Virus record (IMG/VR): IMGVR_UViG_3300037245_001077
Span: 96,001 to 160,000 of that record
Length of the DNA stretch: 64,000 nucleotides
DNA from: a virus
Strand: one strand, 5' to 3'
Shown: positions 1 through 64,000 of the stretch, in pieces
Position numbering within the stretch: the stretch's first letter is position 1
How the letters are laid out: each line of letters opens with the position of its first letter
Notes under the pieces: generated by a model
The model's database searches: none
The model's input: the letters and a program-made list of their open reading frames with translations, nothing else
Told to the model about the DNA's origin: nothing
Position numbers and translations under genes: made by a program

Positions 1-129
1 AAGTATGAGGAGACTATCTGGAACTACGAGGCTCCTCTTAACCCAGAGACAGATGAAGATCCAGGGTCTATTACTATAGCGGAGATGTGGATACAGTCCG
101 GTAAATCCCCATACAACCCGGAGCTGTAG
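1..129 (+). CDS. 3' end of a truncated gene; paralogue of the N-terminal domain of 138..1106 and 1119..2111
   Basis: Frame 1 reads KYEETIWNYEAPLNPETDEDPGSITIAEMWIQ...EL*, matching GQTWWNFQAPLNNDSAADISLAELF and RVWTFQVMVYPNAGSSISIAELW in the next two genes; not in the ORF track. Confidence 0.75.
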   Translation, partial: KYEETIWNYEAPLNPETDEDPGSITIAEMWIQSGKSPYNPEL

Positions 130-137
130 GAGAAAAT

Positions 138-1106
138 ATGGCTATTATTTATCGTAACATTATTGGGCTGGTTACCGATCCTCAAGGCGAATTGGCCAAT
201 GGGGTCTTGAAAGCTAAGTTGTTACGCCCATTAGTGGATAACCTAACTTTTATCTCCCCTGAAGAGCTTCGAGTGGATATCGTGGATGGGGCGTTCACTT
301 TGGTGTTAGCTGCACCCGCCATATACGACTTCGAGGTTATTGATACAGAGGGACAGACGTGGTGGAATTTTCAGGCTCCCCTTAACAACGATTCCGCAGC
401 CGATATCTCGTTGGCCGAGTTGTTCTTGTTGTCAGGGGACTACGTTGAACAAACTTTTGAGACTCCTCTTCTCTCCTTCAAGGAGCTGTTAGATACACCA
501 GGAAGTTTTATCGGGTTTGATAATCACTTCTTTGTAGCGAATGAGACTACAGGGGAAATTGATTTTCTCCTTGGGAGTTGGGAAGACCTACGGTTTCCGT
601 TGATGGGAGAAAATGCGTACACGGTTGGTGGGCGCATTGACTATGACTATGACGAAGTGGCTTTATCCTTCCAAGATAACGCCCGGTACCCTGAAGACCC
701 AGCGTGTGCTAGTGCTCAGTTTTCCCATGCGTGGGTGGAAGGCACTAACGTAGAGGCACATTTGCACTGGCTTCAGACAAGTGATGATGACCCCAACTGG
801 TTACTCCAGTACCGATATTTACCCGATGGACAGGCTCCTACAGGGTGGCAACTTGCGATTCCTGATATTCCTCGGGTTTTCACCTATGTCTCAGGAACCT
901 TGTGTCAGATAACTGCGTGGCCCACCATTAATATGACGGGTTATCTAATCAGCGACACGGTTCAATTTAGACTTTTCCGAGACACCGCAGATACAAGTAC
1001 TTTGTTCGGAGCGTCAGATATTTACACAGGAAATGCGTTGGCGATAGAGTTTGACGTGCATCACCTGAGAAATAGTTTTGGCAGCGAAACCCAGTGGACG
1101 AAATAA
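138..1106 (+). CDS. virion fibre/appendage protein with shared N-terminal adaptor domain
   Basis: AGGAG RBS; N-terminal ~100 aa similar to 1119; carries the FxxLxDTPGSF fibre repeat. Confidence 0.6.
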   Translation: MAIIYRNIIGLVTDPQGELANGVLKAKLLRPLVDNLTFISPEELRVDIVDGAFTLVLAAPAIYDFEVIDTEGQTWWNFQAPLNNDSAADISLAELFLLSGDYVEQTFETPLLSFKELLDTPGSFIGFDNHFFVANETTGEIDFLLGSWEDLRFPLMGENAYTVGGRIDYDYDEVALSFQDNARYPEDPACASAQFSHAWVEGTNVEAHLHWLQTSDDDPNWLLQYRYLPDGQAPTGWQLAIPDIPRVFTYVSGTLCQITAWPTINMTGYLISDTVQFRLFRDTADTSTLFGASDIYTGNALAIEFDVHHLRNSFGSETQWTK

Positions 1107-1118
1107 TCGAGATGTTGA

Positions 1119-2111
1119 ATGGCTATCGTAACAAGGCAGATAACTGGACCGATTGAGACCCCGGAGCATGAAGTTGTTACCACGGGCCTTATGCGGGTCA
1201 AGCTGTTGTATCCCATTGCAGAAGGGGATATTTTCGTCGCGCCTTTCAAACTCGAATACAACATCACGGATGGCGACCTCCCTATTACCTGTAAGCTAGC
1301 CACTCCTGGTTGGTACCAATTCAAAATTTTTGATCTTGTAGATGAGAGGGTATGGACCTTTCAAGTAATGGTCTACCCGAATGCAGGGTCTTCAATTTCT
1401 ATAGCAGAGCTTTGGTTACTTTCTCGCCTTGAGGATGGCCCGGATACCGATATCCCTCCAGAGCAAATCGATCTCTCTTTGTTTGGTTCTGATGGGGCCG
1501 CAGAAGATGAAGTGTTGACTGCTACGGGGGATGGTGGAACTGAATGGCGAATAGTGTCGGGTACTGGTTTGGGCGACATGCTCAAGTCCGTTTACGACAC
1601 AGACGATGATGGAACTGTAGACCTCGCAGAGCGAGCAACCGTAGCTGACGACTCTGACTTATTAGGCGGGATAAGTGCTGACGGGTATCAAGAGAAGTTA
1701 GACCCCGCACTGAACGAAGGTACTGTTCTGACTTGGGATGTAGCAGATACTGAGTATACCCCCAATGAAAATTTCCAGATTGCGGCTGACGGATCAATAG
1801 AAATTGGGGGTCTTGTTCTAACGGGACCGTGGTTCGGTAATGTTTTTGTGATGAATCAGGTTTATTACTTGGTAGACGCAGAGACGCATGTACTTGTGGC
1901 TCAACAAGCTGATGTCGAACTTCGTGTCCCCGACCCCGCGTTGAACGAGGGTCGAGTAATTGAGATCAAGAAGGCATCGGATGATGGTTTCGTAGTAACA
2001 ATAACGGTGGTAAATAACGCCCCAATTGATGGACAATCGACATATGAACTTACTTTTAAATACGAAGCTATCACTCTCTTAGCCGCAAATGATGAGTGGT
2101 GGATTTACTAG
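1119..2111 (+). CDS. tail-fibre-like protein
   Basis: GDMLKSVYDTDDDGTVD and VLTATGDGGTEW fibre-type motifs; C-terminal IKK...IDG..TY.L...YE.(I/V)T domain shared with 2129. Confidence 0.7.
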   Translation: MAIVTRQITGPIETPEHEVVTTGLMRVKLLYPIAEGDIFVAPFKLEYNITDGDLPITCKLATPGWYQFKIFDLVDERVWTFQVMVYPNAGSSISIAELWLLSRLEDGPDTDIPPEQIDLSLFGSDGAAEDEVLTATGDGGTEWRIVSGTGLGDMLKSVYDTDDDGTVDLAERATVADDSDLLGGISADGYQEKLDPALNEGTVLTWDVADTEYTPNENFQIAADGSIEIGGLVLTGPWFGNVFVMNQVYYLVDAETHVLVAQQADVELRVPDPALNEGRVIEIKKASDDGFVVTITVVNNAPIDGQSTYELTFKYEAITLLAANDEWWIY

Positions 2112-2128
2112 AAACTTAGGAGGACGCG

Positions 2129-4066
2129 ATGTCTCATATCAAACATGTCCCAATTCCATGGGACGACTTTCTTTCTCTGGAAGATACACCAGGCAGTTGG
2201 GGGTCAGTAGGGGAGTTTGTACGGATAAATACAGGTCCAAATGGATTAGAGTTTACGTCTGACGTGGTTCAAAAGACCGGGTCTACAATGACCGACTTCT
2301 TGACACTCCATGCAGATCCGACTTCGAATTTGCACGCAGCTACCAAACAGTATGTTGATGGCGTAGCTCAGGGACTGGATATTAAAGAGTCGGTGGTAGC
2401 AGCTACAACCGCTGCTATTACCCTTGAGGATGAACAAACCATTGATGGTGTGGGAGTTGTAGAGGGTGATCGGGTTTTGGTCAAGGACCAAGATCCGGGT
2501 AACCCTCATGCTGCTAACGGTATCTACATCTGTGTTGATTCTGGCGCATGGACTCGTTCCCCGGATGCTGATACGGATGAGGAAGTTACCTCGGGTATGT
2601 TCTGTTTCGTTGAAGAAGGAACTGCCAACGGGGACACGGGTTGGGTGCTAACAACTAATGATCCGATTACGGTTGGTACAACCGCGATTGAGTTCACCCA
2701 ATTCTCGGGCGCAGGAACCTACACCAATGGTGCTGGTCTGTTGCTGTCTGGTAACGAATTTGCAGTAGACTTTGAGGATACCAACGGTAATATCGCTCCT
2801 ATTGGTACTCAGGACTCTGGTTCAAGCGACAAGGTTGCTCGGGCTGATCACGTTCACGCACACGGTGATCAAGCGGGTGGTTCACTTCACTCTGATGTTG
2901 TTGCGGCTGGTGCTGATGGTTTCATGACCGGGTCTGACAAGACCAAGTTAGATAGCATTGATACAGATGCTGAAGTCAATCAGTTTGCCTTCTCTAACGT
3001 TGATGTAGACGCGGCTACCACAGTTCTTGCTGCTGAAGCCAAAACCGATACTTTGTATGTCACAGGTGGTGCAGGAATAACCCTTACAGGTACTGAGGGT
3101 ACTGACACCTTAGATATTAAGATGACTACAGGTACCGAAGACTATGTAATGATTATGGGGGCTTCTGACCCAGGTTGGGTAGCGCACTCTTTCTTGCTTA
3201 TGTCTGACACTCCAAGTTCTTGGAATGATAATTACCGCGTTAAGGTGAATGGTACTGCTCTTGAGTTTGTAAACGATACGATTTCAAATCTTGAGGATGT
3301 TGATTCTCTTGTTGCAGACGCTTTTGCGGTTGTTAACGGGGCTGGAAACGCTGTTACGTTTGTTCCGGCTACCTCTACTCAGGGCGATATCATGTACTTC
3401 AATGGTACCACCTGGGCTGGTCTAGGTATTGGTACCGAAGACCATGTTCTGACATCGAATGGTGGGGCCGCAAATCCTGAATGGAAAACCAATCCTGCTG
3501 GTGTGACTACCTGGATCGCCCTGTCGGACGTTGACGAGGCGGACTATTCTGGGCACGGGAATTGGTTGGTTCGGGTTAATAACGGGGGCACTCCAGACGG
3601 TCTTGAGTTTGTTGATATGACGGGTGCTCCGTCCTCAGCTACGAATAACCAGACCCTCTATTGGAATGGTTCTGCCTGGACCGCGAGCAGCATTATCTAT
3701 AACGATCATGGAAACGCTGAGGTTGGTATCAATACGGCAACTCCGAACGCTACGTTGCATGTCAACGGTTCGATTTCGGCCAAGTTGATCACTCAGACTG
3801 GTGACTACGATTTGGACACGGGTACGAATAGCGATGTCTATACTATCCTGCACAATAACACTGGTCAAGATAACACCATTACTCTTCCGGCTGTGGCAAC
3901 TTACTCTGAGCGTATCTACAATATTAAGAAGATCAGTGGTCCGACCTTCAAGACTATCATTGCTACGACAGATGGGACTATTGATGGTGCTTCTACTTAC
4001 GACCTTGACCAGCAGTATGAATCGGTTACAGTTGTGAGTGATGGATCGAACTGGCACATCGTATAA
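2129..4066 (+). CDS. tail fibre protein
   Basis: HADPTSNLHAATKQYVD, GDRVLVKDQ..NGIY, ARADHVH, GFMTGSDKTKLDSI and VGINTATPNATLHVNG are typical phage fibre motifs; AGGAGG RBS. Confidence 0.85.
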   Translation: MSHIKHVPIPWDDFLSLEDTPGSWGSVGEFVRINTGPNGLEFTSDVVQKTGSTMTDFLTLHADPTSNLHAATKQYVDGVAQGLDIKESVVAATTAAITLEDEQTIDGVGVVEGDRVLVKDQDPGNPHAANGIYICVDSGAWTRSPDADTDEEVTSGMFCFVEEGTANGDTGWVLTTNDPITVGTTAIEFTQFSGAGTYTNGAGLLLSGNEFAVDFEDTNGNIAPIGTQDSGSSDKVARADHVHAHGDQAGGSLHSDVVAAGADGFMTGSDKTKLDSIDTDAEVNQFAFSNVDVDAATTVLAAEAKTDTLYVTGGAGITLTGTEGTDTLDIKMTTGTEDYVMIMGASDPGWVAHSFLLMSDTPSSWNDNYRVKVNGTALEFVNDTISNLEDVDSLVADAFAVVNGAGNAVTFVPATSTQGDIMYFNGTTWAGLGIGTEDHVLTSNGGAANPEWKTNPAGVTTWIALSDVDEADYSGHGNWLVRVNNGGTPDGLEFVDMTGAPSSATNNQTLYWNGSAWTASSIIYNDHGNAEVGINTATPNATLHVNGSISAKLITQTGDYDLDTGTNSDVYTILHNNTGQDNTITLPAVATYSERIYNIKKISGPTFKTIIATTDGTIDGASTYDLDQQYESVTVVSDGSNWHIV

Positions 4067-4078
4067 TCGGAGAGCTGT

Positions 4079-6361
4079 GTGAGCCATATTCTAGAATTTC
4101 TAGACTTAGTAGACGTTCCGAATTCTTATTCCGGGGCAGATAACTACCGACTGAAAATTGATGGCACGGCGGTGGAGTTTGTTGATGACACTGTTCTCAA
4201 CTTAAATGACACTCCGGCCACTTTTTCAGGATATCCGTCTGCGTATGTGAAAGTAAATTCTGGGTCTTCGGCCCTGGAGTTTGTGACGGATGATACTCTT
4301 CATTTTACTGTAGATGGTGAGATTAGTGCGCTTGATGTTGCTTCACCAGCAGCTACAGATGTTCTTGTTATAGAAGATGCTTCTGACACTTGGAGTAAGA
4401 AGAAGGTTACAGCTCAAAGCATTGCAGATTTAGGTGGGGGTGGCACAGATGATGATGCTATCCACGATAACGTAGCAAACGAAATTACCGCTATTGCAAA
4501 TAAGATTTCAGTAGCCGACGCTGATGAGTTTATCATTGAGGACGGTGAAGCGTCTTATATTAAGAAAGCTGTAACAGCAAAGAATTTTGGTGCTTATGTT
4601 GAAGCTAGTATGGGTGGTCCGTTTTTGGCGGCAGATGGATCTGTTCCTTTAACGGCTGATTGGGATGCTGGTTCTTTTGAAATAAGAGCAGATCAGTTTT
4701 ATGCGGACGGGACAGGAGCACCTTTTATTGTTTCATCATCAGTTCAAGTTTCTAATCTTAATGCAGACTACCTAGATGGTGTTCATCTTGATGGCATTGA
4801 TTACTCAGTAATAACCACAAATGATGCCTCTACTAATATAGTTGCTGAGGAATTAGAGGAGCTTTCAGATGGAAGTTCTACTACACTCCACACTCATGCA
4901 AATATTGGGAATGGCCCCTTCCTTCCTTTAACGGGAGGTAATTTAAGCGGTAATCTGTATATTGATACCGCTACGACTCCTGCGCTTCAGGTTCGTCCGA
5001 GTGGTGGAGCAGTCGATAGACTGGTAATCAGTGCTGCTGCGGGGATCACTTCGATATCGAAATACGATGACACGGGTCAGACAATTATTAGGATTGATCC
5101 GATCCCGTCAGATGGTACAAGCGCAGCATTGTTTCAGCTTTTTCGTACCACAAGCACCTCTGGTACTCGTACACTCACCATGTATGAGGGTGATGGTACT
5201 GCTACTGTCCAACACGAATTTAATTTAGGAACAGGAGCTGTTAGTCTGTGCCAGCAAGCTGGGGATTTGACTGTTGGTGGTCATTTAGGGCTAAAATCTG
5301 TTCCTACAGACCCAGGTGCCACAACAGAAGTTCGGGTAGGCTTAGGTACTGGTGGGTCATTTAGAGTACAAACAGATCTCGCATATTTGGATATAGGACC
5401 ACAGACTAGCGCATGGTGCCATATGACTACAAGTGCATCAAGTGGTTTCTATTTTTCTAATCCAGTAAGGATGTCTCAGCTTTTAACTTGCGGAGATGCT
5501 TGGGGTAGCGCGTTATGGACCCGTGGCGTGATTAAGATTGATAATAATGTTTGGGGTGGAATGGGCTACATGAATGCTGCTCCCATACTTTATCTCGCGG
5601 ATAACAACACCGGAGCATTACAATTTCTACTTGGCACTTTTTCTCAAGCTCGGACGTACAATTTTACTATTCGAGGGACAAACTGGTATAACACTAGAAA
5701 ACCGTGGGAAATTATTTGTACTGTTCAGGTTGGTACAGGGCCGGGTGCTGCTGAGCTTTACGCAGAGGTGGTCGCTGGTTTCCCGCCATTTGATGTAGTA
5801 AGTATTGCTAAAGACGGTTCAGGTAACGAGTGTATTATTTTTGGTGACGAGTCTTCCACTGTTCTTGGGTACTACTGTAACATTACTGTCCCTCACTTTA
5901 CATCTAGTGGTAATCCTGGGATAGGTGCGGTTGATGATTTTACTCTCACTAGAATCACAAGTGTTTCTGGGTACGTCTTTTATCAAACAGATGTAGCCAT
6001 TAGCAATCCCCATCAAGCTCCTAGCACAACCGCAGTTACTCGGCATGGTGCGGCTAATGCTGTTGCGGGGTATAGCTATTACACTATTGTGGATCTGAGT
6101 GCTGGACCGTATATGGTTTGTTTGATTATGAACAATGATTCGATAGAATCTATGAGATTTAGGGTTACGTGTGATGGCACAGTTACTTGGTTAAGCCCTA
6201 GTAATATTCTCATCGGGCAGGTAGATACTGGTCCCGGTGCAGCTCTTAATGTTGCACCCATCTTTGCCCGTAAGTCATTAAAAATAGAAAAATACAACCC
6301 GTATTCAACAACTAAGACACTCACTCACCTGCTTGTATATCACACACTGAGTTTTAACTAA
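4079..6361 (+). CDS. tail fibre / receptor-binding protein
   Basis: GTG start; DTP-type repeats, APFIVSSSVQVSNLNADYLDG and FLPLTGGNLSGNL motifs; divergent C-terminal part. Confidence 0.8.
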   Translation: MSHILEFLDLVDVPNSYSGADNYRLKIDGTAVEFVDDTVLNLNDTPATFSGYPSAYVKVNSGSSALEFVTDDTLHFTVDGEISALDVASPAATDVLVIEDASDTWSKKKVTAQSIADLGGGGTDDDAIHDNVANEITAIANKISVADADEFIIEDGEASYIKKAVTAKNFGAYVEASMGGPFLAADGSVPLTADWDAGSFEIRADQFYADGTGAPFIVSSSVQVSNLNADYLDGVHLDGIDYSVITTNDASTNIVAEELEELSDGSSTTLHTHANIGNGPFLPLTGGNLSGNLYIDTATTPALQVRPSGGAVDRLVISAAAGITSISKYDDTGQTIIRIDPIPSDGTSAALFQLFRTTSTSGTRTLTMYEGDGTATVQHEFNLGTGAVSLCQQAGDLTVGGHLGLKSVPTDPGATTEVRVGLGTGGSFRVQTDLAYLDIGPQTSAWCHMTTSASSGFYFSNPVRMSQLLTCGDAWGSALWTRGVIKIDNNVWGGMGYMNAAPILYLADNNTGALQFLLGTFSQARTYNFTIRGTNWYNTRKPWEIICTVQVGTGPGAAELYAEVVAGFPPFDVVSIAKDGSGNECIIFGDESSTVLGYYCNITVPHFTSSGNPGIGAVDDFTLTRITSVSGYVFYQTDVAISNPHQAPSTTAVTRHGAANAVAGYSYYTIVDLSAGPYMVCLIMNNDSIESMRFRVTCDGTVTWLSPSNILIGQVDTGPGAALNVAPIFARKSLKIEKYNPYSTTKTLTHLLVYHTLSFN

Positions 6362-6804
6362 TGGCTAATCCACCACAAGGATCTGATGTTTTACAGGGAC
6401 ACTGGACCTTACCTCTTTTTGCCACTATGGTGTACGGTAACATGCGACATGGAGCACCCCAAACAACCTCTCAAGTTCGTTTAGATTATCAAGCGGGGTC
6501 TAATTCTACTACTTATGTAACAGAAATAGACTACAGCGGTATTGGAGTTGTAACAGCTCTTTCAACTAATCCTAATTCAATCTACTCTGGTGCTTATAGA
6601 CTTACTATTGATGGAGTAGTATTAATTGATGGAACAGTGTCTGCTCCAGGTGACTGGTTGATTGGAATGATTTGGTTAGTAGATATTAAGCTTTCGTGTA
6701 TAGGACCATTATTTTTTAGGGATTCTTTTAAGCTCGAATCTAAACGTGTAAGTCCGAGTTTTCCTTTCTATTGGAATTGTATTTACACAAAAATGGCTTG
6801 GTAG
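6361..6804 (+). CDS. fibre-tip-like protein, paralogous to the C-terminus of 4079..6361
   Basis: TAATG coupling to the upstream gene; shared R.T.DG.V and P.F.R.S.K.E motifs. Confidence 0.55.
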   Translation: MANPPQGSDVLQGHWTLPLFATMVYGNMRHGAPQTTSQVRLDYQAGSNSTTYVTEIDYSGIGVVTALSTNPNSIYSGAYRLTIDGVVLIDGTVSAPGDWLIGMIWLVDIKLSCIGPLFFRDSFKLESKRVSPSFPFYWNCIYTKMAW

Positions 6805-6813
6805 GAGAGTAGG

Positions 6814-7137
6814 ATGACGATTAGAAATATTGATGTTGATACAAACTATGGGGATCTTGTTCAAGGGACCATAGCTGAAATCACAGGGTTCTTTTTCGAA
6901 ATGGACCCTCTGACAAAAGATTCTGTGCTTAAGATTAACTGGAGCGTGTATACTACTCTTACTGATGCTGTAGCGGGGTCTACCGCAGTACGGCTGCAAA
7001 TGCAAGAGCACGTTGGGAAACCAGGAGACCCAGAGTTCCCTATGACTCAGATTGAATTTGACAAACTACGAAATTGGTTGTATGACCAAATTCTTACTGA
7101 CCCAGAATACGCTGGTGGAACAAAGCATCTTGACTAA
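6814..7137 (+). CDS. hypothetical protein, possibly fibre assembly
   Basis: ORF with RBS at the end of the fibre cluster; function inferred from position only. Confidence 0.5.
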   Translation: MTIRNIDVDTNYGDLVQGTIAEITGFFFEMDPLTKDSVLKINWSVYTTLTDAVAGSTAVRLQMQEHVGKPGDPEFPMTQIEFDKLRNWLYDQILTDPEYAGGTKHLD

Positions 7138-7181
7138 TTTCCATTTTTCTAGTAATGTACTAATCCTTAGGAGGATAGACA

Positions 7182-7607
7182 ATGTCTCACACGAAGATCA
7201 AAGATCCAAAGAAAACTGAATCGGTCCCGGCACCTCCGGGGAATGTCCCTATGCCCACACTAGGTACTTCGAAAGAAGACCTTATTGCTGAGTATAAGAA
7301 GTTAGACGCTTTGCTAACTACCGTGAATCTGAACATCAAAATAGAGAATGAGAAGGCTGTTGCCGCTCAACAGCAGGTTGAAGGCTACCGTAACCAAGGG
7401 CTTCAGGTGGTTGGACAGGCCAATGTTATTGGTCGTATGTTGAATGGGATGGGCATTGATGCCCGTACTTTGAAGGCCGAAACCGGTCCAAACGAGCCGA
7501 ATTTGGCTCCTTTTTCTGTCCCTGAATTGGAAAATGAGGCCGAAGTCCCTGAACCTAAAGAGTTTACCCCTGTTTCGGGGATCAGAAACCGTTTTGCCGG
7601 TCGTTAG
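7182..7607 (+). CDS. hypothetical coiled-coil protein
   Basis: AGGAGG RBS; central heptad-like segment. Confidence 0.55.
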   Translation: MSHTKIKDPKKTESVPAPPGNVPMPTLGTSKEDLIAEYKKLDALLTTVNLNIKIENEKAVAAQQQVEGYRNQGLQVVGQANVIGRMLNGMGIDARTLKAETGPNEPNLAPFSVPELENEAEVPEPKEFTPVSGIRNRFAGR

Positions 7608-7688
7608 TACCTTCCTCGCTTTATTAGATGTGCGGGCGGTTTAGCCGCTGACAACTAAAAAAGCCCTGGATAAGAACCTAGGAGGTAT

Positions 7689-8150
7689 ATGATGGGTAGC
7701 GAGTTTGATTACACGTTTGAAGAAAGAGACCGGGATGTTAACGCGGGTCTCTACCAGAAATTTTACATTGAAACACCTATTGGTGACATGGAGTTCACTA
7801 TTGGTGCAGAGGAAACTGAAGTTATTGAGGTTCAGGCCCAAATGGTGGATCCTGCGGGTGACCCCATGGGGGTGGAGTATGTTCTCAACTTCCAATGCAC
7901 GTCTGATGCGACAGGGGAAACTCCGGCTGCACCATCAGGTATTACGATTGCCGCAACAACTGGAACCATTCTTGGAAATTATCCTGGTTATGCGGCTAAC
8001 GCATCGTTCCAGGTTATCACAGACGAAACTGGTCTAGCGGTGTTCACCTTTACCGATGCTTCTACAGGTACTCTGACTATGTACCTTGCTTGCGCCCTTC
8101 CGAATGGTGCATTCGTGGTTAGTGATGCCATCACTTTTGAGAACCCTTAA
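7689..8150 (+). CDS. acidic beta-rich structural protein, possible capsid decoration
   Basis: AGGAGGT RBS; flanked by a TTTATT motif and its own terminator; beta-strand pattern. Confidence 0.5.
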   Translation: MMGSEFDYTFEERDRDVNAGLYQKFYIETPIGDMEFTIGAEETEVIEVQAQMVDPAGDPMGVEYVLNFQCTSDATGETPAAPSGITIAATTGTILGNYPGYAANASFQVITDETGLAVFTFTDASTGTLTMYLACALPNGAFVVSDAITFENP

Positions 8151-8174
8151 TCCTTCTGTATAGGATGAACGCAC

Positions 8175-8205
8175 ATGGGGACGGATTGCCGTCCCCATTT
8201 GTTTA
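8175..8205 (+). terminator. Rho-independent terminator
   Basis: ATGGGGACGG-ATTG-CCGTCCCCAT perfect 10-bp stem followed by TTGTTT. Confidence 0.85.
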
Positions 8206-8244
8206 TTGACTGGAAGAGTTAACGGGTAAGACGATGGAGGTGTT

Positions 8245-8706
8245 ATGGACCCGAGTTTGATACAAACAGGCTTTGGGCTAGCAGTAGTTGTGCTTGTCCT
8301 TGAGCGTGTATACGCTATTATAAAGATTACTCTCGACAGCAGGGGAAGTAGTAAAACGTCTAATGGTAATGCCGAAGTTGCACGTACCCTGTTGGAGATT
8401 ATTCAGGAAATGCAGCATCAAATTGGTGATCTTCATGAGTGGCATAAGAAGGAAGACAGTGATGGCCGTAAGATTTGGTACGGGCATAGTGGGGTTGATA
8501 AAGCCCTAGAGCATCTTGCCACCAGCCATCTAGCACAAACAAAACTATTGGAGCATTTGGTAAGATCTTCTGAGGTTCAGGGAACTTCTATAGATGATAT
8601 ACACCGTACCCTAGCAGATTTGTATTCGAATATTTCTAGCTATAGGGAGACAATATGTCCATTTCGGGAATCTACAAAACAGTCAAAGCCAAGGAATCAA
8701 AGTTGA
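8245..8706 (+). CDS. single-TM membrane protein, possibly holin-like
   Basis: GGAGG RBS; N-terminal hydrophobic helix GFGLAVVVLVLERVYAII followed by coiled coil. Confidence 0.4.
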   Translation: MDPSLIQTGFGLAVVVLVLERVYAIIKITLDSRGSSKTSNGNAEVARTLLEIIQEMQHQIGDLHEWHKKEDSDGRKIWYGHSGVDKALEHLATSHLAQTKLLEHLVRSSEVQGTSIDDIHRTLADLYSNISSYRETICPFRESTKQSKPRNQS

Positions 8707-8817
8707 ATATTTTAAGCTCCTTTTCGAGTTAAACCCTGAGTTACTGGACACTAGCCGCCTGCGCAATTTGTGTGAAAAAATTTGCGCATTAAAAAAAGAA
8801 TTACGCGAATATAAGTG

Positions 8818-8846
8818 TTGACAAACAAACAACCTACGAGTATACT
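8818..8846 (+). promoter_or_regulatory. host sigma70-type promoter
   Basis: TTGACA (8818-8823), 17-nt spacer, TATACT (8841-8846), A-rich upstream region. Confidence 0.85.
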
Positions 8847-8865
8847 CAAACAGGTTGGAGGGTGA

Positions 8866-9633
8866 ATGTCATCAGGATGGTTTGCAGATTTGGGTTGGTG
8901 GGATCAACATGCGGCTTATGCCGCCTTCGATTCTTACAGATCCGATCCTACCTTAGACCAGTTCGATAATGCTATTACCCTTTCCCTCCCCATTATCCGC
9001 GTAGTTTATTCCACTCAAAAATTCAAAGTATCTTATGCAGGAGATGAAGATGATCTTATCTCCCATGCTGCGTTAACAATCACTAAAGCGTTACCAAAGA
9101 TGATTGAAAAACCTGTAGAAAAGCTTGATAATGACAAGAAGTATATGCGTTATTTGTTCACATGTGTCATCAATGCCTTTTATAGAGAGTACGATATCCT
9201 TCATGGTAAGCAGAATAAGCTCACAAGAAAAATTCTTGAAGAACACGAACCCGAAGAAACATACGCCGAAGCACGTAACGTGAAGGCCCTGGAAGCCAGT
9301 CTCACCCTTAAACGCATCCCCCGGCAGCTATTAACATTTGCTATGGAATGTGTCCGGTTTGAGGATGGCTCCAGAAAAGTGTGTAAGTACATCCTAGAAC
9401 AAATGATTGATGGTCGTGAAATTGCTAAGTCGGTCCTCCAGCTTATGGGTTGCAAGGACCGACATTTCTTTATCCACTATTGTGAGAGTATCTTGCTTCA
9501 GGCATTTCTTCTTCTTCGTAAGAGGAAGCCTTTGGTTGGAGGAACAACCTTTGAGGGGCAAGTCTCTCATGAAGACTCTGAGAGTTCTTTTGACCTTGGG
9601 TACTTCATGGATGAAGGTTACATGGGTGCATAG
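8866..9633 (+). CDS. phage sigma-factor-like protein (sigma70 region 2; gp55-like late sigma candidate)
   Basis: DEDDLISHAALTITKAL...KYMRYLFTCVINAFYREY resembles the region 2 pattern of T4 gp55-type sigma factors; region 4 degenerate. Confidence 0.6.
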   Translation: MSSGWFADLGWWDQHAAYAAFDSYRSDPTLDQFDNAITLSLPIIRVVYSTQKFKVSYAGDEDDLISHAALTITKALPKMIEKPVEKLDNDKKYMRYLFTCVINAFYREYDILHGKQNKLTRKILEEHEPEETYAEARNVKALEASLTLKRIPRQLLTFAMECVRFEDGSRKVCKYILEQMIDGREIAKSVLQLMGCKDRHFFIHYCESILLQAFLLLRKRKPLVGGTTFEGQVSHEDSESSFDLGYFMDEGYMGA

Positions 9634-9645
9634 ATGTTGAGTTAT

Positions 9646-9775
9646 AGTGCCCCGAATAAGGACATTGTGTAACTGGTGCTCTGAAACTTGTAATACACTC
9701 GGGATACACCGGGGAACATTAAACCAAGAACGTTGAGAACCACTACATGATGCGAGCCTGTTTGGGGCACTTTTT
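9646..9775 (+). ncRNA. putative structured RNA (long irregular rod hairpin) ending in a U-tract
   Basis: Nested helices found by hand: 9646-58/9759-71, 9663-71/9744-52, 9674-81/9735-42, 9687-90/9725-28, 9691-94/9718-21, 9698-702/9709-13; five G-U pairs. Confidence 0.6.
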
Positions 9776-9785
9776 AAGGTGCTAA

Positions 9786-10037
9786 ATGGACAACCCTAAT
9801 ATACTTCCTCCCATTTTCGGGGAGCTTATATCTTTAGCTGATAAAGTAGAGCAAATAGATGGAAAGGTTATCGAGGCGTATTGTTTGAGCCTTGATGACG
9901 AGGAATCTTTTATGCCTGAACTTGTTGGTATTATCGGTCCTATGGCGTTCCAGATGCTAGTATGCTACTATGGTGGTCAGTCAATGCGGATTCCTTGCCC
10001 AGAGGATATTTTGGCTAAGCTGAAGGAGAATTCATGA
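9786..10037 (+). CDS. Mor/C-family transcription activator-like protein (dimerisation part only)
   Basis: LVGIIGPMAFQMLVCYYGGQSMRIP matches the Mor motif L..IG......L...FGG..(Y)IP; no HTH follows. Confidence 0.6.
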   Translation: MDNPNILPPIFGELISLADKVEQIDGKVIEAYCLSLDDEESFMPELVGIIGPMAFQMLVCYYGGQSMRIPCPEDILAKLKENS

Positions 10038-10561
10038 GGCAAGACGGTATTGATATTGTTCACGAATTATCGGGAGAGTTACTAGAAGCGGTGATGACCG
10101 GGGGCAAAGTCAGTGCCGAATTAATTGGACTTGCCGAAAACGTTATCCATGCACATCAGGTGTATGTGCAATTACTCTACGTTGGAATGGTTGTAGGTCA
10201 AATTACTGAGCTAGCCAATTTCCTTGACGCACTAGACAACCTAGTAGCTGACGTAGACAGAGAAGATCTTGCAGAAGCAACTACTGCGGAGAAGATCCGG
10301 GGTGTTACCGCCTTCAACCAAGCAATCAAAACCAAAGTCGAAATCATCTCTAATATGATGGCGTCGAAGGACGCTATTGGTATGTTGACTTCTTCGTTGA
10401 AGGAAACCTTCGGAGATTCTGAAACTCTTCTGGAAGAGGGTGGAGCGGATAGCAACATGCTGAAGAAGCTTAAGGACATGCCTCCTGAGGCACGCCAACG
10501 AATCTTGGGTTCTGCTGTGGCTAAATTACGTGAATCAATGACTGGAGCTGAAGATGAATGA
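10034..10561 (+). CDS. helical hypothetical protein, terminase small subunit candidate
   Basis: AAGGAG RBS with ATGA overlap; all-alpha pattern; upstream of the large terminase. Confidence 0.35.
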   Translation: MRQDGIDIVHELSGELLEAVMTGGKVSAELIGLAENVIHAHQVYVQLLYVGMVVGQITELANFLDALDNLVADVDREDLAEATTAEKIRGVTAFNQAIKTKVEIISNMMASKDAIGMLTSSLKETFGDSETLLEEGGADSNMLKKLKDMPPEARQRILGSAVAKLRESMTGAEDE

Positions 10562-10907
10562 CGACGAGCTGATTAAAAAAAAGGCTAATCGGATACGGTA
10601 TGTAGGATTGACGGGTACTATCCACACAATCGTTAAAAACAGAAAATATGGAGATGCTGTTCGTAAGACCGTTGAAATCCTAAGGGTGTTATACCCTGAA
10701 GGAATTCGCCCTGACCAGTATTCAGATCTTTTGCTGCTGGTACGGGTTCAGGATAAGATGGTGCGGATTGCTTCGTACACTCCAGAGCGTCGTAAGAAAG
10801 ACGATGAGAGTCCTTGGGCAGATATTCGTGGTTACGGGACTTTAGGTGAAGAGAAAGATCTCGATCCTAATGAGGAGGGGATTCCTCCAGGGGAGTACCA
10901 TCTCTAA
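10554..10907 (+). CDS. DUF1599-like (nucleotide-modification-associated) protein
   Basis: KNRKYGDA...VRVQDKMVRI...ESPWADIRGYGTL motif series. Confidence 0.6.
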   Translation: MNDDELIKKKANRIRYVGLTGTIHTIVKNRKYGDAVRKTVEILRVLYPEGIRPDQYSDLLLLVRVQDKMVRIASYTPERRKKDDESPWADIRGYGTLGEEKDLDPNEEGIPPGEYHL

Positions 10908-11209
10908 TGTGGTCTACAATATTAGTAATGTTTCTTGTGCTATTTATAGTCAACACAGCCGTTACGTTTTTGCTATTTTGGTTGATGAGAAGGTTTTATG
11001 CTGCTCGGTTTGACCGTTTTGCTGTAATTGTGCAGGAGGCTATGGCTCTTCGAGATGCTCAGATAGCTAAGTTTGAAGCTCAGTTTGCAGATGCTTTAAT
11101 CAAAGACACTAAGATCATCGACGATTTACTAGACGATTACTCTGATATTGTGGATACCGAAATTAAGGAAGAGGGAGAAGCCGATGAACGTGAAGGAGAA
11201 GATAGCTAA
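10907..11209 (+). CDS. small membrane protein
   Basis: N-terminal hydrophobic run ILVMFLVLFIVNTAVTFLLFWL. Confidence 0.6.
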   Translation: MWSTILVMFLVLFIVNTAVTFLLFWLMRRFYAARFDRFAVIVQEAMALRDAQIAKFEAQFADALIKDTKIIDDLLDDYSDIVDTEIKEEGEADEREGEDS

Positions 11210-12275
11210 AGAGTTAGACGCTCTTGTCTTGCTTATTGCTGAAGCTTACAATGAGCTAGTTACAGGAGAAATCTCAGACCAAGAGTTCAAGGAAGCAGTA
11301 GACAAGGTTGCTCTGGCCAGGGATAAGACGGCGGATAACTTCTTAGTAATAATAAAAGAGGTCGTTCAAGACACTGTGGAATCTGTGGCTGTTGAAAATA
11401 CGGCAAACAAGGAAATGCAGTTAAGCAAACTCACTCCTTCTCCAGTTGTTTCTGACACACCCACCTACACTCGTGTTCCTGATCCAACTAAGCCTGTAAT
11501 GCTAGGAGAGTCTCAACCCCTTCCACGTACTACTGAAGATCCTGTAGATCTTTACGCGGGGAAACATCAGCTTCCTAATACGCCTCCTCCTGCTATGCCG
11601 ACTCCTGCTGTGCCGAATGCTCCTAGTCGTATTTTAGAAACTGCTAGTGTGGTGGACATAGACCCCGGTGAGGTAGATCACCCAACCATGGGGCTAACGC
11701 TTGAGCAAGAGAAACGTCAAGAAGCTGGGTTGCCTATTAAACCCTACCGTCCTACGATCCACATTGATTACCAAGGGTCACAGGAAGAGCTATTCAACAA
11801 GGATGCAGTATCACTTGCTCCTCCTACGCCTACCCTTCCTATCCCTGAACCGGCTCCCAAAGTAGAGCCTGCTCCTAAGGTTGAGCCAAAACCGCTTACG
11901 GTATCAGAGAAGGGTGCTCTGCACCAAATTCAGGATATAATGATTCCTTACAGGGAGGATGCCGATAAAACTCTCGCTACGCTGGCCTGTAGCGTCCTTA
12001 CGGTGATATCCGCAGCCTTGGCCCAAGAAGGAGACACAACGCGGTACAGCGGCATGGAGATGCTCTGGGGGGCACTGACGAGTGCTATCCAGAAGCTCCG
12101 TAAACTCGATAAAGAAGTCAAGTTCCAGGGGGATGTTCTGGAGCTTAGGGAAACGGTAGCAGCAGCAGTTGAGGACATCCTCACTACAGTAGCTACTTAC
12201 CCTTTACCGGACGAGGCTCCCACAGAGGAGCCGATAGTTTCCGAGGAAAAGATGGAGAAGAAGGATGGCGACTAA
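11184..12275 (+). CDS. hypothetical protein with Pro-rich central linker
   Basis: ATG 11184 after GAGGGAG preferred over 11148; EPAPKV repeat. Confidence 0.6.
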   Translation: MNVKEKIAKELDALVLLIAEAYNELVTGEISDQEFKEAVDKVALARDKTADNFLVIIKEVVQDTVESVAVENTANKEMQLSKLTPSPVVSDTPTYTRVPDPTKPVMLGESQPLPRTTEDPVDLYAGKHQLPNTPPPAMPTPAVPNAPSRILETASVVDIDPGEVDHPTMGLTLEQEKRQEAGLPIKPYRPTIHIDYQGSQEELFNKDAVSLAPPTPTLPIPEPAPKVEPAPKVEPKPLTVSEKGALHQIQDIMIPYREDADKTLATLACSVLTVISAALAQEGDTTRYSGMEMLWGALTSAIQKLRKLDKEVKFQGDVLELRETVAAAVEDILTTVATYPLPDEAPTEEPIVSEEKMEKKDGD

Positions 12276-12609
12276 AGAAGTTCTTTCAGCCTATCTTGTC
12301 TTGGTTAGAGTTAATTTACTGGGGGGAAAAGAGGTCGTAGCTGTTGATGCTTTCCGGGCAGAAGACGCGGACACAGCTTTGAACTACGCCCGGAACATGT
12401 TTCTTCGGAGTGGGGGAGAGGCAGTTGTTTATGGACAGGCTTCTTTTTTTAACGGGACCGTTGGTGCAGTAGAAGCTGAAGTTATCGGGATCTTGGATGA
12501 GGAGCATGAAATAAACGCTAAGTGGAGGACTTCCATGGATGTGTTCGATGAATTTCTTGAACGCGAGGAACTCAGGGACCAGCTAAAACAACGATATGAC
12601 GAGAAGTAA
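12265..12609 (+). CDS. hypothetical protein
   Basis: ORF overlapping both neighbours in operon fashion. Confidence 0.55.
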   Translation: MATKEVLSAYLVLVRVNLLGGKEVVAVDAFRAEDADTALNYARNMFLRSGGEAVVYGQASFFNGTVGAVEAEVIGILDEEHEINAKWRTSMDVFDEFLEREELRDQLKQRYDEK

Positions 12610-14674
12610 GACTGATATTTCGAGGCTCTTACCCACAGTTAAATACGAAGATTTAACTGAAGTTGACAGTGCGATGGTTAAAGAGCTATTAGAATACCTA
12701 GAAGCTACAGGAGACTCTGGGGTATTAGAGGATATCTTTGCGCTCGATTATGATACTACGCCTGTTACTCCTTACGAATTTCTGACCTCTAGACACTATA
12801 TGGGTCCGTTTACTGATGCGTTGTATCCTAAATGGCGTGAAGAGCTATTCTATGTCCTTGACCCTAAACACCAAATCAATGAATGGATCATTTATGGGTC
12901 AATTGGAACAGGGAAGACCTCAGCCGCTTGTGTTGCTCAGCTTTACAAGTTGTACTGGTTAACGTGCATGAAGTCTCCTCAGCGGATCTTTGGGTTGGCT
13001 GAGCACTTCCCCGTGTACTTTGCCTTCTTTTCTATTACTAAGGGTAAGGCAGAGGACGCAATCAACGCGAAGTTCCAGGGCATGATGAACCTGAGTCCTT
13101 ACTTCCGTGAACGGCTCCCCAAGAACCCTAGGAAGGTATTCCTTCAGGGCGCAGCAAACCTTTTCGGTGCGGGGTACAAAGAGCACCCTAAGAAAGATGA
13201 TCTTTTTGAACTTGTGTTACCTCACAACCTTCACCTACTCTTTGGTTCCCAAACCCAGCACGCTCTTTCACTCGATGTGTTCTCGGCTACTTTGGATGAG
13301 ATGAACTTCCGTGGTAAGAAGTCTGTTAGTGAAGAAGAGGATGAGAATAGTGCCCAGAAGCTCTACCATCAGGTGCGTACTCGTATTGAATCCCGGTTCA
13401 AGAACGCAGGTTATAACCCCGGATTAGTTATCAATATCTCTTCTGCCAGGTCTTCTGATTCTTTTGTGGAACAACGGATTCAAGAGGTTCGGCAGAACAA
13501 TATTTCCAACGTACATGTCTCGGATTTTGCTCTATGGGATGTTAAGCCGGGGCGGTATGGTTCTAAAACCTTTAAGATTTTCGTTAGTTCTGGTTTCCGT
13601 TCTTCTCGTATTTTAGAAGAGGATGAGGTAGTCCTTGATCTTCGTGAAGGCGAACAAATTATTGATGTACCAGAGTCTTTCCGGTCTTCATTTGAATCTG
13701 GGTTGGACCCGGCTATTCGGGATATTGCGGGTGTGCCTACCGCAGCGATCAACAAGTTGTTCAAACGTAGAGAAATTATCTTGGAGGCCAATGGGAAGTA
13801 TGTCAATCCTATCCAACCTGAAACCCTTGAGATTGGGCTTCAGAGTGGATTAGAGGTTTCGGACTTCTTTGATGTTGATTCAGTTAGTCGATACGACAAC
13901 ATGCAACGCTACCTACTACATTACCCACGTGCGGGTAGGTTCGTACACGTAGACTTGGCCCGGAATGGAGATTGTGCAGGTATAACGGGGCTATGTATCC
14001 CATTCTACTACTACAAGAACCTCCCTCATACAGATGATAACCGTGAAAAAGTCACACTAAAATTACCTTTCGTTTTCGTGGATTTCCATTGTCGGATTAA
14101 AGCTCCTAAGCTGGATGAAATTGCTTTTGAGAAAGTGCGACAATTTGTAGTTTGGCTTCGAGATAACATGAATTATTCAATTGTCCGGGTGTCTTATGAC
14201 TCCTGGCAATCTGTTCATTCAATGCAGCTCTTGAAAGAAAATGGGTTCGAGGTAGAGACTATTTCGGTGGATAGGACTGATGAGCCGTACATGGAACTGC
14301 TTAGTGCCTTTGTGGAAAAGCGTATTATGAAGCCCCCCTTCTCTTTTGTTGATAAGGAGCTGAGGGATTTAGAGCACGATCTTTCTGCGGCCAAGGGTTC
14401 GGTAGACCACCCTCGTAACAGTTCAAAGGATGTTTCGGATTCATTAGCTGGGGCATATGCTAATGCCCTAGAGTGGATTCACAAACACGGCTTTGGGGCA
14501 ATTGGGGCATACTTAATTCAAGAGGAAGTACTCCCCACTATTTTCCTAAAAAGCCCTAAGGAAATCAGGGTGGCAAGACTTTCTAAGGAGATGGGTTACG
14601 ATGAACCAGTGTTCTTGGAAAGTGGATACGAAGGACACTTCCAAAGGACGACACGCCTTGCTTCAAGGGGATAG
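12596..14674 (+). CDS. terL: terminase large subunit
   Basis: Walker A GSIGTGKT, Walker B ATLDEMN, nuclease motifs HVDLA, YDSWQS and VDHP..SSKDVSDSLAG. Confidence 0.92.
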   Translation: MTRSKTDISRLLPTVKYEDLTEVDSAMVKELLEYLEATGDSGVLEDIFALDYDTTPVTPYEFLTSRHYMGPFTDALYPKWREELFYVLDPKHQINEWIIYGSIGTGKTSAACVAQLYKLYWLTCMKSPQRIFGLAEHFPVYFAFFSITKGKAEDAINAKFQGMMNLSPYFRERLPKNPRKVFLQGAANLFGAGYKEHPKKDDLFELVLPHNLHLLFGSQTQHALSLDVFSATLDEMNFRGKKSVSEEEDENSAQKLYHQVRTRIESRFKNAGYNPGLVINISSARSSDSFVEQRIQEVRQNNISNVHVSDFALWDVKPGRYGSKTFKIFVSSGFRSSRILEEDEVVLDLREGEQIIDVPESFRSSFESGLDPAIRDIAGVPTAAINKLFKRREIILEANGKYVNPIQPETLEIGLQSGLEVSDFFDVDSVSRYDNMQRYLLHYPRAGRFVHVDLARNGDCAGITGLCIPFYYYKNLPHTDDNREKVTLKLPFVFVDFHCRIKAPKLDEIAFEKVRQFVVWLRDNMNYSIVRVSYDSWQSVHSMQLLKENGFEVETISVDRTDEPYMELLSAFVEKRIMKPPFSFVDKELRDLEHDLSAAKGSVDHPRNSSKDVSDSLAGAYANALEWIHKHGFGAIGAYLIQEEVLPTIFLKSPKEIRVARLSKEMGYDEPVFLESGYEGHFQRTTRLASRG

Positions 14675-14722
14675 GCGTAATCCTGCTTTATTACAGTGAC
14701 TTGACAAGTCGGAGGACTAGCT

Positions 14723-15076
14723 ATGAGCTTTCGTGAAAAAGTAGACGAACATATCGAAGAGACATTGATGGAAGGCGTTCTTCCGGACGTAGACGACGTT
14801 CTGGAGATAGAAGTGCCTAACCAGAAATCGGGACCACAGGCGAGTGGTGATGGAGGCGGGCCAAAGAGTGCTCGGGCTAGAGAAGCCACCTTCACTGACC
14901 ATACTGCACCCCCGAATTTTGGTGGAGCTAGCCGGGATAAGAAGTTCCCGTGCCCGCCTTTCAGTAATGCCAACAGAAGCATTCCACCTGCGAAATTCGG
15001 TGGTGCTGCCAAGATCAAAGAAGAGGCTATTCAAGCCGTTCTTGCTGACTTGGAAGCTATGCAGGATGCCGAATAA
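14723..15076 (+). CDS. hypothetical head/core protein with acidic leader
   Basis: GGAGG RBS; MSFREKVDEHIEETLME leader; PPNFGGA/PPAKFGGA duplication. Confidence 0.55.
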   Translation: MSFREKVDEHIEETLMEGVLPDVDDVLEIEVPNQKSGPQASGDGGGPKSARAREATFTDHTAPPNFGGASRDKKFPCPPFSNANRSIPPAKFGGAAKIKEEAIQAVLADLEAMQDAE

Positions 15077-15087
15077 GGGGGTTGCCA

Positions 15088-16185
15088 ATGGCAACCCTTA
15101 AGGGTCGCGCCCAGCAAAGTTTATTTGCTGTTAAGAAAAGGGTGCGGTTGAGTCCTTTAACTGTAGGCGATGCTACGGCAATCGCTTTTACGGTTGTACG
15201 TTCTTCACCGCACGCTTTGCTGCGTGCAGCATATGCTTCTAAGGAAGCTAAAACCTTCCCTAAGAACCCCAATCAACGGGTGTTCTACAACGCGGTTAAT
15301 TCTGTTGTAGACCATCGTAAGGGGAGCCTATACGCTGCTTTCGTGACCTCTGTAGATGTGCGTGGGGTGTACAATGCAGACCGTTTTGCTACCTCATTGA
15401 AGCGTCTAGGTATTCTGGATGACCTTAAGGTAAAACTGACCGCAGATGGTTTTGGGGAAGCAGCTACGCTTATCTCAAACAAGGCTCCTTTCTTCTGGGC
15501 TGATCTAACAAGTCGGGAGATAGATACTGTTCGTAAAGAAGTGTCGGGTGTTGTACAACGAGTGGTCTCTAGGTTTAAAGAAGACATCGATGAAAAAGAT
15601 ATCGATGAGTTGATCGAGGCACAGGTATTTCGGTTAAAGCCCTCGACTCTCAGTCCTCGTGCTCAACTTCTTCATGGTGCAAGTCAGCTAGATGTTGGTG
15701 GGGGCTACCAAAGTATCTTCTTAAACCTTTTTCGTAAACTAGCACAAAATTCTAGGGTAACGTTACTAAACCAAAACAGTAGCCTAGAGGCCACTTTTGA
15801 GTCTTTCCATCAGCACTTGATGACTAATGCTTCGGCCTTACAACGGTTGTTACCTAAGGCAAAATTTGGGAAACAATCTTTAACGCCACAACAGCTTCAG
15901 CGATTGTTTCGTGATTCACAATTCACTCGCCAAATGAAGAAGGCGTTTGAGGCATCTTACGATAGCAAACAACACGCAATTCGAGTAGATGCTCTTTACC
16001 GGGGTATGCGCCGTTATCACGTTATGGTTGATCTACAACGAGCAGCAAAGTCGAAGCTAAGAAAAAATCTAAATGATGACGCAGTATCTGGTATACTAAG
16101 CAGCGTTGTCGGATTGTTTTTCGCCTTTGCAGGGGATACTAAAGGTCAATCATTCCCTGCTATGAAGTCAATAGCAAAGGGGTAA
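15088..16185 (+). CDS. basic hypothetical protein with C-terminal hydrophobic helix
   Basis: ATG 15088 after TAAGGGGGT; K/R-rich; AVSGILSSVVGLFFAFAG. Confidence 0.6.
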   Translation: MATLKGRAQQSLFAVKKRVRLSPLTVGDATAIAFTVVRSSPHALLRAAYASKEAKTFPKNPNQRVFYNAVNSVVDHRKGSLYAAFVTSVDVRGVYNADRFATSLKRLGILDDLKVKLTADGFGEAATLISNKAPFFWADLTSREIDTVRKEVSGVVQRVVSRFKEDIDEKDIDELIEAQVFRLKPSTLSPRAQLLHGASQLDVGGGYQSIFLNLFRKLAQNSRVTLLNQNSSLEATFESFHQHLMTNASALQRLLPKAKFGKQSLTPQQLQRLFRDSQFTRQMKKAFEASYDSKQHAIRVDALYRGMRRYHVMVDLQRAAKSKLRKNLNDDAVSGILSSVVGLFFAFAGDTKGQSFPAMKSIAKG

Positions 16186-16188
16186 TTC

Positions 16189-18006
16189 ATGCCTGAAAAT
16201 AAATTGATTCAGGGCTTTATGCGTATGACTGGGCTGGATAAGGTTATTCAGCGTGAAGTAGCTCTACGCGCACAGCTCGGGGGTATCCAAACTCAATTCG
16301 CTGGTGGTGATGACCTTGTTGGGGATTTGGCTACTATTGAAGAGGCCCTAAGTCAGTTCAATATGATTACCCGGATGCATCGTGAACGTAGGATGCGTTA
16401 TCGGGATTACGAAGCGATGGACAACTACGGAGACGTATCCGTAGCTTTAGATATCTATGCGGAAGAGGCTACTCAGACTGATCTCGTTAAGGACGAGAAC
16501 CTCTGGGTAACGGGTGACGATGCTCGTGCAGTAGAAGAGGTGCAAAAATTTCTTGTTAAGCACCGTATGCATACCCTGATCCAGGGGTTTGCTCGGAATC
16601 TTGCTAAGTATGGAGACATGTTCCTATCCTTGAGGTATACGTATGAGGGGATTGATCGTATTCTCTATCTTCCCCCGGACTATATCCACCGTATTGGCCC
16701 TAGTCTGGATCAGATTAAGCACTTCAAGCTGGAGCACCAGCTTGCCAAGGTTTCTCCCCGTCAAGATGGGCTGTTGCTCCCTTGGGAGTGTGTCCATTTA
16801 AGATTGCTTTCGTTCGGGTTCTCCACTCTTTATGGGCGTTCTATGATTGAGCCTGCACGTAAGCGTTGGTTGCACCTAAAACTTCTTGAAGATGCGGTTG
16901 CTATCTACCGTTTGAATCGGGCTGTTGAGCGGATCGTTTTCTACATCGATGTGGGTTCTGCTTCACCTTCTGAGTCTCTGCGGATTGTAAACACCTACAA
17001 ACGGAAGTTTGGAAATAAGCGTTCTTACATTGATCCGTCGCAGGGTACATTCGAGCAGCAGTATGACCCCCACAACATGTTGGAAAACATCTACTGGCCT
17101 GTGAATAGTGCTACTGAGCGATCTCGCATCGAGAAGCTGAACCCTCCGCCTGAGCAGGGACAACTTCAGGATCTTGATCACTTCAACGAGAAACTTTATG
17201 TGGCTCTAGGTATTCCGCGTGATTACCTAACTGGAGAAACTTCAGGAAGCTGGAATAGCCGGGAAGCTTTGGCTCTTCAAGATGTTCGATTCTCCCGTAA
17301 GCTACATATGCTTCAGATTGCTCTCCTAGAGGGCCTGGAGACCCTGTGCCGCTTCCACCTTGCTGTCCTGTGGGGCGATCCTGACAGAGCGGTAGCAGCT
17401 CGGTTTAATCTCCATCTAGCGGATATCTCTAAGGTAGCTCGCCAACAGTACGACACCGTTATGCTTAATCGTATCCAGCTCTTGACCATGATGAATGATC
17501 TTGGTACTCAAATGAGCTTTAACCGGGACGTGTGGGTACCGTTTGTTGTTGAGAACTTCTTCCCTGATATTCCGAAAGAAATGATTTCGCAGTTGATCAT
17601 CCCTGATGAAGAGTTGGCTGCGGCAGGAGATGAGTTAGACGCTATGAGAAATCCTCCTCCTGCTGCGGCAGCAGCTAAGAAACCTGCTGCGGCAGCAGCC
17701 AAGAAACCTGCTGCGGCAGCAGCCAAGAAACCTGCTGCTAAAAAGAAGAAGACTACTACTGAGGTTATCCGGCACACGATCATGAATGATTTGTTGAGCC
17801 GTAATCTCGTAGAAGATAAGGACAAAAAACTTTTAGAAGATCTCCTTGCTGTAAGTGGGACCATACAGGGTCCACAGGATTTCTCTTTTACTTTAGACCA
17901 CCCTGTAGAAATTCCACGGAAAGTTTTACAAGAGTTGGTGAAGCAACATTCGAGGAAGAAGAAGCCTAATAGTGTCCTCGTGGAGACAACCAATGGGGGT
18001 AAGTAG
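16189..18006 (+). CDS. portal protein (T4 gp20-like)
   Basis: YRDYEAMD..DVSVALDIYAEEA, LKLLEDAVAIYRLNRAVERIVFYIDVG and DLDHFNEKLYVALGIP are gp20 family motifs. Confidence 0.93.
   Translation: MPENKLIQGFMRMTGLDKVIQREVALRAQLGGIQTQFAGGDDLVGDLATIEEALSQFNMITRMHRERRMRYRDYEAMDNYGDVSVALDIYAEEATQTDLVKDENLWVTGDDARAVEEVQKFLVKHRMHTLIQGFARNLAKYGDMFLSLRYTYEGIDRILYLPPDYIHRIGPSLDQIKHFKLEHQLAKVSPRQDGLLLPWECVHLRLLSFGFSTLYGRSMIEPARKRWLHLKLLEDAVAIYRLNRAVERIVFYIDVGSASPSESLRIVNTYKRKFGNKRSYIDPSQGTFEQQYDPHNMLENIYWPVNSATERSRIEKLNPPPEQGQLQDLDHFNEKLYVALGIPRDYLTGETSGSWNSREALALQDVRFSRKLHMLQIALLEGLETLCRFHLAVLWGDPDRAVAARFNLHLADISKVARQQYDTVMLNRIQLLTMMNDLGTQMSFNRDVWVPFVVENFFPDIPKEMISQLIIPDEELAAAGDELDAMRNPPPAAAAAKKPAAAAAKKPAAAAAKKPAAKKKKTTTEVIRHTIMNDLLSRNLVEDKDKKLLEDLLAVSGTIQGPQDFSFTLDHPVEIPRKVLQELVKQHSRKKKPNSVLVETTNGGK
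17659..17739 (+). repeat. 24-bp tandem repeat (3 copies plus partial) encoding PAAAAAKK
   Basis: CCTGCTGCGGCAGCAGC(T/C)AAGAAA at 17659, 17683 and 17707, partial at 17731. Confidence 0.95.
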
Positions 18007-18338
18007 TGTCAGTAACCTATCAGAAGTTGGCCGGTCGAATTCAGAATGACCCAAAGGCCCTAGACTACACACAAACGCAGCTCATGATCCTGATGAACAG
18101 GGTTTTCTTTCACATTGGGGATGCGCTAGCTTCCGGTGAAGACGTATACCTTGAAGGCTTTGGTCGGTTTTACCCAGACTGTAAACCCCCAAGAAAGATC
18201 AAGTCGGGGTTAACGTCAGAAGAGCACTTGACAGAGTTCAAAGTATTTGTTAAGTTCAATGCGTTTAAACAGTTAAATATCCAAGTGCAAGAATTGATGA
18301 AACGCTTGGGTATAGAAGATTACCCAGAAGGAGAGTAA
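18006..18338 (+). CDS. HU/IHF-family DNA-binding protein
   Basis: ALASGEDVYLEGFGRF...PPRKIKSGLTSEE...VKFNAFKQL; GTG overlaps the portal stop (TAGTG). Confidence 0.85.
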   Translation: MSVTYQKLAGRIQNDPKALDYTQTQLMILMNRVFFHIGDALASGEDVYLEGFGRFYPDCKPPRKIKSGLTSEEHLTEFKVFVKFNAFKQLNIQVQELMKRLGIEDYPEGE

Positions 18339-18339
18339 A

Positions 18340-18516
18340 ATGCTTCCGCACCAAAAGAACCCACAAAAAGAAGAAGAGCCGTTTACCACTATGGATAGAG
18401 AGATGGCTAAGGTCTACAAAGAGACCCATCCTCATTACGATGAAGAAGATTACTACGGTACCAAAGCTGCACTTGAGCCGGATACTGAAGACGACGATGA
18501 CAAAGAAACTGCATGA
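18340..18516 (+). CDS. 58-aa acidic small protein (not in ORF track)
   Basis: AAGGAG RBS at 18328; MLPHQKNPQKEEEPF...EPDTEDDDDKETA*; fills the gap after HU. Confidence 0.65.
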   Translation: MLPHQKNPQKEEEPFTTMDREMAKVYKETHPHYDEEDYYGTKAALEPDTEDDDDKETA

Positions 18517-19264
18517 AGCCAAGAATATTGGCGGTCATGCTGCGACAAAGAGTCCATGGCGACATCATGCGATAGTTGCCACTGTAAGTGCGGCCCTTCG
18601 CCCAGGTAGATCTCAAGCCCTACACGATGTAGGGCAGCGGATGATGTTCCCTCGTTTTGCTAGGCTTGAGGCCGAATTCCGTAGACAATTGACGGATACC
18701 TTCAAGACTATCACCACAAACGGGGAGATGAGCAACCGGAAGATAAAAAAGATCTTCCGGATTTTCTATACCCAAGCTTTTCAAATGGGGCAAGCTGTTT
18801 CCAAAGGGGGAATTAGCCAGAAGCTTCCTCCACTTAACAAGGAGGATAAGCGGTGGTTAGAAACCTACCTGCGGAAAGAGTTTGATCTGTGGAAAAAGTT
18901 CATGGGCGATGTCCGGGCCAAAAAAGGAAAGATGGATTACGACCAGCGTAAGGAGTTGTATGTTCAAAGCCTGAGATCCATGTATCACAGTTCTCGGGTG
19001 ATTGCTACACCACCTATGACATTGTTCTATTGGATGACCACTCCAGCGGAGCACTGTCCACATTGTTTGTACTTGCAGGCGAAAAGCCCGTACATAAAGG
19101 AAAATCTCCCTACGGTTCCCGCAAGTGGAGATACGCAATGCCAGAGCAATTGTCGCTGTCATCTACGGGCAGTTCAAGTTACCATCGTGGAATATCTTAG
19201 GGTCAAACAAAAAGCCCCGACTCGTCAGGAGCTTCTTCGGGGAATGCGTGCCCTCACCAGATAA
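18497..19264 (+). CDS. head morphogenesis protein (Mu gpF / SPP1 gp7-like)
   Basis: YWMTTPAEHCPHC...PASGDTQCQSNCRCHL metal-binding motif; start reassigned to 18497 (MTKKLHE). Confidence 0.7.
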   Translation: MTKKLHEAKNIGGHAATKSPWRHHAIVATVSAALRPGRSQALHDVGQRMMFPRFARLEAEFRRQLTDTFKTITTNGEMSNRKIKKIFRIFYTQAFQMGQAVSKGGISQKLPPLNKEDKRWLETYLRKEFDLWKKFMGDVRAKKGKMDYDQRKELYVQSLRSMYHSSRVIATPPMTLFYWMTTPAEHCPHCLYLQAKSPYIKENLPTVPASGDTQCQSNCRCHLRAVQVTIVEYLRVKQKAPTRQELLRGMRALTR

Positions 19265-19297
19265 GCTGCGGTATTCATTAACTGGTAGGAGTTGGAT

Positions 19298-19771
19298 ATG
19301 AATTTGGTTGAAAAGCTAGACGCCTTCCTCACAGACATGTTGGGGAAAGGGTTTTCTGGGGGTGAGATTGCGGAACTACTCCTATTTGAAGATTTTCAAT
19401 TATCGGAGACCGTAAAGCGTGTTCGCCGTAAAGTAAGTGGGATCAACGTTACTATACGTAAAGTGGGGCGTCCTAACCCCCTTAGATCTCAAAAAGCTAA
19501 GAGAGCTGCACGTGCCCACAGAGCTACTCGGGCAGCCGCTTCGCGTAGGTTCCAACGGTCTCCTAAGGCCAAGCAGATGCGTCGAGTGATGTCTCGGGTA
19601 CGGAAGACTAAGCCTAAGCGTCTTAGCCGTCCTAAGCGTCCAGCAATGCGGCGTCCTAAGCGTCCAGCAACCCGGCGTCCTAAGCGTATAGCGACACGGC
19701 GTCCTAAGCGTTCAGCGACACGGCGTCCTAGAGTGAAGCGGTATGGTCCTCCTCGTCGGCGTAGGCGGTAA
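19298..19771 (+). CDS. protamine-like Arg/Lys-rich protein with acidic leader
   Basis: AGGAG RBS before ATG 19298; last 120 aa contain no D or E; RRPKR repeats. Confidence 0.8.
   Translation: MNLVEKLDAFLTDMLGKGFSGGEIAELLLFEDFQLSETVKRVRRKVSGINVTIRKVGRPNPLRSQKAKRAARAHRATRAAASRRFQRSPKAKQMRRVMSRVRKTKPKRLSRPKRPAMRRPKRPATRRPKRIATRRPKRSATRRPRVKRYGPPRRRRR
19628..19732 (+). repeat. 24-bp period repeat encoding RPKRxAxR
   Basis: CGTCCTA(A/G) at 19628, 19652, 19676, 19700 and 19724. Confidence 0.92.
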
Positions 19772-19774
19772 ATT

Positions 19775-22700
19775 ATGAGAGTTGGGGACACTTTTCCTTC
19801 TAATGTTCGTTGGCGTTTCTATGACATCATGGAAATTGACCAAAAAGAATTTAGAAAACGCAGCAACCACAACGGTATTACCAAGTTGATGTGGCATGGC
19901 CTCTTCGGGGGCAATTCTAAAACTTTGCCCATGGTGTATGTCAACGGTATTCCCGCAGAAGAAACTCCTGACCGGGAGAAGTATCTCGTACTTCGCCCAA
20001 AGGGGAGAGAGGGGCTACTTTCGGCTACTGCCCTAGCAACTAAGCACGGGCATCTTCCTCGTAGCTTTTCTGCTTATCTTGTAGCGCCTTCTCCCGAGTT
20101 CTTTGAAAGTTTGTCAGTAAAAGCATATGGGCTTTGGCAGGACGTTGCAGATAGGAAAATAACTGCGAAAGCTGCTGAAGGAAAAATAGAAGACTTCGTT
20201 AACAGAGAAGCCGATAAGATTGTTTTAGGGCGAATAGTTATCCGGGCGAATAGCCGATCAACCAAAAGAGAGTGGACCTCCTTCCAGGTGAGCGCGGATA
20301 TGGGTAGCCGGGAAGTCATGCGTTGGGGAGGATTGGCTGTTGGTACAAGTAATTTTCCTGCACAAGAGAAAGCAAAGCTTACAACAGGGATTAGCCCCAG
20401 TAACCGAGAGCTAGATGTTCGTTCAGCGGTTACTCTAAACTATTATGCTGGGGCTTGGAAACTGTTCCAAAAGTTTGTGACCAGTCCTAGAACATCAGAG
20501 GGGCCTATAGCTCAACTCCATAAAGCTTTGAACGCTGGTTCGGTACGCGAAGGTTATGACACAGCAGACACGCCACACAAAAGAAAGCCTGAAGGGACGC
20601 CTGAGGTTCCTAAAGAAGAAGACAAGCCCACTTTCCGTAGACAAGAGTACAACCGCAGTAAGGTTGTTCCCTCTCGTCCCGTGACAGGTGGTGGGGATGC
20701 CGCTAATTTTGTCACCGCGAAAACGAGTGAAAAAGTATGGCAAAATGCCCAAGGGGTGTACATAGTCCCTAAGGATATGAACAGAAGGTCGATGGGGAGG
20801 CTACAGCCTGTTAGCACAGTGGCTCCTTTGGTTGAGACAAGTGAGTTCAAGGTAATCTTTGGGATTGTGTATGACCACCCACTGTTTAACTCTAGACTCA
20901 AAGACCAAATTTGGTGGTACTCTAACCGAAACCAGTTTATTGCTTCTGCCAAAGAATACGCCATGATGTTTGGAGATCAAGCGCACTTGGCCTATCGGAT
21001 TATCCCAAAAAGAGGGAAATTGGCCAATACGTACATCTCCAAGAACGTGTTTTCTTCACAGTTTACTAGCCCGGAAGTGAATGAAACTACGATTGAGCTA
21101 GGGCGTTTGGTACAATCTTTCATTCGAGCAGGGAAAGAGGGCCAACGGCAATACCCCGTTATAGTCCAAAAACGGTTAGGTATCACGGAAAAGGATATAC
21201 GTAACACGGACAAGGATGAGCGTCCAGAATCAGTTACTCCTGAAGCTTGGGTTCACTACTTACGTTGGGTTCGTAGGCAGACCAGAGGTGTTTTGGGGCT
21301 TAACATTATGGCCTCAATTCCTAAGAAGTATGTGGACCTTGATACTGGAAAACTCAAGCCTCTTCAATTCTCTCGGTATGACCAGAAAGCGCGTATTGGG
21401 CGTAAGAGAACAGAGCAGTTCACAGGAGAAAAAGACGCTAAGGGTAAGGCTATTGAGCCTTGGGGCCTTTACTTGATCCAGTACCTACTAGCTTACAAAG
21501 CCAACCGATCAATGTCGGGGGCTACGTTTATGATCCCGCTCAATGTTTTACGTGCTACTAAGGTAGAATTGTCTCCGCGTAATAGCTTAAAACGAATTGA
21601 TGCAATCTCGTTGAAGAAGCTATTACGAGAGCACTACAATAAATACCGTTTTCTGTCTAGTGGGAATTGGCATTTCATCAAAGCTGAAACACATCTTCAT
21701 TTTCCATTTGCACGATTGATTCGACCTATGGTTGTTGTTAGTAAGGAAAAACTGGATAAGATCAACCAAAAGATTAGCTATCCAGGGATCAGACGTACTC
21801 ATCATGGGTACGTAATTGATGGGATTGAGTACTCAGCTTACGCTATGGTAGTGGCTATGCCCCCATCAGTGGCTGACAAAGAGTTTGGGCTGTTGAATCG
21901 CCACGCATACGCACGCCAGATTATTGACGAACCAGAGATGGTGTATCGTCTACGGCGTACTATCCGAGGCCACCGCCAATCAATGCGGGACATGGGGTTA
22001 ACCAACGTTTATCTTAAGCTCCAAGGGTTAACAGATGAAGATCCAGATGTTATGATGGGTAAAAGCCCTGGTGTATCTTTCCACACGAAGAAGTCACTTG
22101 CCGGTACAGATCCTATAGACGTACTTGGGAAAACTTCAACGATTCTTCCTACGGATTACTACGCTAAGTTTAACGAAATTGGGAAGAGATGGGAACCTAT
22201 TATTAAATCGGTTCTTGATAGAGCAGGTAACGTTGTTAAACGTACTGTTATGGGGTACCAAAGTACTAATGATCTTGCACAAAAACACTCAGCATACATA
22301 CAGTACATCGAGGAAGTGATTAAACTTAACCCAGCAGTGCGTGGTTATCTCAAACGGTATCTTGCGGATCTGGCACGAGTAAGGGCTACTCCTGGGACAG
22401 AACAAGGGGAAATGGCTGCTGCTGCCGATATTTTTGTTAAGTATTTGGAGCGAGAAGTTAATCCTGGTTCAGGGAAACATTACCGGGTACCTACACTCAT
22501 TAACCGCTTAGGACTTACAGAGTACCACGCTCCTTGGGGTTCGGTACATGGTTCTTCTCAAATGATGACCACAAAAGCTCCTTCTGAAGATGTGGCAAAA
22601 TTGATTATTCTGCACCGACTACTTCGTCGTTCTGCTCAGAACAAAGCCGTAGGTCGGGTAATGAACGTGACGAGATTTAGGGGAAGAGGGAAATTGTTTC

Positions 22701-22885
22701 CTGATCTCCATGGACGTATTTTGGCACAATGGGCTTCGGCTAAGTTTATGGTGGTCGCAAGTCATGATCCTAAAGGAGTGCGTCGGATTGAACAACGGAG
22801 ATTCTATAGCGCCCGATCAAGAGAAGTTCAGCAGGCTGCCCCCATGGGAGACCATCGTTACGCTAAGATGCTACGGACAGATTAA
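19775..22885 (+). CDS. large basic hypothetical protein, internal virion protein candidate
   Basis: 1036-aa ORF, K/R-rich, no recognised motif, within the head operon. Confidence 0.65.
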   Translation: MRVGDTFPSNVRWRFYDIMEIDQKEFRKRSNHNGITKLMWHGLFGGNSKTLPMVYVNGIPAEETPDREKYLVLRPKGREGLLSATALATKHGHLPRSFSAYLVAPSPEFFESLSVKAYGLWQDVADRKITAKAAEGKIEDFVNREADKIVLGRIVIRANSRSTKREWTSFQVSADMGSREVMRWGGLAVGTSNFPAQEKAKLTTGISPSNRELDVRSAVTLNYYAGAWKLFQKFVTSPRTSEGPIAQLHKALNAGSVREGYDTADTPHKRKPEGTPEVPKEEDKPTFRRQEYNRSKVVPSRPVTGGGDAANFVTAKTSEKVWQNAQGVYIVPKDMNRRSMGRLQPVSTVAPLVETSEFKVIFGIVYDHPLFNSRLKDQIWWYSNRNQFIASAKEYAMMFGDQAHLAYRIIPKRGKLANTYISKNVFSSQFTSPEVNETTIELGRLVQSFIRAGKEGQRQYPVIVQKRLGITEKDIRNTDKDERPESVTPEAWVHYLRWVRRQTRGVLGLNIMASIPKKYVDLDTGKLKPLQFSRYDQKARIGRKRTEQFTGEKDAKGKAIEPWGLYLIQYLLAYKANRSMSGATFMIPLNVLRATKVELSPRNSLKRIDAISLKKLLREHYNKYRFLSSGNWHFIKAETHLHFPFARLIRPMVVVSKEKLDKINQKISYPGIRRTHHGYVIDGIEYSAYAMVVAMPPSVADKEFGLLNRHAYARQIIDEPEMVYRLRRTIRGHRQSMRDMGLTNVYLKLQGLTDEDPDVMMGKSPGVSFHTKKSLAGTDPIDVLGKTSTILPTDYYAKFNEIGKRWEPIIKSVLDRAGNVVKRTVMGYQSTNDLAQKHSAYIQYIEEVIKLNPAVRGYLKRYLADLARVRATPGTEQGEMAAAADIFVKYLEREVNPGSGKHYRVPTLINRLGLTEYHAPWGSVHGSSQMMTTKAPSEDVAKLIILHRLLRRSAQNKAVGRVMNVTRFRGRGKLFPDLHGRILAQWASAKFMVVASHDPKGVRRIEQRRFYSARSREVQQAAPMGDHRYAKMLRTD

Positions 22886-23934
22886 TGGGTTTTTTGGTTA
22901 TCGAACGTCACGTATTTTACGCAGAGGGGAAAGAATATGCTGACCCGCGTTCTGCTGGGCAGACTCATCTCTTTTTGCGTCACCAACGTGTGCCTTGGGA
23001 AAATAGTTTCTACAAGAGCGTGGTATACCTTTCTGGTGCTCAGTTGTCTACTCCTCCTTCTAGTGGAGGACGTTCGGCTGGAATCGAAACCATGCGTGAG
23101 TACTTTTTGGGGAGTAAGAAATATGCTCACCCAAGACTTATCGTGGGGGATATCCATTCATCTAATGAAATTATGTCCAAGAGTCAGATCGGGCAACTTT
23201 TAGTAGGGTCATACGCTCGCCGGTACAGTGCTTTCGCTAGAGAACACACAATCCGAAAGCCTAAAGACAGAGGGAATGAGGGGTGGTTTGTTTTTGACCC
23301 CTCTCAACCTGGACGGAAAGCGTTGAAGCGGGATACCTACTTACGGTTGGCTAGAGCAGTAGTCAAGAAGATGTCTCCTAACAAAACTACGCGCCCTAAA
23401 ATGTACACAGGTAAAGATGGTCGTCGTCGGCGTTATGACACGGACAAGATTATTGTTTTGGGTATGGGGTATCGGTTAGCTTACTACCACGGTCCAACTT
23501 CTGAGTTGGCGGATATGGGAGCCGATAACAAGCTGCAACGTCGAGTTAACCAGTTCTTAAGTAAGCAAGCAGGCTCTGTAGGTGAAGCAGGGAAAGAACA
23601 GTGGTTCGTACTTGGGAAGTTCAAGACCGCGTATGCGAGTGTTCGTGCGCGTCCTACTCCTCATGGTAGACAGATGAAGGTTTTAACTTACCGTCAGGGT
23701 AAGGGTTTACGCCCAGTAGCTAGAGAAGAAAGTACAGCCATTAGGCCCCTGTTCATTGTTAACGCTAGGACAGAACAAGAAGCTAAAGAGGAGGCTCAAA
23801 AGCGTTTTTCGCAGATGATGGGTACAGATTCGGTCCAACGTCGGCAAGCTGTACTTCAACAGGAGAAGTGGGTTGATAGCGGAGAAGCTGTCATCCCGCG
23901 TAGAATATGGAACATGCACCGCTCAAACCATTAG
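22885..23934 (+). CDS. basic hypothetical protein
   Basis: TAATG coupling; K/R-rich. Confidence 0.6.
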   Translation: MGFLVIERHVFYAEGKEYADPRSAGQTHLFLRHQRVPWENSFYKSVVYLSGAQLSTPPSSGGRSAGIETMREYFLGSKKYAHPRLIVGDIHSSNEIMSKSQIGQLLVGSYARRYSAFAREHTIRKPKDRGNEGWFVFDPSQPGRKALKRDTYLRLARAVVKKMSPNKTTRPKMYTGKDGRRRRYDTDKIIVLGMGYRLAYYHGPTSELADMGADNKLQRRVNQFLSKQAGSVGEAGKEQWFVLGKFKTAYASVRARPTPHGRQMKVLTYRQGKGLRPVAREESTAIRPLFIVNARTEQEAKEEAQKRFSQMMGTDSVQRRQAVLQQEKWVDSGEAVIPRRIWNMHRSNH

Positions 23935-24008
23935 AGGACTTCTCTTAAAAAGTTTGGTTCCTGAGGGTTTATTGTGTGTGGATGCATAGATTTGATAGGA
24001 GGATTGAC

Positions 24009-24377
24009 ATGAATCGCCCAATAGACACGCTCTACTATCAGTGGGTTGCTAATGAAGAAGACAAGCAGATCCCAACTGTGTTTGAAGAGATTACTGAAAT
24101 GGAAGACGCTGAGAAGTTCGATGACCTTCTAAGCGTGTATGCTGATGCCGTTGCTGCCCTGATCGAAGGGGAAGTAGCACATCGTGCGCTGATCGAAGAG
24201 TACATCACCCAGGCCACTTGTGACGAAGCATTGCAGGAAGCTGGCCAAGAAGAAATTGCCCAAGCCATCCAAGAGATGGAAGACGTTCAAGAGAGTGAAC
24301 AAGACGTAACCGCTTGCAGGAATTCTTTGGATATCCTGCACACTAGCCTCGTGAAAACGTTTGCTCGGGGCGAGTAA
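24009..24377 (+). CDS. acidic helical protein, prohead core candidate
   Basis: ATG 24009 after AGGAGG; Glu-rich. Confidence 0.55.
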   Translation: MNRPIDTLYYQWVANEEDKQIPTVFEEITEMEDAEKFDDLLSVYADAVAALIEGEVAHRALIEEYITQATCDEALQEAGQEEIAQAIQEMEDVQESEQDVTACRNSLDILHTSLVKTFARGE

Positions 24378-24382
24378 AACTG

Positions 24383-24856
24383 ATGAATAAGAAACCGTTA
24401 GTTCGGGCGTCACAGATCACCAATGCTGAGGCTGTACGTGAGGCTCTAAATCGGCTACTATACGGCGACGATGAAGCGCCTAGAGACACGAAAGCTTACG
24501 GTTGGAACAAGCTCCACTATGATGAGGGGAGAGACGACATGAAGATGTGGTACGAAGAATTGCAGGACATTGATAAGGTCATTTCGGAAGCTGAAGAGGT
24601 TAACCCTACAGACCTACCCACGGGTGGGTTAGTAGAGAAGCTGGATGTCGCAGCAGAGAAATTGAGTAGTTGGTACGCAGCGGCTGTGCCTATTTACCAA
24701 AAGCGCATTCTCCATATTCGTTATGACGAGTTGGCAGAGCTTGCTGGTGACCTTCGTTCTGGAAAGATTAACTCGGCAGAAGCTCAAGCACGTTTTGACG
24801 ATGTGATGGCAGACGTTAGTGAGATTGTAGACTTTTCGAAGTTCATGGAGGGTTAA
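24383..24856 (+). CDS. acidic helical hypothetical protein
   Basis: ORF within the operon. Confidence 0.55.
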   Translation: MNKKPLVRASQITNAEAVREALNRLLYGDDEAPRDTKAYGWNKLHYDEGRDDMKMWYEELQDIDKVISEAEEVNPTDLPTGGLVEKLDVAAEKLSSWYAAAVPIYQKRILHIRYDELAELAGDLRSGKINSAEAQARFDDVMADVSEIVDFSKFMEG

Positions 24857-24859
24857 GCC

Positions 24860-25228
24860 ATGCCGACCCTATCGTTTGATGGGTCGGTCTACTACTCTAG
24901 CGAGGTTGATCGTAGGGAGCTAGTAAGGCTTGCCCCGTCGTATGATGTTGATGTGCTCATGCAACGTGCTCGGTCTACTATCGTGGCCGCTGACGTTCAT
25001 GAAATCAACTTTACTGATTTGCCTAACAACAAGGCTACCAACATTCTTCTCTCTGTAGCAGAGGGGGATGTTGATGTGGCTATTACGGATGATAATTCCG
25101 TTGTCAGTACGTATAACCTAAAACCGTCAGGTATGATAATCTTGATGAATACGCTTGTTACGGACCTCACTATTACGGCTATTGCCGACTCCGTGTATGA
25201 CTTGATCGCTGCTGGGAAAGCATCATAA
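24860..25228 (+). CDS. small beta-rich structural protein candidate
   Basis: GGAGGG RBS; alternating beta pattern. Confidence 0.5.
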   Translation: MPTLSFDGSVYYSSEVDRRELVRLAPSYDVDVLMQRARSTIVAADVHEINFTDLPNNKATNILLSVAEGDVDVAITDDNSVVSTYNLKPSGMIILMNTLVTDLTITAIADSVYDLIAAGKAS

Positions 25229-27408
25229 TGCGATTTCCAAAGATACCTTCTGTACCTGAGCTAGGGCTATTTTATGGGGATCAGGGGGGACCGGGAACGA
25301 GTCTCCCTTCTTCTGATGCCCATAAGCTATGTCCTTTTTTAGCTGGGGAAGACAAGGCGTTTTGCTCGTTGGATGGGGCCTTGTGCCCTTTCATCGGGTT
25401 TAACTACCGTAGGTGTAAGAAGTACACCAACAACATGGCTAAGGGTACTTTGCAAGCCAATGACAGGGTTTCAGGTTCCAGTAAACCCCCCCGCATGGAG
25501 GCCCTCACAGAAGCGGCCAAAAAAAGGGGGTCCGCAAGTGAAGAAGACGTTACCAAAGCCTTAGATAGTCTTGAAGCTAAAGACATTAAGTCAGGGCTGT
25601 TTGCTGCTTTCGCTACTGACTTAGGAGTTCTAGCGGATGAAGGTGCGTCTCCAGAGGAATTAAAATCTCTCCAAGCAGAAATTGAACAGCAACTGTTGGC
25701 TTTTAAGCTTGTAACTCCCCCTATCATTGGGGAACCTGAGCCTGGAGAAACTGCGAAAGAGCGTAAAACAAGAGAAAAATTCGCAAGTAAGAGGATCAAC
25801 GCTCAAAAATTTCAACTTGAAAGAAAAAGAAAACTTGTAAACGCTTACATTGTTCGTACACTGGGTAGTATAGATGACAGTGGACGTAGGGCGAATGTTC
25901 AGATTGCCGCTGATGCTTTGTTCGATTTTGCCACTATGAGTGTGGAACAAGGTGTTCCAGATATAACACACTACCAAACACGACAAACCAATATCCGTCA
26001 TCATGATGCAGGAAACACGGAAGATCTGTTTTTCGGTAAGTACTCAGAGCGCATGAAGCACTCAGCTACATCTGCCAGTACAGAAGACCCAGACAACCGT
26101 CCCCATGAGCCACGTAAGGGACCGAATAGGGGTGCAAGTGCTCCTGATCCTAAAGGGCACCCTGGCCCAAGGCCCAGAAAGTCTTACGCTGGAGAGTCCC
26201 AAGCTAAAGCTAGAAATGCTTATGAGGCCCAAAAAAGAGCGGATAAGGCAGCAAGAAAACTTTTTAAAAAAGCCAAGAAGAAGGCTAAAAAGAAGGCTAG
26301 GGATAGACGTTTTAAAGAGCTAGAGAAAGAAGTAGCTAAAGGTGCATCTCCCGCGTATAAAGCATATAAGCGTCACCCTAGCGGACAAGCCCAAACTAGC
26401 ACGAAAGCACGTACCGCAGAGCAATTTGCTGGTTGGGCAAATGAGCTGTCTAAACATTACTCACAAGAGACTATAGACGCTGTTTTCCGTGGAGGAAATC
26501 GTGACGCAGATCAGAATATAGAGACAACAAAACAATCAGCCGAAAAACTCTATGCGAATAATGATGTTAAGAGTATTGCAGATTTACAAAAAGGACTTTT
26601 AGCAAAGTTGAGCAAGTTTGATGATATCGAGCACAAGAAAAAGGTTTTCGATTTAGAGTTTGAAGAAAATAAGAGAAAAGCACGGATACTTGACCCACGT
26701 CTAGACGAAAAGTTGAGAGCTTGGAAAACTGATCCAGAGCGATTGGGTAAAATTGCTACGATGCAAAATAAGGCCATTCGTAGACTCTATAGACTTGAAT
26801 ACCAAAAAGTAAAAATTGGTAACAGTGAGGTTATGCAAACTATTCGTAAAGCCACGGTACCTATGATGACCCGTGCAGACTATGAAGTTATTCGTATGTC
26901 TGAACAGCTTGGGTTGGCCGCAATCCAGAAGCAACATCAGTATGGACGCAAATATGGTAAATTTAACAGTTGGGTGTTGTTTGCAAAATCAATAGTTATA
27001 CCTGCTTTTGCCGCATCTCTGGGGTATACTCAGTATATCCCTATCCTTAGCCGTGCTTTCCCACAGCCCTGGTTAGACTCTTTCTACTTTGCTTACGTAG
27101 AAACACCTTTGCCCAAGTACCAAAGGTATGGGGGTAAAGATGATGGGCTGGTAATGTCTCGTGACGATAAGAGTATGATCAGCCAGCGTATGGTTTCTGG
27201 GCGTAGCAAGAAACTCATGAAGGGCTTTGATAAAGACTATGTTATGCCCCCGGATAGAGCGGTACTACACACCCAGTGGCGTCCTACCACTAAGAAGAGT
27301 TGGGGAAAAATTCGCCATAAAGAGTTGGCAAGACGGTTTCATGCTGCTAAAGTTAAGCCCCCTGCGGGTGCGGCTGATACTTGGCGTCGTGGGTTCTTAC
27401 GGAGATAA
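25228..27408 (+). CDS. basic hypothetical protein with N-terminal 4-Cys motif
   Basis: CPF..C..CPF..C motif; KKAKKKAKKK tract. Confidence 0.6.
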   Translation: MRFPKIPSVPELGLFYGDQGGPGTSLPSSDAHKLCPFLAGEDKAFCSLDGALCPFIGFNYRRCKKYTNNMAKGTLQANDRVSGSSKPPRMEALTEAAKKRGSASEEDVTKALDSLEAKDIKSGLFAAFATDLGVLADEGASPEELKSLQAEIEQQLLAFKLVTPPIIGEPEPGETAKERKTREKFASKRINAQKFQLERKRKLVNAYIVRTLGSIDDSGRRANVQIAADALFDFATMSVEQGVPDITHYQTRQTNIRHHDAGNTEDLFFGKYSERMKHSATSASTEDPDNRPHEPRKGPNRGASAPDPKGHPGPRPRKSYAGESQAKARNAYEAQKRADKAARKLFKKAKKKAKKKARDRRFKELEKEVAKGASPAYKAYKRHPSGQAQTSTKARTAEQFAGWANELSKHYSQETIDAVFRGGNRDADQNIETTKQSAEKLYANNDVKSIADLQKGLLAKLSKFDDIEHKKKVFDLEFEENKRKARILDPRLDEKLRAWKTDPERLGKIATMQNKAIRRLYRLEYQKVKIGNSEVMQTIRKATVPMMTRADYEVIRMSEQLGLAAIQKQHQYGRKYGKFNSWVLFAKSIVIPAFAASLGYTQYIPILSRAFPQPWLDSFYFAYVETPLPKYQRYGGKDDGLVMSRDDKSMISQRMVSGRSKKLMKGFDKDYVMPPDRAVLHTQWRPTTKKSWGKIRHKELARRFHAAKVKPPAGAADTWRRGFLRR

Positions 27409-27410
27409 TA

Positions 27411-28889
27411 ATGGCTCGTACTACACCACGTAAGGTTACTCCTAAACTCCAGTCTGTTGGAGGTGCGCGTCCTGTTAGATTTGAGGGCGGGACAGAGATG
27501 GAGTTGCATGGGTATTTGATCCCTGAGAAGCAAGAAGCTCGGGTAGAGATACCTATTTTCCAACATGCCTTCTACCCCACGCTCAAGCATACTGACCTTG
27601 ACGTTAAGCAGAACATCACCTACCGCTCTGTAACGCTTCCCTCCTTGTCCACCCTTAGGGCACATGGTATCGAGGCTGAGAGGGCCGTTTTTGTGGCTGA
27701 GGTGGTCGTTCATCCTCGGTACATCAAACACGCAAATTATTTCCGGGGGGATTTTCCTGCGAGCATGAAGACTCTTGCCCGTCGAGAAAATATCGTTTTT
27801 CTTTTCGCAGCTAACGATATGCCCTCGGCTAGGTTAAAGCGGAAGCAGGTTTTGAACTTCTGGCGTTTATCCTTTTCTCCTCTTTTGTTGAAGGGGAGAC
27901 AGTACACCTCTGGGCGTATGAGCTTCTTTATGGTTGCGCCTCCAGAGTCTGTGTCTAAGTTTAAGAGGTCGCTTAACCTTGAGGGTGTAACTGCGGAAAA
28001 CGTTAACAAGATTTTAGAATATTACCCTGCGGTTAGCCGTACACGGAGACCAAGAAAACGTGGACCTCGTGCGAAGTACACGGTTGAAGAGCGTAGGTTG
28101 GCTAACGAGTTGGTGAAAGAAACTTCCAGTAGGTTGTCAGACCAACTACTTCCTTTGGTGACTTCAAAATTTGACATCGCACCGAACTCGTCTACAGCTA
28201 AGCAGTTGGATGCTTATTTGAGTAATCCCGCTACTAGCCGAGAACTGATAAAGGCTACAGAAGGTAAGCGTAATCGTGCTTGGGCAGTAAAGAAATGGGT
28301 GAAGTCATCCATGCTTCCCCGTGTAATAGAGATTGCCAAGGACGAAGCGGCAATGGCAGGGGAGTCTATAGTCCGTTTTGCTGTTCTTGCAACTATCACA
28401 ACAGGAGTTAATATCGCCCTAGGACAGGCACAAGCCAGTAGAATAGGTAAAAAAATTAACGCCCTTCAGAAACTTGAGTATAAGCCTTCTCGGATGGCTT
28501 CGCATACACAGGTAGGCGCAGGGACTCTGGCTTTCAAGTTCTCACCTAATGCTAAAGACTTGTCTTCTATGCAACTGCAAGTAACCAAAAAAGCGATGGC
28601 AGAAATTATGGGCAATTTTGGGCAGTGGGATTACACTTCCGCACAAGGGTCTCTTTTTGACATCACGCTGAACTTGCACAATAAAACTAAACCAATAACA
28701 GTTAAATTGGACCATGCTGCGTTAAGAGTTCACCGGGGGCAGAACAAAGAGAACTTAGGGCCTTTTGCACATAAAAGTCAAGATAACTACCTCACCCAAC
28801 ATATTCTACCCGGCGTAGAACGAGAACTGAACATGTGGTTCCAGCACGGTAGAGAGTCTGAAGAAGATAGTCTACTAGGCAATTATTAA
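27411..28889 (+). CDS. basic hypothetical protein with hydrophobic helix
   Basis: ATG 27411 after GGAG; IVRFAVLATITTGVNIALG. Confidence 0.6.
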   Translation: MARTTPRKVTPKLQSVGGARPVRFEGGTEMELHGYLIPEKQEARVEIPIFQHAFYPTLKHTDLDVKQNITYRSVTLPSLSTLRAHGIEAERAVFVAEVVVHPRYIKHANYFRGDFPASMKTLARRENIVFLFAANDMPSARLKRKQVLNFWRLSFSPLLLKGRQYTSGRMSFFMVAPPESVSKFKRSLNLEGVTAENVNKILEYYPAVSRTRRPRKRGPRAKYTVEERRLANELVKETSSRLSDQLLPLVTSKFDIAPNSSTAKQLDAYLSNPATSRELIKATEGKRNRAWAVKKWVKSSMLPRVIEIAKDEAAMAGESIVRFAVLATITTGVNIALGQAQASRIGKKINALQKLEYKPSRMASHTQVGAGTLAFKFSPNAKDLSSMQLQVTKKAMAEIMGNFGQWDYTSAQGSLFDITLNLHNKTKPITVKLDHAALRVHRGQNKENLGPFAHKSQDNYLTQHILPGVERELNMWFQHGRESEEDSLLGNY

Positions 28890-29617
28890 TGCTGTACTTA
28901 GAACAAGAAGCTGCCCTTCGTCAGGTTACAGAGGGAGTAGATGTTCTTTCTCACTTCCTAATGGAGCTGTATGATTTAGACGAGGATGATGCTCTAGACA
29001 CAGTACGAGAACTACCTGATCTTATCAATAAAATCCAAGACAATAAGCTCCGAGAATTGTTTGAGGTAGCGGCTAAGCGTGCTCGTACTAAGGTAATCAA
29101 ATTCAATCAACCAAACCCCGATGAGTTCTACCCTGGCCATCCAAAGTTCATGCCGAATATTACAACCAAGAGTACGTTTAACGAGCATATGGCTCAAGCG
29201 TTAGAGCCTTATGTCACATCTATTATGCGTAAAGTAGCTAAGGATCGTGGCCTTAAAGCTCCTGAGGAGCGTGTTGTTAAAGCAGTTATAGCCCAAACAG
29301 ATTGGGCAAGAGCCGCATACGAAGCTAAACGTATGCCCCCTAAGCCTCCTCCAAGCCAATTACGCCGGTTCTTTAGAAAGTATCTTGGTCCATTAGAACG
29401 CAAGTTATCTGGGGCTACAGGTATGTTGTTTGGAATAGCCATGTCTGCCCTTATGATGCAGATGATGTGGCAAACCTTTAAGCATTCCGCTGAAGCAGCA
29501 GGAGGAGGAGTGAAAAGTTTCATACCCTTCTCTCATGCTTCTCAGCACAGAGTGCAGAACAAGTATCAACGCAAACTGGGTATTCCTAAACGGTTCCGAA
29601 CCTTTAAGACCTTCTAA
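28889..29617 (+). CDS. protein with acidic leader, basic body and TM-like helix
   Basis: Acidic N-terminus ending LRELFE; GATGMLFGIAMSALMMQMMW. Confidence 0.6.
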   Translation: MLYLEQEAALRQVTEGVDVLSHFLMELYDLDEDDALDTVRELPDLINKIQDNKLRELFEVAAKRARTKVIKFNQPNPDEFYPGHPKFMPNITTKSTFNEHMAQALEPYVTSIMRKVAKDRGLKAPEERVVKAVIAQTDWARAAYEAKRMPPKPPPSQLRRFFRKYLGPLERKLSGATGMLFGIAMSALMMQMMWQTFKHSAEAAGGGVKSFIPFSHASQHRVQNKYQRKLGIPKRFRTFKTF

Positions 29618-30027
29618 TGGGGGTTAAACGGCAATGGAAGGTTATGAAGTTGAGGCAGTTGCCTATAGCTGAAGATGTCCGGGCACAGCTTGTCAAGGAT
29701 ATCATTAGGCGTAAGTGCCCTACCGTTAAACTTTATGCCTGGGACGTTCACCATGAAGGTGTTCATCTCGTTGCCAAACAAGCATTTTTCAATCAACAAC
29801 AAGCCCTAAAAGATTGGTATATCTCTAAACGGCTGTGGGAAAAAGAATCTCCTCCGGCTGGGATAGTTGTCTACGCATGGAAAACAGATGTAGATGACAT
29901 CACTAAACACGCTAAGGGTACTTCTTTGCGCGAAATTACGTTGCCTCGTAAGCGGGAGATGGATGTTGTTATCCTCCCCTCCTCTGTACAGGAGGATATA
30001 CAACGAACCCTGGAAAACCAGTCCTAA
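29617..30027 (+). CDS. hypothetical protein
   Basis: TAATG coupling to the upstream gene. Confidence 0.5.
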   Translation: MGVKRQWKVMKLRQLPIAEDVRAQLVKDIIRRKCPTVKLYAWDVHHEGVHLVAKQAFFNQQQALKDWYISKRLWEKESPPAGIVVYAWKTDVDDITKHAKGTSLREITLPRKREMDVVILPSSVQEDIQRTLENQS

Positions 30028-30120
30028 ACCCTAGCTCTTATCCCTCTATATGCATAATTGATTGACTTGGGAAACCGGAGAACTTTGGTTTACCTGAAAT
30101 AAAACCATAGGAGGTAACAG

Positions 30121-30393
30121 ATGACCTATCCGAATATGGATCTGCAATCCTTACCCGCGAATATCGATTTGCGAGTTGGGACAGATCAGGCCGAACGGAC
30201 TCTCCAGCTTTCGTACTGGCAAGTCTGGGCTGGTATCCAGTCGTTGAATATCATCGATAATCTGGGTATTCGTCCTGAAGTTGTGGTCAATGCTGGCGAT
30301 GAAGCTGCGTTCGATACAGCTCTCGGAAACTTGATTGCTGAACTTGTCGCTGCGACTGTCTATTACGACGAAATCTTTGCAATGGTTCCGTAG
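30121..30393 (+). CDS. small hypothetical (head) protein
   Basis: AGGAGGT RBS. Confidence 0.6.
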   Translation: MTYPNMDLQSLPANIDLRVGTDQAERTLQLSYWQVWAGIQSLNIIDNLGIRPEVVVNAGDEAAFDTALGNLIAELVAATVYYDEIFAMVP

Positions 30394-30401
30394 GATAGTG
30401 C

Positions 30402-30767
30402 ATGGAAGCACGGCGGCTGATTGACGCAGACATCATCTTAGGGGAGTCCCTTACAAGATTCCATCTTGCGATGGACAACTCGATGTTTCCTGATAGCAGC
30501 ACCGAACTCCATGTAGCTCACCATCCGAATGGTGACCTTAGAGAACCGGCACAATGGTACAATGTTTACGAACATCCTACTGAGCACCAGCTCAAGCTAG
30601 TTCGTGAAGCACTTAATATCGATGAGGACGACTGGAGGATTGTAGAGCACATGCTCGGATCTTTTCGCTGGGTTATTTACCAGCATGTTGACCCCTCAAA
30701 ACGCGCTGAAATTCGTGTCGATGTTGCCGGTATGAAGGCCGGTGAATGGACAACAACCTACTTCTAG
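30402..30767 (+). CDS. hypothetical protein
   Basis: ORF preceding the protease. Confidence 0.55.
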   Translation: MEARRLIDADIILGESLTRFHLAMDNSMFPDSSTELHVAHHPNGDLREPAQWYNVYEHPTEHQLKLVREALNIDEDDWRIVEHMLGSFRWVIYQHVDPSKRAEIRVDVAGMKAGEWTTTYF

Positions 30768-30777
30768 GAGATCACTG

Positions 30778-32313
30778 ATGACTGACCTGATCGAAGTTAT
30801 GCCCTTTGAATATCAGATTGTAGAATCTGAGAATGGCGCGTTCCGCGTTGAAGGGGTTTTCCAACGGTCAGATGTCGAGAATGCTAACAAGCGTGTTTAC
30901 CCCCGTCGTATCTGGGAAAAAGAACTGGGTGAGAAGAGGGTCATGGAAGCCCTTGAAAGCCGTTCTATGTACGGTGAACTGGATCACCCGTCCGATGGGA
31001 AAACGATGTTGAAACGTGTGTCTCATGTAGTTACTAATCTTTCTCTTACTGAGGATGGAACAGTAACTGGCGGGGCAGACATTTTGCCTACACCAAATGG
31101 CCAGATCCTACGCACTCTTTTTGAGTCGGGTACCCAAGTCGGTATTAGTTCTCGGGGGTCAGGTTCCGTACAAGGCGGTGTAGTACAGGAGGATTTCAAG
31201 CTCGGTACTTTTGATTTCGTAGCGCGACCCTCCACCCCAGGTGCGCTCCCCCGCCATGCGGGGGAAATTAGCGGTAAAAAGTCCCGCACAGAAGGTGACG
31301 ATACTATCGAGAATGTTGTCGTAACAGATGCAGGGGAAATGGACTCCGATCTTTTCGACAAGCTTTGTCAAGAATTAGAAACCCTTGATGCTGGCGGCAT
31401 TGTTGATGGTAATCTAACTGAAAGTGAACTTTCTACCATGGATTTCAATGACATCGGTCACGACGTTACAGTGTTGTATAATGCTGTAATGGGAGAACAG
31501 GAGTTCTCTCCTGAATTTGTGGACGCAGTCAGTGAAGATATCCTAAATCTCGGTGGAACACTAACTCAATTAGCGGCTGACCACCCCGAACATGGAATAG
31601 TTATTTCAGATCTACTAGAAAAAGTCGAGAAAAGCCGTGGGGCTGTGATTGCACAAGTCCCACAAGAAATTGTTAAGGAGGAACCCATGGACAGGCTTCA
31701 ATTCATTAAGGACCGTCTCCAAGAGCGCTCTGACAACCAAGTTTTAAGCGCTGAGGAGGAGATCATGCAAGAAGCCGATGAGCTGCGTCAGGAGCTAGAA
31801 GAGCTTACTGATGACGAGTTGATTGACGTAGCCTTGAAAACTGGTGTTCTTGAGCCAGATGGCGTTGACGAAGACGATGACGATGACGAGCCGGAAGCGG
31901 AAGTCACCGTTCAGGATCTTTTGGATTACATCGAAGAACTTGAGAACGATCACGAAGAGGCGACAAACTTGGTTGTGGAGTTGGCGGAGGCCCTTGAAGA
32001 GACAGAAGATGTTGATGACATCACACTAAAGTACGAGGCTTCGTTGAACATCATCCAAGAGACCGTTGGTCGTTATCAACTTCTACAAGAGGCAGTCGGT
32101 GGCGAAGAGAAGGCCGAAGCGATTATGGAAGCCCATATTCAGGCCCTCGAAGCTGCATCAGAAGTCACCGAGAGTGGTGACAAAAAGAGAACCCTTACAG
32201 AAGACGACGATGTCGCCGCTGTTGAGGCACTTTTGAACCAGGACGATCCAGAGGGTGACGCTGAGATGCAGCGTTACGTAGAACTCGCAGAGAGTGCCCT
32301 CGGGTTGAACTAG
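30778..32313 (+). CDS. prohead protease (T4 gp21-like) fused to acidic scaffold domain
   Basis: VEGVFQRSDVENANKRVYP, YGELDHP, VSH, ILPTPNG, VGISSRGSGS and FDFVARPS motifs; start ATG 30778 after AGGAG. Confidence 0.92.
   Translation: MTDLIEVMPFEYQIVESENGAFRVEGVFQRSDVENANKRVYPRRIWEKELGEKRVMEALESRSMYGELDHPSDGKTMLKRVSHVVTNLSLTEDGTVTGGADILPTPNGQILRTLFESGTQVGISSRGSGSVQGGVVQEDFKLGTFDFVARPSTPGALPRHAGEISGKKSRTEGDDTIENVVVTDAGEMDSDLFDKLCQELETLDAGGIVDGNLTESELSTMDFNDIGHDVTVLYNAVMGEQEFSPEFVDAVSEDILNLGGTLTQLAADHPEHGIVISDLLEKVEKSRGAVIAQVPQEIVKEEPMDRLQFIKDRLQERSDNQVLSAEEEIMQEADELRQELEELTDDELIDVALKTGVLEPDGVDEDDDDDEPEAEVTVQDLLDYIEELENDHEEATNLVVELAEALEETEDVDDITLKYEASLNIIQETVGRYQLLQEAVGGEEKAEAIMEAHIQALEAASEVTESGDKKRTLTEDDDVAAVEALLNQDDPEGDAEMQRYVELAESALGLN
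31687..32313 (+). CDS. nested in-frame scaffold protein (internal start)
   Basis: TAAGGAGG (31674-81) plus 5 nt plus in-frame ATG; very acidic coiled coil, 208 aa. Confidence 0.65.
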   Translation: MDRLQFIKDRLQERSDNQVLSAEEEIMQEADELRQELEELTDDELIDVALKTGVLEPDGVDEDDDDDEPEAEVTVQDLLDYIEELENDHEEATNLVVELAEALEETEDVDDITLKYEASLNIIQETVGRYQLLQEAVGGEEKAEAIMEAHIQALEAASEVTESGDKKRTLTEDDDVAAVEALLNQDDPEGDAEMQRYVELAESALGLN

Positions 32314-32346
32314 GTTTAGAACATAAAAATATAAGGAGGATCGATC

Positions 32347-33723
32347 ATGCAAACCCAAGAACTTCACGCACTTGGTGATCTGGGCAAGCAACTTGCAGAA
32401 GGCCACTGGCGTCCACTCGTCGAGAGTATCGAAGATAAAAGCACCAGAGAGCTAACCGCAATTCTGCTAGAAAATGAGCGCAGGTATATTGCAAACATGG
32501 AAGAGGATGTTAGGATCCAGAGTATTGGATCGTTCGAGAAGTTCGTCTTCCCCATCGTTCGTGCTGTGTTCCCGAATCTTATTGCCAAGGATATCGTTAG
32601 TGTCCAGCCTATGACTGGACCGACATCATTGGTATTCTATCTTGATGCCGTGTATGGCACTACCAAAGGTAGCGTCACTGCCGGTGACACAATGTTCAGC
32701 GCCCGTAAGGGTCACCTTGCGGACGACCAGTACTCGTCTGAGTTCGTTGACGGCGAGAAGTATGCCGATTCGGGTGGTACTGCTGTATCATTCACACTTG
32801 GCTTCCATAGTTGCCGTCCGGGTACTTTCTCAGCGGTTTATGAGGATGCACAGGGCGGAAGCGATCTCGTTACCGTTAAAGATAATGGTGTTGGTGGTTT
32901 GACAGCTACTGGTGGTGATGGCATTACTGGTACTGTGACTATCAACTACGCTACTGGCGCAGTTGTATGGACCGCTTCTAGCACTATTGCTTCGACAATT
33001 GTTGGTAGCTACTACTACAATTCTGAGGGATCTGACCAGATTCCTATCGTTGACATCAACCTGTCCAGTGTGCCGGTTCGTGCGATTCCGCACAAATTGC
33101 GTGCTCGTTGGTCAGTTGAGGCCGCAACTAATCTGAAGGCCATCCATGGCATGGACGCTGAGTCTGAGCTGGTTGCCCTTCTCTCTGAGAAGATCCGGTG
33201 GGACGTTGATCGTAGAATCATCTCCGACCTCTTCACTATCGCTTCGGCTGGTTCCGTTACTTGGAACAAGCCCGCTCCTGCCGCGATTTCGTACAACGAT
33301 CACAAGCAGACCTTCATTGACGCACTCATTGAAGCCAGCAACCTGATCTTCCGTGCGACTCGTCGTGGTACTGGTAACTTCGTTGTGTGTGGCACCAACG
33401 TGTCGAACGTCATTGAGTCTCTCTATGGCTTCCGTCCGCAGGCTGTTGCAGGCAACGGTGTTGTGTTCGTTGGTACGCTCCAGGGTCGCTGGTCGATCTA
33501 CAAGGATCCGTACATGGACGCCGACAAGTTCCTCGTTGGTTGGAAGGGTTCTTCTTTCCTTGAGGCCGGTTACGTGTATGCTCCGTATGTGCCGCTGTAC
33601 ACTACACCAACTTACGTACTCGACGACATGTTGAACCGTAAGGGGATGATGAGTCAGTACGGTGTAAAGGCGATCAATGGCGACTTCTATGCGCTTGGTG
33701 AAGTCACTTACAATGTGGTGTAA
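32347..33723 (+). CDS. major capsid protein (T4 gp23-like)
   Basis: AILLENE, PIVRAVFPNLIAKDIVSVQPMTGPT, KLRARWSVEAA.NLKAIHGMDAESEL and AGYVYAPYVPL motifs. Confidence 0.96.
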   Translation: MQTQELHALGDLGKQLAEGHWRPLVESIEDKSTRELTAILLENERRYIANMEEDVRIQSIGSFEKFVFPIVRAVFPNLIAKDIVSVQPMTGPTSLVFYLDAVYGTTKGSVTAGDTMFSARKGHLADDQYSSEFVDGEKYADSGGTAVSFTLGFHSCRPGTFSAVYEDAQGGSDLVTVKDNGVGGLTATGGDGITGTVTINYATGAVVWTASSTIASTIVGSYYYNSEGSDQIPIVDINLSSVPVRAIPHKLRARWSVEAATNLKAIHGMDAESELVALLSEKIRWDVDRRIISDLFTIASAGSVTWNKPAPAAISYNDHKQTFIDALIEASNLIFRATRRGTGNFVVCGTNVSNVIESLYGFRPQAVAGNGVVFVGTLQGRWSIYKDPYMDADKFLVGWKGSSFLEAGYVYAPYVPLYTTPTYVLDDMLNRKGMMSQYGVKAINGDFYALGEVTYNVV

Positions 33724-33751
33724 ACCACTGTCAGTGACCGAGTAGTAATCT

Positions 33752-33786
33752 AAGCCCCTCACAGTTTTGTGGGGGGCTTGTCTTTA
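33752..33786 (+). terminator. terminator after the capsid gene
   Basis: AAGCCCCTCACA-GTTT-TGTGGGGGGCTT stem followed by GTCTTTA. Confidence 0.75.
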
Positions 33787-33806
33787 TTGATATGACGGAG
33801 GAACTA

Positions 33807-34556
33807 ATGGCACTAGAAAAGTTTTTATATTTTGACAGGAAGCCTACTAATGTGTGCTGGAATGGCACGTCATTTCCTATCAACCCCAAGGACATTATTG
33901 AATGTCTCCCTGGCTTCATCAAGGCTTTTATTAATGAGAAGTGGTATAAGAAAGTACCTGCTGACGATACTCGTCCAGTGAAGTATACTTTCCCGGCCAC
34001 TCCCAGTTTCTTGACACCTGACCCCATGAAAGGTCTTCCTGTACGATCTACCGACAAGATTACCTCTGAGATGAGAGGTAAGGTACGCCCGGTAGTTGTC
34101 TTAGGGGATGAGCCTGAGCTTAACCCCTATGATCTTGGGGTTGAAGATGTTGTAGTGGACGAGAAACCTAGAGTGGTTGCTACTACGGCTATTCCTAAAG
34201 CAGCTCCTACTATCGTTGTACCTGCTCCCAAGGTTGAAGAAGAAAAGACCGAAGACTTCGATACCGATGAAGAAGAAACAGAAGAGACTACAGTAGAGTT
34301 GGATTTACCCGCTCCTCCTGATGAGAAAGATGTCCAGGTTGATCCGCCTGAAGCTGATCAAGGGCCAGGGATTCCTTTGAAGTCTGCCCTGCGGATCGAG
34401 AATAGGGATCTCATTTATGACCGCATGGTGGGTGTACGTGATGCGGGATGTCCTTTGAACCCGGATATGGTGGATACCTTCAGCGAGTTTAGGACTAAAA
34501 GCACTCGGGGTATTATGTTCAAGGCTCTGTGGAAGTATTACGGATTTGACGACTAA
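33807..34556 (+). CDS. hypothetical protein with acidic/Pro linker
   Basis: GGAGG at 33797 favours ATG 33807 over 33792. Confidence 0.55.
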   Translation: MALEKFLYFDRKPTNVCWNGTSFPINPKDIIECLPGFIKAFINEKWYKKVPADDTRPVKYTFPATPSFLTPDPMKGLPVRSTDKITSEMRGKVRPVVVLGDEPELNPYDLGVEDVVVDEKPRVVATTAIPKAAPTIVVPAPKVEEEKTEDFDTDEEETEETTVELDLPAPPDEKDVQVDPPEADQGPGIPLKSALRIENRDLIYDRMVGVRDAGCPLNPDMVDTFSEFRTKSTRGIMFKALWKYYGFDD

Positions 34557-34570
34557 AGTAGGAGCGAGGA

Positions 34571-35293
34571 ATGGTTCAGCCTGCGTCCTTTAACAACAGT
34601 TATATCATTGACTGGGTGCGTAAGAAGTTGGGTGACCCAACAGTTCAAGTTGAACTGGATGAAACCCAAATTGAACAGTCTATTGACGATGTTATGGAAC
34701 TGTTCATGATATACCGCCCGGTAGAAAATAACATTGGTCAACAATACGGTAGGGGGCATTATCTTATTGAACCCCCAGACACCGCTATTGGTGTGTTGGA
34801 TGTAGAGTTTGTACGTAACGATTTCGCAACTTATGAAAGTGTTGAGGGGGCGTTGCTGTACGACCCCTTCTACTTTCTTTCTGCCGGTGGTATCACAGGC
34901 ATCGACATTCAAACCTATGACTTGGTTCGCCATTGGCTAGAGATCATTAGCCGTGAGTTTGGGTCAGAGGAAGGGTACTTGCTGTTGGATGATGGACGAG
35001 TCTTCCTTCAGATCCCTGGTACCTTTGATGTAACCATTAAGTGGGCAATGCCTTGGACTGGTTTGGGCAACATTCACCGCCCTTACCAACAACTCTTTCT
35101 AAACCTAGTGTTAGCAAAGAGTCGTCAGATCTTAGGTCATATTCGTGCGAAGTTTTCTCAAGGTGTTCCTGGGGCAGGTACCATGGTGCAACTGGACGGT
35201 GAGTACCAGCGTGAAAAGGGTGCCGCAGATGAAGATAAGTTCACGGATGAACTGGTACGTACCAGCCCGCACTTCTTGCCATCGATGGGGTAA
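34571..35293 (+). CDS. neck protein (T4 gp13-like)
   Basis: RKKLGDPTVQVELDETQIEQSIDD and LGHIRAKF..VPGAG..VQLDG motifs. Confidence 0.8.
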   Translation: MVQPASFNNSYIIDWVRKKLGDPTVQVELDETQIEQSIDDVMELFMIYRPVENNIGQQYGRGHYLIEPPDTAIGVLDVEFVRNDFATYESVEGALLYDPFYFLSAGGITGIDIQTYDLVRHWLEIISREFGSEEGYLLLDDGRVFLQIPGTFDVTIKWAMPWTGLGNIHRPYQQLFLNLVLAKSRQILGHIRAKFSQGVPGAGTMVQLDGEYQREKGAADEDKFTDELVRTSPHFLPSMG

Positions 35294-35296
35294 GTC

Positions 35297-35809
35297 ATGC
35301 CGTTACCGTTATTTGCTGCCACTAAAGATCGCAAGTTGATGGAACAAATCAACAAAGAGATGTATCAGTTGTATATGCACCAAATGGATGTGTACAAGCT
35401 GAGTTTTCGTACTGGTACCCAAACTTATCTATATCATGAGGACATTCACCGGGAGATGCTTGACGAGCCTAGCTATGCTATTGAAGCGTATGTTGATGTA
35501 ACGGACAACGGGTTAGCTGCCCTCTATAAGCAGGGGCAACAACTCGACAGACAACTCTTTGTGTACACTAGTCGTAAAGGGCTAGAGGATGTGCTCAAAG
35601 GTTTGAATTTAGACTACCACCGGGATGTCCCAACTGATGGGGATATCGTGCGTATCCAAGACGGGCTATGGGAAGTGATGACTGTTGACCCAGAGGGATA
35701 CCACATGAATGACCGGCGTTACCCTTTTGACTTTCAATTTATGATCGTTCCCTTACAACGTTCTAGCATCCCGAATGATGATACTCGTGAATCATTCAAG
35801 AGGCTGTAA
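35297..35809 (+). CDS. head completion / neck protein (gp14-like)
   Basis: Position; IEAYV and PTDGDIV..LWEV motifs. Confidence 0.6.
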   Translation: MPLPLFAATKDRKLMEQINKEMYQLYMHQMDVYKLSFRTGTQTYLYHEDIHREMLDEPSYAIEAYVDVTDNGLAALYKQGQQLDRQLFVYTSRKGLEDVLKGLNLDYHRDVPTDGDIVRIQDGLWEVMTVDPEGYHMNDRRYPFDFQFMIVPLQRSSIPNDDTRESFKRL

Positions 35810-36366
35810 TGGCCTTTGGGGTAAGACTGGGATCTGGGATAAAGAAACGTATCACTAAAGCTTTACGTTTGCTGAGGATTATCCACCCTACAGCGAAGTA
35901 TCCTGACCCTACAATCAGTCCACAACCCTTTCTTAACAAGGGGCTTATGGCTCTTCAGGGTTTAGGCGAAGAGATGGCTAACCAGTTTGCCGATGATCTT
36001 AGACAGATCATCAGTAGGCAGTTGATTTCTTGGGTGCCATTAAGCTCTGGGTATGCGATACGTAAACGAACTTTGGGGTTAGACCCACGAATTCTCATTG
36101 CTACTGGACGGTATGTTAACTCAATCCAAGCTATACAGCAGAAGGATGGAGGCTGGATTGTTTCTATCCCTGATGAACCCTTACGCCCAGGAAGCAAGTA
36201 CACCCTTAAAGACTTAGCAAGATGGCTAGAGTATGGAACATTGCGTATGCCTGCTCGTCCGCATTGGCGTCCTGCTCAAAATATATGGCGAACTAAGATT
36301 TATCAAATGAAGAGAAGATTGCACTTCGACCTCGTTCAAGAGTTGAAGAGAGCTGGATATAGATGA
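35809..36366 (+). CDS. tail completion / virion morphogenesis protein (HK97 gp10 / Mu gpG-like)
   Basis: WVPLS..Y..RK, LIATGRYVNSI and LEYGT.RMPARPHW motifs. Confidence 0.75.
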   Translation: MAFGVRLGSGIKKRITKALRLLRIIHPTAKYPDPTISPQPFLNKGLMALQGLGEEMANQFADDLRQIISRQLISWVPLSSGYAIRKRTLGLDPRILIATGRYVNSIQAIQQKDGGWIVSIPDEPLRPGSKYTLKDLARWLEYGTLRMPARPHWRPAQNIWRTKIYQMKRRLHFDLVQELKRAGYR

Positions 36367-37208
36367 GCAACTGGACAGATAGCATCTACCGCCCGGATCA
36401 ATTTCCAGAGACGCGGCAAATTGCTACCGAACGGGTAGAGAATTATGACGTTATCGCACGTCATGATGTTGCTCTGATGAACTACTTCACGTTTTGGATG
36501 CCTTATAAGGATAAGGAGACGAATATCCTCCACGAGAAGCTGGTCCCCATGGTATTTGCTACGCCTCGGAGAGAGTATTCTGAGCGAGATTTGAATGCTG
36601 GAGACGATGAGAGACGAACAGCCATGGAATGGGAAGGCGATTTTCCGCCTACTCAACTTGAGAGAATAGTCTACCCATCTATAGCGGTTAGTCGAATGGA
36701 TATCACCTTCGACCAAACCCGATTCGCGTATGCTCCTTGGCGGAAACTCATCTACTCTGACGATTTGAACATGGTATTGGAGTCTAATTTCCCTCTGCCC
36801 TATAATTTCTCTTACCAATTTGATTTCTGGATGCTAAACCAAGTGGACTGGAACATTTTTCAGGAGTCTTGGGCACGAAAGTTCCCGAGACCTACTCATT
36901 GGCTTGATGTAAATTTCCCCCCTCCATGGGATATACAGTCCGTACACATGCAGACTCAGGGGCTATTGTCAAACACTTCTATTCTTGAGGGTGGAGAAGA
37001 TCAACGTCAGCTTCGTGGTGTAGCTACGGTTAACGTGTTCGGTTGGATTCCTCTACCTACACGGTGGGTTCGTACCATTCAAAAGCTCACGATAGACCTT
37101 ATTGAAGAGAGTTCGCAAGAGATTCTTGAGACATATGAAACTGAACTTCTAAGCAAGCAAGACTTCTGGGATACCGGGGATAAGGATCAGGCATGGGTAT
37201 GGAAATAG
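36363..37208 (+). CDS. tail terminator / sheath stabiliser (gp15-like)
   Basis: VPMVFATPRR, YPSIAVSRMDITFD and PLPYNFSYQFDFW motifs. Confidence 0.65.
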   Translation: MSNWTDSIYRPDQFPETRQIATERVENYDVIARHDVALMNYFTFWMPYKDKETNILHEKLVPMVFATPRREYSERDLNAGDDERRTAMEWEGDFPPTQLERIVYPSIAVSRMDITFDQTRFAYAPWRKLIYSDDLNMVLESNFPLPYNFSYQFDFWMLNQVDWNIFQESWARKFPRPTHWLDVNFPPPWDIQSVHMQTQGLLSNTSILEGGEDQRQLRGVATVNVFGWIPLPTRWVRTIQKLTIDLIEESSQEILETYETELLSKQDFWDTGDKDQAWVWK

Positions 37209-37696
37209 ATCCTGAACAGCTCAAGCTGGGTGTTAAGGCAGAAAAAGAACACGCGGATACCGTGACGGGGAACAAGAAGAAGAAGATCCGTGCGATTGCT
37301 AAGGATCATCTTAAAGAAATCCCAGACTACTATACGAGGTTGAAGAAAATGGAAAAGAAAGCTGGAGTAAAAGAGTCACGTTATATGGACCCCATAGAAC
37401 GTCTTCATGACGCAACTGTGGCACGTATTCGTAAAGGAGCTAAGGAAGGTAAGTACTGGCTCTTGAGATCAGAGGCCGATGAAGAACGTTGGCAATGGGC
37501 CTTAAACCGAGTGATAGAAGACACTATGGCGGCTAGTATTGGGGGCCGATCTATGCCTTTTGCGGGTGGCGGGGACTTTAACAGAAAGAAAGATCGCGCC
37601 TTCGGTGCTCGGAACAAGTGTGCCCCAGAGATGGCAAAGAATGCAGTTGATTCGTTGATAGGTAAAAAAGGGAAGAAGTCTGTTGACATACTATAA
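37193..37696 (+). CDS. DUF5661-like protein
   Basis: EQLKLGVKAEKEH...AIAKDHLKEIPDYYTRLKKME motif. Confidence 0.7.
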   Translation: MGMEIDPEQLKLGVKAEKEHADTVTGNKKKKIRAIAKDHLKEIPDYYTRLKKMEKKAGVKESRYMDPIERLHDATVARIRKGAKEGKYWLLRSEADEERWQWALNRVIEDTMAASIGGRSMPFAGGGDFNRKKDRAFGARNKCAPEMAKNAVDSLIGKKGKKSVDIL

Positions 37697-37737
37697 CCCT
37701 AATCTATTTATTGTACGATGACTTGAGGAGGATCTGT

Positions 37738-38103
37738 ATGAACCGGTACCTCATAATTGGAAAATCTCCGCAAATGTGCGATGTCTTTCTAAAAGACCCG
37801 AATGGGATTTTCCGGCAGCACAAATTTATCAGTGGTAAAAGTATGGAAATTACTGAAAAGGAAATGACTTTTCATGTAATTCGTCAAGAAGGTTACGGGC
37901 TTATCCAGGTTGTTAAGCTTGATCCCGTAGAGGAAGAGAAGCCTTCTCCGGTTTCAATTGTTCTTGATGAACCAGCCGAAGAACCTGAAGAAGAGATAAC
38001 CACCGAGGAGAAAGCTCCTGCGGTGCATATAGAAGAGACCGAATCTGTAGAAGCGGTAGCTCCACCTCGTAAGAGGCGCAAGCGGAAGAAGCCGCAAACA
38101 TAA
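37738..38103 (+). CDS. hypothetical protein (acidic linker, basic tail)
   Basis: GAGGAGG RBS before ATG 37738. Confidence 0.55.
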   Translation: MNRYLIIGKSPQMCDVFLKDPNGIFRQHKFISGKSMEITEKEMTFHVIRQEGYGLIQVVKLDPVEEEKPSPVSIVLDEPAEEPEEEITTEEKAPAVHIEETESVEAVAPPRKRRKRKKPQT

Positions 38104-38119
38104 GAACCTTTAGGAGGTT

Positions 38120-39964
38120 ATGATGGGTATTTATGTATCTCCTGGTGTGTACACTCGGGAAATCGATCTTTCGTTGTACGTACCATCACTGTCTACTACA
38201 ATCGTAGGCATGGTTGGTGTGACAACCAAGGGACCGACTCAAGAACGTACTTACATTTCTAATCAACAGCAGTTTATCGAGGTTTTTGGCCAGCCTGATC
38301 CTGCCGTGGGTGTTGAAGCTTTCTCAGCTTTGCAGTACCTACGACGTGGTCGCCAGCTCTGGTTCGTTCGTGTGGTAGGTGACGCTGCTGCAAAAGCCAC
38401 AGTAACCATGACCTATGGAGATCCTACGCTGGCTGAAACGATCAACACTGACCCCGATGGTATCTTGGTGGCTTTTGCTCACGATGATACAGGTGGTTCG
38501 GTATTCACCAACCTGCCCATTACTCCTGGGTCTATTGACATCACAGCAGTTATTGGTACATCTGATTATCAGATCACTGATGATGGTCTTGGTGCCCTAT
38601 CGGGAACTGGCCCAACTGGTGGAATCACAGGTGCTATCGACTATGTAAATGGTGAGTGGAATATTGCTTTCAACGCATCTGACCCGCCAGATGACCTCTC
38701 AGATCTCATAGCTGATTACAGCGCAGCGGTAGAGGCGTTTGAGGCTGAAGCATTGAGTGAAGGTGAGTGGGGTAACAGCGTTTCGCTTACCGTTTCTGCG
38801 GGTACTGAAGCCAACACCGTACTCCTCGAAGTTTGGTTTGAAGGCATAAAGGTTGAGCGTTTCAACAACGTAGACCTTGATGACACCACTGGAAACGCAC
38901 AGTTTATCGAAACTAAGATCAATGGCGTGTCTGACTTCATTACAGTTACCTTGGACGTTGGTCTTGTTGGTGCCTCTAGTGAGTTGCCCTCGATTACAAC
39001 TACAGCACAGAGCCTAGTTGATGGAGACACTGACGCTTCTGCTATACTAGCCGATAATATCATTGGTGAGGCGTGGAACGTTGGCTTGTCACAATCGACT
39101 GGATTGCAGCTCTTCGCTTCTCCGAGTGCGGTAGACATTAACCTGTTGGCTGCTCCTGGTTGGGCAGACGCGGCAGTGGTCAATGAGTTGCTCCAAATCG
39201 CAGAAGTCCGTGCGGATTGTATGTCGATCATTGACCCGCCAGCGGGTCTGCGTCCTTCCGAGGTTGTAGACTGGCACAATGGTGCAGGTACTTACGCTGG
39301 GCAGCACGCAGCTTTCAATAGCTCCTATGCTGCTTTGTACTACCCGTGGGTCAAGGTGTACGACGCTTATAACGGCACATACGTTTGGACGCCTCCGTCC
39401 GGTCACGTGCTGGCTGTGTACGCCTACAGCGACTACACTACTGAGACTTGGTTCGCTCCAGCCGGTTTGAACCGTGGTCGTGTGATTTCGGGTGTTGACA
39501 TCGCGTATGACCCGACTCCGGGTGAGTTTGATCTGATGTACGGTGACGGTAACGCGGTCAACGGTATTGCACGCTTCACAAAGGACGGCTTGGTTGTTTG
39601 GGGCCAACGTACCCTACAACGTAAGCCTAGCGCACTCGACCGTGTGAACGTTCGTCGTCTTCTCTTGTATCTCCACAAGGTTATTTCGACCTCAGTTCGT
39701 TACCTTGTGTTCGAGCCGAACGATGAAAAGACTTGGAAGCTGTTCGGCCACTTGGTTACCCCGTATCTTAACGATGTCCGTCAGCGTCGTGGGCTGTATG
39801 ACTTCCGTGTAAAGTGCGATGAAAGCACTAATACCCCTGCGGTTATTGACCGGAATGAAATGCACGCACAGATCTTCCTGAAGCCCGTAAAGGCTGCTGA
39901 GTTCATCCAGGTGGATCTCGTGATTACTGCAACCGGTGCGAACTTTGACGAAGTACTTTACTAG
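38120..39964 (+). CDS. contractile tail sheath protein
   Basis: YVSPGVYTREIDLS, YAALYYPW, PPSG, WFAPAGLNRG, VWGQRTL, RVNVRRL, VFEPND and KPVKAAEFI motifs. Confidence 0.96.
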   Translation: MMGIYVSPGVYTREIDLSLYVPSLSTTIVGMVGVTTKGPTQERTYISNQQQFIEVFGQPDPAVGVEAFSALQYLRRGRQLWFVRVVGDAAAKATVTMTYGDPTLAETINTDPDGILVAFAHDDTGGSVFTNLPITPGSIDITAVIGTSDYQITDDGLGALSGTGPTGGITGAIDYVNGEWNIAFNASDPPDDLSDLIADYSAAVEAFEAEALSEGEWGNSVSLTVSAGTEANTVLLEVWFEGIKVERFNNVDLDDTTGNAQFIETKINGVSDFITVTLDVGLVGASSELPSITTTAQSLVDGDTDASAILADNIIGEAWNVGLSQSTGLQLFASPSAVDINLLAAPGWADAAVVNELLQIAEVRADCMSIIDPPAGLRPSEVVDWHNGAGTYAGQHAAFNSSYAALYYPWVKVYDAYNGTYVWTPPSGHVLAVYAYSDYTTETWFAPAGLNRGRVISGVDIAYDPTPGEFDLMYGDGNAVNGIARFTKDGLVVWGQRTLQRKPSALDRVNVRRLLLYLHKVISTSVRYLVFEPNDEKTWKLFGHLVTPYLNDVRQRRGLYDFRVKCDESTNTPAVIDRNEMHAQIFLKPVKAAEFIQVDLVITATGANFDEVLY

Positions 39965-39974
39965 GAGTTAAAAA

Positions 39975-40433
39975 ATGAGAGATAAGATTGTTAAAGTTAG
40001 TGATAAAGTGAAGGGCTTGCGTTCCCGGTCTAAGCGAAATATTGCGGGTTTTAAACAAGCCGCGAAAGAGTACGGTAAGGCTAAATACCCTGTTAGTCGT
40101 AAAGAGGGATTCAAAGCTGGAGGCCGTTTCTATAAAGAGTTGGCCAAAGGTTCTGCTAGTGGGTTAAAGGCCGGGGTTAAAGGTGCTCATGCAACGGGTA
40201 AAGCGATGAAAGCTAAGTACCGTAAAGGTTTTAAAAAGGCCGGTGGGGAGTATCACACTTGGGCGAAAAGTAAAGGTGGTCGCAGTCTTCCTCGTCGATT
40301 GGTTCTTTCAAAAAGTGAAAGAGCAAATATGAAGGGTAAGAAAAAAGCTATGTTCAAGGCTGCTTTTGCCCAACACGAAGTCACCCGTGAAGAAGTTATC
40401 GCTGCTCTCGTAGAAGTTTTTATGAGCGAGTAA
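39975..40433 (+). CDS. Lys-rich basic protein with acidic C-terminal tag
   Basis: K/G/A-rich; ends HEVTREEVIAALVEVFMSE. Confidence 0.7.
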   Translation: MRDKIVKVSDKVKGLRSRSKRNIAGFKQAAKEYGKAKYPVSRKEGFKAGGRFYKELAKGSASGLKAGVKGAHATGKAMKAKYRKGFKKAGGEYHTWAKSKGGRSLPRRLVLSKSERANMKGKKKAMFKAAFAQHEVTREEVIAALVEVFMSE

Positions 40434-41635
40434 TGACTCGGGCAGAACTTCTCCACGAAGGTGGTCTTTATAAGGCTGCTTTTCGCTACGGAAGACGTAA
40501 GGTCCGTGGTGCGGGTGGTGGTGCTTGGCACTATGCTCAGACTACTAAGCGTGATGCTAAGCGTATGGTTAAAGCCCATAGGGTATTGAAAAGAGGGGCA
40601 CTTAAAACTGCCGCTCTCCGGCAAATGTTGGGTACGGATAAGAAAAGAAAATTACGTGGTATTACACACGCAATTACAAGCAAAGCTCAAATGCGTACTC
40701 TAAAGGCTGCGTCTGATCGTCACACGAAAACTATGGGGCGAGCAGCAACTATACGTGATACGGCTGTAGGTCGCAATGCTGTGCGGGTAGGGGCTGTAGC
40801 TTTAGGTGCTAGTGCTCTTTATTATGCTGGGGTTAAAACCTATCGTATGAAGAAGCGGCAAGCTCAAGAGCGCCCTCAATTTAGTAGTTATGATGTGTAC
40901 CCTCAACTAAGCCATTCAGCGGCACGGCAACAAGTACACAACCGTCCAGTTTACTATGATGATCGTGATGTTGGTGGTGGCCCGCCTAGGGTGGAGGATA
41001 TGAACATGATTAGAGAAGAACTAATTGAAATGATGAGTATAGGTGCTTTGGCCAAACGCTCAAAGAGTAATGTGGTTGGCAAGTACAGAGAGATTGGTGG
41101 CATTAAAGGTATGCCTCGTACCTCTAAAAGAAATATGGCTCGGACTTTTACGTCGCTTGACACAAAACGTAAGAAACGAAACAAAAAAAGAATAGCTAGT
41201 TTTGATAGGGCTGCTAAAGCGGCTACTAAAGGCAAGTATCGCAAGACCTATTCTTCTGCCATAGACCGTGCTGATCGACGGGGTAAAAAGATACACCTTG
41301 GAATAGGAGCAGGACTAGCTGCAACTGGGTCTCCAGTTGCTGGAGCTGCGATTGGTGCTTCTGGATTAATACCTTACCATCGTAAAAGTATAAAAGCGAT
41401 GGAACGCCATGTGCAGGGCGTCAAAGCTGTTAAAAAGCAGATACATAAAGAGAAGAAGCGAGCTGATTCGGCTAAATACTTTAGTAAAGAGTATGTGCCT
41501 GCCTGGAACAAGGGACACGAAAAGTCGCCCGTGGTTAAGGGCTACCGAAAAATGGCCAAAAAAATCAAGCGAATGGGCGAAGAAGAAAGAAATCAACTTG
41601 TGGATATGGTATTCGAGGCTCTTCTTCGAGGGTAA
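40433..41635 (+). CDS. basic protein, apparent fusion of two paralogous units
   Basis: MTRAELLHE leader; internal GGAGG plus ATG 41006 giving MIREELIE; two Gly/Ala-rich hydrophobic segments. Confidence 0.7.
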   Translation: MTRAELLHEGGLYKAAFRYGRRKVRGAGGGAWHYAQTTKRDAKRMVKAHRVLKRGALKTAALRQMLGTDKKRKLRGITHAITSKAQMRTLKAASDRHTKTMGRAATIRDTAVGRNAVRVGAVALGASALYYAGVKTYRMKKRQAQERPQFSSYDVYPQLSHSAARQQVHNRPVYYDDRDVGGGPPRVEDMNMIREELIEMMSIGALAKRSKSNVVGKYREIGGIKGMPRTSKRNMARTFTSLDTKRKKRNKKRIASFDRAAKAATKGKYRKTYSSAIDRADRRGKKIHLGIGAGLAATGSPVAGAAIGASGLIPYHRKSIKAMERHVQGVKAVKKQIHKEKKRADSAKYFSKEYVPAWNKGHEKSPVVKGYRKMAKKIKRMGEEERNQLVDMVFEALLRG

Positions 41636-41682
41636 GCCCTTGGGAGTCTTTATTTGATGGATCGTGATAGGAGGATTTTAAC

Positions 41683-42222
41683 ATGCCGTATTGGGAACCA
41701 ATCGGATCGGATCTTTTAGGCGCAAAGCACATCGCCAACTCTGGTGGTGGCTATGAGCCGCAGCGTGGGCATAACTTTGAGCTTCTCATCTCAGTTCCCA
41801 ATGGTGACGCAGAAATTCTGCTAAAATCTGTTGAGACCTCGTTGGGTATCAGCCACAATAGTGAACCTCTTGCGCTGCCTTACATGAACGAGACCGTGTA
41901 CATCGCCGGTCGTCCGCTGTACGCTCCTGGTCCTGTGGTCTATCGTGACATGGTGAACATGGGTGTTTACGGAATGATCGAGTCGTGGTACAACTTGGTC
42001 TATAACCCCTTTACCTCTGAGATCGGTTACGCAGCCGATTACAAGAGCATGGGCACCTTAACCATGTACGATGTCAAGGGTATAATTGCTCGTTCTTGGG
42101 AGCTTATCGGCATTTGGCCGCAAGACATTTCCCAGGAAGCCCCGTCCGCAGTCAATGGCGACATTATGCGCCTTAATGTGACGTTCCAGTTTGATAAAGC
42201 TGTACCGTTGTTTATCGTGTAA
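41683..42222 (+). CDS. tail tube protein (gp19-like)
   Basis: EPQRGHNFEL, YIAGRP, GYAADYK and W.L.GIWP....VTFQFDKA motifs. Confidence 0.88.
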   Translation: MPYWEPIGSDLLGAKHIANSGGGYEPQRGHNFELLISVPNGDAEILLKSVETSLGISHNSEPLALPYMNETVYIAGRPLYAPGPVVYRDMVNMGVYGMIESWYNLVYNPFTSEIGYAADYKSMGTLTMYDVKGIIARSWELIGIWPQDISQEAPSAVNGDIMRLNVTFQFDKAVPLFIV

Positions 42223-42262
42223 ATATTAGTTTTTGCTAAGAATATCTCTTTATAAGACCTTT

Positions 42263-42303
42263 CAGCCTGCCTTGCATCTTTTATGAGGGCAGGCTGTATT
42301 TTT
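42263..42303 (+). terminator. terminator after the tube gene
   Basis: CAGCCTGCCTT/AGGGCAGGCTG stem followed by TATTTTT. Confidence 0.8.
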
Positions 42304-42337
42304 AGGCCGAAGACGACAACCCAATGAGGAGGATCTA

Positions 42338-43240
42338 ATGGGTGACTTTGAATTCCTAGAACCAATCCCGAAGACGAGTGTAAGCGTTAAGCTTCCTTCA
42401 CGCGGAGTACCTTATCCTAAAGGAAGTCCGATGGAGACTGGTAAGCTCACACTAACTCCAATGACCATGGTTGAAGAAGCCATGGTAACTAATCCGAAGA
42501 CAGCAGGCGGTGATACCGTAGACCGAATTCTTAGACGGTGCATCCAAGAGTCTATTGATGTGAATGTGTTGCTTGGTTCAGACAAGTTCTTCTTGTTTAT
42601 GATGCTCCGGGCAATAACCTATGGCCCTGACTACACTTTCGAGTGGACGTGCCCAGCGATGTTGACACCAACTGATATTTGCAACACCCGGAACACTACT
42701 ACTGTAAGAATCCCTGATGACTTCCAAGTAAAGTATCTGGCGGACGAAGACACAGAACCTTACACCGTTCGACTTCCTGACTGTCAACGTGAGATCTCGT
42801 TCCGGCTGCTTCGTGGGTATGACGAGCCGATTATCGAGGGGCATAGTGCCAAGATCGAGGCGCAAGAGAAGGCAGGCATTCAAATGATGGATACCACTCC
42901 TGTCTTCCGTCTTGTTCGTCAAATTGTTAAGGTGGATGATAAGGATGTCACGGAAGCTCCTGAAGACAAGATGATGGCTTTCGTGCAATCAATTCCTCCC
43001 AAGGACATCCAATTGCTTAAGGGGCGCATGGCTCATTTCACCCCAGGTTTAAGTACAGATATCACCCTGGTCTGTGAGAAGTGCAAGAACGTGCATGAAT
43101 GGGACTTGCCGTTTACGGCGAACTTTTTTCGTGTCATCGATTCGACCACCGGAAGACCAGTTGGCGATGAAGTTCGATCTGATGTACTACCTGGGGATGC
43201 GTCACGAGGAGATAATGAGGATGGACCTAGCGGAGCTTAA
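42338..43240 (+). CDS. tail assembly chaperone / T4 gp26-like baseplate hub protein
   Basis: VKLPSRGVPY, PMTMVEE, DKFFLFMMLRAITYGPDY, Cys pairs and the LPFTANFF motif. Confidence 0.8.
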   Translation: MGDFEFLEPIPKTSVSVKLPSRGVPYPKGSPMETGKLTLTPMTMVEEAMVTNPKTAGGDTVDRILRRCIQESIDVNVLLGSDKFFLFMMLRAITYGPDYTFEWTCPAMLTPTDICNTRNTTTVRIPDDFQVKYLADEDTEPYTVRLPDCQREISFRLLRGYDEPIIEGHSAKIEAQEKAGIQMMDTTPVFRLVRQIVKVDDKDVTEAPEDKMMAFVQSIPPKDIQLLKGRMAHFTPGLSTDITLVCEKCKNVHEWDLPFTANFFRVIDSTTGRPVGDEVRSDVLPGDASRGDNEDGPSGA

Positions 43241-43388
43241 CTTCTATTACGAAAAACTCCGTAAGGTGAAAGCGATTGAAGCTGATCTAGAGAAGTTAAA
43301 GATTGAAGCTACGCTAGCAGCCGCTTCCTCGGGTTCATTAAAGAGACAGTTCGGTGGCGGGGGTAAACCCGACACACTTGAAGGATAA
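43131..43388 (+). CDS. second chaperone ORF (gp51/DUF6760-like), probably reached by frameshift
   Basis: FDLMYYLGMRHEEIMRMDLAELNFYYEKL; in the +1 frame, overlapping after AAC TTT TTT CGT; alternative ATG at 43167 has only a weak RBS. Confidence 0.7.
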   Translation: MSSIRPPEDQLAMKFDLMYYLGMRHEEIMRMDLAELNFYYEKLRKVKAIEADLEKLKIEATLAAASSGSLKRQFGGGGKPDTLEG

Positions 43389-43393
43389 GGAAC

Positions 43394-46066
43394 ATGACCC
43401 CGGATCTTGACCAAAACCTATCGTTAAAAGCGAGTATGCTCGATAAAGTTACCCCGGTTCTTAACAAGATCCAGAAGGGGGTAAAGCAAACTCGTGAAGC
43501 CTTCTCTGAAATGGTGTCCAACACCAAACAAACAGGCGAGGGAGTAGGGCAAGCTACAGGTGATATGGAGACGAAGGTCGTCCAAGACCTAAGCAAGATT
43601 CAAGACGGGCTAAAGACTACCTCTGGCGCATTCGAAGACTTCTCAGGCACAGCCACGTCAAGCTCTGGCAAAGTTGGTAAGGCCATCAAAGATGCTGCCT
43701 ATACCAAGGGAGCTGAAGACCGCTTAAGCGATTTGGACAAAGACCTCGGGAAACTGGACAAGACCTTCAAAGGTATGGCTTCCAGACAGGGATCTATCAG
43801 TGGTAAAGCTCGATCTCTGGCGGCTACAAGCTCGGATAACATCAACAAGAAAGTCATCCCGGCGTTCCAAGAACTTCATGGTACCTTGGACGATTACCCA
43901 GACGTACTAGAGGACATCAACCGACTAGAACAAGACCGGATGCGAATTCTAGAGGATAACCAAGGCGCGTTTTCTAGAATGGCGGGCCGTGTTTCTGAAG
44001 CAGGTGAAGGTCTTAAAGCGGCAAGCGAAGAGTTGAAGTATGGTTTGCGAGACATGGCTGCATTGGTTAATGCAGGCATCTTAGGTACTACGGGTACTCG
44101 TGTTCAAGAAATGCAAACAGGTGCGGCACAAATTGCTGGAGCAGAAGCTTTTGCACAAACGCCTGAAATGCTTAAACGGGCAACGGAAGTAGCTCATACA
44201 ACTATGGAGGTTATTGAACCTTTTGCTATGACTATGCTAGAACTGCAATCAGTTTCTGCTGACACAATGCCTGATCTTATCGCTCAATTCGTAAATCTTT
44301 CAAAAGTAACTGGTGACTCTGGTGATGAGATTGTAGCTCTTCATGACCAACTTACTAATTTAGCTGGGATCAAGGGGGAAGGTTTCCTTGATATCCAAGA
44401 TAATATGAAGTACTTCCAAGAGACTTCCCGTGCTACTTGGGATGATATGTCGGCTGTTATCCAGGGAGCCTCTTCTTCTATGCTGGCTTTCTCTGAGGAT
44501 TCACGAAGAGCATATGCTAAATCTGCTTTAGCCGCTGGTGCTGCTGCAAAGAACATGGGGTTGGCTGCCACTACTCCAGCTCAAGTTATTGAAACTCTAT
44601 TGGATGACCCCAACGCCATGTCTAAGATGCAGGGCCTCATCACCAACTCAGGCCAAAACATAGATATCCAAGCACTTATCGCAGACCCGGAAAAACAAGC
44701 TGAAGCTTTTGACGCTATGATTATTGCCATCAAGAGTCAGTTCGGTGAAATGAACATGATGAACGCCGTTGAGCGTAAAGCTGTTATGGCAATGACGGCT
44801 GGTCTTGGTTTTAACAAAGATGAGCTTCTACGTGTCTTTGAAGGCAAACGGATGACAGGAGAGGGTGAGGGTGGTACTGCTGCTGAAATGGCAGCACAGG
44901 CTGTTGAAGAAGCTCCTGGGACCATTATGGAGAGCGCCGTTGTGATCCGAAAGACTGTAACAGAACAGTTTGAACAAACAATGGGTCTTATGCAGAGTGG
45001 TTTGATTGAACCAGGACGTAAATTAGCTGAGGGTGTAGCAAATGCGGCGGAGATTTTTAACGAAAAAGTATTATCTTCAGCACTTGTACTAGAACGTGTA
45101 CTTGATGCCGAAGCAAGGGCAAGAGGATTACCTACTCCTTCTACTATTTTAGCCGTAGCAGGTATGGAAGAAGTACTAGCGACGGGGATGAAATCTCTTG
45201 GAAAAGCGGGTGCAGCTACAGGAATGGTCCCTGAGGGCATCACAGATATGATGCAGGGATCTGGGTGGGTTGACAAATTGATTATAGGGATTGGTGGTGC
45301 TATTGTTGGCCACAAGCTTATAGCCGGAGAGGGTCTTGAGGGACCAAAATTCTTTGAAACTCCACGTGAAACCATGGAAAACGTAATTTCTAGCCCAGAA
45401 GCAATGGCTAAAGCACAAGGGGCTATTACTGCTTCTGGGCAGAGTGTAGATCTTCAAGCTCTTATTCGTGAGGGTCATGATGCTGAAGCCTTTGCTGCTA
45501 TAACCGCAGCTATAAAAGAACAGTTTGGTGGACTTAACCCACAAGATGCAGTCCAACGTAAAGCCATGAAGGAGATGGGGATACTTCCAGAGAGAGGGGC
45601 AGGGCTAGGGCTAACCTCAGAAGAGCAGATGAAAATATTTGAGGGGGCTAAACCTTCAAAGACAGCACGGGTAATGTCGATGACACCTTTAGCTCCTTTA
45701 GCTCAAGCGGGAAAAACTCTTGGTGCTGTTCCAGATCTTGTAGGTAAAAAAGTAGAATTGCATATGCAAGTATTTAATGCCTTGAAAGAAGGTATCGGAG
45801 AAATCCACGGCATGTATTCAGCCTATCAAGATTTACTTGATACATTTAAAACGTACAAAGAAGACATGAGTAATCTTTCCGAAATTGAAATCAAGGACAA
45901 GCAAGGAGAGAAACGGGCAGAGATCCAAGAACGAATGTTGGCTGAGTTGAAAATTATCGCGGAACAACTTAAACCTTCTGCCCAAGGGACATCTGTTAAA
46001 TCTGCTTACACTCCGGGGGTAGATCGTTCCCGAGAGTATATGGAACTAGACAAAGGATATAGCTAA
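43394..46066 (+). CDS. tape measure protein
   Basis: Long Ala/Gly/Met-rich helical ORF directly after the chaperones; LSLKASMLDKVTPVLNKI N-terminus. Confidence 0.85.
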   Translation: MTPDLDQNLSLKASMLDKVTPVLNKIQKGVKQTREAFSEMVSNTKQTGEGVGQATGDMETKVVQDLSKIQDGLKTTSGAFEDFSGTATSSSGKVGKAIKDAAYTKGAEDRLSDLDKDLGKLDKTFKGMASRQGSISGKARSLAATSSDNINKKVIPAFQELHGTLDDYPDVLEDINRLEQDRMRILEDNQGAFSRMAGRVSEAGEGLKAASEELKYGLRDMAALVNAGILGTTGTRVQEMQTGAAQIAGAEAFAQTPEMLKRATEVAHTTMEVIEPFAMTMLELQSVSADTMPDLIAQFVNLSKVTGDSGDEIVALHDQLTNLAGIKGEGFLDIQDNMKYFQETSRATWDDMSAVIQGASSSMLAFSEDSRRAYAKSALAAGAAAKNMGLAATTPAQVIETLLDDPNAMSKMQGLITNSGQNIDIQALIADPEKQAEAFDAMIIAIKSQFGEMNMMNAVERKAVMAMTAGLGFNKDELLRVFEGKRMTGEGEGGTAAEMAAQAVEEAPGTIMESAVVIRKTVTEQFEQTMGLMQSGLIEPGRKLAEGVANAAEIFNEKVLSSALVLERVLDAEARARGLPTPSTILAVAGMEEVLATGMKSLGKAGAATGMVPEGITDMMQGSGWVDKLIIGIGGAIVGHKLIAGEGLEGPKFFETPRETMENVISSPEAMAKAQGAITASGQSVDLQALIREGHDAEAFAAITAAIKEQFGGLNPQDAVQRKAMKEMGILPERGAGLGLTSEEQMKIFEGAKPSKTARVMSMTPLAPLAQAGKTLGAVPDLVGKKVELHMQVFNALKEGIGEIHGMYSAYQDLLDTFKTYKEDMSNLSEIEIKDKQGEKRAEIQERMLAELKIIAEQLKPSAQGTSVKSAYTPGVDRSREYMELDKGYS

Positions 46067-46674
46067 TGTCTGATTACACAGGTGGACAAAGTGCCGCACG
46101 AGTACTTTCACCAGAAGCTTTTTGTTTTATTTTAGACACGGATAGTGGGGAGCGGGTAGAGTTCCAGCTCATGCCTGAGTCCATTTCAGAGAGTAAATCT
46201 GCGATGTACAATGAGGTGCCTATCATTGGTCGTAGCCTTCCTTTACTGGGATACGCTAACTCAAGCGCACGGACAATGGGGATAGGGTTGAGCTTCGCAG
46301 CTCTATTCGCTGAGGGTAAGTACTCTCCATCTTGGGTTGAGGAACAGGTTCGTTGGCTAGAGTCTAAGGTGTACCCCATTTATGAAGATGGATATGTGTT
46401 CCCCCCACCACGTCTTCTAGTAGTAGTGGGTAAAGCTATTGGGCTACAGTGTATTATGAATTCAGTAAACACTACTTGGCTTGGCCCTTGGTCTGTGGCA
46501 AACCAGGATGCGTATGCTTTTCGTGCTCAAGTAGATATCCAGTTCCAAGAGTATGGGATGAATGAAGACGCAGCCGGTCACCCCTTTGACGCTGATGATG
46601 CTAAAGAAGGTAAGAACCAGAGTTTTGAGCGTGGTGGTGGAACATTCTACGTAGATATCCCGACAGGAGTGTAA
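46066..46674 (+). CDS. tube initiator / baseplate tail-tube protein
   Basis: FQLMPESISESKSAMYNEVPIIGRSLP and YP....PPPRLLV motifs. Confidence 0.75.
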   Translation: MSDYTGGQSAARVLSPEAFCFILDTDSGERVEFQLMPESISESKSAMYNEVPIIGRSLPLLGYANSSARTMGIGLSFAALFAEGKYSPSWVEEQVRWLESKVYPIYEDGYVFPPPRLLVVVGKAIGLQCIMNSVNTTWLGPWSVANQDAYAFRAQVDIQFQEYGMNEDAAGHPFDADDAKEGKNQSFERGGGTFYVDIPTGV

Positions 46675-46675
46675 G

Positions 46676-47035
46676 ATGCCAATCGTTAAAACGCTGTTAG
46701 AGCCTCTACGCCATGGACAGCTCCCTAGAGGGGCACAGAGCATACCTAGACGTTACTACAAGTCCTGGGGCTACCAGGACGACGAGAAGAGGTACTTCAT
46801 GGGTACCTTCCCTCCTCCGGCTATAGTCCCTCACCAGAGTGACAGACTATACGTGGTGGAGGCTGGAGACATTCCACGACCAGACTTGATCAGTTACAAG
46901 CTTCTTAAAGACCCGGCCTATTTCTGGGTTATTTTGTGGTTAAACGGGATTTCTGATCCGTTTGAGGGGATCTATCCAGGTATGACTCTACGTGTTCCTA
47001 CGTCGCGCAGATTAGCTGAATTCGGTATCAAATAG
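46676..47035 (+). CDS. LysM-like baseplate wedge protein (gp53 / gpX-like)
   Basis: RPDLISYKLLKDPAYFWVILWLNGISDPFEGIYPGMTLRVP. Confidence 0.85.
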   Translation: MPIVKTLLEPLRHGQLPRGAQSIPRRYYKSWGYQDDEKRYFMGTFPPPAIVPHQSDRLYVVEAGDIPRPDLISYKLLKDPAYFWVILWLNGISDPFEGIYPGMTLRVPTSRRLAEFGIK

Positions 47036-47043
47036 GGGGACAA

Positions 47044-48624
47044 GTGGCTATTGATCGTCCCCCTATGTGGCAGACCTCCACGCCTTTCCTTGAGTTCTAT
47101 GTTAACGGCGTGGATATCCTGCGTTCTTCTGACGGTAAACCTCGCACCCTAATCTCTTTCACTCACAACAACATATTGAATGGTAACGGTAGTTGGACGT
47201 TGGAAGTATTTGACCCTAGCTACGTGGCGATTGAAGAGCTACTCTTCGTTACCGCAGGAGAAGGAGGGTCACTTGATACAGCAAAAGAGAGTTATGGTGA
47301 AGCCAAATCAAATCAGGACACCAAATTTATGTTGACTCATCCCGCGATATTTCGATATGGTTACGTGTCCAAAGATGGGAAAGAGATTGCTATCCCTTCT
47401 GTAGGAGGAGAGTTCTTCGTTGGATCGATCACTGGGTATGTACCTACCTTCCAAACTAACGGTACTCACCTACTAATTGAAGGACAAGTACTTGGTTCCA
47501 CCCAACTGAAAAATAGACGGATCAACACCGCTTACTACGACAAAGATATCGCTACGATTATCGAAGATGTGTGTCGTCGGATGGAGTGGACACTGGTCCC
47601 TCTAGGAGAACCACCCGGTACAGAAGAACTACCAGAAGGTAAACGCCCTGAGCCTCTGTTGGTACCTACAGTAAATATCGAAACCACAGAAGAGCAGCCT
47701 GTAACCTATCGCACCCAAGAAAATGAAGATGCCTATAAGTTCATCGTGCGTCTACTGAACAAGGCTCGTCCAAAGGATGGCAAGCTCGGTCCATATATGT
47801 GTAGACTAGAGTATCGAGCTTCAGGGATAGACGGATCTGCGACAACTACAGACATTGAACCCAAAGGTTATCTCTATTATGGCCCTACGGACGCTATGCT
47901 GGCCCCTGTACGCAATTACGTGTACATGCGTGACCCCCACTCGGACGTAATCTCCTTTTCACCCTCAGTGGCCGTAGCAACGGCACGCGCCTCTATTGGG
48001 GGTAGCTTGATTGCTAAGTCAGATGATAAGCGACTAGGTGAGCAGGTAGCGCATGAGTATACCGAGGTAGATCGGTACGTAAAGTACTTCAGTGAACGCA
48101 GAGGTAGGCTATCTTACCCTCTAGCAGAGATGGGTACGTTTCAAGAAGGTGAACCTGAGAGTCCTGAAAAGATAAACCAGATGGAAATGGCGAATACTAG
48201 TTCTAACGCTTTTGCAACAGGGAAGAAGTTCAGTACGGAAGAACCAGGGAATGAAATGTCTGTCCATGTGACAGACCGTTACCTGTCTGATCGACAAACA
48301 ATGGACTTTTTTCTCCGGGCTAATCTGTTTGTCAACTCTGCTTCGTTAGAAATCCATGGTGATCCTTCTCCAGAGCTTATGCCCCAACATAATGTGGCTG
48401 TGTATCTCTTTATCCCTACGCCTGAAGATGAGTTACGCATTCATTGGATTTCTAGTGTTTGGTTAATCATGGGAGCGATACACAATATCAGTATGGGAGC
48501 GTACACTACTACTCTTCAGCTTACTAAAACAGCCACACAACAAAGCGGGGTCACGTCTAGGGCAGCGTACAACTCCCTTATCGAAACGATGGATGCTGGT
48601 GCTATGAAGAGATTAGGGGGCTAG
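47044..48624 (+). CDS. baseplate hub protein (gp27 / gpD-like)
   Basis: Position; FRYGY, VISFSP and ASLEIHGDP...W.I....HNISMGAYTTTLQL motifs. Confidence 0.75.
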   Translation: MAIDRPPMWQTSTPFLEFYVNGVDILRSSDGKPRTLISFTHNNILNGNGSWTLEVFDPSYVAIEELLFVTAGEGGSLDTAKESYGEAKSNQDTKFMLTHPAIFRYGYVSKDGKEIAIPSVGGEFFVGSITGYVPTFQTNGTHLLIEGQVLGSTQLKNRRINTAYYDKDIATIIEDVCRRMEWTLVPLGEPPGTEELPEGKRPEPLLVPTVNIETTEEQPVTYRTQENEDAYKFIVRLLNKARPKDGKLGPYMCRLEYRASGIDGSATTTDIEPKGYLYYGPTDAMLAPVRNYVYMRDPHSDVISFSPSVAVATARASIGGSLIAKSDDKRLGEQVAHEYTEVDRYVKYFSERRGRLSYPLAEMGTFQEGEPESPEKINQMEMANTSSNAFATGKKFSTEEPGNEMSVHVTDRYLSDRQTMDFFLRANLFVNSASLEIHGDPSPELMPQHNVAVYLFIPTPEDELRIHWISSVWLIMGAIHNISMGAYTTTLQLTKTATQQSGVTSRAAYNSLIETMDAGAMKRLGG

Positions 48625-48625
48625 T

Positions 48626-49948
48626 GTGCCTAGGCGTAGAAGCTTATTTGAAGATGATCTAAACCCGTTTAAGACGGTTACTGATTGGAAGTTTGGTCGA
48701 GGTGCGCATCTTCGTGGAAACAATATCATTGTTCGGGGAAGAGTAGAGTACAACCGTGACCCTGATCATCGAGGGAGAGTCATGGTCCGTGTTTTAGAAG
48801 ACGGGCCAGAGATGCAGATCAGTAACCCACAGCTCCCTCGTGTAGCTACCTTTGATCTTGGTTGGTGTGACCCAATGTTCACCCACAGCTCAGGTATGGG
48901 CTTTGGGTCTTTCTCTGTTCCTATCGTTGGAGCCAGAGTTTTCGTTATGTATGAACGTGGGGCTGAAGAGAACCCTGTCTATTTTGGGGGGTGGTTCGCT
49001 AACACTCCTCGTAAGCGTAGATATGGAGCTACCAAATCTACACTTAAACCTCCAATTGTAGAGTTTGAAGATGATCCTGGGTACAATGAAGAGGGTGAGG
49101 TTGGAGCTGGAGGGAAGTATCAGTACCCACCTAAGCCCCCTCCTTACCATGGGAACTGGCAAGAAGAGCAAGGGCCTGAGTTACCCCTAGAATTGTCAGA
49201 GATGCTTGACCATACACCGGACACTCATCTATTTTTCAAGACTCTTAAAGGGGCTTCATTAATAGTCAAAGAGCGGGATGAGGTCGAGGAGTTGTCCCTG
49301 ATTGACCACATGGGGGCGGGTCTCCATATTAGCTCACACACCTTACTTTCAGAGGAAGGTGTTACGCGGAGAGGGCGCGTTTCAGCATGGGAACATGAAC
49401 CTATAACGCTGGATAACCTATCCAATGAAAGTCACACTTTACTCTTAACGACTGCTACAAAAGCTGGGTTAGAAATAGAAGCTAGTATCTATGGTTATGA
49501 CTCACTTAGCCTACAAATTCACCCAGAGCAAGACATTAAGAAGAACATAGAAGTAATGCCCACACGAGTAGCTGTGGAGCTAGATGAAGGTGAACAACGA
49601 GTACGTATTTTGTACATGGAGCAGGGGGAAGAGGTTGGTTCTATTACCTTTGATGCTGCGGGTAGGAAGTTAGACATACAGGGGATTGAGCGTACTCGTA
49701 TTTTTGCTAGCGAAGATATCGTATTGCTTTCTCCTAAGATACGTGTTCTTGGGGACTTAGATGTTGAAGGAGAAATTCGACACATGGGGGGCAAGAAATT
49801 TACTTTCTTGGACAACGATATGGAGCCTTACGGTTCTCAAACACGAAACTATTGGCCGTTTAGAGAGAGCACTAATCCGTATCCGTATCACGACTCAAAG
49901 TATGATCGGAAAGCGGCGACTAAATCTAATGAACGTAGGTGGTGGTAA
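48626..49948 (+). CDS. baseplate spike protein (gp5/VgrG OB-fold)
   Basis: GRVEYNRDPDHRGRVMVRV and VPIVGARVFVMYERGAEENPVYFGG. Confidence 0.88.
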   Translation: MPRRRSLFEDDLNPFKTVTDWKFGRGAHLRGNNIIVRGRVEYNRDPDHRGRVMVRVLEDGPEMQISNPQLPRVATFDLGWCDPMFTHSSGMGFGSFSVPIVGARVFVMYERGAEENPVYFGGWFANTPRKRRYGATKSTLKPPIVEFEDDPGYNEEGEVGAGGKYQYPPKPPPYHGNWQEEQGPELPLELSEMLDHTPDTHLFFKTLKGASLIVKERDEVEELSLIDHMGAGLHISSHTLLSEEGVTRRGRVSAWEHEPITLDNLSNESHTLLLTTATKAGLEIEASIYGYDSLSLQIHPEQDIKKNIEVMPTRVAVELDEGEQRVRILYMEQGEEVGSITFDAAGRKLDIQGIERTRIFASEDIVLLSPKIRVLGDLDVEGEIRHMGGKKFTFLDNDMEPYGSQTRNYWPFRESTNPYPYHDSKYDRKAATKSNERRWW

Positions 49949-52900
49949 TGGCTACTAAACACGACAGAGCTAAGGGTGATATCCGAGATTTGTACGCCTA
50001 CTATCGATTTACAGATCATGAGATGACTAATATCACGGTGAAGGATACTTCCTTAACAAAGGAAGAGGTGTGGTTTGAAGGGCATATGAGTTGGGCTTTT
50101 ATAAAATGTACCTTCACTAAGCCTTTCCATTATGGAGTTGAGGGGGCACATCTGTCAGAGGATATGCGGGGTACCGTGGAAAATGAAGAACCCTTTCCTC
50201 CGTATGGGTCTAATGGGTTGAACTTCACTGATTGTACGATGACAGCCCCCTTTGAAATTAAGGATAATTGTGTGGCTGTGTTTGTGCGTTGTACCTTTAC
50301 GGAAAGTATAACTATTGAGGACAACTCTAAGGTAGAATTCATAGAATGTACCTTCACTAAAGGTCTTAATTTCAAACTTTTTTGTGAGGCAAAGTTTACT
50401 CGTTGCGATTTACTTCAACAAGATTTTTGTATTGATGCTGCTGATCATTGTAACTTCCATTTTAATAACTGTACCCACGGAAACCCAGCAGATAAAGCTG
50501 CTTTTGGTTTTGATAATGACTGTACGGCTGTTTTTCATAGTGAGGATAAAATTAGTTTGAGTGCTATCAAAGAAGTATTCAAACTTAATAATGCTTGTGT
50601 TGTTAAGGTGTACAACTACGGAGCTATTAAGTCTGTAGATCTTCCTATGGCCAGTGTAACGGATAACTCTAAAATTGAAATTTACAAGACCGCCCATTTG
50701 TCTAGTGATGGGTCTGACATCTTTAAAGTTGTTGACAGTGAAATGTACATGAAAGAAGTAGAGTACTGTGGTTGTCCTATAGGACGCCCTATTTACGCTG
50801 AAAATAGTCTTGTTCGTAGCATAGATGTAGACCTCATAAAAGGAGAAAAAGGCATAGCTATTGAGGCTATTGACTCTGAAGTCAATATTGTGAACACTCC
50901 AATTATCCAAAGTGATTTGAGCATAGCCATTTATGCTTTAAACAGTAAGCTAGCTTTCTCTGATATCACAGAAAAAATATTCTCAGGATTACAAACAGCC
51001 ATTTATGTAGATGGTACTACAGAGATGCTCGTGCGTCGTTGCCCCCTAATTGAGTCAGGGCAAAGAGTGGCTATCTATATTGACAACGGAGCTTGGTTAA
51101 ACTGTAACGATGTGGATGTTGTTCTAAGTGGAGCATCTACAGCAATCAAAGTACTTAATGGTGGTAGATGGACAGACAAAACAGGTACTCGTAGAGAAGG
51201 AATTGAGTACGGTCTTGATGCTACTGACGCTACAATCGAAATTGATACTGTAGGTAGATATGTAAGTGCCGATTTTGTAGGTATCCAACTTGTTAACTGT
51301 GGCTATGACCTTCGTAATATAGCCTTAATTGAAGGACTGCTTGGGGGGTTACACACTACAAATGGGCAGGGGGTTGTGTTTAACTTAGGAGATCTTCTTG
51401 GTACTGAGGGTCCAGGTGTCCTTATTAACGGAGCTTCTGGCCCAACAGAATGGGATACGATCTCTTTGATTGAATCTTCAATAGAAACAGCTTGGGTAGT
51501 CTCAGGAGATCTTTATGGATTGCGAGCGGCAAAGATTGGAATGATTAGATCTGAGCAAAACCATGCTATTGATTGGAATCAAAGTGGTGGAGATGTTTTT
51601 TTGTATGACATTAACACTATTGAATCTCTACAAGAATCGGCTGTTATATGCACAGTAAATGGGCGTCTTCGCTTTGAGAAAGTCAACTCTATAACCTCAG
51701 AAGAAAAAGAAGCTATGTTTGTTACGGTTGATGGGGGAGAAGCTTTCTTCAATGATATCGTGACTATCGAAGCTCCTATGAAGACAGCTCTTACTATAGC
51801 TGTGAATAGTGGTGAGGCTCACTTCAACGAGGTACAGCATGTTATCTCAGAACAAGAGACTGCTATAGCTTTAACTGTAGCTGAAGGGGCTACTCTTCGT
51901 TATAATGAGTTCAATGATATTACCTCTGAGATGGGTACAGCTATAGAAGGAACTGTATCTGGTGAGCTTATTGTAACTAACGGTGTCATCATTGAAAGTC
52001 AGATGGCAAGCGGTATACTTTTAGATGGAGAAGGGGCCACGTATTCTTTCATTCGGTTTGCAGACATTGGTTCTGTTAAATCAGCTCAACTAGATGATCA
52101 CTTAGTTGGGATTACTTCTTGTTCTTATATCCAACTGCACAAAATTCCTAGCTTTGAAATGGGCACAGGTGGTGCTTCTAGTTACATTGTTTATCTTCGA
52201 GGGAATGGGGGTAATTTTGGACGCTGTGAAGTAATTGACTGCCCAAGTCTTACTGCTGTTGTAGGACGTGGTGGTTTGTATCTCCGAAACTTTTTTGACT
52301 TTGATGTTGTGTGCTCCAGAGAAAAAGGGAAAATAACTATAGAGACATCTGAGGGGGGATATGTATTTGGTGTGATCGGGTGTAATGGCCGTATTGCTAA
52401 TTTTAGTGAGATTGTAGATAACTCCAACAAGGCGGCAAAAGGAATTATAATTTACGGGTTACTCGGTGGTGCTCCAGGTAATGTACAGATTTGGAATGTA
52501 GACACTATTCAGGCGAAAGAAACAGCAATAGATATTGCTACTTACGGTCACGTTCAGATGTTTAATGTTGGTGAAATTAAAACTCCTGAAGGCTTCCCTG
52601 CAATGAGAGTTAGTGATGGGCAGGTTACAATACAGGGGGGAAGTTCTCATACTAAACTTAGTGCGAAAGAACCTACGTCTGAGGTTTTTCAGATCATAGG
52701 TACAAGTAGAGTTGATTTCATCAAAGTAGAGACAGAAGTGAATAAGGGTATAACGTTTATTAACAACGCAAAAAATTGTTTTTTCTACGATTGTATTCTT
52801 AATGGAACGGTTAAAACATCCAACTCTTCTGTAGAGTTCTTTGACACAGAAACTACTAGTGGTTATGACATTAGCAGTAGTGCGATAAAGTGGTTCAATA

Positions 52901-54003
52901 GTACAATAAAAGTTGGCCAGAATGATGGGACAACAAAAAAGTTTGAGGCTAATGGTTCTTCTCTTCAGTTCATGACAACTACTATAGAGGGGTCAGAAGA
53001 CATTATTATCTCTGACTCTGATGTTTTAATGCAGCATACAAACGGGGGGTCTTTCAGTGGTAAGTTAGAGCTTACTGGTAGTGGTTCTGTCTTCTTGGGT
53101 ACTACTTTCTCAGGGGCTAGTGAAGCTTCTTTCGACAGCGCAACAGGTGTTCTTCTTGCCTCTTGTGACCTCCCAGATGTTAAAGCTAATGGTGGTGTAG
53201 CTGCTTTTTGTAGCACTTTAAAGAGCGTAGACGTAGGAAATTCTGCTGCTTTCTTAAGCTTGAAAGATACTATTAGTGGTTCTTTAACCCTACAAAGTGG
53301 CGCAGGTGCTATTTTAAATAGCTCTAGTGTTACAGGTTCTCTTACAAGTCAAGGAAGTGCTGGTATTATCTTAAACAGCTCTGATGTTTCAGGATCGCTT
53401 TCTCTTGGTAGTGGAGATGGTCTTATAGCTAATAGATTTTCTACTGGTACTTTAGCTACTAGTAGTAACAATGGTTGTATACTTAGTGCTGTAGATTTTT
53501 CTTCCCTTACAATTGACACAACTAGTGGTGTTGTTGGAGCTAAATTAGCTGGAGGAGCGGATATAAGTGGATCATTAGTAGTAGCAGAGGGGCCGGTAAG
53601 TACCTCTTGGGCTGTAAGTGGATCGCTTGTTAGCGCGGGATTAGGTATTGCAAACACGACTAGTTCTGGGGCAGCAGTTATGGCTGGTGGTGGTGCGGCT
53701 GGATCAGGAGCGGCAGTTATGGTTTTTGGTGCTGCTTATACTCAGAATCCACCAAGTGGTATGGCAAATCCTAGAAGTGGTATTCGGGTTTACACTAATG
53801 TTGTACATTTATGGGATGAGTATGGTAGCACAGAAGGAGGAGGGAGTGGAACTTCTATGATGTTAGGGGTGGGTGCTGGTCCTTGGGTAGGGGAAGGATA
53901 TCACCTTGATACTAAGAGTCAAGTGCGTAGTGCAGCAACCAGTATATACGATATCGCTCCTGTTATTCACCACAACTTAGGTGAAGGGTTCATCATAGAC
54001 TAA
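49948..54003 (+). CDS. giant beta-solenoid protein (spike extension candidate)
   Basis: TAATG coupling; regular 19- and 24-aa beta rungs; C-terminal IYDIAPVIHHN. Confidence 0.7.
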   Translation: MATKHDRAKGDIRDLYAYYRFTDHEMTNITVKDTSLTKEEVWFEGHMSWAFIKCTFTKPFHYGVEGAHLSEDMRGTVENEEPFPPYGSNGLNFTDCTMTAPFEIKDNCVAVFVRCTFTESITIEDNSKVEFIECTFTKGLNFKLFCEAKFTRCDLLQQDFCIDAADHCNFHFNNCTHGNPADKAAFGFDNDCTAVFHSEDKISLSAIKEVFKLNNACVVKVYNYGAIKSVDLPMASVTDNSKIEIYKTAHLSSDGSDIFKVVDSEMYMKEVEYCGCPIGRPIYAENSLVRSIDVDLIKGEKGIAIEAIDSEVNIVNTPIIQSDLSIAIYALNSKLAFSDITEKIFSGLQTAIYVDGTTEMLVRRCPLIESGQRVAIYIDNGAWLNCNDVDVVLSGASTAIKVLNGGRWTDKTGTRREGIEYGLDATDATIEIDTVGRYVSADFVGIQLVNCGYDLRNIALIEGLLGGLHTTNGQGVVFNLGDLLGTEGPGVLINGASGPTEWDTISLIESSIETAWVVSGDLYGLRAAKIGMIRSEQNHAIDWNQSGGDVFLYDINTIESLQESAVICTVNGRLRFEKVNSITSEEKEAMFVTVDGGEAFFNDIVTIEAPMKTALTIAVNSGEAHFNEVQHVISEQETAIALTVAEGATLRYNEFNDITSEMGTAIEGTVSGELIVTNGVIIESQMASGILLDGEGATYSFIRFADIGSVKSAQLDDHLVGITSCSYIQLHKIPSFEMGTGGASSYIVYLRGNGGNFGRCEVIDCPSLTAVVGRGGLYLRNFFDFDVVCSREKGKITIETSEGGYVFGVIGCNGRIANFSEIVDNSNKAAKGIIIYGLLGGAPGNVQIWNVDTIQAKETAIDIATYGHVQMFNVGEIKTPEGFPAMRVSDGQVTIQGGSSHTKLSAKEPTSEVFQIIGTSRVDFIKVETEVNKGITFINNAKNCFFYDCILNGTVKTSNSSVEFFDTETTSGYDISSSAIKWFNSTIKVGQNDGTTKKFEANGSSLQFMTTTIEGSEDIIISDSDVLMQHTNGGSFSGKLELTGSGSVFLGTTFSGASEASFDSATGVLLASCDLPDVKANGGVAAFCSTLKSVDVGNSAAFLSLKDTISGSLTLQSGAGAILNSSSVTGSLTSQGSAGIILNSSDVSGSLSLGSGDGLIANRFSTGTLATSSNNGCILSAVDFSSLTIDTTSGVVGAKLAGGADISGSLVVAEGPVSTSWAVSGSLVSAGLGIANTTSSGAAVMAGGGAAGSGAAVMVFGAAYTQNPPSGMANPRSGIRVYTNVVHLWDEYGSTEGGGSGTSMMLGVGAGPWVGEGYHLDTKSQVRSAATSIYDIAPVIHHNLGEGFIID

Positions 54004-54012
54004 GGAGTTAGT

Positions 54013-54327
54013 ATGAGTTGTGAATTTGTTACTTATATTGCGGTTCTTGGTAATGTTACTAACCAAGATGACCATATTGTTGATGTGGGTTCGTACCAGG
54101 CGTCTACTTTCTCTAAAGGAATATTAATAGCTGTACATGGTTCTGATACAGATACTCCAGCAAATTTAATTGAAATTCCTGTGGCTACTACTTTTATTGA
54201 AGGTATTCCTATGTCTCATATTCTTACCCAAGTAGATGATGACCCAGATAATCATTGGGTAGCTGAGGGGGATGAGGTAGTAGAGCCTACAGATATGGTA
54301 ACACTTGTAGCGTTTGACTGTGGTTAA
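54013..54327 (+). CDS. degenerate PAAR-like spike tip protein
   Basis: IAVLG..T...IVDVGS..STFSKGILIAVHGS...TTFIEGIPMSH follows the three-fold PAAR pattern. Confidence 0.55.
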   Translation: MSCEFVTYIAVLGNVTNQDDHIVDVGSYQASTFSKGILIAVHGSDTDTPANLIEIPVATTFIEGIPMSHILTQVDDDPDNHWVAEGDEVVEPTDMVTLVAFDCG

Positions 54328-54332
54328 GGATA

Positions 54333-55001
54333 ATGATGTATACGTACCAAATGCAGTACCCGAACATGAATACCCCGAAGTACACACCTCGGGGTGTTCG
54401 GCCCGGTATGTTGAGCAAACTCAATGAGATCCAAATAGATGTTTCAGAATTGAAACCTGTTCCAGTTGATATCCCACAAGTGGCAATTGCTATATGGTTA
54501 TCCGCCTGGATAAACGCAATTAATAAGCTTAATAGGGAATTGATGGGGGCTTTTATGGGAGAGACACCGAGTGTCTTCACCCATTCGTGTAACGTCCGAA
54601 GATACACCTCCATCTATGAAGTAGTTACTTACCTCAACACGATAGCCTACCCCTATGGTTGGAGTTACCACCTTAGTCGAGTAGCCACGTGGGAAGATGT
54701 GAAGCTCGCTTTGCTGGAGGGCTTTACCGTGATGGCAGGGGGAACTGTCTATTCTAGCTTCGATAAAGCGGTACATACAGGCGTCGTTCCTATGCCTAAG
54801 CCCGAAGAGGATTTATTGGGTGGGCAGATTGTGAATATCGTTGGTTTCAATCAAGAAACAGACATGGCACTAGCGATAGGAAATATGGGAATGGATGTAG
54901 GTAAGCAGGGGATGTTCCAATATCGAGGGTCACATCTTCGTAACTTAGGGATCTTCCGCGACTACTTCCTCCTTACTTCGAGGTATACTGATGCTAGTTA
55001 G
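54333..55001 (+). CDS. papain (C1A)-fold protein lacking catalytic residues
   Basis: VYSSF..TGVVPMPKPEEDLLGGQIVNIVGF...GNMG...GKQGMF aligns to the C1A GGHAV..VGY..NSWG..WG..GYF region. Confidence 0.65.
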   Translation: MMYTYQMQYPNMNTPKYTPRGVRPGMLSKLNEIQIDVSELKPVPVDIPQVAIAIWLSAWINAINKLNRELMGAFMGETPSVFTHSCNVRRYTSIYEVVTYLNTIAYPYGWSYHLSRVATWEDVKLALLEGFTVMAGGTVYSSFDKAVHTGVVPMPKPEEDLLGGQIVNIVGFNQETDMALAIGNMGMDVGKQGMFQYRGSHLRNLGIFRDYFLLTSRYTDAS

Positions 55002-55521
55002 TGATGAAGAACAACTTATCGTAAAAAACACGGTTGCTACCAACCTATTGGAGGTAGTAGGCCAAGGGATTGATTTCCCCCTGACGTTTACTCATTCAGC
55101 TCAAGTAGGGACAGTACAACAGTCTAACGCAGGAGAACGAATCAAGGATTCTATTCACCTCATTCTGGCTACTCGGATTGGGGAACGGCTTATGAATCCT
55201 GAGTTCGGGAGCCGGTTGTATCAGTTAGTGTTTGAACCTAATGATACAGTTTTGCAACGTCTACTGGTTTTCTACACCGCAGAGGCAATCCAACGGTGGG
55301 AGAAACGAGTGGAAATCGTTAAGGTTACAATTTTAGATAACCTTGAAGACCAGAGTACCGTGGGTATTCATATTTTATACAACATCCGTAACTCACACAT
55401 CCAAGGTAGTTATGTGTACCCCTTCGTGCGCGAGGGGATGCTTACTGGAGACCAGTATACGGGTGTAGAGGCAGAACAAATGTTGCATCCTGGTAGCGTG
55501 AGAGGATTAAGTCAGAGGTAA
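54991..55521 (+). CDS. baseplate wedge protein (gp25 / gpW-like)
   Basis: IKDSIHLILATRIGERLMNPEFGSRL..LVFEP and AIQRWEKRV. Confidence 0.92.
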   Translation: MLVSDEEQLIVKNTVATNLLEVVGQGIDFPLTFTHSAQVGTVQQSNAGERIKDSIHLILATRIGERLMNPEFGSRLYQLVFEPNDTVLQRLLVFYTAEAIQRWEKRVEIVKVTILDNLEDQSTVGIHILYNIRNSHIQGSYVYPFVREGMLTGDQYTGVEAEQMLHPGSVRGLSQR

Positions 55522-55523
55522 AT

Positions 55524-57062
55524 ATGGCAACCAAATACAAAGCAGACTACTTCCTTAAGGACTACGATACTATCCGCACGGAGATGATCGCTAGGCTTCC
55601 TATCCTTTCAGATGGCAAGCTAACTGATCTCAATGAGTCTTCAATTTCCGTTACCTTGGTAGAAGTTTTTGCGGCTATTGGGGACATGCTGGGTTTTTAC
55701 TTAGATGCGAATGCGCTTGAAGCGTTCCTCCCCACTGTTCGCCAGCCAGAGAACGTTTATCGTTTGACCAAGCTTATTGGATATCGTATCCGTGAGATGA
55801 CCTCGGCTCAAGCAGATGTACGCTTCACACTCGGGACTACGTTTTCTGAAGAGGTGTTTATCCCTAAGGGTACTCAACTCGGTACAGCTACCGGAGGTGG
55901 AGCGGGAGAGATTGGGCTGTTCCTCACAACTGAAAACACTACCATCCCTATTGGGGATTCAGTTAGTGAACTGGTTGGTGCTGTCCAGGGTTCCTCTTTC
56001 ACCGAGTCTTTTACTGGAGACGGAACTGCGGGTCAGTTTATCGTTCTTAGTGTACAAGAAATTGATCTTTCTACAATGGAGATCTATACCGGAAATATCA
56101 AGTGGTCTCAGGAAGAGACCTTCTTGTACAGTGAGCGTGATGATTTCGTGTATGTCATACAAACAGATCACCTTGGTGTAGTTCGCGTTTACTTTGGTGA
56201 TGGTAAGTATGGGCGTGTCCCATCTGTCGGTGAAACAATCACTGTGAACTACCTCCGCTCTGCGGGAGCACAAGGAAACGTTGGCGCTGATGCTATTGGT
56301 CTTGTGTTCTCAGATATCCGAACAGTCACTACTAATTCTAAAGTGACCAACATCTCGGTTACAAATCCCGAGTCAGCAGCCGGAGGAAGTGATCGTCAGT
56401 CCTTGGAGCAGGTGAAAACTAACGCTCCTGGTTCCCTGGCTGCGCTGTACCGGCCTTTAACCAAGTATGACTACAACGCTTTGATTGCACGACTAGGAGG
56501 CGTACAGCACGTGAATGTGTGGGGAGAACAAGAAGAAGAACCCCCATCATATGAGAATATGAACTGGGCTAACGTCTGCCTCGTACCTACTGGAGGAGGA
56601 TTACCCTCTGAAAACCTCCGTTCTATCGTGAAAGACTACCTGTTAGAGTGGCAGCCTATTACTGTGCGTATCCGTTTTATTGACCCCATGTACATCAGGC
56701 TTCAGGTGTCAATGAATGTGTACGTATTGCCAGGGTACTCACAAGAAGATGTTCGTATTAAAATCACGGATGATATCCGTGAGTTCTTTGACCTAGAGAA
56801 CGTAAGGTTCGGACAGGACATCCGTGCTTCTGTTTTCTATAAGATGGCCATGTCGTATGAAGAAGTAAACCACTGTGTGGTAAACAACTTCATTCAAGTG
56901 GCAGATGATGAAGTTGAAACAGATATCGGGCAAGAAGCTATCCTTCAAAAGTGGCACATTCCCGTGCTAGATGAGCTTACAGTTCTCTTACATGAGGCTG
57001 TGGAACTCCCAGTTCCTGACCTCTACCCCGATGAAGAAATTGAACCCCCTTGGAACGTATAG
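55524..57062 (+). CDS. baseplate wedge protein (gp6 / baseplate J-like)
   Basis: KDYDTIR, EAFLPT, LIGY, VYFGDGKYGRVP, GAQGNVGA and AAGGSDRQS motifs. Confidence 0.9.
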   Translation: MATKYKADYFLKDYDTIRTEMIARLPILSDGKLTDLNESSISVTLVEVFAAIGDMLGFYLDANALEAFLPTVRQPENVYRLTKLIGYRIREMTSAQADVRFTLGTTFSEEVFIPKGTQLGTATGGGAGEIGLFLTTENTTIPIGDSVSELVGAVQGSSFTESFTGDGTAGQFIVLSVQEIDLSTMEIYTGNIKWSQEETFLYSERDDFVYVIQTDHLGVVRVYFGDGKYGRVPSVGETITVNYLRSAGAQGNVGADAIGLVFSDIRTVTTNSKVTNISVTNPESAAGGSDRQSLEQVKTNAPGSLAALYRPLTKYDYNALIARLGGVQHVNVWGEQEEEPPSYENMNWANVCLVPTGGGLPSENLRSIVKDYLLEWQPITVRIRFIDPMYIRLQVSMNVYVLPGYSQEDVRIKITDDIREFFDLENVRFGQDIRASVFYKMAMSYEEVNHCVVNNFIQVADDEVETDIGQEAILQKWHIPVLDELTVLLHEAVELPVPDLYPDEEIEPPWNV

Positions 57063-57071
57063 GAGTAGCTA

Positions 57072-58322
57072 ATGTCATTTCCGATTATTGGAACAACGTC
57101 TGTGTGGGAAAACTGGGCCGGGTTTGGTATTGGCTCTTGGAACATGTGGTTCATGGCCCCTTATGGGTCATGGATTTACGCGGGGTTTGTCAAGAACAAC
57201 ACCTCGTACTTCAAGAAGATCAATATCGGTACAGAAGATCCTAACTATGAAATTTCTGACTGGGACTTTGGTCTAGCGGTTAACCCCCCATCGGAGGTCT
57301 TCCCCTATGAACGGCATGAGGGGTACCCAAATGGGTCGATGGGTATGGGGTGTATCCGTGGGGATACTACAACCAAGCTTTACCTCGTTGGTAAATCTGC
57401 GGCAGATCCCTCAGAAGATGCCATCATCCACAGGTTCCTTACGGCTAGCAACTTTGCCCAAGAAGCCCCTGGAACAATTCCCCTAGAGGTAGGGGGTGGT
57501 TCTATAGTTAAGGTCAATCACATCTGCGGCATTGAAGTGGATCAAGGGAGTGCCTATTACCTTGTGCTCAACAACAACGATGCCAACGAGTTCCGGTTGT
57601 ACCGTTATGGTTATACTTGGGACGGTGGTAGTCATCAGCCTTCTCATGATGTGGATTTATCTACAAACTACATAGAAAATAACACGAATGCCCGTATTCG
57701 GGGAATGGCTACCGCAAGTGATGGTAACATTCTTGTCTTTGTGAACACAGGGATCTCGGCTACGAGCTGTAAGGTTATCAAGTTTGATAAGGATGACCTA
57801 AGCTATCTCGGGCAGACTGACTGGGCACCGAATGTTTCTACTGCTACTTGGGCGTATATGGTCAAATCTGCTGAGGTATTCCAGTGGTTCCAGGGGCTGG
57901 ATAGTAACAGTCTTTATGATTGGAAGACAGCAGTTTATTATGACCGAGCCACAGGTATTCCTGATGAGGACCGGAGCAACTTCATTATTGCAGAGAACTT
58001 AACAACGTTTGGGTCTGATGACGCGATTGAATTGAAGTATGAAGCCCGAGACGCTTTTAACATTGTGGTAACGGCTGTTAACGCTAAATTTGCCGTTAAC
58101 GGTGAGGACCAAAACGACCCAAGTAGTTGGAATGACCGGGTAGGAGGGATCCAAGACGGAGAATTTGATGACTTCTTCGATACGGATGGGGTGCCTCTCG
58201 CCATCCATGCAATCACTCCTACTGATGGTAATGGTGTTGCCACAGCTTGGTACAAGTCTATGAGAACTGGTTCCGGTACAGAAATTGACGCCATCGACGT
58301 GTTCTGCCCATCGGATAGCTAA
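57072..58322 (+). CDS. baseplate-associated beta-rich protein
   Basis: Position; repeated beta strands. Confidence 0.5.
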   Translation: MSFPIIGTTSVWENWAGFGIGSWNMWFMAPYGSWIYAGFVKNNTSYFKKINIGTEDPNYEISDWDFGLAVNPPSEVFPYERHEGYPNGSMGMGCIRGDTTTKLYLVGKSAADPSEDAIIHRFLTASNFAQEAPGTIPLEVGGGSIVKVNHICGIEVDQGSAYYLVLNNNDANEFRLYRYGYTWDGGSHQPSHDVDLSTNYIENNTNARIRGMATASDGNILVFVNTGISATSCKVIKFDKDDLSYLGQTDWAPNVSTATWAYMVKSAEVFQWFQGLDSNSLYDWKTAVYYDRATGIPDEDRSNFIIAENLTTFGSDDAIELKYEARDAFNIVVTAVNAKFAVNGEDQNDPSSWNDRVGGIQDGEFDDFFDTDGVPLAIHAITPTDGNGVATAWYKSMRTGSGTEIDAIDVFCPSDS

Positions 58323-61150
58323 TGTCTTGGTGGACTGTTCCTGATGTCCCCCCGGCTGAAGCCGTTGGAGTGATCTATATCATTGAGCCTCTCTTTGTGG
58401 GGCAAAATCTGGTATTTGTAGTTGCTCCTTCCTACTTCATGGGGCGGATTGCTATTATCCCTGCACAAGATATTGCTCGGGATAGTGGTGAAATAATGAT
58501 CCAAAAGATCACTCAAACCTACTTCCAAAACAACATCCAGAAGTACATTCCCTATGAGTACTGGCGCATGGATGCCAAGCCTATTGAGGAGGGCGGGAGT
58601 GATGGAGACATGGCAATCTTCACAGAAGTTTTTGCCATTACTATGGATGAGATTAAGCAAGCAATTGATGAGCTACCTTTGCTCTTCGATATTGATCATT
58701 GTCCTCCCCGGTATCTTCGGGTTATTGCTGAGCTTTTAAACTTCCCGTTGGAAGATGTGGACTCTACTGCGGAACAGCGTAGACAACTTAAAGATGCTGT
58801 CAACTGGTATCGCAGCAAAGGAAGTCGTAAGGCTTTCATTTCTATTTTGTATGCCTTTGGTTTCTATGTGACAATGGTTCCGCTTTGGACCGAGGACTAC
58901 TTAGCCTTCACGGATACCATCCCCGGTGTAGCTAAAGGGAATGACCCGCCAAACGATTATCCTCTACTCCTTGAAAATGGTGGTACGTGGTACCGTTCTC
59001 CTCACTACGGTATCTACCTACAAGCTATTGTTGAAGACAGACACGCTACGATTGAGTGGGGGAGCGTCCCAGAGAACCAAGTACCGATCACGAACGAAAT
59101 TGTAGACACTACCCCTGATGGTATAGAGACCAGTTTCGCTGGGTGGGTTACTCATTATCCTACTATTGCAGGAACCTTTACTGGTACTGCTTTCGTAAGC
59201 GGTTGGCCGGTAACAGATATTGTAGACAACGGTTCGGGTGTGCTGTCTGGTACAGACATTACAGGAACTATTGACTATGCCACCGGAGCTTGGACACTCG
59301 ATTTCACGACTGCACCTGCGGACGGCTCAGCTATTATCCTCGGTTATAACTTTGACTTTGCCGATTTAGTAGAAAACATTGGGTATCATCGTGCTTTCTA
59401 CCAAATGTTGGATGAGTTATCTGCTGCCGGTGTCGTGTTGAACTACCAGTTCGATACTGATACCTTCAACTACCTATACCGTAGGATAGAGTTCCTCCGT
59501 CCAGTCTTCGCTGTGCTTGAGTGGCTCGGTAAACTGATCCATATGCAGGAAGAGTATGTGGTCCCCGAAGGGGAAGAACCGATGATGACTGCCAACCCAG
59601 TTCGAGACGAGAAGGGTTGGTACTTGGGTTACTGCGACATGGATGATCTCCAGTATACCCGTTTAGATGCACGGTTATTGGGACCGAATATGCGTGGCTT
59701 GACTTCCCCACTTGGGGCAGGAGCACCTTCTGTTATAGACATAGAAGATGAAGTAGCTTACATAGTATCAGGTTCTCTCTCATTCATTTCAGGTACACTA
59801 ACTAATAGTTGGTTATTTTCTGGTGTAAATTTTACGGCCACTATTGGGGCTAGTTTAGTAGATATTACTGATATTTCTTACAAAGAAACAACTAATGAGG
59901 TTATTGACACCACAGCTAATGGGGTTAAAACTTCTTTTAGTGGGCAGTTAACACAAAGTCCGCTTTCTGTCCCTACAGATTTTAAGAGTGCGCCTGATTC
60001 GTTTGACACACATGCTTGTGATATTGATAGTCATACTAGGATTACGTTCACTACTGAACAAACGAAGTATTTTGACGTATATGGTCGGTATACAGATGCA
60101 ACTCATTATGGCTGGGGTGTTGGCTGTACAATGACTGGTACGCTTAGGGTTATCTGGAATGATGGGGGAGGGATTCATTCTTTATTTTCCGAGAATTCGG
60201 TTTTTTCTCATGATGTTGCTTACCAAGTTGACGTTGTTGTTGAAGGCGCGACCATAAAGGTTTACGTAGATGGCGTCTTGAAAACAACCAGGACACTTGT
60301 TTACAACGAGTCTGTCGCTCTTGGCGCAATCGCACATGATTATGTCACTAACGATATAGAACTCTTAACATACCCCTGTCCTGCCCCTGGAAGAATACTT
60401 GCTCTAACTTTCGATCTTGGAGCGGGGATGGAAGAAGTTACCATTGTTGATAATGGTATAGAATTTGTTGGTACAGATTCTTTGAGTAATGCTGTTACAG
60501 GAATTATTGATCATGTAGACGGAACTTGGTCATTAGATTTTATCTCCGTTCCAGTGGCTGATAGCCTTATCACAATGCGTTATACCTATGCGGTTACAGA
60601 AGGTGTGCTTAACGCAGAGGGTGTTATTGGAGTTATCGACTATCTTGATGGTAGTTGGTGGATGGATTTTGAAACAGGGTATGAACCTGACGATGCCACG
60701 GATGTTTTAGCGGATTACTCTTACTCTACAGAAATCCCACCCACAGATCGTTCAGGGGTGATGCCTAGGGGTTCAACGGAACTTCCGTTCCCGCATGTAC
60801 GCGACCCACAAGAGGGGTACTGTCACCCGCCCGAAGAGCTATGGATTGACTGGTACTGGATTCAACCAGAAGATTACCGGCTACCCCTTACCCGTGACGG
60901 GATGAATCTGTACCCGCCTGCGGGACCAGTACTTTACATCGATCACGCAGACTTTCCCTCTCGGGGGTTCACAAAGGCAGCGTCAGTTGCTGACCATGCC
61001 AACACGTTTACCCGAGAACTAGGCTATTCTGACCGCGCTCTCTCTTTATTAGAGGTGACACAGAATCCGCCTGCCAGTGCTGAAGATTGGCAGAACCAGG
61101 GTACCGCTTGGGAGAGCTGGACTGGGCCTTGGGAAAACATAGGAGATTAG
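58322..61150 (+). CDS. baseplate wedge protein (P2 gpI / gp7-like) with inserted beta modules
   Basis: LFDIDHCPPRYLRVIAELLNF..RRQLKDAVNWYRSKGS and IEFLRPV motifs. Confidence 0.8.
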   Translation: MSWWTVPDVPPAEAVGVIYIIEPLFVGQNLVFVVAPSYFMGRIAIIPAQDIARDSGEIMIQKITQTYFQNNIQKYIPYEYWRMDAKPIEEGGSDGDMAIFTEVFAITMDEIKQAIDELPLLFDIDHCPPRYLRVIAELLNFPLEDVDSTAEQRRQLKDAVNWYRSKGSRKAFISILYAFGFYVTMVPLWTEDYLAFTDTIPGVAKGNDPPNDYPLLLENGGTWYRSPHYGIYLQAIVEDRHATIEWGSVPENQVPITNEIVDTTPDGIETSFAGWVTHYPTIAGTFTGTAFVSGWPVTDIVDNGSGVLSGTDITGTIDYATGAWTLDFTTAPADGSAIILGYNFDFADLVENIGYHRAFYQMLDELSAAGVVLNYQFDTDTFNYLYRRIEFLRPVFAVLEWLGKLIHMQEEYVVPEGEEPMMTANPVRDEKGWYLGYCDMDDLQYTRLDARLLGPNMRGLTSPLGAGAPSVIDIEDEVAYIVSGSLSFISGTLTNSWLFSGVNFTATIGASLVDITDISYKETTNEVIDTTANGVKTSFSGQLTQSPLSVPTDFKSAPDSFDTHACDIDSHTRITFTTEQTKYFDVYGRYTDATHYGWGVGCTMTGTLRVIWNDGGGIHSLFSENSVFSHDVAYQVDVVVEGATIKVYVDGVLKTTRTLVYNESVALGAIAHDYVTNDIELLTYPCPAPGRILALTFDLGAGMEEVTIVDNGIEFVGTDSLSNAVTGIIDHVDGTWSLDFISVPVADSLITMRYTYAVTEGVLNAEGVIGVIDYLDGSWWMDFETGYEPDDATDVLADYSYSTEIPPTDRSGVMPRGSTELPFPHVRDPQEGYCHPPEELWIDWYWIQPEDYRLPLTRDGMNLYPPAGPVLYIDHADFPSRGFTKAASVADHANTFTRELGYSDRALSLLEVTQNPPASAEDWQNQGTAWESWTGPWENIGD

Positions 61151-61151
61151 T

Positions 61152-64000
61152 ATGGCCTTTACAGGAAAAGACCCAAAGGATACCTACCTTGCGCTGTTGA
61201 ACTTGGGGGATGCAAACGAAACATTACCCGCAACTACTCCAACAGAAACAGTGTTGGATGCTGCGGGCAATAGCTCCCTTCTTGGGCTGAGCCAGAACAC
61301 TATCGAGTTCATCGGTATCTTGTTAGCAGATGTGGCTAGTGGTATGGTGATAGACACGGGTATTGCCTTTGAAGCGGACGCGGTGTCGGTTGACTCAGTA
61401 CTTAACAAATCGGATAACACGGTCGGTGTCTTCTTCACTTCAGGTGATCCAGAAGGTTCGTTGACTGCGGGGGTTGGTTCATTAGCCCTTCGTGATGATG
61501 GTGTAGCTGGTGCTACTCTCTATGTTAAAGAGAGTGGAACAGGCAACACCGGTTGGGTAGCTTACGACTTTGTAACTAATTTCCTAGACCTCGGGGATAC
61601 TCCAGGTGCCTTTAGCGCAGACAAGTGGTTAAAGGTTGATGGTACTGGAAACTTCCTTGAGTGGTCCGATGCTCCACTAGGGGCCTTCACTGATCTTTCA
61701 GATACCCCTGACCCACTAGTTGCGGGTAAGTGGATGAAGGTGAATGCAGGCGGAACGGCTATCGAGTTTACTGATGACCCAACAGCAGCAGCAACAACTT
61801 TCATTAACCTCCCTGATACCCCAGCAAGTTATGTCTCGGGTAAGTGGTTACAGACCACAGGGAGTGAAATTGTTTTTGTTGACGCTCCCCCTATGACCTT
61901 TGATGATCTTACAGACACTAACATAACAGCCCTTGCTCAAGGTGAAATTTTATACTACGACGGAGCTGATTGGGTGAACTTAGGTGTGGGTGTTGATGGG
62001 TACGTCCTCTCCACACAAGGAGCAGCGGCTAATCCTACTTGGGTATCGATCACCAGTATCTCAACCTTTGTGGGTCTTGCAGACACACCGGGTACTTTTA
62101 CCGCAGACAAATGGCTAAAAGTAGATGGAACGGGCAATTTTATTGAGTGGGTTGACAACACTCTTCTTGCTCTTGAAGATGTCAATATAACCACTCCAGT
62201 TCAAGGTGAGATGTTCTTCTTTGATGGATCCGATTGGATTGCTCTACCTGTGGGTTCTGCCGGTCAATTTTTGACTACACAAGGAGCAGGAGCTAACCCA
62301 ACTTGGGGAGTAAGTACTTTTGACGGGTTAGATGATACGATCATGACTACTCCCGCACAGGGAGAGGTACTCTTCTTTGACGGAACAGACTGGATCAACC
62401 TTGGTGTAGGTACGGATGGGTATGTTTTAACCACCCATGGCGCGGCGGCTGACCCTGATTGGGCTGATGCTTCATCAGTAAGTACATTTGCTGGCCTTTC
62501 AGACACAATAATTACTACCCCCGCGCAGGGAGAGGTACTTTACTTCGACGGGTCTGACTGGCTTAACCTTGCAGTCGGTACAGATGGAGATTATTTAACC
62601 ACACATGGAGCGGCATCTAATCCTACTTGGACAACTCCTTCTTCGGGTGCTTTTGCAGATCTTACGGATACAGTTATCACCACTCCAGCACAAGGAGAAG
62701 TACTCTTCTTTGATGGTTCGGATTGGGTTAACTTAGCTGTAGGGGCAGATGGTTATTACCTAACCACTCATGGAGCAGCATCTGATCCTACTTGGGTAGC
62801 TCCCGGTACGGGAGGTACTCTTGCTGCCCTAGATGACACCAATATAACTGCTCCTGCTCATGGTGGAATACTCTACTTTGATGGTTCTGATTGGGTAGAT
62901 ATGTCCGTTGGCACCTCAGGTTACTTGCTTGCTACTCAAGGAAGTGGGGCTGCTCCTATTTGGGTTGTTCCTGGGGCTGGGTTAACTTTTGCGGCTCTTG
63001 ATGACACGGTTATGACTACTCCCGCACAAGGGGAAGTACTCTATTTTGACGGTACCGATTGGGTTAACCTTGGGGTTGGCACTAACGGGCACTTCTTAAC
63101 CACTCACGGTGCAGCTTCTAATCCTACTTGGTCCTCTGCTTCTGCTGGATCAACTTTTGCGGGGCTTAGTGACACAATTATTACCACCCCCGCACAAGGA
63201 GAGGTTCTCTTTTTTGACGGTAGTGATTGGGTTAATCTAGGTGTAGGAACAGAGGGGTATGTACTTACTACCCACGGTGCATCTTCTAATCCAACTTGGG
63301 TTGAGGGTGGTGGTGGAGGAAGTGATCTTACAGCTATCCACGACAATGTAGCAGATGAAATCACAGCTATCACCCCCAAAACCACACTGGATGATGCTGA
63401 TGAACTCTTGATCGAAGATAGTGGAGCGTCATTTGTCAAGAAAGCAGTAGCTTTATCGGATTTGAAAACTTATGCAGGTGGTGGTGGTGATTATCTACCC
63501 TTAGTTGGTGGTACTTTAACCGGCGATTTGCTTATAGATAAAACTCTTGCTGATCTTTCTTTTGAGGTTGGTGCTAGTGGAGAATTAACTTGGAGAATGC
63601 GGAGCACTACTGCCGATTTCGAACTTCGAGATATGGAAACATCTTATGGTGCATTTAAAGTACACGCTGGCGCAGGAGATAATCTTGCTATACTTTTTCA
63701 TATAAATCAGTACGGAGTAAGTGTAGGAACTCCTGTAACGTCGTCAGATGGTGGTGAACTTGTTTTTTATCTCGAAAAACAAGCTGGTGCAGATTTAACT
63801 ATGGCTGTGGAAGATGATGGTTCTTATGGTTTTTCGGACAAAGCAGGATCACGACATACAGCAATACATTTTAATAGTGGAGCTATGGCTTTTGGTGATG
63901 CAGCCGCTACAACACAAGTAAACGGTAGTGCTGGTAGACCTACATACAAACCAGGAGCCGGTTCCGCAGTAGATATAGCTCTACTCCTTTCTGGTACTGG
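61152..64000 (+). CDS. long tail fibre protein, open at the window end (>=949 aa; not in ORF track)
   Basis: AGGAG (61141) plus ATG 61152; MAFTGKDPKDTYL...; no stop found by hand translation to 64000; fibre repeats. Confidence 0.88.
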   Translation, partial: MAFTGKDPKDTYLALLNLGDANETLPATTPTETVLDAAGNSSLLGLSQNTIEFIGILLADVASGMVIDTGIAFEADAVSVDSVLNKSDNTVGVFFTSGDPEGSLTAGVGSLALRDDGVAGATLYVKESGTGNTGWVAYDFVTNFLDLGDTPGAFSADKWLKVDGTGNFLEWSDAPLGAFTDLSDTPDPLVAGKWMKVNAGGTAIEFTDDPTAAATTFINLPDTPASYVSGKWLQTTGSEIVFVDAPPMTFDDLTDTNITALAQGEILYYDGADWVNLGVGVDGYVLSTQGAAANPTWVSITSISTFVGLADTPGTFTADKWLKVDGTGNFIEWVDNTLLALEDVNITTPVQGEMFFFDGSDWIALPVGSAGQFLTTQGAGANPTWGVSTFDGLDDTIMTTPAQGEVLFFDGTDWINLGVGTDGYVLTTHGAAADPDWADASSVSTFAGLSDTIITTPAQGEVLYFDGSDWLNLAVGTDGDYLTTHGAASNPTWTTPSSGAFADLTDTVITTPAQGEVLFFDGSDWVNLAVGADGYYLTTHGAASDPTWVAPGTGGTLAALDDTNITAPAHGGILYFDGSDWVDMSVGTSGYLLATQGSGAAPIWVVPGAGLTFAALDDTVMTTPAQGEVLYFDGTDWVNLGVGTNGHFLTTHGAASNPTWSSASAGSTFAGLSDTIITTPAQGEVLFFDGSDWVNLGVGTEGYVLTTHGASSNPTWVEGGGGGSDLTAIHDNVADEITAITPKTTLDDADELLIEDSGASFVKKAVALSDLKTYAGGGGDYLPLVGGTLTGDLLIDKTLADLSFEVGASGELTWRMRSTTADFELRDMETSYGAFKVHAGAGDNLAILFHINQYGVSVGTPVTSSDGGELVFYLEKQAGADLTMAVEDDGSYGFSDKAGSRHTAIHFNSGAMAFGDAAATTQVNGSAGRPTYKPGAGSAVDIALLLSGT
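61890..63305 (+). repeat. eight copies of a ~50-56-aa fibre repeat
   Basis: F..L.DT.ITTPAQGEVL(Y/F)FDG(S/T)DW.NL.VG.DG..LTTHGAA.NPTW; the last six copies are spaced about 165-171 bp apart. Confidence 0.9.

Follow-up and report, generated by a model that had tools for sequence, protein, structure and literature searches.

Capsid targeting sequences of phage T4 were reportedly described by Mullaney & Black in 1996. The T4 prohead protease gp21, whose catalysis relies on a His/Ser/Asp triad (PMC5694885), processes IPI-III, Alt, gp67, gp68, gp22, gp23 and gp24 (PMC9026906, PMC5694885). The T4 targeting sequence is made of 10 residues with processing at I-x-E; these first 10 residues alone suffice for targeting, all internal proteins bear such propeptides, and Alt loses merely six N-terminal residues, at ITE-6 (PMC9026906, PMC5694885). 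In the giant phages phiKZ, 201phi2-1 and SPN3US, head and ejection proteins are processed by gp175/gp245 (PMC5694885, PMC10052503, PMC7411985).

Here, I describe a locus of a large phage from a distant, uncultured clade that points, with a probability of roughly 0.6, to a T4-style scheme by which head-internal proteins are loaded and trimmed. The locus lies in a window of 64,000 nucleotides, the whole stretch of DNA that was analysed, and genes are named below by the position of their start. A first-pass annotation of this window had proposed an address-and-release code, in which acidic leaders ending in (I/L)-x-E load polycations into the prohead and proteolysis unmasks them. A megablast search of cultured phages with 20 kb of phage DNA gave no match; by capsid protein, the nearest cultured relatives are Thornevirus (Bacillus phage SP-15, Listeria phage LIS04), at about 35% identity. 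The comparison involved 6-13 related uncultured phages, with orthologues 26-88% identical and 4-11 related sequences in each site alignment.

Like T4, the phage encodes a portal, a protease and a capsid protein of the T4 families (Portal_T4, Peptidase_S77 and Gp23 in Pfam; Table 1). The protease matches PF03420 with E=1.8e-17 (63.9 bits against a curated cut-off of 27) and also phrog_207, head maturation protease; upon alignment to the T4 gp21 structure (5JBL), its His block GELDHPS, its Ser block GISSRG and the Asp in F-D-F stand opposite the gp21 blocks, and all are invariant across 10 relatives. The longest version of the reading frame starts at 30742, and the relatives begin at Met 30778. 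An insertion in the protease of one relative (L019) contains no intein domain recognised by Pfam. Unlike T4, where genes 21 and 22 are separate, protease and scaffold occupy a single ORF, probably with a nested start whose Met is kept in 10 of 10 relatives; as in T4, the acidic core would offer many predicted cut sites. Thornevirus (SP-15, LIS04) shares the T4-type portal and capsid protein as well as a long T4-type protease (559 aa), the C-terminal part of which is rich in L-x-E (18 motifs). LIS04 differs in having neither the cargo block between portal and protease nor the basic gene between sheath and tube, and in missing the capsid propeptide L-L-E from the aligned position, this phage being too distant for the site-conservation test.

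The capsid protein has, again as in T4, a putative N-terminal propeptide, with LVE26 (nt 32416-32424) and LLE42 (nt 32464-32472) each conserved in 10 of 10 relatives. Residue 66 aligns with residue 29 of mature T4 gp23*, and from this spacing Glu42 would lie about five residues or less from the T4 maturation point; the conservation of L-L-E42 is not independently informative, because the entire N-terminus is conserved. In the portal, L-V-E599 (nt 17977-17985) is conserved amid variable sequence, six residues before the C-terminus. The HU gene, immediately after that of the portal, is a member of the head block, and its product shows no conserved L-x-E in the alignment of the relatives.

Table 1. 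Features of the head block and of the sheath-tube interval (positions within the window; a slash marks the predicted cut)
Feature	Position	Strand	Size and net charge	Site, leader or match
Small acidic protein	14723-15076	+		17-residue leader (14723-14773), end L-M-E/G (nt 14765-14773)
Basic protein, candidate site	15088-16185	+	+24	Conserved L-I-E177/A (nt 15610-15618) in variable sequence
T4-type portal	16189-18006	+		PF07230
HU-family DNA-binding protein	18006-18338	+		PF00216, E=1.1e-9; phrog_379
Basic protein	18497-19264	+	255 aa, +26	7-residue leader MTKKLHE/AK (nt 18497-18517)
Protamine-like protein	19298-19771	+		37-residue acidic leader, net -6 (nt 19298-19408), end L-S-E/T
Basic protein	25228-27408	+	726 aa	95-residue Cys-rich N-terminal segment, end L-T-E/AAKK (nt 25504-25512)
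Basic protein, candidate site	27411-28889	+	+30	Conserved I-L-E203/Y (nt 28011-28019) in variable sequence
Acidic-leader protein	28889-29617	+		59-residue helical leader, net -11, end L-F-E/V (nt 29057-29065)
Prohead protease with fused acidic scaffold-like tail	30778-32313	+	511 aa, -85	
Nested scaffold product (probable)	31687-32313	+	208 aa, -55	Shine-Dalgarno TAAGGAGG and in-frame ATG
Scaffold L/I-x-E conserved in relatives, first three	31717-31725, 31993-32001, 32053-32061	+		
Scaffold L/I-x-E conserved in relatives, last three	32083-32091, 32122-32130, 32284-32292	+		
gp23-type major capsid protein	32347-33723	+		PF07068, E=7.9e-69
Polycation	39975-40433	+	152 aa, +29	
Polycation	40433-41635	+	400 aa, +64	9-residue leader MTRAELLHE/GG (nt 40433-40459)
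MIREELIE	41006-41029	+		Internal in-frame segment of 40433-41635

Between portal and protease, the candidate cargo genes span about 12 kb as one block, which is not the arrangement of T4. Against PHROGs and Pfam their products are orphans, except for the HU-like protein; they range in net charge from +12 to +65, with Lys+Arg up to 35%, and are much more basic than T4 cargo. All strings quoted in the first-pass annotation are found in place: MTKKLHE at ATG 18497, MTRAELLHE at 40433, MIREELIE at 41006, FQLSE as residues 33-37 from ATG 19298, EETLME as residues 12-17 of 14723, LRELFE as 54-59 of 28889 and EALTE as 91-95 of 25228, with AALVE and MVFE near the C-termini of 39975 and 40433, respectively. 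The description of the leaders as acidic fits 14723 (-4), 19298 (-6) and 28889 (-11) and does not fit 18497 (+1), 40433 (-1) and 25228 (+3); the switch to basic sequence said to follow most sites is seen at five of six, 14723 remaining acidic.

Short leaders that end in the protease motif and are conserved in relatives occur in 18497 (7 aa), 40433 (9 aa) and 14723 (17 aa), and basic proteins of T4 likewise bear brief leaders of 6-20 residues at the N-terminus; propeptides that are long (37-95 residues) and acidic are a departure from T4. A case in point is 18497, whose ATG is internal to the longest ORF (18440) and where the relatives begin, so that the start first assigned to it is right. The L-x-E of its leader is present in 7/7 relatives and in 33 of 37 full-length cluster representatives of the family, down to 45% identity, with leaders of 6-13 residues and a variable P2; the Glu is lost in four members. 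A tblastn search with 18497 returned one partial match only, to a hypothetical protein. The L-x-E/G junction of 14723 is found in 7/7 relatives. That of 19298 is L-x-E in six of seven and A-I-E in the remaining one, and is kept despite variable insertions immediately upstream; it was scored among the conserved sites of variable context, and the 120 residues that follow carry a net charge of +53 in a layout kept across relatives, and tblastn with 19298 gave no match. The 25228 site, also in variable context, is conserved in 5/5 sequences of one alignment and 6/7 of another. In 28889, with a basic body (net +23) after the leader, hydrophobic-x-E is present in 7/8 relatives with a one-residue register drift, and under the strict rule conservation falls to 5/7, below the 80% threshold.

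Taken from a single genome, these sites are near chance, because motif density is about that of the background and the N-terminal count equals that of the mirror motif. Measured against within-protein shuffles, [IL]xE has an observed/expected ratio of 1.34 among head-block proteins, compared with 1.15 elsewhere in the genome and 0.97 for the tail proteins. Within residues 1-22, the motif and its mirror each occur in four families, a count spoiled by wrong start calls; once 18497 is added by hand, the motif occurs in 5/21 head or cassette families against 0/20 others (p=0.027, post hoc). These figures suit the view that the list is a selection effect, L, I and E being common enough for L-x-E to be expected near termini, as does the failure of two quoted items out of nine, namely 41006 and the C-terminal tags, as cut sites. 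Conservation speaks against it: in a blind test, the sites picked in the first-pass annotation are kept in at least 80% of relatives in 5/6 cases, against 1/14 unpicked [IL]-x-E of the same proteins (Fisher p=0.002), and the relatives, given the spread of identities above, are not near-identical lineages. Together with the tests on variable sequence below, this makes mere chance most improbable; it is conservation, as read from the alignments, and not single-genome counts, that lifts the L-x-E sites above chance.

A structural origin of this conservation has to be weighed as well, with L-x-E being a helix or coiled-coil feature of acidic amphipathic segments in proteins that stay full length. 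The 28889 site falls within a confidently predicted helix and outside the linker (AF2 model: helical unit 1-68 with pLDDT 82-87, low-confidence linker 69-93), and the 18497 motif could be part of the mature fold, since it adjoins a strongly conserved block (LxE-AKNIGGH). Likewise, the C-terminal 'tags' amount to a conserved helix at the terminus that is not clearly cut and at times lacks the Glu, and the global conserved fraction of [IL]xE (0.30) is not above that of [IL]xR (0.33) or [FYW]xE (0.39), a measure swamped by conserved protein cores and hence not discriminating. In the variable sequence of the head block, however, [IL]xE is conserved in 7/22 cases against 64/2415 (2.7%) for other tripeptide classes (p=1.6e-6, all p-values being approximate because alignments hold 4-11 sequences and the tested motif classes overlap), and the mirror motif E-x-[IL], of equal composition and helical periodicity, in 1/21. 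When 400 exact residue pairs are ranked by conservation in variable context, L-x-E comes first (8/17; runner-up 3/8), and L-x-D, L-x-Q and L-x-K show no comparable signal in that context. The signal is restricted to the head block (variable-context [IL]xE is conserved in 0/4 neck/tail and 1/11 upstream cases). Moreover, the register drift of 28889 and the variable insertions of 19298 argue that the motif is kept independently of its exact position, and true substrates bear the same signature in a calibration on T4 and seven relatives, where gp21 substrates gave 6/21 against 39/576 (p=0.003) and non-substrates 0/4, the sites picked out being gp23 LTE-65, gp24 LRE-10 and gp21 LIE-9. A purely structural motif is therefore rather improbable, and most of the conserved sites are likely cut.

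At the conserved sites P2 is free, P1' is mainly A, N or G, and P3 is Leu in 75 of 81 site instances; as in T4 the rule is L/I-x-E with a predicted cut after Glu, and unlike in T4 Leu is nearly exclusive at P3. In T4 IPIII, exchange of the P1 Glu for Asp prevents cutting. Points of likeness to phiKZ, 201phi2-1 and SPN3US are the many head-internal proteins of those phages with long N-terminal propeptides (>100 residues) and redundant cut sites after Glu, their C-terminally processed protease and their large blocks of orphan head proteins. The proteases of phiKZ and SPN3US, however, belong to MEROPS S80 and cut S/A-x-E or A-x-E; here A-x-E (0/22) and S-x-E (0/16), along with G-x-E (0/11), are not conserved in variable context, and the protease matches Pfam S77 directly.

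Cleavage need not imply an address. The prohead protease might cut the sites while packaging proceeds without direction from the leaders, the acidic core capturing the basic bodies through charge alone; the propeptides might then serve folding or solubility, or prevent DNA-binding proteins from engaging DNA ahead of assembly. Electrostatic capture is plausible given a core of net -55 to -85 and a cargo of +12 to +65, and the short leaders vary in sequence and length, with nothing in common beyond L-x-E. They have no evident sequence likeness to T4 leaders, those of 18497 and 40433 match each other weakly (score 10), and the N-termini of 25228 and 28889 are each their own. Unlike in T4 IPI-III, a common leader sequence is limited to one pair: 14723 and 19298, two unrelated proteins, carry a homologous 19-residue stretch and are reciprocal best matches (hhalign 95%; score 28, against 12 for the runner-up in the reciprocal comparison and at most 13.5 for 39 other N-termini). 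Leaders common to unrelated cargo are also a feature of T4, and this one is not explicable by body charge, the body of 14723 being acidic and that of 19298 basic; in T4, furthermore, targeting needs no more than the first 10 residues, and every internal protein has a propeptide of this kind. Cleavage with no addressing function is thus unlikely, and the function of the leaders as addresses can be held only tentatively, at a little under even odds. Of the code proposed at first, the part that stands is the encoded S77 protease, the selective conservation of L-x-E, the T4 signature and the leader common to two unrelated proteins. The unmasking of polycations is weaker: acidic leaders offset only about 20% (19298) to 50% (28889) of the cargo's positive charge, hence the effect is minor at best and a role for charge masking doubtful.

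In the T4-style scheme that I favour, the prohead would be assembled around an acidic core formed by the scaffold-like tail of the protease ORF (net -55) and probably also by several small acidic proteins. The basic proteins encoded between portal and protease would join this core, as would probably the one encoded between sheath and tube, and the gp21-type serine protease would then cut after the Glu of Leu-x-Glu. Short N-terminal leaders of 7-13 residues would be removed from the 18497 and 40433 families, longer propeptides of 17-95 residues from 14723, 19298, 28889 and 25228, and the N-terminal segment of the capsid protein after Glu42; the scaffold would be chopped at about six conserved sites, and the released basic proteins would remain with the DNA. 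From sequence I infer that the sites are cut, that leaders target the core and that the cargo resides in the head, a location hinted at by the position of the genes between portal and protease.

The adenovirus core precursor pVII is an arginine-rich, DNA-condensing protein whose N-terminal propeptide is removed by a capsid-resident viral protease in maturation. By analogy, the same logic might apply to the 19298 family, though in a eukaryotic virus the protease and the proteins are unrelated: it could be a protamine-like DNA condenser with an acidic, address-bearing pro-domain removed within the prohead and, together with the HU homologue and some ten polycations, leave the packaged chromosome protein-condensed. 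This reading is speculative and, on balance, improbable.

In the sheath-tube interval, one basic gene of the 40433 type is present in every relative. Of eight orthologues, seven carry [LI]-x-E in their first 8-19 residues, and in the 40433 protein a hydrophobic segment and an amphipathic helix at the C-terminus are conserved as well; since the gene sits among tail genes, to place its product in the head is a guess. The first-pass annotation had also counted MIREELIE (41006) as a leader. As an internal start it was rejected: GGAGG lies upstream, yet in the alignment this segment falls on the C-terminal helix of short orthologues (192-215 aa), and its L-I-E is kept in one of three long orthologues. 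As for 39975, no orthologue was found among the relatives examined. Its C-terminal helix (...REEVIAALVEVFMSE) looks like the C-terminal end of 40433-family proteins; no significant similarity links it to the halves of 40433 (E=0.07), and an expanding paralogue family is for this reason not supported.

To sum up, T4-style propeptide cleavage of head-internal cargo is the best reading of the locus, probably with targeting in addition. The principle is textbook T4 biology, and most likely the phage adds a new example of a known scheme. If the sites are cut as predicted, T4 load-and-trim would reach a lineage whose capsid protein shares only about 35% identity with that of any cultured phage, with a clean Leu-x-Glu rule and about ten candidate internal proteins defined. 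The very basic cargo, including a protamine-like protein, would then bear on how DNA is neutralised in large phages and on what these inject with their DNA; were the condensation reading of 19298 true, the adenovirus pVII core would have its counterpart in a tailed phage. With its calibration on T4, the variable-context conservation test may serve as a cheap read-out of prohead protease specificity and substrates from metagenomes alone.

Comparison across related phages supports the prediction that a gp21-type protease trims leaders bounded by L-x-E off basic proteins of the head block, i.e. the genes around the portal, the protease-scaffold ORF and the capsid protein (proteins are named here by their gene start). 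The first-pass annotation had proposed such leaders from a single genome, as acidic addresses that are cleaved off to release polycations in the prohead. All nine strings that it quoted are found where it placed them, and comparison lends support to its core claim, while several details are wrong and its single-genome statistics are weak.

The window spans positions 96001-160000 of an IMG/VR virus contig 176.5 kb long, and its plus strand carries nearly all genes. Judged by the capsid protein, its closest cultured phages are Bacillus phage SP-15 and Listeria phage LIS04 (about 35% identity); at the nucleotide level no cultured phage matches. The relatives used are 6-13 syntenic viral contigs, retrieved by portal- and capsid-anchored searches, with orthologues 26-88% identical; the HU-family gene is kept in 6/6 of those examined. 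Just upstream of the head block, at the position expected for the large terminase, lies a 692-aa protein (12596-14674; 73-87% identity across relatives) that is matched neither by PHROGs (E<=0.001) nor by Pfam (E<=0.01). For the 365-aa basic protein encoded ahead of the portal gene (15088-16185), Pfam gives a match to a dermonecrotic toxin N-terminal domain that stays below threshold (PF20178, 23.3 bits; cut-off 27) and is probably without meaning.

Principal features of the head and tail region
Feature	Coordinates	Strand	Basis and remarks
T4-type portal	16189-18006	+	PF07230, family scan
HU-family DNA-binding protein	18006-18338		PF00216, E=1.1e-9; directly 3' of portal gene
About 15 ORFs between portal and protease ORF			no family assignment in family scans
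523-aa ORF, N-terminal part Peptidase_S77 (T4 gp21 family)	30742-32313	+	family scan
Gp23-type major capsid protein	32347-33723	+	family scan; followed by neck genes
Tail sheath	38120-39964	+	family scan; followed by two very basic ORFs
Tube-sized ORF	41683-42222		after the two very basic ORFs; 83-90% identity across relatives

Since the leader and junction sites had been picked from one genome, their conservation in relatives amounts to a blind test, and five of the six recur in at least 80% of relatives; of the remaining [IL]xE occurrences in these six proteins, 1/14 does so (Fisher p=0.002). The junction reads LHE, LTE or LLE followed by AK in 7/7 relatives for 18497, L-x-E then G in 7/7 for 14723, and L-x-E then A in 5/5 for 25228; at the acid-to-base switch of 19298, L-x-E is found in 6/7 relatives, with one A-I-E, despite variable insertions just upstream. 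In 28889 a hydrophobic-x-E is present in 7/8 relatives, its register drifting by one residue, and 7/8 orthologues of 40433 have [LI]-x-E within the first 8-19 residues. A wider search of the 18497 family finds the site in 33/37 cluster representatives, down to 45% identity, with Leu and Glu invariant, the middle residue free and a leader of 6-13 residues; the remaining four, all divergent, no longer have the Glu. The start proposed for this protein (ATG 18497) is internal to the longest ORF (18440), yet three relatives begin exactly there, so it holds.

A cut site is expected to be a conserved motif inside otherwise variable sequence. In 41 aligned orthologous families from 7-43 kb of the window, every instance of 140 tripeptide classes with 20 poorly conserved flanking columns was therefore scored as kept if at least 80% of relatives had it. 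The head block keeps [IL]xE 7/22 times, against 1/21 for the mirror motif and 64/2415 (2.7%) for the other non-low-complexity classes pooled (p=1.6e-6); the counts are 0/4 in neck and tail proteins and 1/11 in upstream genes. L-x-E heads the list of all 400 exact residue pairs (8/17), followed by G-x-G (3/8), and no signal in variable context is seen for A-x-E (0/22), S-x-E (0/16), I-x-E (0/8) or V-x-E (0/12). In the predicted sites, to be cut after Glu, the third residue before the cut is Leu in 75/81, the second is free, and Ala, Asn or Gly mainly follows the cut. Sites additional to those of the first-pass annotation are L-I-E177 in 15088, I-L-E203 in 27411, L-V-E599 in the portal, six residues from its C-terminus, and L-Q-E directly after the probable nested scaffold start.

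The same code was run on T4 and seven relatives (scaffold proteins 48-77% identical). In the known gp21 substrates (gp67, gp68, gp21, gp22, gp23, gp24) and in variable context, [IL]xE is kept 6/21 times against 39/576 for other classes (p=0.003), or 2/11 against 6/245 at a stricter threshold (p=0.04), and 0/4 times in gp16-gp20. The sites flagged include gp23 LTE-65 and gp24 LRE-10, which I take to be gp21 cut sites, and gp21 LIE-9, a candidate site named in PMC9026906. As T4 substrates give the same signal, the signature in the window is that left by true gp21 substrates, and is at least as strong here.

Cruder measures do not separate the motif. Enrichment of [IL]xE over within-protein shuffles is barely above chance (head block 1.34-fold, remainder of the genome 1.15-fold, tail proteins 0.97-fold), as many families carry the mirror motif E-x-[IL] in their first 22 residues as carry [IL]xE, and the overall conserved fraction (0.30) is not above that of [IL]xR or [FYW]xE. 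On single-genome density, N-terminal count and overall conservation, the outcome is nearly the one that the first-pass annotation had named as speaking against its proposal, a motif equally frequent at tail-protein termini.

Alignment of the protease to the T4 gp21 crystal structure 5JBL sets GELDHPS and GISSRG, both invariant in ten relatives, opposite gp21 blocks in which this chain has Ala, presumably in place of the catalytic His and Ser. An Asp is likewise aligned, the T4 gp21 triad being His/Ser/Asp (PMC5694885). The C-terminal 208 residues of the ORF have a net charge of -55 and six conserved L/I-x-E sites. A strong Shine-Dalgarno, TAAGGAGG, with an in-frame ATG at 31687 (window 31674-31689), lies inside the ORF at the start of this acidic tail, and the Met is conserved in 10/10 relatives, which suggests that the tail may be a separately made, nested scaffold product, like lambda C/Nu3. 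Residue 66 of the capsid protein aligns with residue 29 of mature T4 gp23*, which puts the conserved L-L-E42 at most about five residues from the point of maturation in T4. In one relative (L019:970-3666) the protease is interrupted right behind the catalytic-His block GELDHP by some 390 inserted residues, beginning with Cys and ending in TGN before Ser; the insertion resembles an intein in an active-site motif, and Pfam splits the S77 domain into two stretches and recognises no intein domain.

In the head block the acidic scaffold is accompanied by seven small acidic proteins, of net charge -8 to -23, and by ten basic ones, of net charge +7 to +65. That the leaders are acidic holds for 14723 (net -4), 19298 (-6) and 28889 (-11) but not for 18497 (+1), 40433 (-1) or 25228 (+3). 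The proposed unmasking of polycations fares poorly: across the families the leader carries -6 to -10 against a body of +35 to +53 in 19298 and -5 to -11 against +11 to +25 in 28889, so that in these two the leader offsets about one fifth to one half of the charge, and in the other proteins almost none. Intramolecular masking accounts for the data less well than electrostatic attraction of the basic cargo to the acidic core. In the AlphaFold model of 28889 the acidic leader forms a helical unit of its own (residues 1-68, pLDDT 82-87), with a linker of low confidence between it and the body, and L-F-E59 lies in the last helix of that unit, outside the linker. Upstream of its predicted L-T-E cut site, the 726-aa basic protein 25228 has a 95-residue N-terminal segment (25228-25512) whose conserved cysteines, in the pattern CPF...C...C-PF-x-GFNYR-x-C-KKY, are reminiscent of a small metal-binding domain.

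In T4 the internal proteins have a leader in common; the first ten residues of IPIII are enough for packaging, residues 4 and 7 targeting and residues 8 and 10 (I-x-E) directing the cut, and only six residues are removed from Alt, at ITE-6 (PMC9026906, PMC5694885). Here, among 41 family N-termini, the 14723 and 19298 families are each other's best profile match over their first 19 residues (score 27-28, 95% probability; any other at most 13.5, 24%), and no other ORF of the genome carries this leader. As one body is acidic and the other protamine-like, body composition does not account for the common segment, which supports a putative address role for the leader in this pair only. The short leaders of 18497 and 40433 share little beyond L-x-E.

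The interval between sheath and tube holds one basic gene in every relative and none in Listeria phage LIS04. The basic protein (window 40433-41635; L013, L014 and L016-L020 among related contigs) has a long form of 378-420 aa and a short form of 192-215 aa, the terminal amphipathic helix of the short form being the mid-protein helix of the window's long form; all forms have a hydrophobic segment followed by Y-x-x-Y-D-V-Y-P. MIREELIE (41006), read as another leader, is in frame inside this 400-aa protein and was rejected: its counterpart in the alignment is the C-terminal helix of the short orthologues (192-215 aa) of four relatives, and its L-I-E is kept in only 1/3 long orthologues. As for the C-terminal tags, the basic proteins of this interval do end in a conserved amphipathic helix with [LIV]-x-E usually, not always, 1-12 residues from the end, an alignment that fits a cut site and a terminal helix equally. 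A predicted cut there would take off just four or five residues; C-terminal processing exists in T4 Alt. In the T4 relative Klebsiella phage vB_KpnM_Lion_ER11 a hypothetical ORF separates the sheath gene from the tube gene (L025:4265-4885), so insertions at this junction are tolerated in true T4-like phages as well.

To sum up, the mechanism proposed from these comparisons is the known T4 one. The phage would differ from T4 in an unusually basic set of putative cargo proteins, in the narrower preference for Leu at its predicted sites, in the fusion of protease and scaffold, and in the longer acidic propeptides predicted for some of its cargo.

Follow-up and report, generated by a model that had tools for sequence, protein, structure and literature searches.

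In the usual description of tailed phages, the DNA is packed naked and its charge is neutralised by polyamines and small cations; the mildly basic internal proteins of T4 are an exception. Adenovirus pVII, mammalian protamine P2 and baculovirus P6.9 are Arg-rich proteins that condense DNA, and the precursors of both pVII and protamine P2 carry an N-terminal pro-segment that is later removed. Among the proteins of the T4 prohead, gp68 is a core protein that has been known for decades and whose function is poorly defined.

In T4, a capsid-targeting sequence (CTS) loads proteins into the prohead and is then removed (PMC3012670, PMC5694885). In the case of the internal proteins IPI, IPII and IPIII, the protease gp21 removes this propeptide, and the basic mature proteins, present in about 1000 copies, stay with the DNA, where their lysines contact the phosphates (PMC3012670, PMC5694885). 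gp21 cuts after the Glu of a short motif, L/I-X-E (PMC9026906); its sites include ITE-6 and LTE-619 in Alt (PMC5694885), and IAE-10 / ITE-19 in the internal proteins, as read from the T4 record. The same protease cuts the prohead core protein gp68 (PMC9958956, PMC5694885), present in about 240 copies (PMC9958956), and the major capsid protein gp23 is cut after residue 65 (PMC9958956). T4 gp68 has 141 aa and is encoded between the portal and the protease, the gene order being 20-67-68-21. In the giant phages SPN3US and phiKZ, the long propeptides of head proteins are thought to direct these proteins to the prohead and to leave it after being cut into small pieces (PMC5694885).

Here, we describe a gene for a 157-aa protein found in a stretch of 64,000 nucleotides (referred to below as the window) of an uncultured T4-type marine-sediment phage. 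The source is an IMG/VR virus record of 176.5 kb, estimated to be 81% complete, with all its genes on one strand. Judging from its sequence, this protein is best filed as a variant of the T4-type core and internal proteins matured by a protease, rather than as a convergent invention without phage precedent. The features of the locus are listed in Table 1.

Table 1. Features of the 157-aa protein gene and of the surrounding head operon, in window positions.
Feature	Position	Strand	Basis and remarks
CDS of the 157-aa putative precursor	19298..19771	+	ATG start, TAA stop at 19769-19771; dN/dS 0.19; ~30 homologous clusters
Shine-Dalgarno AGGAG	19287..19291	+	6 nt 5' of the ATG at 19298
Acidic leader, residues 1-37, net -6	19298..19408	+	Composition; AF2 helices 3-16, 21-30
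L35-S36-E37, predicted prohead-protease site, cut after E37	19400..19408	+	Conservation; aligned to gp68 LNE-67
Conserved basic core, residues 38-105	19409..19612	+	Predicted beta-hairpin 40-56, GRPNP motif, three helices 61-104 (pLDDT 90-98); dN/dS 0.09
Disordered Arg/Pro/Lys tail, residues 106-157	19613..19768	+	24-nt x 4.3 tandem repeat (19628-19730), terminal RRRRR
T4 gp20-type portal	16189..18006	+	Pfam 3e-43; upstream boundary of the portal-to-protease interval
T4 gp21-type prohead protease	30742..32313	+	Peptidase_S77 at residues 33-169, acidic C-terminal region fused
T4 Gp23-type major capsid protein	32347..33723	+	LLE-42 at the position of the T4 gp23 cut

The protein begins with MNLVEKLD, and its charges are sharply divided. 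The leader has eight D/E, two K and no R, and its final residue, E37, is the last acidic residue of the chain, whereas the body (residues 38-157, with a predicted mass of 14.4 kDa) has no D/E at all, 38 R, 15 K and 13 P, which gives 44% K+R and a net charge of +53. These 120 residues are the longest acid-free run among all + strand open reading frames (ORFs) of the window and, given a typical D+E content near 12%, the chance of such a run would be about 2e-7. According to Tandem Repeats Finder, the repeat in the tail has 89% matches and encodes RRPKRxAx octads, whose number varies among close relatives. The original prediction had described a 37-aa acidic leader followed by 120 residues without an acidic one, together with 8-aa RRPKR repeats and a terminal RRRRR; both parts of this description are borne out by the translated gene, the repeat analysis and the reading of the chain end.

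In comparison with one 90%-identical relative, dN/dS rises from its value in the core (Table 1) to 0.27 in the leader and 0.28 in the tail. Because of the overall ratio of 0.19 and the 29 representative homologues presented below, the ORF is a real gene under selection. It is tightly coupled to the gene downstream, whose ATG, at 19775, comes 3 bases after its stop codon. Neither a sigma-70 promoter nor a terminator was found framing the gene, and the T4 late promoter TATAAATA showed no enrichment. The region encoding the tail is also overlapped by an antisense ORF of 100 aa (19489-19791, - strand), rich in Arg, Leu and Gly repeats, which mirrors the CGN-rich Arg-codon repeats and is most likely not a gene.

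Relatives of the 157-aa protein are few. A word-indexed search found six of them, and when 1.84 billion representatives were searched exhaustively with the HMM, 29 proteins matched (18 below 1e-10), nearly all of them of 100-175 aa; the family counts about 30 clusters. The alignment used for the statistics on leaders and bodies, and also for the structure prediction, has 32 members. Their leaders comprise 7-54 aa (median 45) with a net charge of -2 to -15; their bodies, with a median of 100 aa and 32-49% K+R, hold just 17 D/E in 3107 residues, and most members have RRR at the C-terminus. The partition into acidic and basic parts is thus a family trait and no quirk of a single sequence. Two metagenomic fusion members of 570-583 aa (P0025 and P0028) consist of a 67-residue N-terminal extension, the basic core and some 400 further residues; the L-x-E and the basic core lie at residues ~67-157, the extension is different and partly basic, and no Pfam domain was found in either protein.

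Described families gave no counterpart. Scans of the 157-aa protein against Pfam, PHROGs and NCBIfam returned no family, and when all 32 members were compared with Pfam at E <= 1, the only matches were single and scattered. In the phage GenBank collection, there was no match to the region by blastn or to the protein by tblastn, and scans of IMG/VR for the loci of four members (P0008, P0025, P0033 and P0020) found none. Within the window itself, an acidic ORF of 117 aa (14723..15076, +), conserved in two relatives, begins with 22 residues resembling the leader (MSFREKVDEHIEETLMEGV). The leader HMM matches it with an E value of 0.007, N-terminus aligned to N-terminus, and this ORF may carry a second copy of the leader's targeting helix.

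The AlphaFold2 (AF2) model was built with the 32-sequence alignment and has a mean pLDDT of 80.8. The two predicted helices of the leader are followed by a loop (residues 31-39), where confidence falls to 66, then by a beta-hairpin with strands 40-46 and 49-56 and by helices 61-73, 75-86 and 89-104, the core being predicted at pLDDT 90-98; from about residue 105 the chain is disordered. L35-S36-E37 would thus sit in the sole low-confidence loop of the folded part, between leader and core. The model matched no known fold in Foldseek searches of the PDB and BFVD, a wide search with VIA-align gave long-helix matches only (best Z 4.0), and the ESM Atlas gave no usable match.

This boundary is conserved. 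In the 32-sequence alignment only three columns are invariant, and E37 is one of them; L35 is shared by at least 90% of the members. All 32 show [LIVF]-x-E at the boundary, 29 of them with Leu, and the switch from acidic to basic comes directly after the Glu of this tripeptide. In the leader of the window protein, [LI]xE occurs four times, with the Glu at residues 5, 26, 31 and 37. Besides the boundary, the leaders of the family contain 77 [LI]xE sites, whereas shuffles preserving composition gave 38.5 +/- 5.2, a count in which related sequences are taken as independent. This surplus agrees with what is known of propeptides, which are cut at several sites. The body, being 120 residues without any Glu, would in turn be uncuttable by a Glu-specific protease. 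From the motif, its conservation and the T4 precedent, we infer that the prohead protease cleaves the 157-aa protein after E37, although L-x-E is a short and common motif. The original prediction had already taken the protein for a precursor; to this idea can now be added the invariant L-x-E at the boundary, the known gp21 motif and an S77 protease in the same operon, while the cleavage event itself keeps the status of a prediction.

This protease has 30% identity to T4 gp21, with its GELxHP and SSRG motifs conserved. Contrary to T4, where protease and scaffold are encoded by the separate genes 21 and 22, the window phage has both in one ORF: the acidic region fused to the S77 domain extends over ~340 aa, has a pI of 4.1 and contains 18 [LI]xE sites, and the product is presumed to be at once the processing enzyme and the scaffold. 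The alignment between the capsid protein and T4 gp23 begins at residues 67 and 95, respectively, and this puts LLE-42 at the position of the T4 cut. A search of the genome for a homologue of gp67 (PF17634) found none.

The gene for the 157-aa protein lies inside the portal-to-protease interval, with ~11 kb of orphan genes between it and the protease. The local order is terminase / 117 aa / 367 aa / portal / HU-like / 274 aa / 157-aa gene / ~1030 aa / ~350 aa, and this same order is found in relatives at 72%, 90%, 49% and ~40% identity; the 72%-identical relative (G001) also has the S77 protease, and the contig at ~40% has a T4-type portal. For the upstream 274-aa ORF, assignment as an SPP1 gp7 / Mu F-like protein was dropped, as PF04233 matches nothing in the genome at E <= 10.

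Several other genes of this region deserve description in their own right. The C-terminus of the portal (17650-17800) has three PAAAAAKK repeats and a KKKK, followed by an extension of ~80 aa with [LI]xE sites; this tail is basic and histone-H1-like, and its repeat is shorter in the 72% relative. The stop codon of the portal is overlapped by an HU-family gene (18006-18338; Pfam Bac_DNA_binding, 1e-9), an unusual location inside a head operon, and two relatives have an HU gene at the corresponding position (L007, 8715-9083; L011, 8709-9083). Between portal and protease there is also a block of basic orphan proteins of 1036, 349, 726 and 502 aa (19775-22885, 22885-23934, 25228-27408 and 27381-28889, respectively), all with a pI of ~10 and none with a match in Pfam, PHROGs or NCBIfam; the AF2 model of the 1036-aa neighbour has a pLDDT of 41.5. 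The following protein, of 242 aa (28889-29617) and conserved in a relative, has an acidic leader of ~59 residues ending in LFE and then a basic body (VAAKRARTK...), an acidic-then-basic layout like that of the 157-aa protein. N-terminal x-E sites are kept between relatives in the 274-aa ORF (LHE|AK) and in the 349-aa ORF (VIE|R). Further on, two Lys/Gly/Ala-rich proteins (39975-40433, 152 aa, pI 10.6; 40433-41635, 400 aa, pI 10.9) are encoded directly 3' of a structural-looking gene of 614 aa.

The described protein closest to the 157-aa family is gp68. T4 gp68 came up in a search with the family HMM, scoring only 12.7 bits, and we assembled a set of seven such proteins from Straboviridae, formed by the product of T4 gene 68 (L014, 3024-3449) and six homologues, for which there is no Pfam family. 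All seven have an N-terminal half with a net charge of -10 to -16 and 4-6 [LI]xE sites, and a C-terminal half with a net charge of +21 to +31 and 34-42% K+R. At the switch, there is an invariant Glu in an L/I-x-E, then a hydrophobic-V-K-[H/R]-V stretch, and the basic C-terminal 73-81 residues are free of [LI]xE in every gp68 examined. When the two alignments are compared by hhalign, the probability is 83% (E 9e-6, score 38.0, 64 columns), against a score of 16.0 +/- 3.6 and a maximum of 29.3 in 60 controls with the gp68 columns shuffled within each half. The alignment pairs LSE37 with LNE67 and GRPNP..AKRAAR with TGLSK..IARKA, and it also covers the leader helix and the hairpin. On this comparison, the two families are probably remotely homologous; the homology is probable rather than certain because their plain HMMs do not cross-hit. 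The gp68 HMM had no match in the genome at E <= 1, and the small portal-to-protease ORFs of Microcystis phage Mel-JY01 and of Flavobacterium phage immuto matched neither the family HMM nor the gp68 HMM. Mel-JY01 is the nearest cultured relative by portal similarity.

Both families thus share the location of the gene between the portal and the S77 protease, an acidic N-terminal half with L/I-x-E sites, one of them at the switch, a site-free basic C-terminal half, and the hydrophobic-V-K-[R/H]-V stretch after the switch. They differ in proportion and in composition. The leader has 37 aa in the window protein and 67 aa in gp68, whereas the body is longer and about twice as highly charged in the former (120 aa and +53, against 74 aa and +23), dominated by Arg, free of acidic residues and provided with an Arg/Pro repeat tail and a poly-Arg end, which gp68 does not have. 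In addition, T4 gene 68 adjoins the protease gene, contrary to the ~11 kb that separate the two in the window.

The T4 internal proteins resemble the window protein in having an N-terminal propeptide that ends in L/I-x-E, a position taken here by LSE-37. However, the 37-aa leader is not the T4 CTS, of 10-20 residues and beginning MKT[YF][QK]EF..., and the mature internal proteins, which are Lys-rich and have many acidic residues, show just a mild excess of basic charge (net +2 to +10, 14-19% K+R). The family HMM does not find them (E >= 0.9 in a search of five sequences), the mature parts being without homology. Two divergent members of the family (P0033 and P0037) do begin with MKTFKEF, the first seven residues of T4 IPI, a sequence close to the MKTYQEFIAE of IPII and IPIII (T4 RefSeq record). 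As for SPN3US and phiKZ, their propeptides are likewise provided with several protease sites and longer than the T4 CTS, but the protease is of the S80 type with an A/S/G-x-E motif, and the cargo proteins are large and not polycations.

With protamine, pVII and P6.9 the window protein has in common an Arg-rich body nearly free of acidic residues, yet the proteases and the assembly routes differ, and what they share does not go beyond function and composition. None of the 32 members matched the Pfam families of these proteins at E <= 1, and a profile search of the PDB by sequence gave no match, nothing falling below E 0.2. Convergence with pVII and protamine P2, as proposed in the original prediction, overlooked the phage precedents, since gp68, probably a remote homologue, has the same layout and position. 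In view of gp68 and the T4 internal proteins, the precursor would be explained by T4 biology and not by convergence alone.

The reading we favour, with a probability of roughly 55%, is that the gene encodes a prohead core protein of the gp68 type, in which the basic half has expanded to a polycation resembling protamine. The 157-aa protein would be made with the other head proteins, from a co-directional operon that is seen in the window, and would be placed in the prohead core by its acidic two-helix leader and by the attraction of the +53 body to the acidic scaffold. There, the S77 protease would cut after L35-S36-E37 and at the L/I-x-E sites of the leader, which would exit as small peptides, and the Glu-free body would resist the protease and stay in the head. 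During packaging, the helical core and the Arg/Pro tail would bind phosphates as a counter-ion, and the body would probably leave with the DNA at infection. At 1000 copies, a charge of +53 would neutralise ~12% of the phosphates of a genome of ~218 kb, a size estimated from 176.5 kb at 81% completeness. Condensation of DNA inside the head by residues 38-157 is a plausible activity.

Two other readings also bring the protein into the prohead. It could be a pure assembly factor that builds or sizes the core, its basic half pairing with the acidic scaffold, after which both halves exit the head; T4 gp68 would be the model for this, as reviews describe its breakdown into small peptides that exit from the head (PMC9958956), which favours a pure scaffold role, and link it to head-size determination (PMC9958956, PMC9026906), and the scaffold region of the protease ORF, with its pI of 4.1, would be a natural partner for the +53 body. 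The main argument against it is that a body without Glu could not be fragmented by a protease specific for L/I-x-E, and an intact polycation of 14.4 kDa far exceeds the peptides thought to escape through the pores of the shell; since the variable repeat tail and the poly-Arg end are not obviously needed for pairing with a scaffold either, we regard this role on its own as rather unlikely. A body that stays in the head could instead have been selected for what it does once in the infected cell, which would be, for example, to shield the incoming DNA from nucleases or restriction, to compact the host nucleoid, or to bind RNA or ribosomes. Such an ejected effector, packaged and cleaved in the same way, would mirror the anti-restriction protein IPI, as the internal proteins of T4 enter the host by injection and target its defences (PMC3012670, PMC9958956), and the large basic orphan proteins of the block to which the gene is coupled are possible ejected cargo themselves. 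Still, the composition of the body suggests non-specific binding to polyanions over a specific target, and PADLOC-type and other libraries gave no match pointing to defence, so that as the selected function it appears unlikely, even though a role of this kind is compatible with the reading of a resident polycation and does not exclude it.

The remaining possibility is that the protein is not cleaved at all and works in the cytoplasm as a nucleic-acid binder (for example, as an accessory of packaging, as a nucleoid or transcription factor, or in association with the ribosome), with the acidic part as a permanent regulatory or dimerisation domain. The AF2 fold is confident for residues 1-30 as well as for 40-104, and the leader could accordingly be a stable domain, and Mel-JY01, the related Microcystis phage, has a gene annotated as ribosomal protein S21 in its head module, flanked by the genes for the prohead protease and the capsid protein (L005, 13494-13721). 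Against this stand the invariant Glu at the boundary, the enrichment of L/I-x-E in the leader and the location of the gene within the portal-to-protease interval in every relative; besides, a search of the 32 members at E <= 1 gave no match to Ribosomal_S21 or to a DNA-binding family of Pfam, and two of them carry a CTS of the T4 type. We consider this alternative very improbable.

Beyond the window, a wider and more tentative proposal would be that gp68-type proteins in general have two jobs, the acidic half being a disposable scaffold or targeting element and the basic half a resident counter-ion of the DNA, here expanded into a true protamine analogue, with the genome packaged as nucleoprotein and not as naked DNA; this we hold to be possible, though doubtful. 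Its partners in such a nucleoprotein would be the HU-like protein, the Ala/Lys-repeat tail of the portal and several other very basic orphan proteins of the head module. A +53 protein of the head operon, matured by a protease, would be the closest phage counterpart to the protamines and adenovirus pVII, and would bear on packaging forces, on capsid pressure and on the state of the DNA at injection. For T4, since the basic C-terminal half of gp68 has no gp21 site and should survive maturation, the dual role, if true, predicts a polycationic gp68 fragment of 74 residues (~8.5 kDa) that has gone unnoticed inside T4 heads. Even though the window phage is uncultured, gp68 would thereby gain a testable second role in T4, a fully tractable system.

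Follow-up and report, generated by a model that had tools for sequence, protein, structure and literature searches.

How a contractile tail, or a related injection machine, makes its first contact with the cell envelope and gets through it is decided by the tip of its spike. To our knowledge, almost all spike tips are small PAAR cones or apex domains fused to the spike. One exception, a helical protein of 690 residues, was proposed in 2025 (PMC12407873). The window analysed here, a stretch of 64,000 nt from an uncultured, T4-like phage of marine sediment, raises the question of what such a spike carries when its gene is followed directly by an open reading frame of 1351 codons. The whole lineage to which this phage belongs seems to lack PAAR, and its spike gene is invariably accompanied by a gene for a predicted beta-helix rod of 1200-2000 residues. 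The initial annotation had read the locus as a "split spike", a very long needle placed between gp5 and a PAAR-like cap.

The spike gene and its neighbours

The gene for the gp5/VgrG-type central spike (48626..49948, + strand; 440 aa) matches PF04717, the OB domain, at residues 36-124 (28.9 bits versus a cut-off of 23.8), and phrog_430, "baseplate hub subunit and tail lysozyme". In the PDB, the profile of its family aligns with the OB domain of T4 gp5 (1pdl/1k28, E 0.006) and with VgrG (7q5p), including a weak second-domain alignment to the helix region of 7q5p. Its 39 homologues are 44-90% identical, and PF04717 is present in all of those listed save a few fragments. The protein is composed of the OB domain, a beta-helix-like region, and a C-terminal tail rich in proline and aromatic residues; there is no lysozyme domain. 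The absence of an obvious tip motif, already remarked on, is borne out, as none of 20 family members has a conserved HxH near the C-terminus, the Fe site of P2 gpV and phi92 gp138. Spikes that lack an HxH apex should, by a rule quoted in PMC12407873, bear a separate tip protein.

The stop codon of the spike gene, TAA at 49946-49948, shares its last A with the ATG at 49948-49950 that begins the giant gene (49948..54003, + strand), creating the TAATG by which the two had been described as coupled. Since all homologues begin with "MA" at this ATG, the product is a protein of 1351 aa (143 kDa, pI 4.6), not a 1354-aa version starting at GTG. Its 13 homologues, all metagenomic, are 1295-2055 aa long, and the family ranges across lineages from 1225 to 2055 aa. 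Searches with the giant protein gave no sequence match in Pfam, PHROG or the PDB, nor by tblastn against GenBank phages; in Pfam and PHROG, no signal peptide, catalytic family, or known tailspike anchor domain was found. The GC content of the gene is below that of its flanks, and no convincing internal promoter or terminator was found. In nine of nine lineages, the window included, the giant gene directly follows gp5, with the stop of one overlapping or abutting the start of the other; the giant gene is tightly linked to the spike gene.

Immediately upstream of the spike gene lies the gene for a conserved baseplate protein of 526 aa (47044..48624, + strand). Every related locus has it in this place, with a gp53/LysM-like gene on one side and gp5 on the other, and the "baseplate protein" of phage SP-15 is its syntenic counterpart. 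It has no significant family or PDB match, and its putative role as the hub (gp27/gpD) is suggested by position only. Downstream, the giant gene (or the small gene, where there is one) is separated from gp25 in all related loci by the gene for a conserved papain-like protein of 222 aa (54333..55001, + strand; profile match to the cysteine protease 3ois, E 2.3e-7). The position of the catalytic His is Gln in its family consensus, and the protein bears no similarity to the PAAR protein of SP-15. A gp25-like wedge gene (54991-55521, + strand; PF04965, E 1e-18; phrog_43) and a gp6/Baseplate_J-like wedge gene (55524-57062, + strand; PF04865, E 5e-11; phrog_219) close the hub-spike block. Fibre-like genes follow gp6, one encoding a Tail_P2_I/LamG protein of 942 aa and a further one of at least 949 aa.

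The closest cultured relatives of the gp5 protein, at 26-28% identity over the OB half, are found in Bacillus phage SP-15 and Listeria phage LIS04 (Thornevirus). These phages share with the window the arrangement tape measure, tube initiator, LysM, baseplate protein, gp5, X, gp25, gp6. In SP-15 and LIS04, X is a PAAR (PF05488) protein of 234 aa, giving gp5 - PAAR - gp25 - gp6, whereas here X consists of the giant beta-helix followed by the papain-like 222-aa protein, with an optional 104-aa protein between them. PF05488 was not found in four related phage records, although, as these are 45-81% complete, a PAAR gene could sit elsewhere.

Fold and conservation of the giant protein

AF2 was run on residues 1-1200 and 1101-1351, both as monomers. 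Residues ~89-1200 are modelled as one unbroken, all-beta solenoid (mean pLDDT 90.1 for the first model), and in the second model the beta-helix runs on to ~1260-1290. Scored against shuffles, the repeat period is 19 aa at residues 41-200 (z 4.7-4.9), lengthens to 23-24 aa over residues 241-440 (z 2.0-3.2) and to 25 aa over residues 521-680 (z 6.4-8.7), and is again 19 aa at residues 1041-1200 (z 4.2-5.1); past residue 1200 there is no significant period. A ladder of cysteines (C96, C115, C134, C153) has a spacing of exactly 19 residues. The strand spacing in the models agrees with these periods and ends in a run of 19, 19, 18, 18, 15, 17, 16, and 13, of which the last values lie in regions of moderate to low confidence. 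Along the chain, rung length thus passes from ~19 to 23-25, to 18-19, and then to 15-17 aa, so that the very long solenoid of changing rung length, first read from the letters, is upheld. The usual rise per beta-helix rung is 4.8 Å. At this rise, the ~55-60 predicted rungs would span roughly 28 nm, in a rod that is widest at mid-length in the model and tapers to both ends.

VIA-align matched the model to Vag8, pertactin, AlgE4, NosD, and phage tailspikes at Z 20-29 (283-416 aligned residues, rmsd 3.2-5.0), with the top scores for Vag8 (28.8) and pertactin (25.5); Foldseek gave weak solenoid matches only. The fold class shown by the model is the right-handed parallel beta-helix of the tailspike/autotransporter type. 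The best structural matches are adhesins (Vag8 7akv, pertactin 2iou/1dab, TibA, Ag43, EtpA, Fap2), which are also long, single-chain rods. The alignment with Fap2 covers 964 residues, and the passengers of TibA and Ag43 align to the C-terminal stretch of 19-aa rungs (residues 926-1200). However, unlike autotransporters and two-partner-secretion proteins, the giant protein lacks a C-terminal beta-barrel translocator and an N-terminal TPS domain (no such Pfam domains), and it has no signal peptide. In addition, unlike the adhesins, it is the product of a phage structural operon and ends in a narrowing helix and a short His motif; the resemblance is one of fold only. Phage tailspikes of the same fold class include Det7/Dettilon gp208 (6f7k), CBA120 TSP2 (6w4q), AS12 gp42 (6eu4), that of cyanophage Pam1 (7eea), and P22 gp9, the first four aligning at Z 21.7-22.4. 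They too combine a conserved N-terminal anchor with a variable distal part, but the giant protein has two to three times their length, forms an almost uninterrupted helix, is encoded within a hub-spike block, and has no sequence similarity to them, recognised anchor, or catalytic residues.

The needle of gp5 and VgrG is a three-chain, intertwined beta-helix of 8-residue repeats. In contrast, the monomer model of the giant protein is a single-chain solenoid with rungs of 18-25 aa, and no Gp5_C family match is found in Pfam. The giant protein is therefore not a needle split off from gp5. The gp5 homologue itself is complete, at 440 aa versus 424 aa in SP-15, where it is directly paired with PAAR. 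The split spike originally proposed is thus not supported.

Conservation is highest in the N-terminal ~120 aa (49948..50307, + strand), the proposed anchor or interface. This stretch is rich in invariant residues and is 54-59% identical even to a distant clade, versus 13-35% elsewhere; the C-terminus is the least conserved part. Relative to a close relative, L007, identity is ~88% at residues 1-230, ~40% at 230-700, and ~78% at 700-900, with weak similarity beyond residue 960. Within the family, conserved patches lie at residues 481-560 and 761-800. The mosaicism seen against L007, together with the range of lengths and the low GC of the gene, is typical of host-contact proteins, although neither a catalytic site nor a receptor-binding site was identified in the giant protein. 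At the N-terminus, AF2 pLDDT falls below 50 at residues 1-12, 17-40, and 64-88, and residues 1-88 do not fold in isolation, as expected if this region depends on a partner. The phage record contains no second copy of it.

The C-terminal motif and the small downstream gene

The motif APVIHHN (residues 1337-1343; 53956..53976, + strand) lies eight residues before the C-terminus, in a region where AF2 pLDDT is below 50. IHHN(L/Y/F) closes nine of 14 family members, and also the giant protein of lineage L004. The motif contains the only HH of the protein, which has no HxH anywhere. The next gene (54013..54327, + strand), with its own AAGGAG ribosome-binding site, encodes an orphan, very acidic protein of 104 aa (pI 4.05), with only 4-6 relatives among 1.8-5.8 billion proteins. 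It is present in all three lineages with the IHHN end and in none of the five without (Fisher p=0.018), a co-occurrence that suggests that its product is a partner of the IHHN-type C-terminus. Since close relatives lack this gene, its product is not the general tip for spikes of this family.

The earlier description of a His-containing end followed by a PAAR-like gene therefore holds for the conserved end and for the gene next to it; the likeness to PAAR is not supported, nor is the role of PAAR cap. The 104-aa protein has no match to PF05488 or DUF4280 in Pfam at E up to 10, and its family profile has none in the PDB; two relatives score 19.5 and 13 bits against PF05488, below the cut-off of 27. 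The hhalign probability is 8% versus T4 gp5.4 and 3% versus the SP-15 PAAR protein. Short segments resembling PAAR motifs do occur: one of the KGILIAVHGS type aligns to T4 gp5.4 and one of the FIEGIPMSH type to SP-15 PAAR. The metal site of gp5.4 consists of three His and one Cys (PMC12407873). Among the five members of the 104-aa family, H69 is the only invariant His and no Cys is conserved, unlike in gp5.4. PAAR tips form a cone from three beta-hairpins, with three crossovers of the PAAR type; structure models of the 104-aa protein have low confidence (AF2 pLDDT 27-38; ESM Atlas pLDDT 0.35).

Proposed placement of the rod on the virion

We favour, with a probability of about one half, the reading that the giant protein is a virion component of the hub-spike module, which the gp5-type spike would carry as a long fibre or probe. 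This choice is based on the constant gp5-giant synteny, the conserved N-terminus, the failure to find an HxH apex in gp5 or a PAAR gene, the precedent of phage RB43, and the gene order of SP-15 and LIS04, in which PAAR holds the slot that the giant gene occupies here. The conserved N-terminal ~120 residues would most likely dock onto the spike, in one or three copies, with the rod pointing along the tail axis. The first parts to touch the host surface would then be the distal half, which is mosaic and evolves fast, and the C-terminus; they may bind, and possibly degrade, a surface polymer, and sheath contraction would drive the rod in front of the spike. For the IHHN-type C-terminal module, the 104-aa protein could be a cap, an adhesin, or a chaperone. 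The rod may also help to cross a thick envelope, as initially put forward. However, a rod 2.5-3 nm wide (~6 nm for a trimer) might hinder membrane piercing. More tentatively, the giant protein may represent a spike tip of a new class, with a beta-helix stacked end-on on trimeric gp5 that extends the puncturing device by 25-45 nm and bears a PAAR-like cap in some lineages. Contact would be made through the conserved, partner-dependent N-terminal ~90 residues, the perimeter of a single-chain rung (18-25 residues) would approximate one turn of the gp5 prism (3 x 8 residues), and a highly diverged PAAR-like cap would recognise the IHHN terminus of the single-chain helix.

The tailspike-class fold and the gradient from conserved anchor to variable tip fit a peripheral location equally well. 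It is conceivable, if somewhat doubtful, that the giant protein is a tailspike or side fibre, probably trimeric, with its N-terminus on the baseplate wedge or rim, a receptor-binding or depolymerase role, and a gene that merely sits in a variable slot after gene 5. Numerous tailspikes of phages, as well as polysaccharide lyases/epimerases, are among its structural neighbours (Z 18-24, residues ~500-965), and mosaic exchange of this kind is typical of receptor-binding proteins. The small downstream gene changes along with the C-terminal module, like the genes of tail-fibre chaperones, and would encode a C-terminus-specific assembly chaperone. Moreover, since T4 tolerates unrelated genes between genes 5 and 5.4, gene order alone proves nothing. 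Yet gp5 and the giant gene have stayed overlapped or adjacent in all nine lineages despite free recombination of the gene body, other fibre-like genes occupy the usual place downstream of gp6, no known anchor domain was detected, and the spike would be left with neither an HxH apex nor a recognisable tip.

Less probable is a three-fold, coaxial needle that extends gp5 and whose IHHN end, with a His metal site, is capped by the 104-aa protein as PAAR. The co-occurrence of IHHN and the small gene (p 0.018), the two PAAR-motif-like segments, the sub-threshold PF05488 scores of two relatives, and the termini that do not fold in an AF2 monomer, as expected if they trimerise, are consistent with this arrangement. 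It is unlikely, however, given a body that is a single-chain beta-helix, a gp5 that is not truncated relative to that of SP-15, PAAR tests that fail or give no clear match, a single invariant His and no conserved Cys where gp5.4 has three His and one Cys, a motif that is HH rather than HxH, and five related lineages with the giant gene and no small gene. Finally, many secreted enzymes and adhesins share the fold class, and the giant protein might be a late, soluble or secreted, non-virion protein, for example one that degrades matrix at release. Nothing specific points to this, and it is very improbable for a gene that lies, its start overlapping the stop before it, inside the baseplate operon core of every relative, without a convincing promoter or terminator of its own and without a signal peptide or catalytic-family match.

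If the rod is mounted on the spike, as we favour, it would widen the repertoire of tip architectures, would indicate hosts with thick outer layers, and would offer a modular, confidently modelled scaffold for study; if it is peripheral, it would be an ordinary receptor-binding protein of unusual length. The nearest parallel in position is orf205w of phage RB43, a non-PAAR protein of about 690 aa encoded right after gene 5, whose location at the spike tip is suggested by cryo-EM density (Mattenberger et al. 2025, PMC12407873). Proteins of this type are mostly alpha-helical and occur in T4-like phages without gp5.4 (PMC12407873). The giant gene likewise follows gene 5 immediately, and the four related records likewise yield no PF05488. 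However, its product is much larger (1225-2055 aa), is all beta-helix, has no visible sequence relation to orf205w, and would sit at the spike only in the reading favoured here. The T4 central spike (gp27, gp5, gp5.4; PDB 1k28, 4ku0; PMC12407873) shares with this locus the block of hub, OB-fold spike, (tip), and gp25/gp6, a small gene before the wedge genes, and a spike without an HxH apex that is expected to bear a separate tip. It differs in that here a 143-kDa single-chain beta-helix comes right after a gp5 without a lysozyme domain, and in that the small protein fails the tests for PAAR and tracks the C-terminus of the giant protein rather than gp5. T4 itself carries genes 5.1, segC, and 5.3 between genes 5 and 5.4.

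The baseplate operon and its gp5-type gene

The source virus record (IMG/VR; 176.5 kb, estimated completeness 81%), of which the window covers bases 96001-160000, represents a T4-like phage that encodes a sheath and a Gp23-type capsid protein. The region is complete in one sequencing run only, a marine-sediment metagenome that is possibly the source itself, and none of the listed runs that hold the region is RNA. A metagenome scan returned three loci only. No relatives of the gp5-type or giant proteins were found among 185,579 prokaryote genomes, which consequently provide no clue to the host.

The giant ORF (49948-54003, + strand) lies inside a densely packed baseplate operon. Upstream of it, on the same strand, are genes for an 890-aa protein in the tape-measure position (43394-46066; assigned by position, with no family match), a CIS_tube-like initiator (46066-46674), a gp53/LysM-like protein (46676-47035), a 526-aa protein in the hub position (47044-48624; position only), and a gp5-type spike (48626-49948). 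Downstream, also on the + strand, are a 104-aa ORF (54013-54327), a 222-aa papain-like ORF recognized by its family profile (54333-55001), gp25 (54991-55521), and gp6/Baseplate_J (55524-57062), followed by a 416-aa ORF and a gpI-like protein of 942 aa. The initiator, gp53, gp5, gp25, and gp6 assignments come from Pfam/PHROG matches. Scans for the T4-type late promoter TATAAATA and for σ70 promoters and terminators were uninformative. Within the giant gene (window 50001-54000) the GC content is 0.40-0.42 vs. 0.45-0.48 in the flanks, and the GC skew reaches its peaks for the whole window (0.18-0.24).

PF04717 recognizes the gp5-like protein with a score above threshold, and the profile of its family matches the OB domain of T4 gp5 as well as VgrG. 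The initial annotation regarded the spike as split between this gene and the next. This idea does not hold: the gp5 homologue runs from an OB domain through a beta-helix-like region to a C-terminal tail, and is as large as the gp5 of phages SP-15 and LIS04, its closest cultured relatives. Two of the underlying observations are borne out: an HxH tip motif was not found in the gp5 family, and the gene is coupled to the giant ORF by a TAATG sequence, in which the gp5 stop codon (TAA) and the giant ATG have one base in common. All giant homologues start with "MA" at that ATG; thus, the product is 1351 aa long. In related loci the gp5 stop and giant start likewise overlap or abut. The gp5 family (44-90% identity) is much more highly conserved than the giant family (27-87%). 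In one locus (L019, 8980-10356) the gp5 homologue appears as two ORFs of 306 and 120 aa rather than one of ~425 aa; the gene may be frameshifted or broken there, or the sequencing may be at fault. Downstream, the giant gene is intact (1344 aa). The last ~40 residues of gp5 vary between loci (…NERRWW or …DEDPDRW type), as do the giant N-termini (short MATK… or extended MAD…YGQQQ…). The tail type and the N-terminal extension covary by clade, a pattern that is compatible with contact between them and is confounded by phylogeny.

Sequence and predicted fold of the giant protein

The giant protein (143 kDa, pI 4.6, 28 Cys) yielded nothing in searches against Pfam, PHROGs, the PDB by sequence, or GenBank phages (tblastn, megablast). 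It carries no annotation, and its 13 relatives, all metagenomic, range from 1295 to 2055 aa. The changing rung length that had been read from the sequence is reproduced above shuffled controls, with periods of 19 aa in residues 41-200 (z ~4.8), 23-24 aa in 241-440 (z 2-3), 25 aa in 521-680 (z 6-9), and 19 aa in 1041-1200 (z 4-5). In the F..C.F. rungs the Cys residues are spaced at exactly 19 (C96, C115, C134, C153) and form an internal ladder, for which stacking, disulfides, or metal are candidate roles. The first rungs (residues 54-192; window 49948-50523) contain 11 of the 28 Cys, most of them invariant across the family.

AlphaFold2 (AF2), run on residues 1-1200 with an alignment of 15 sequences, returned the beta-solenoid that had been proposed, with a mean pLDDT of 90.1. 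The model has one helix (residues 12-20) and then unbroken beta-strands from ~89 to 1200, whose spacing equals the sequence periods (~19-20 initially, 23-25 midway, and 18-19 from ~1080). In a second model, of residues 1101-1351, the solenoid carries on with spacings of 19, 19, 18, 18, 15, 17, 16, and 13 as confidence declines from ~90 to ~60; the last ~45 residues are without a model. The strand spacings of both models support a predicted taper, with lower certainty towards the C-terminal end.

Foldseek searches with the giant model found nothing in the PDB at E <= 1e-3 and, in BFVD, only generic solenoids (giant viruses, poxviruses) and weak tailspikes; the ESM Atlas, which has no model of the protein, offered no more than weak leads to a "right-handed beta-helix" (0.81). 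Exhaustive alignment with VIA-align gave Z scores of 28.8 to Vag8, 25.5 to pertactin, 23.8 to AlgE4, 23.0 to NosD, and 21.7-22.4 to the tailspikes of Dettilon, CBA120, AS12, and cyanophage Pam1, while 964 residues aligned to the Fap2 adhesin. The predicted fold is thus a single-chain right-handed parallel beta-helix. In contrast, gp5 and VgrG form a three-chain intertwined helix, and the AF2 and VIA-align results do not bear out the initial view of the giant as a gp5-type needle. The rise of a beta-helix is usually 4.8 Å per rung; with ~55-60 rungs, the modeled rod would be ~28 nm long.

Proposed placement of the rod on the tail

Gene order is the same in every readable related locus (L002/L006, L004, L005, L007, L015, L016, L019, and L023): hub-position protein, gp5 family, giant, the small gene when present, papain-like protein of ~220 aa, gp25, and gp6. 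In SP-15 and LIS04, a 234-aa PAAR protein comes next after gp5, ahead of gp25 and gp6, so that the giant gene occupies the slot that in these phages holds PAAR. PF05488 had no match in four related phage records. Spikes that lack a C-terminal HxH are expected to bear a separate tip, and the larger, non-PAAR tip of the T4-like phage RB43 is probably a 690-aa protein whose gene directly follows gene 5 (Mattenberger et al., PMC12407873). Conservation of the giant is highest, by a wide margin, in its first 120 residues (54-59% identity to the remotest clade vs. 13-35% elsewhere) and lowest in the C-terminal third; conserved patches also occur at residues 481-560 and 761-800. AF2 cannot fold residues 1-88, which include an invariant-rich loop (61-88), in isolation; this combination of conservation and failure to fold alone suggests a partner-dependent interface. 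A second copy of this putative N-terminal anchor was not found elsewhere in the phage.

Together, the negative HxH and PF05488 results, the PAAR slot, the separate-tip expectation, the RB43 precedent, a gene order kept in every related locus, and an N-terminus that is conserved and does not fold alone make a rod mounted on the spike the best reading. We therefore infer, with a probability of about one half, that the central spike in this uncultured lineage of phages bears the giant as a new and very long beta-helical appendage. Its main rival, a peripheral tailspike, would account equally well for the fold and the conservation gradient. Moreover, gene order alone proves nothing, since in T4 the genes 5.1, segC, and 5.3 lie between genes 5 and 5.4. 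We consider a peripheral tailspike less likely than the spike-mounted rod. Compared with its close relative in L007, the giant is a mosaic, with identities of ~88%, 40%, and 78% in turn and weak similarity thereafter; such mosaicism, together with a GC content lower than that of the flanks, is a hallmark of host-contact proteins.

The C-terminal end and the genes that follow

The sequence APVIHHN, which had been placed at the giant C-terminus, occupies residues 1337-1343, and IHHN ends 9/14 family members plus the giant of L004. Members without IHHN (L005, L015, L016, P0014) carry a second short His motif, A-x-(T/V)-H-(S/V)-P, at most 7 residues from the end; thus, nearly all variants have one His at the extreme C-terminus. 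The small gene (the 104-aa ORF) is present in the three lineages with the IHHN end (the window clade, the L002 clade, and L004) and absent from the five without it (Fisher p 0.018): L005 (…APTHSP; no copy anywhere in the 139-kb record), L007 (…IDHNYT; a near relative whose papain-like gene beside the giant is 92% identical), L015 and L016 (…IVHVPPV), and L019 (…NDYTF). This distribution indicates that the small protein is a partner of the IHHN-type C-terminal module (a cap, adhesin, or assembly chaperone) rather than a general tip of gp5 spikes.

The small protein, an acidic orphan (pI 4.05), has only 4-6 relatives among billions of proteins (four by exhaustive HMMER, six by profile search), none annotated. 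Searches against the PDB (sequence and profile), NCBIfam, and PHROGs brought no meaningful match, and neither AF2 nor the ESM Atlas yields a usable fold. The proposed PAAR homology is not supported: Pfam gives no PAAR match for the protein, two of its relatives reach 19.5 and 13 bits where the cut-off is 27, hhalign gives 8% with T4 gp5.4 and 3% with the SP-15 PAAR (each through one short PAAR-motif-like segment), and the family has one invariant His only. What survives of the original interpretation is the solenoid, the gp5 link, and the link between the C-terminal motif and the small gene. When docking was attempted with a fusion of the last 251 giant residues and the small protein (TAA read as Gly), pLDDT stayed <50 both in the partner and over the final ~45 residues. 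Read-through between the two genes as a general mechanism was rejected, as the window and L002 have them in frame and L004 does not, and every small gene is preceded by a ribosome-binding site of its own.

All related loci share the 222-aa protein, whose gene in the window lies between the small gene and gp25. It was considered as the true PAAR equivalent and rejected: it shows no similarity to the PAAR of SP-15, and the profile of its family aligns with a papain-like cysteine protease over the C-terminal half of the latter (PDB 3ois, E 2.3e-7). With Gln at the catalytic-His position (GGQIV vs. GGHAV), the 222-aa protein looks like an inactive protease fold that may serve as a baseplate part. 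Farther downstream, positions 58322-63998 of the window contain wedge and fibre genes. Two of their products, the 942-aa Tail_P2_I protein with its LamG-like insertion and a DUF7592 protein of at least 949 aa from an open-ended ORF, are more usual candidates for the role of a peripheral receptor-binding protein.
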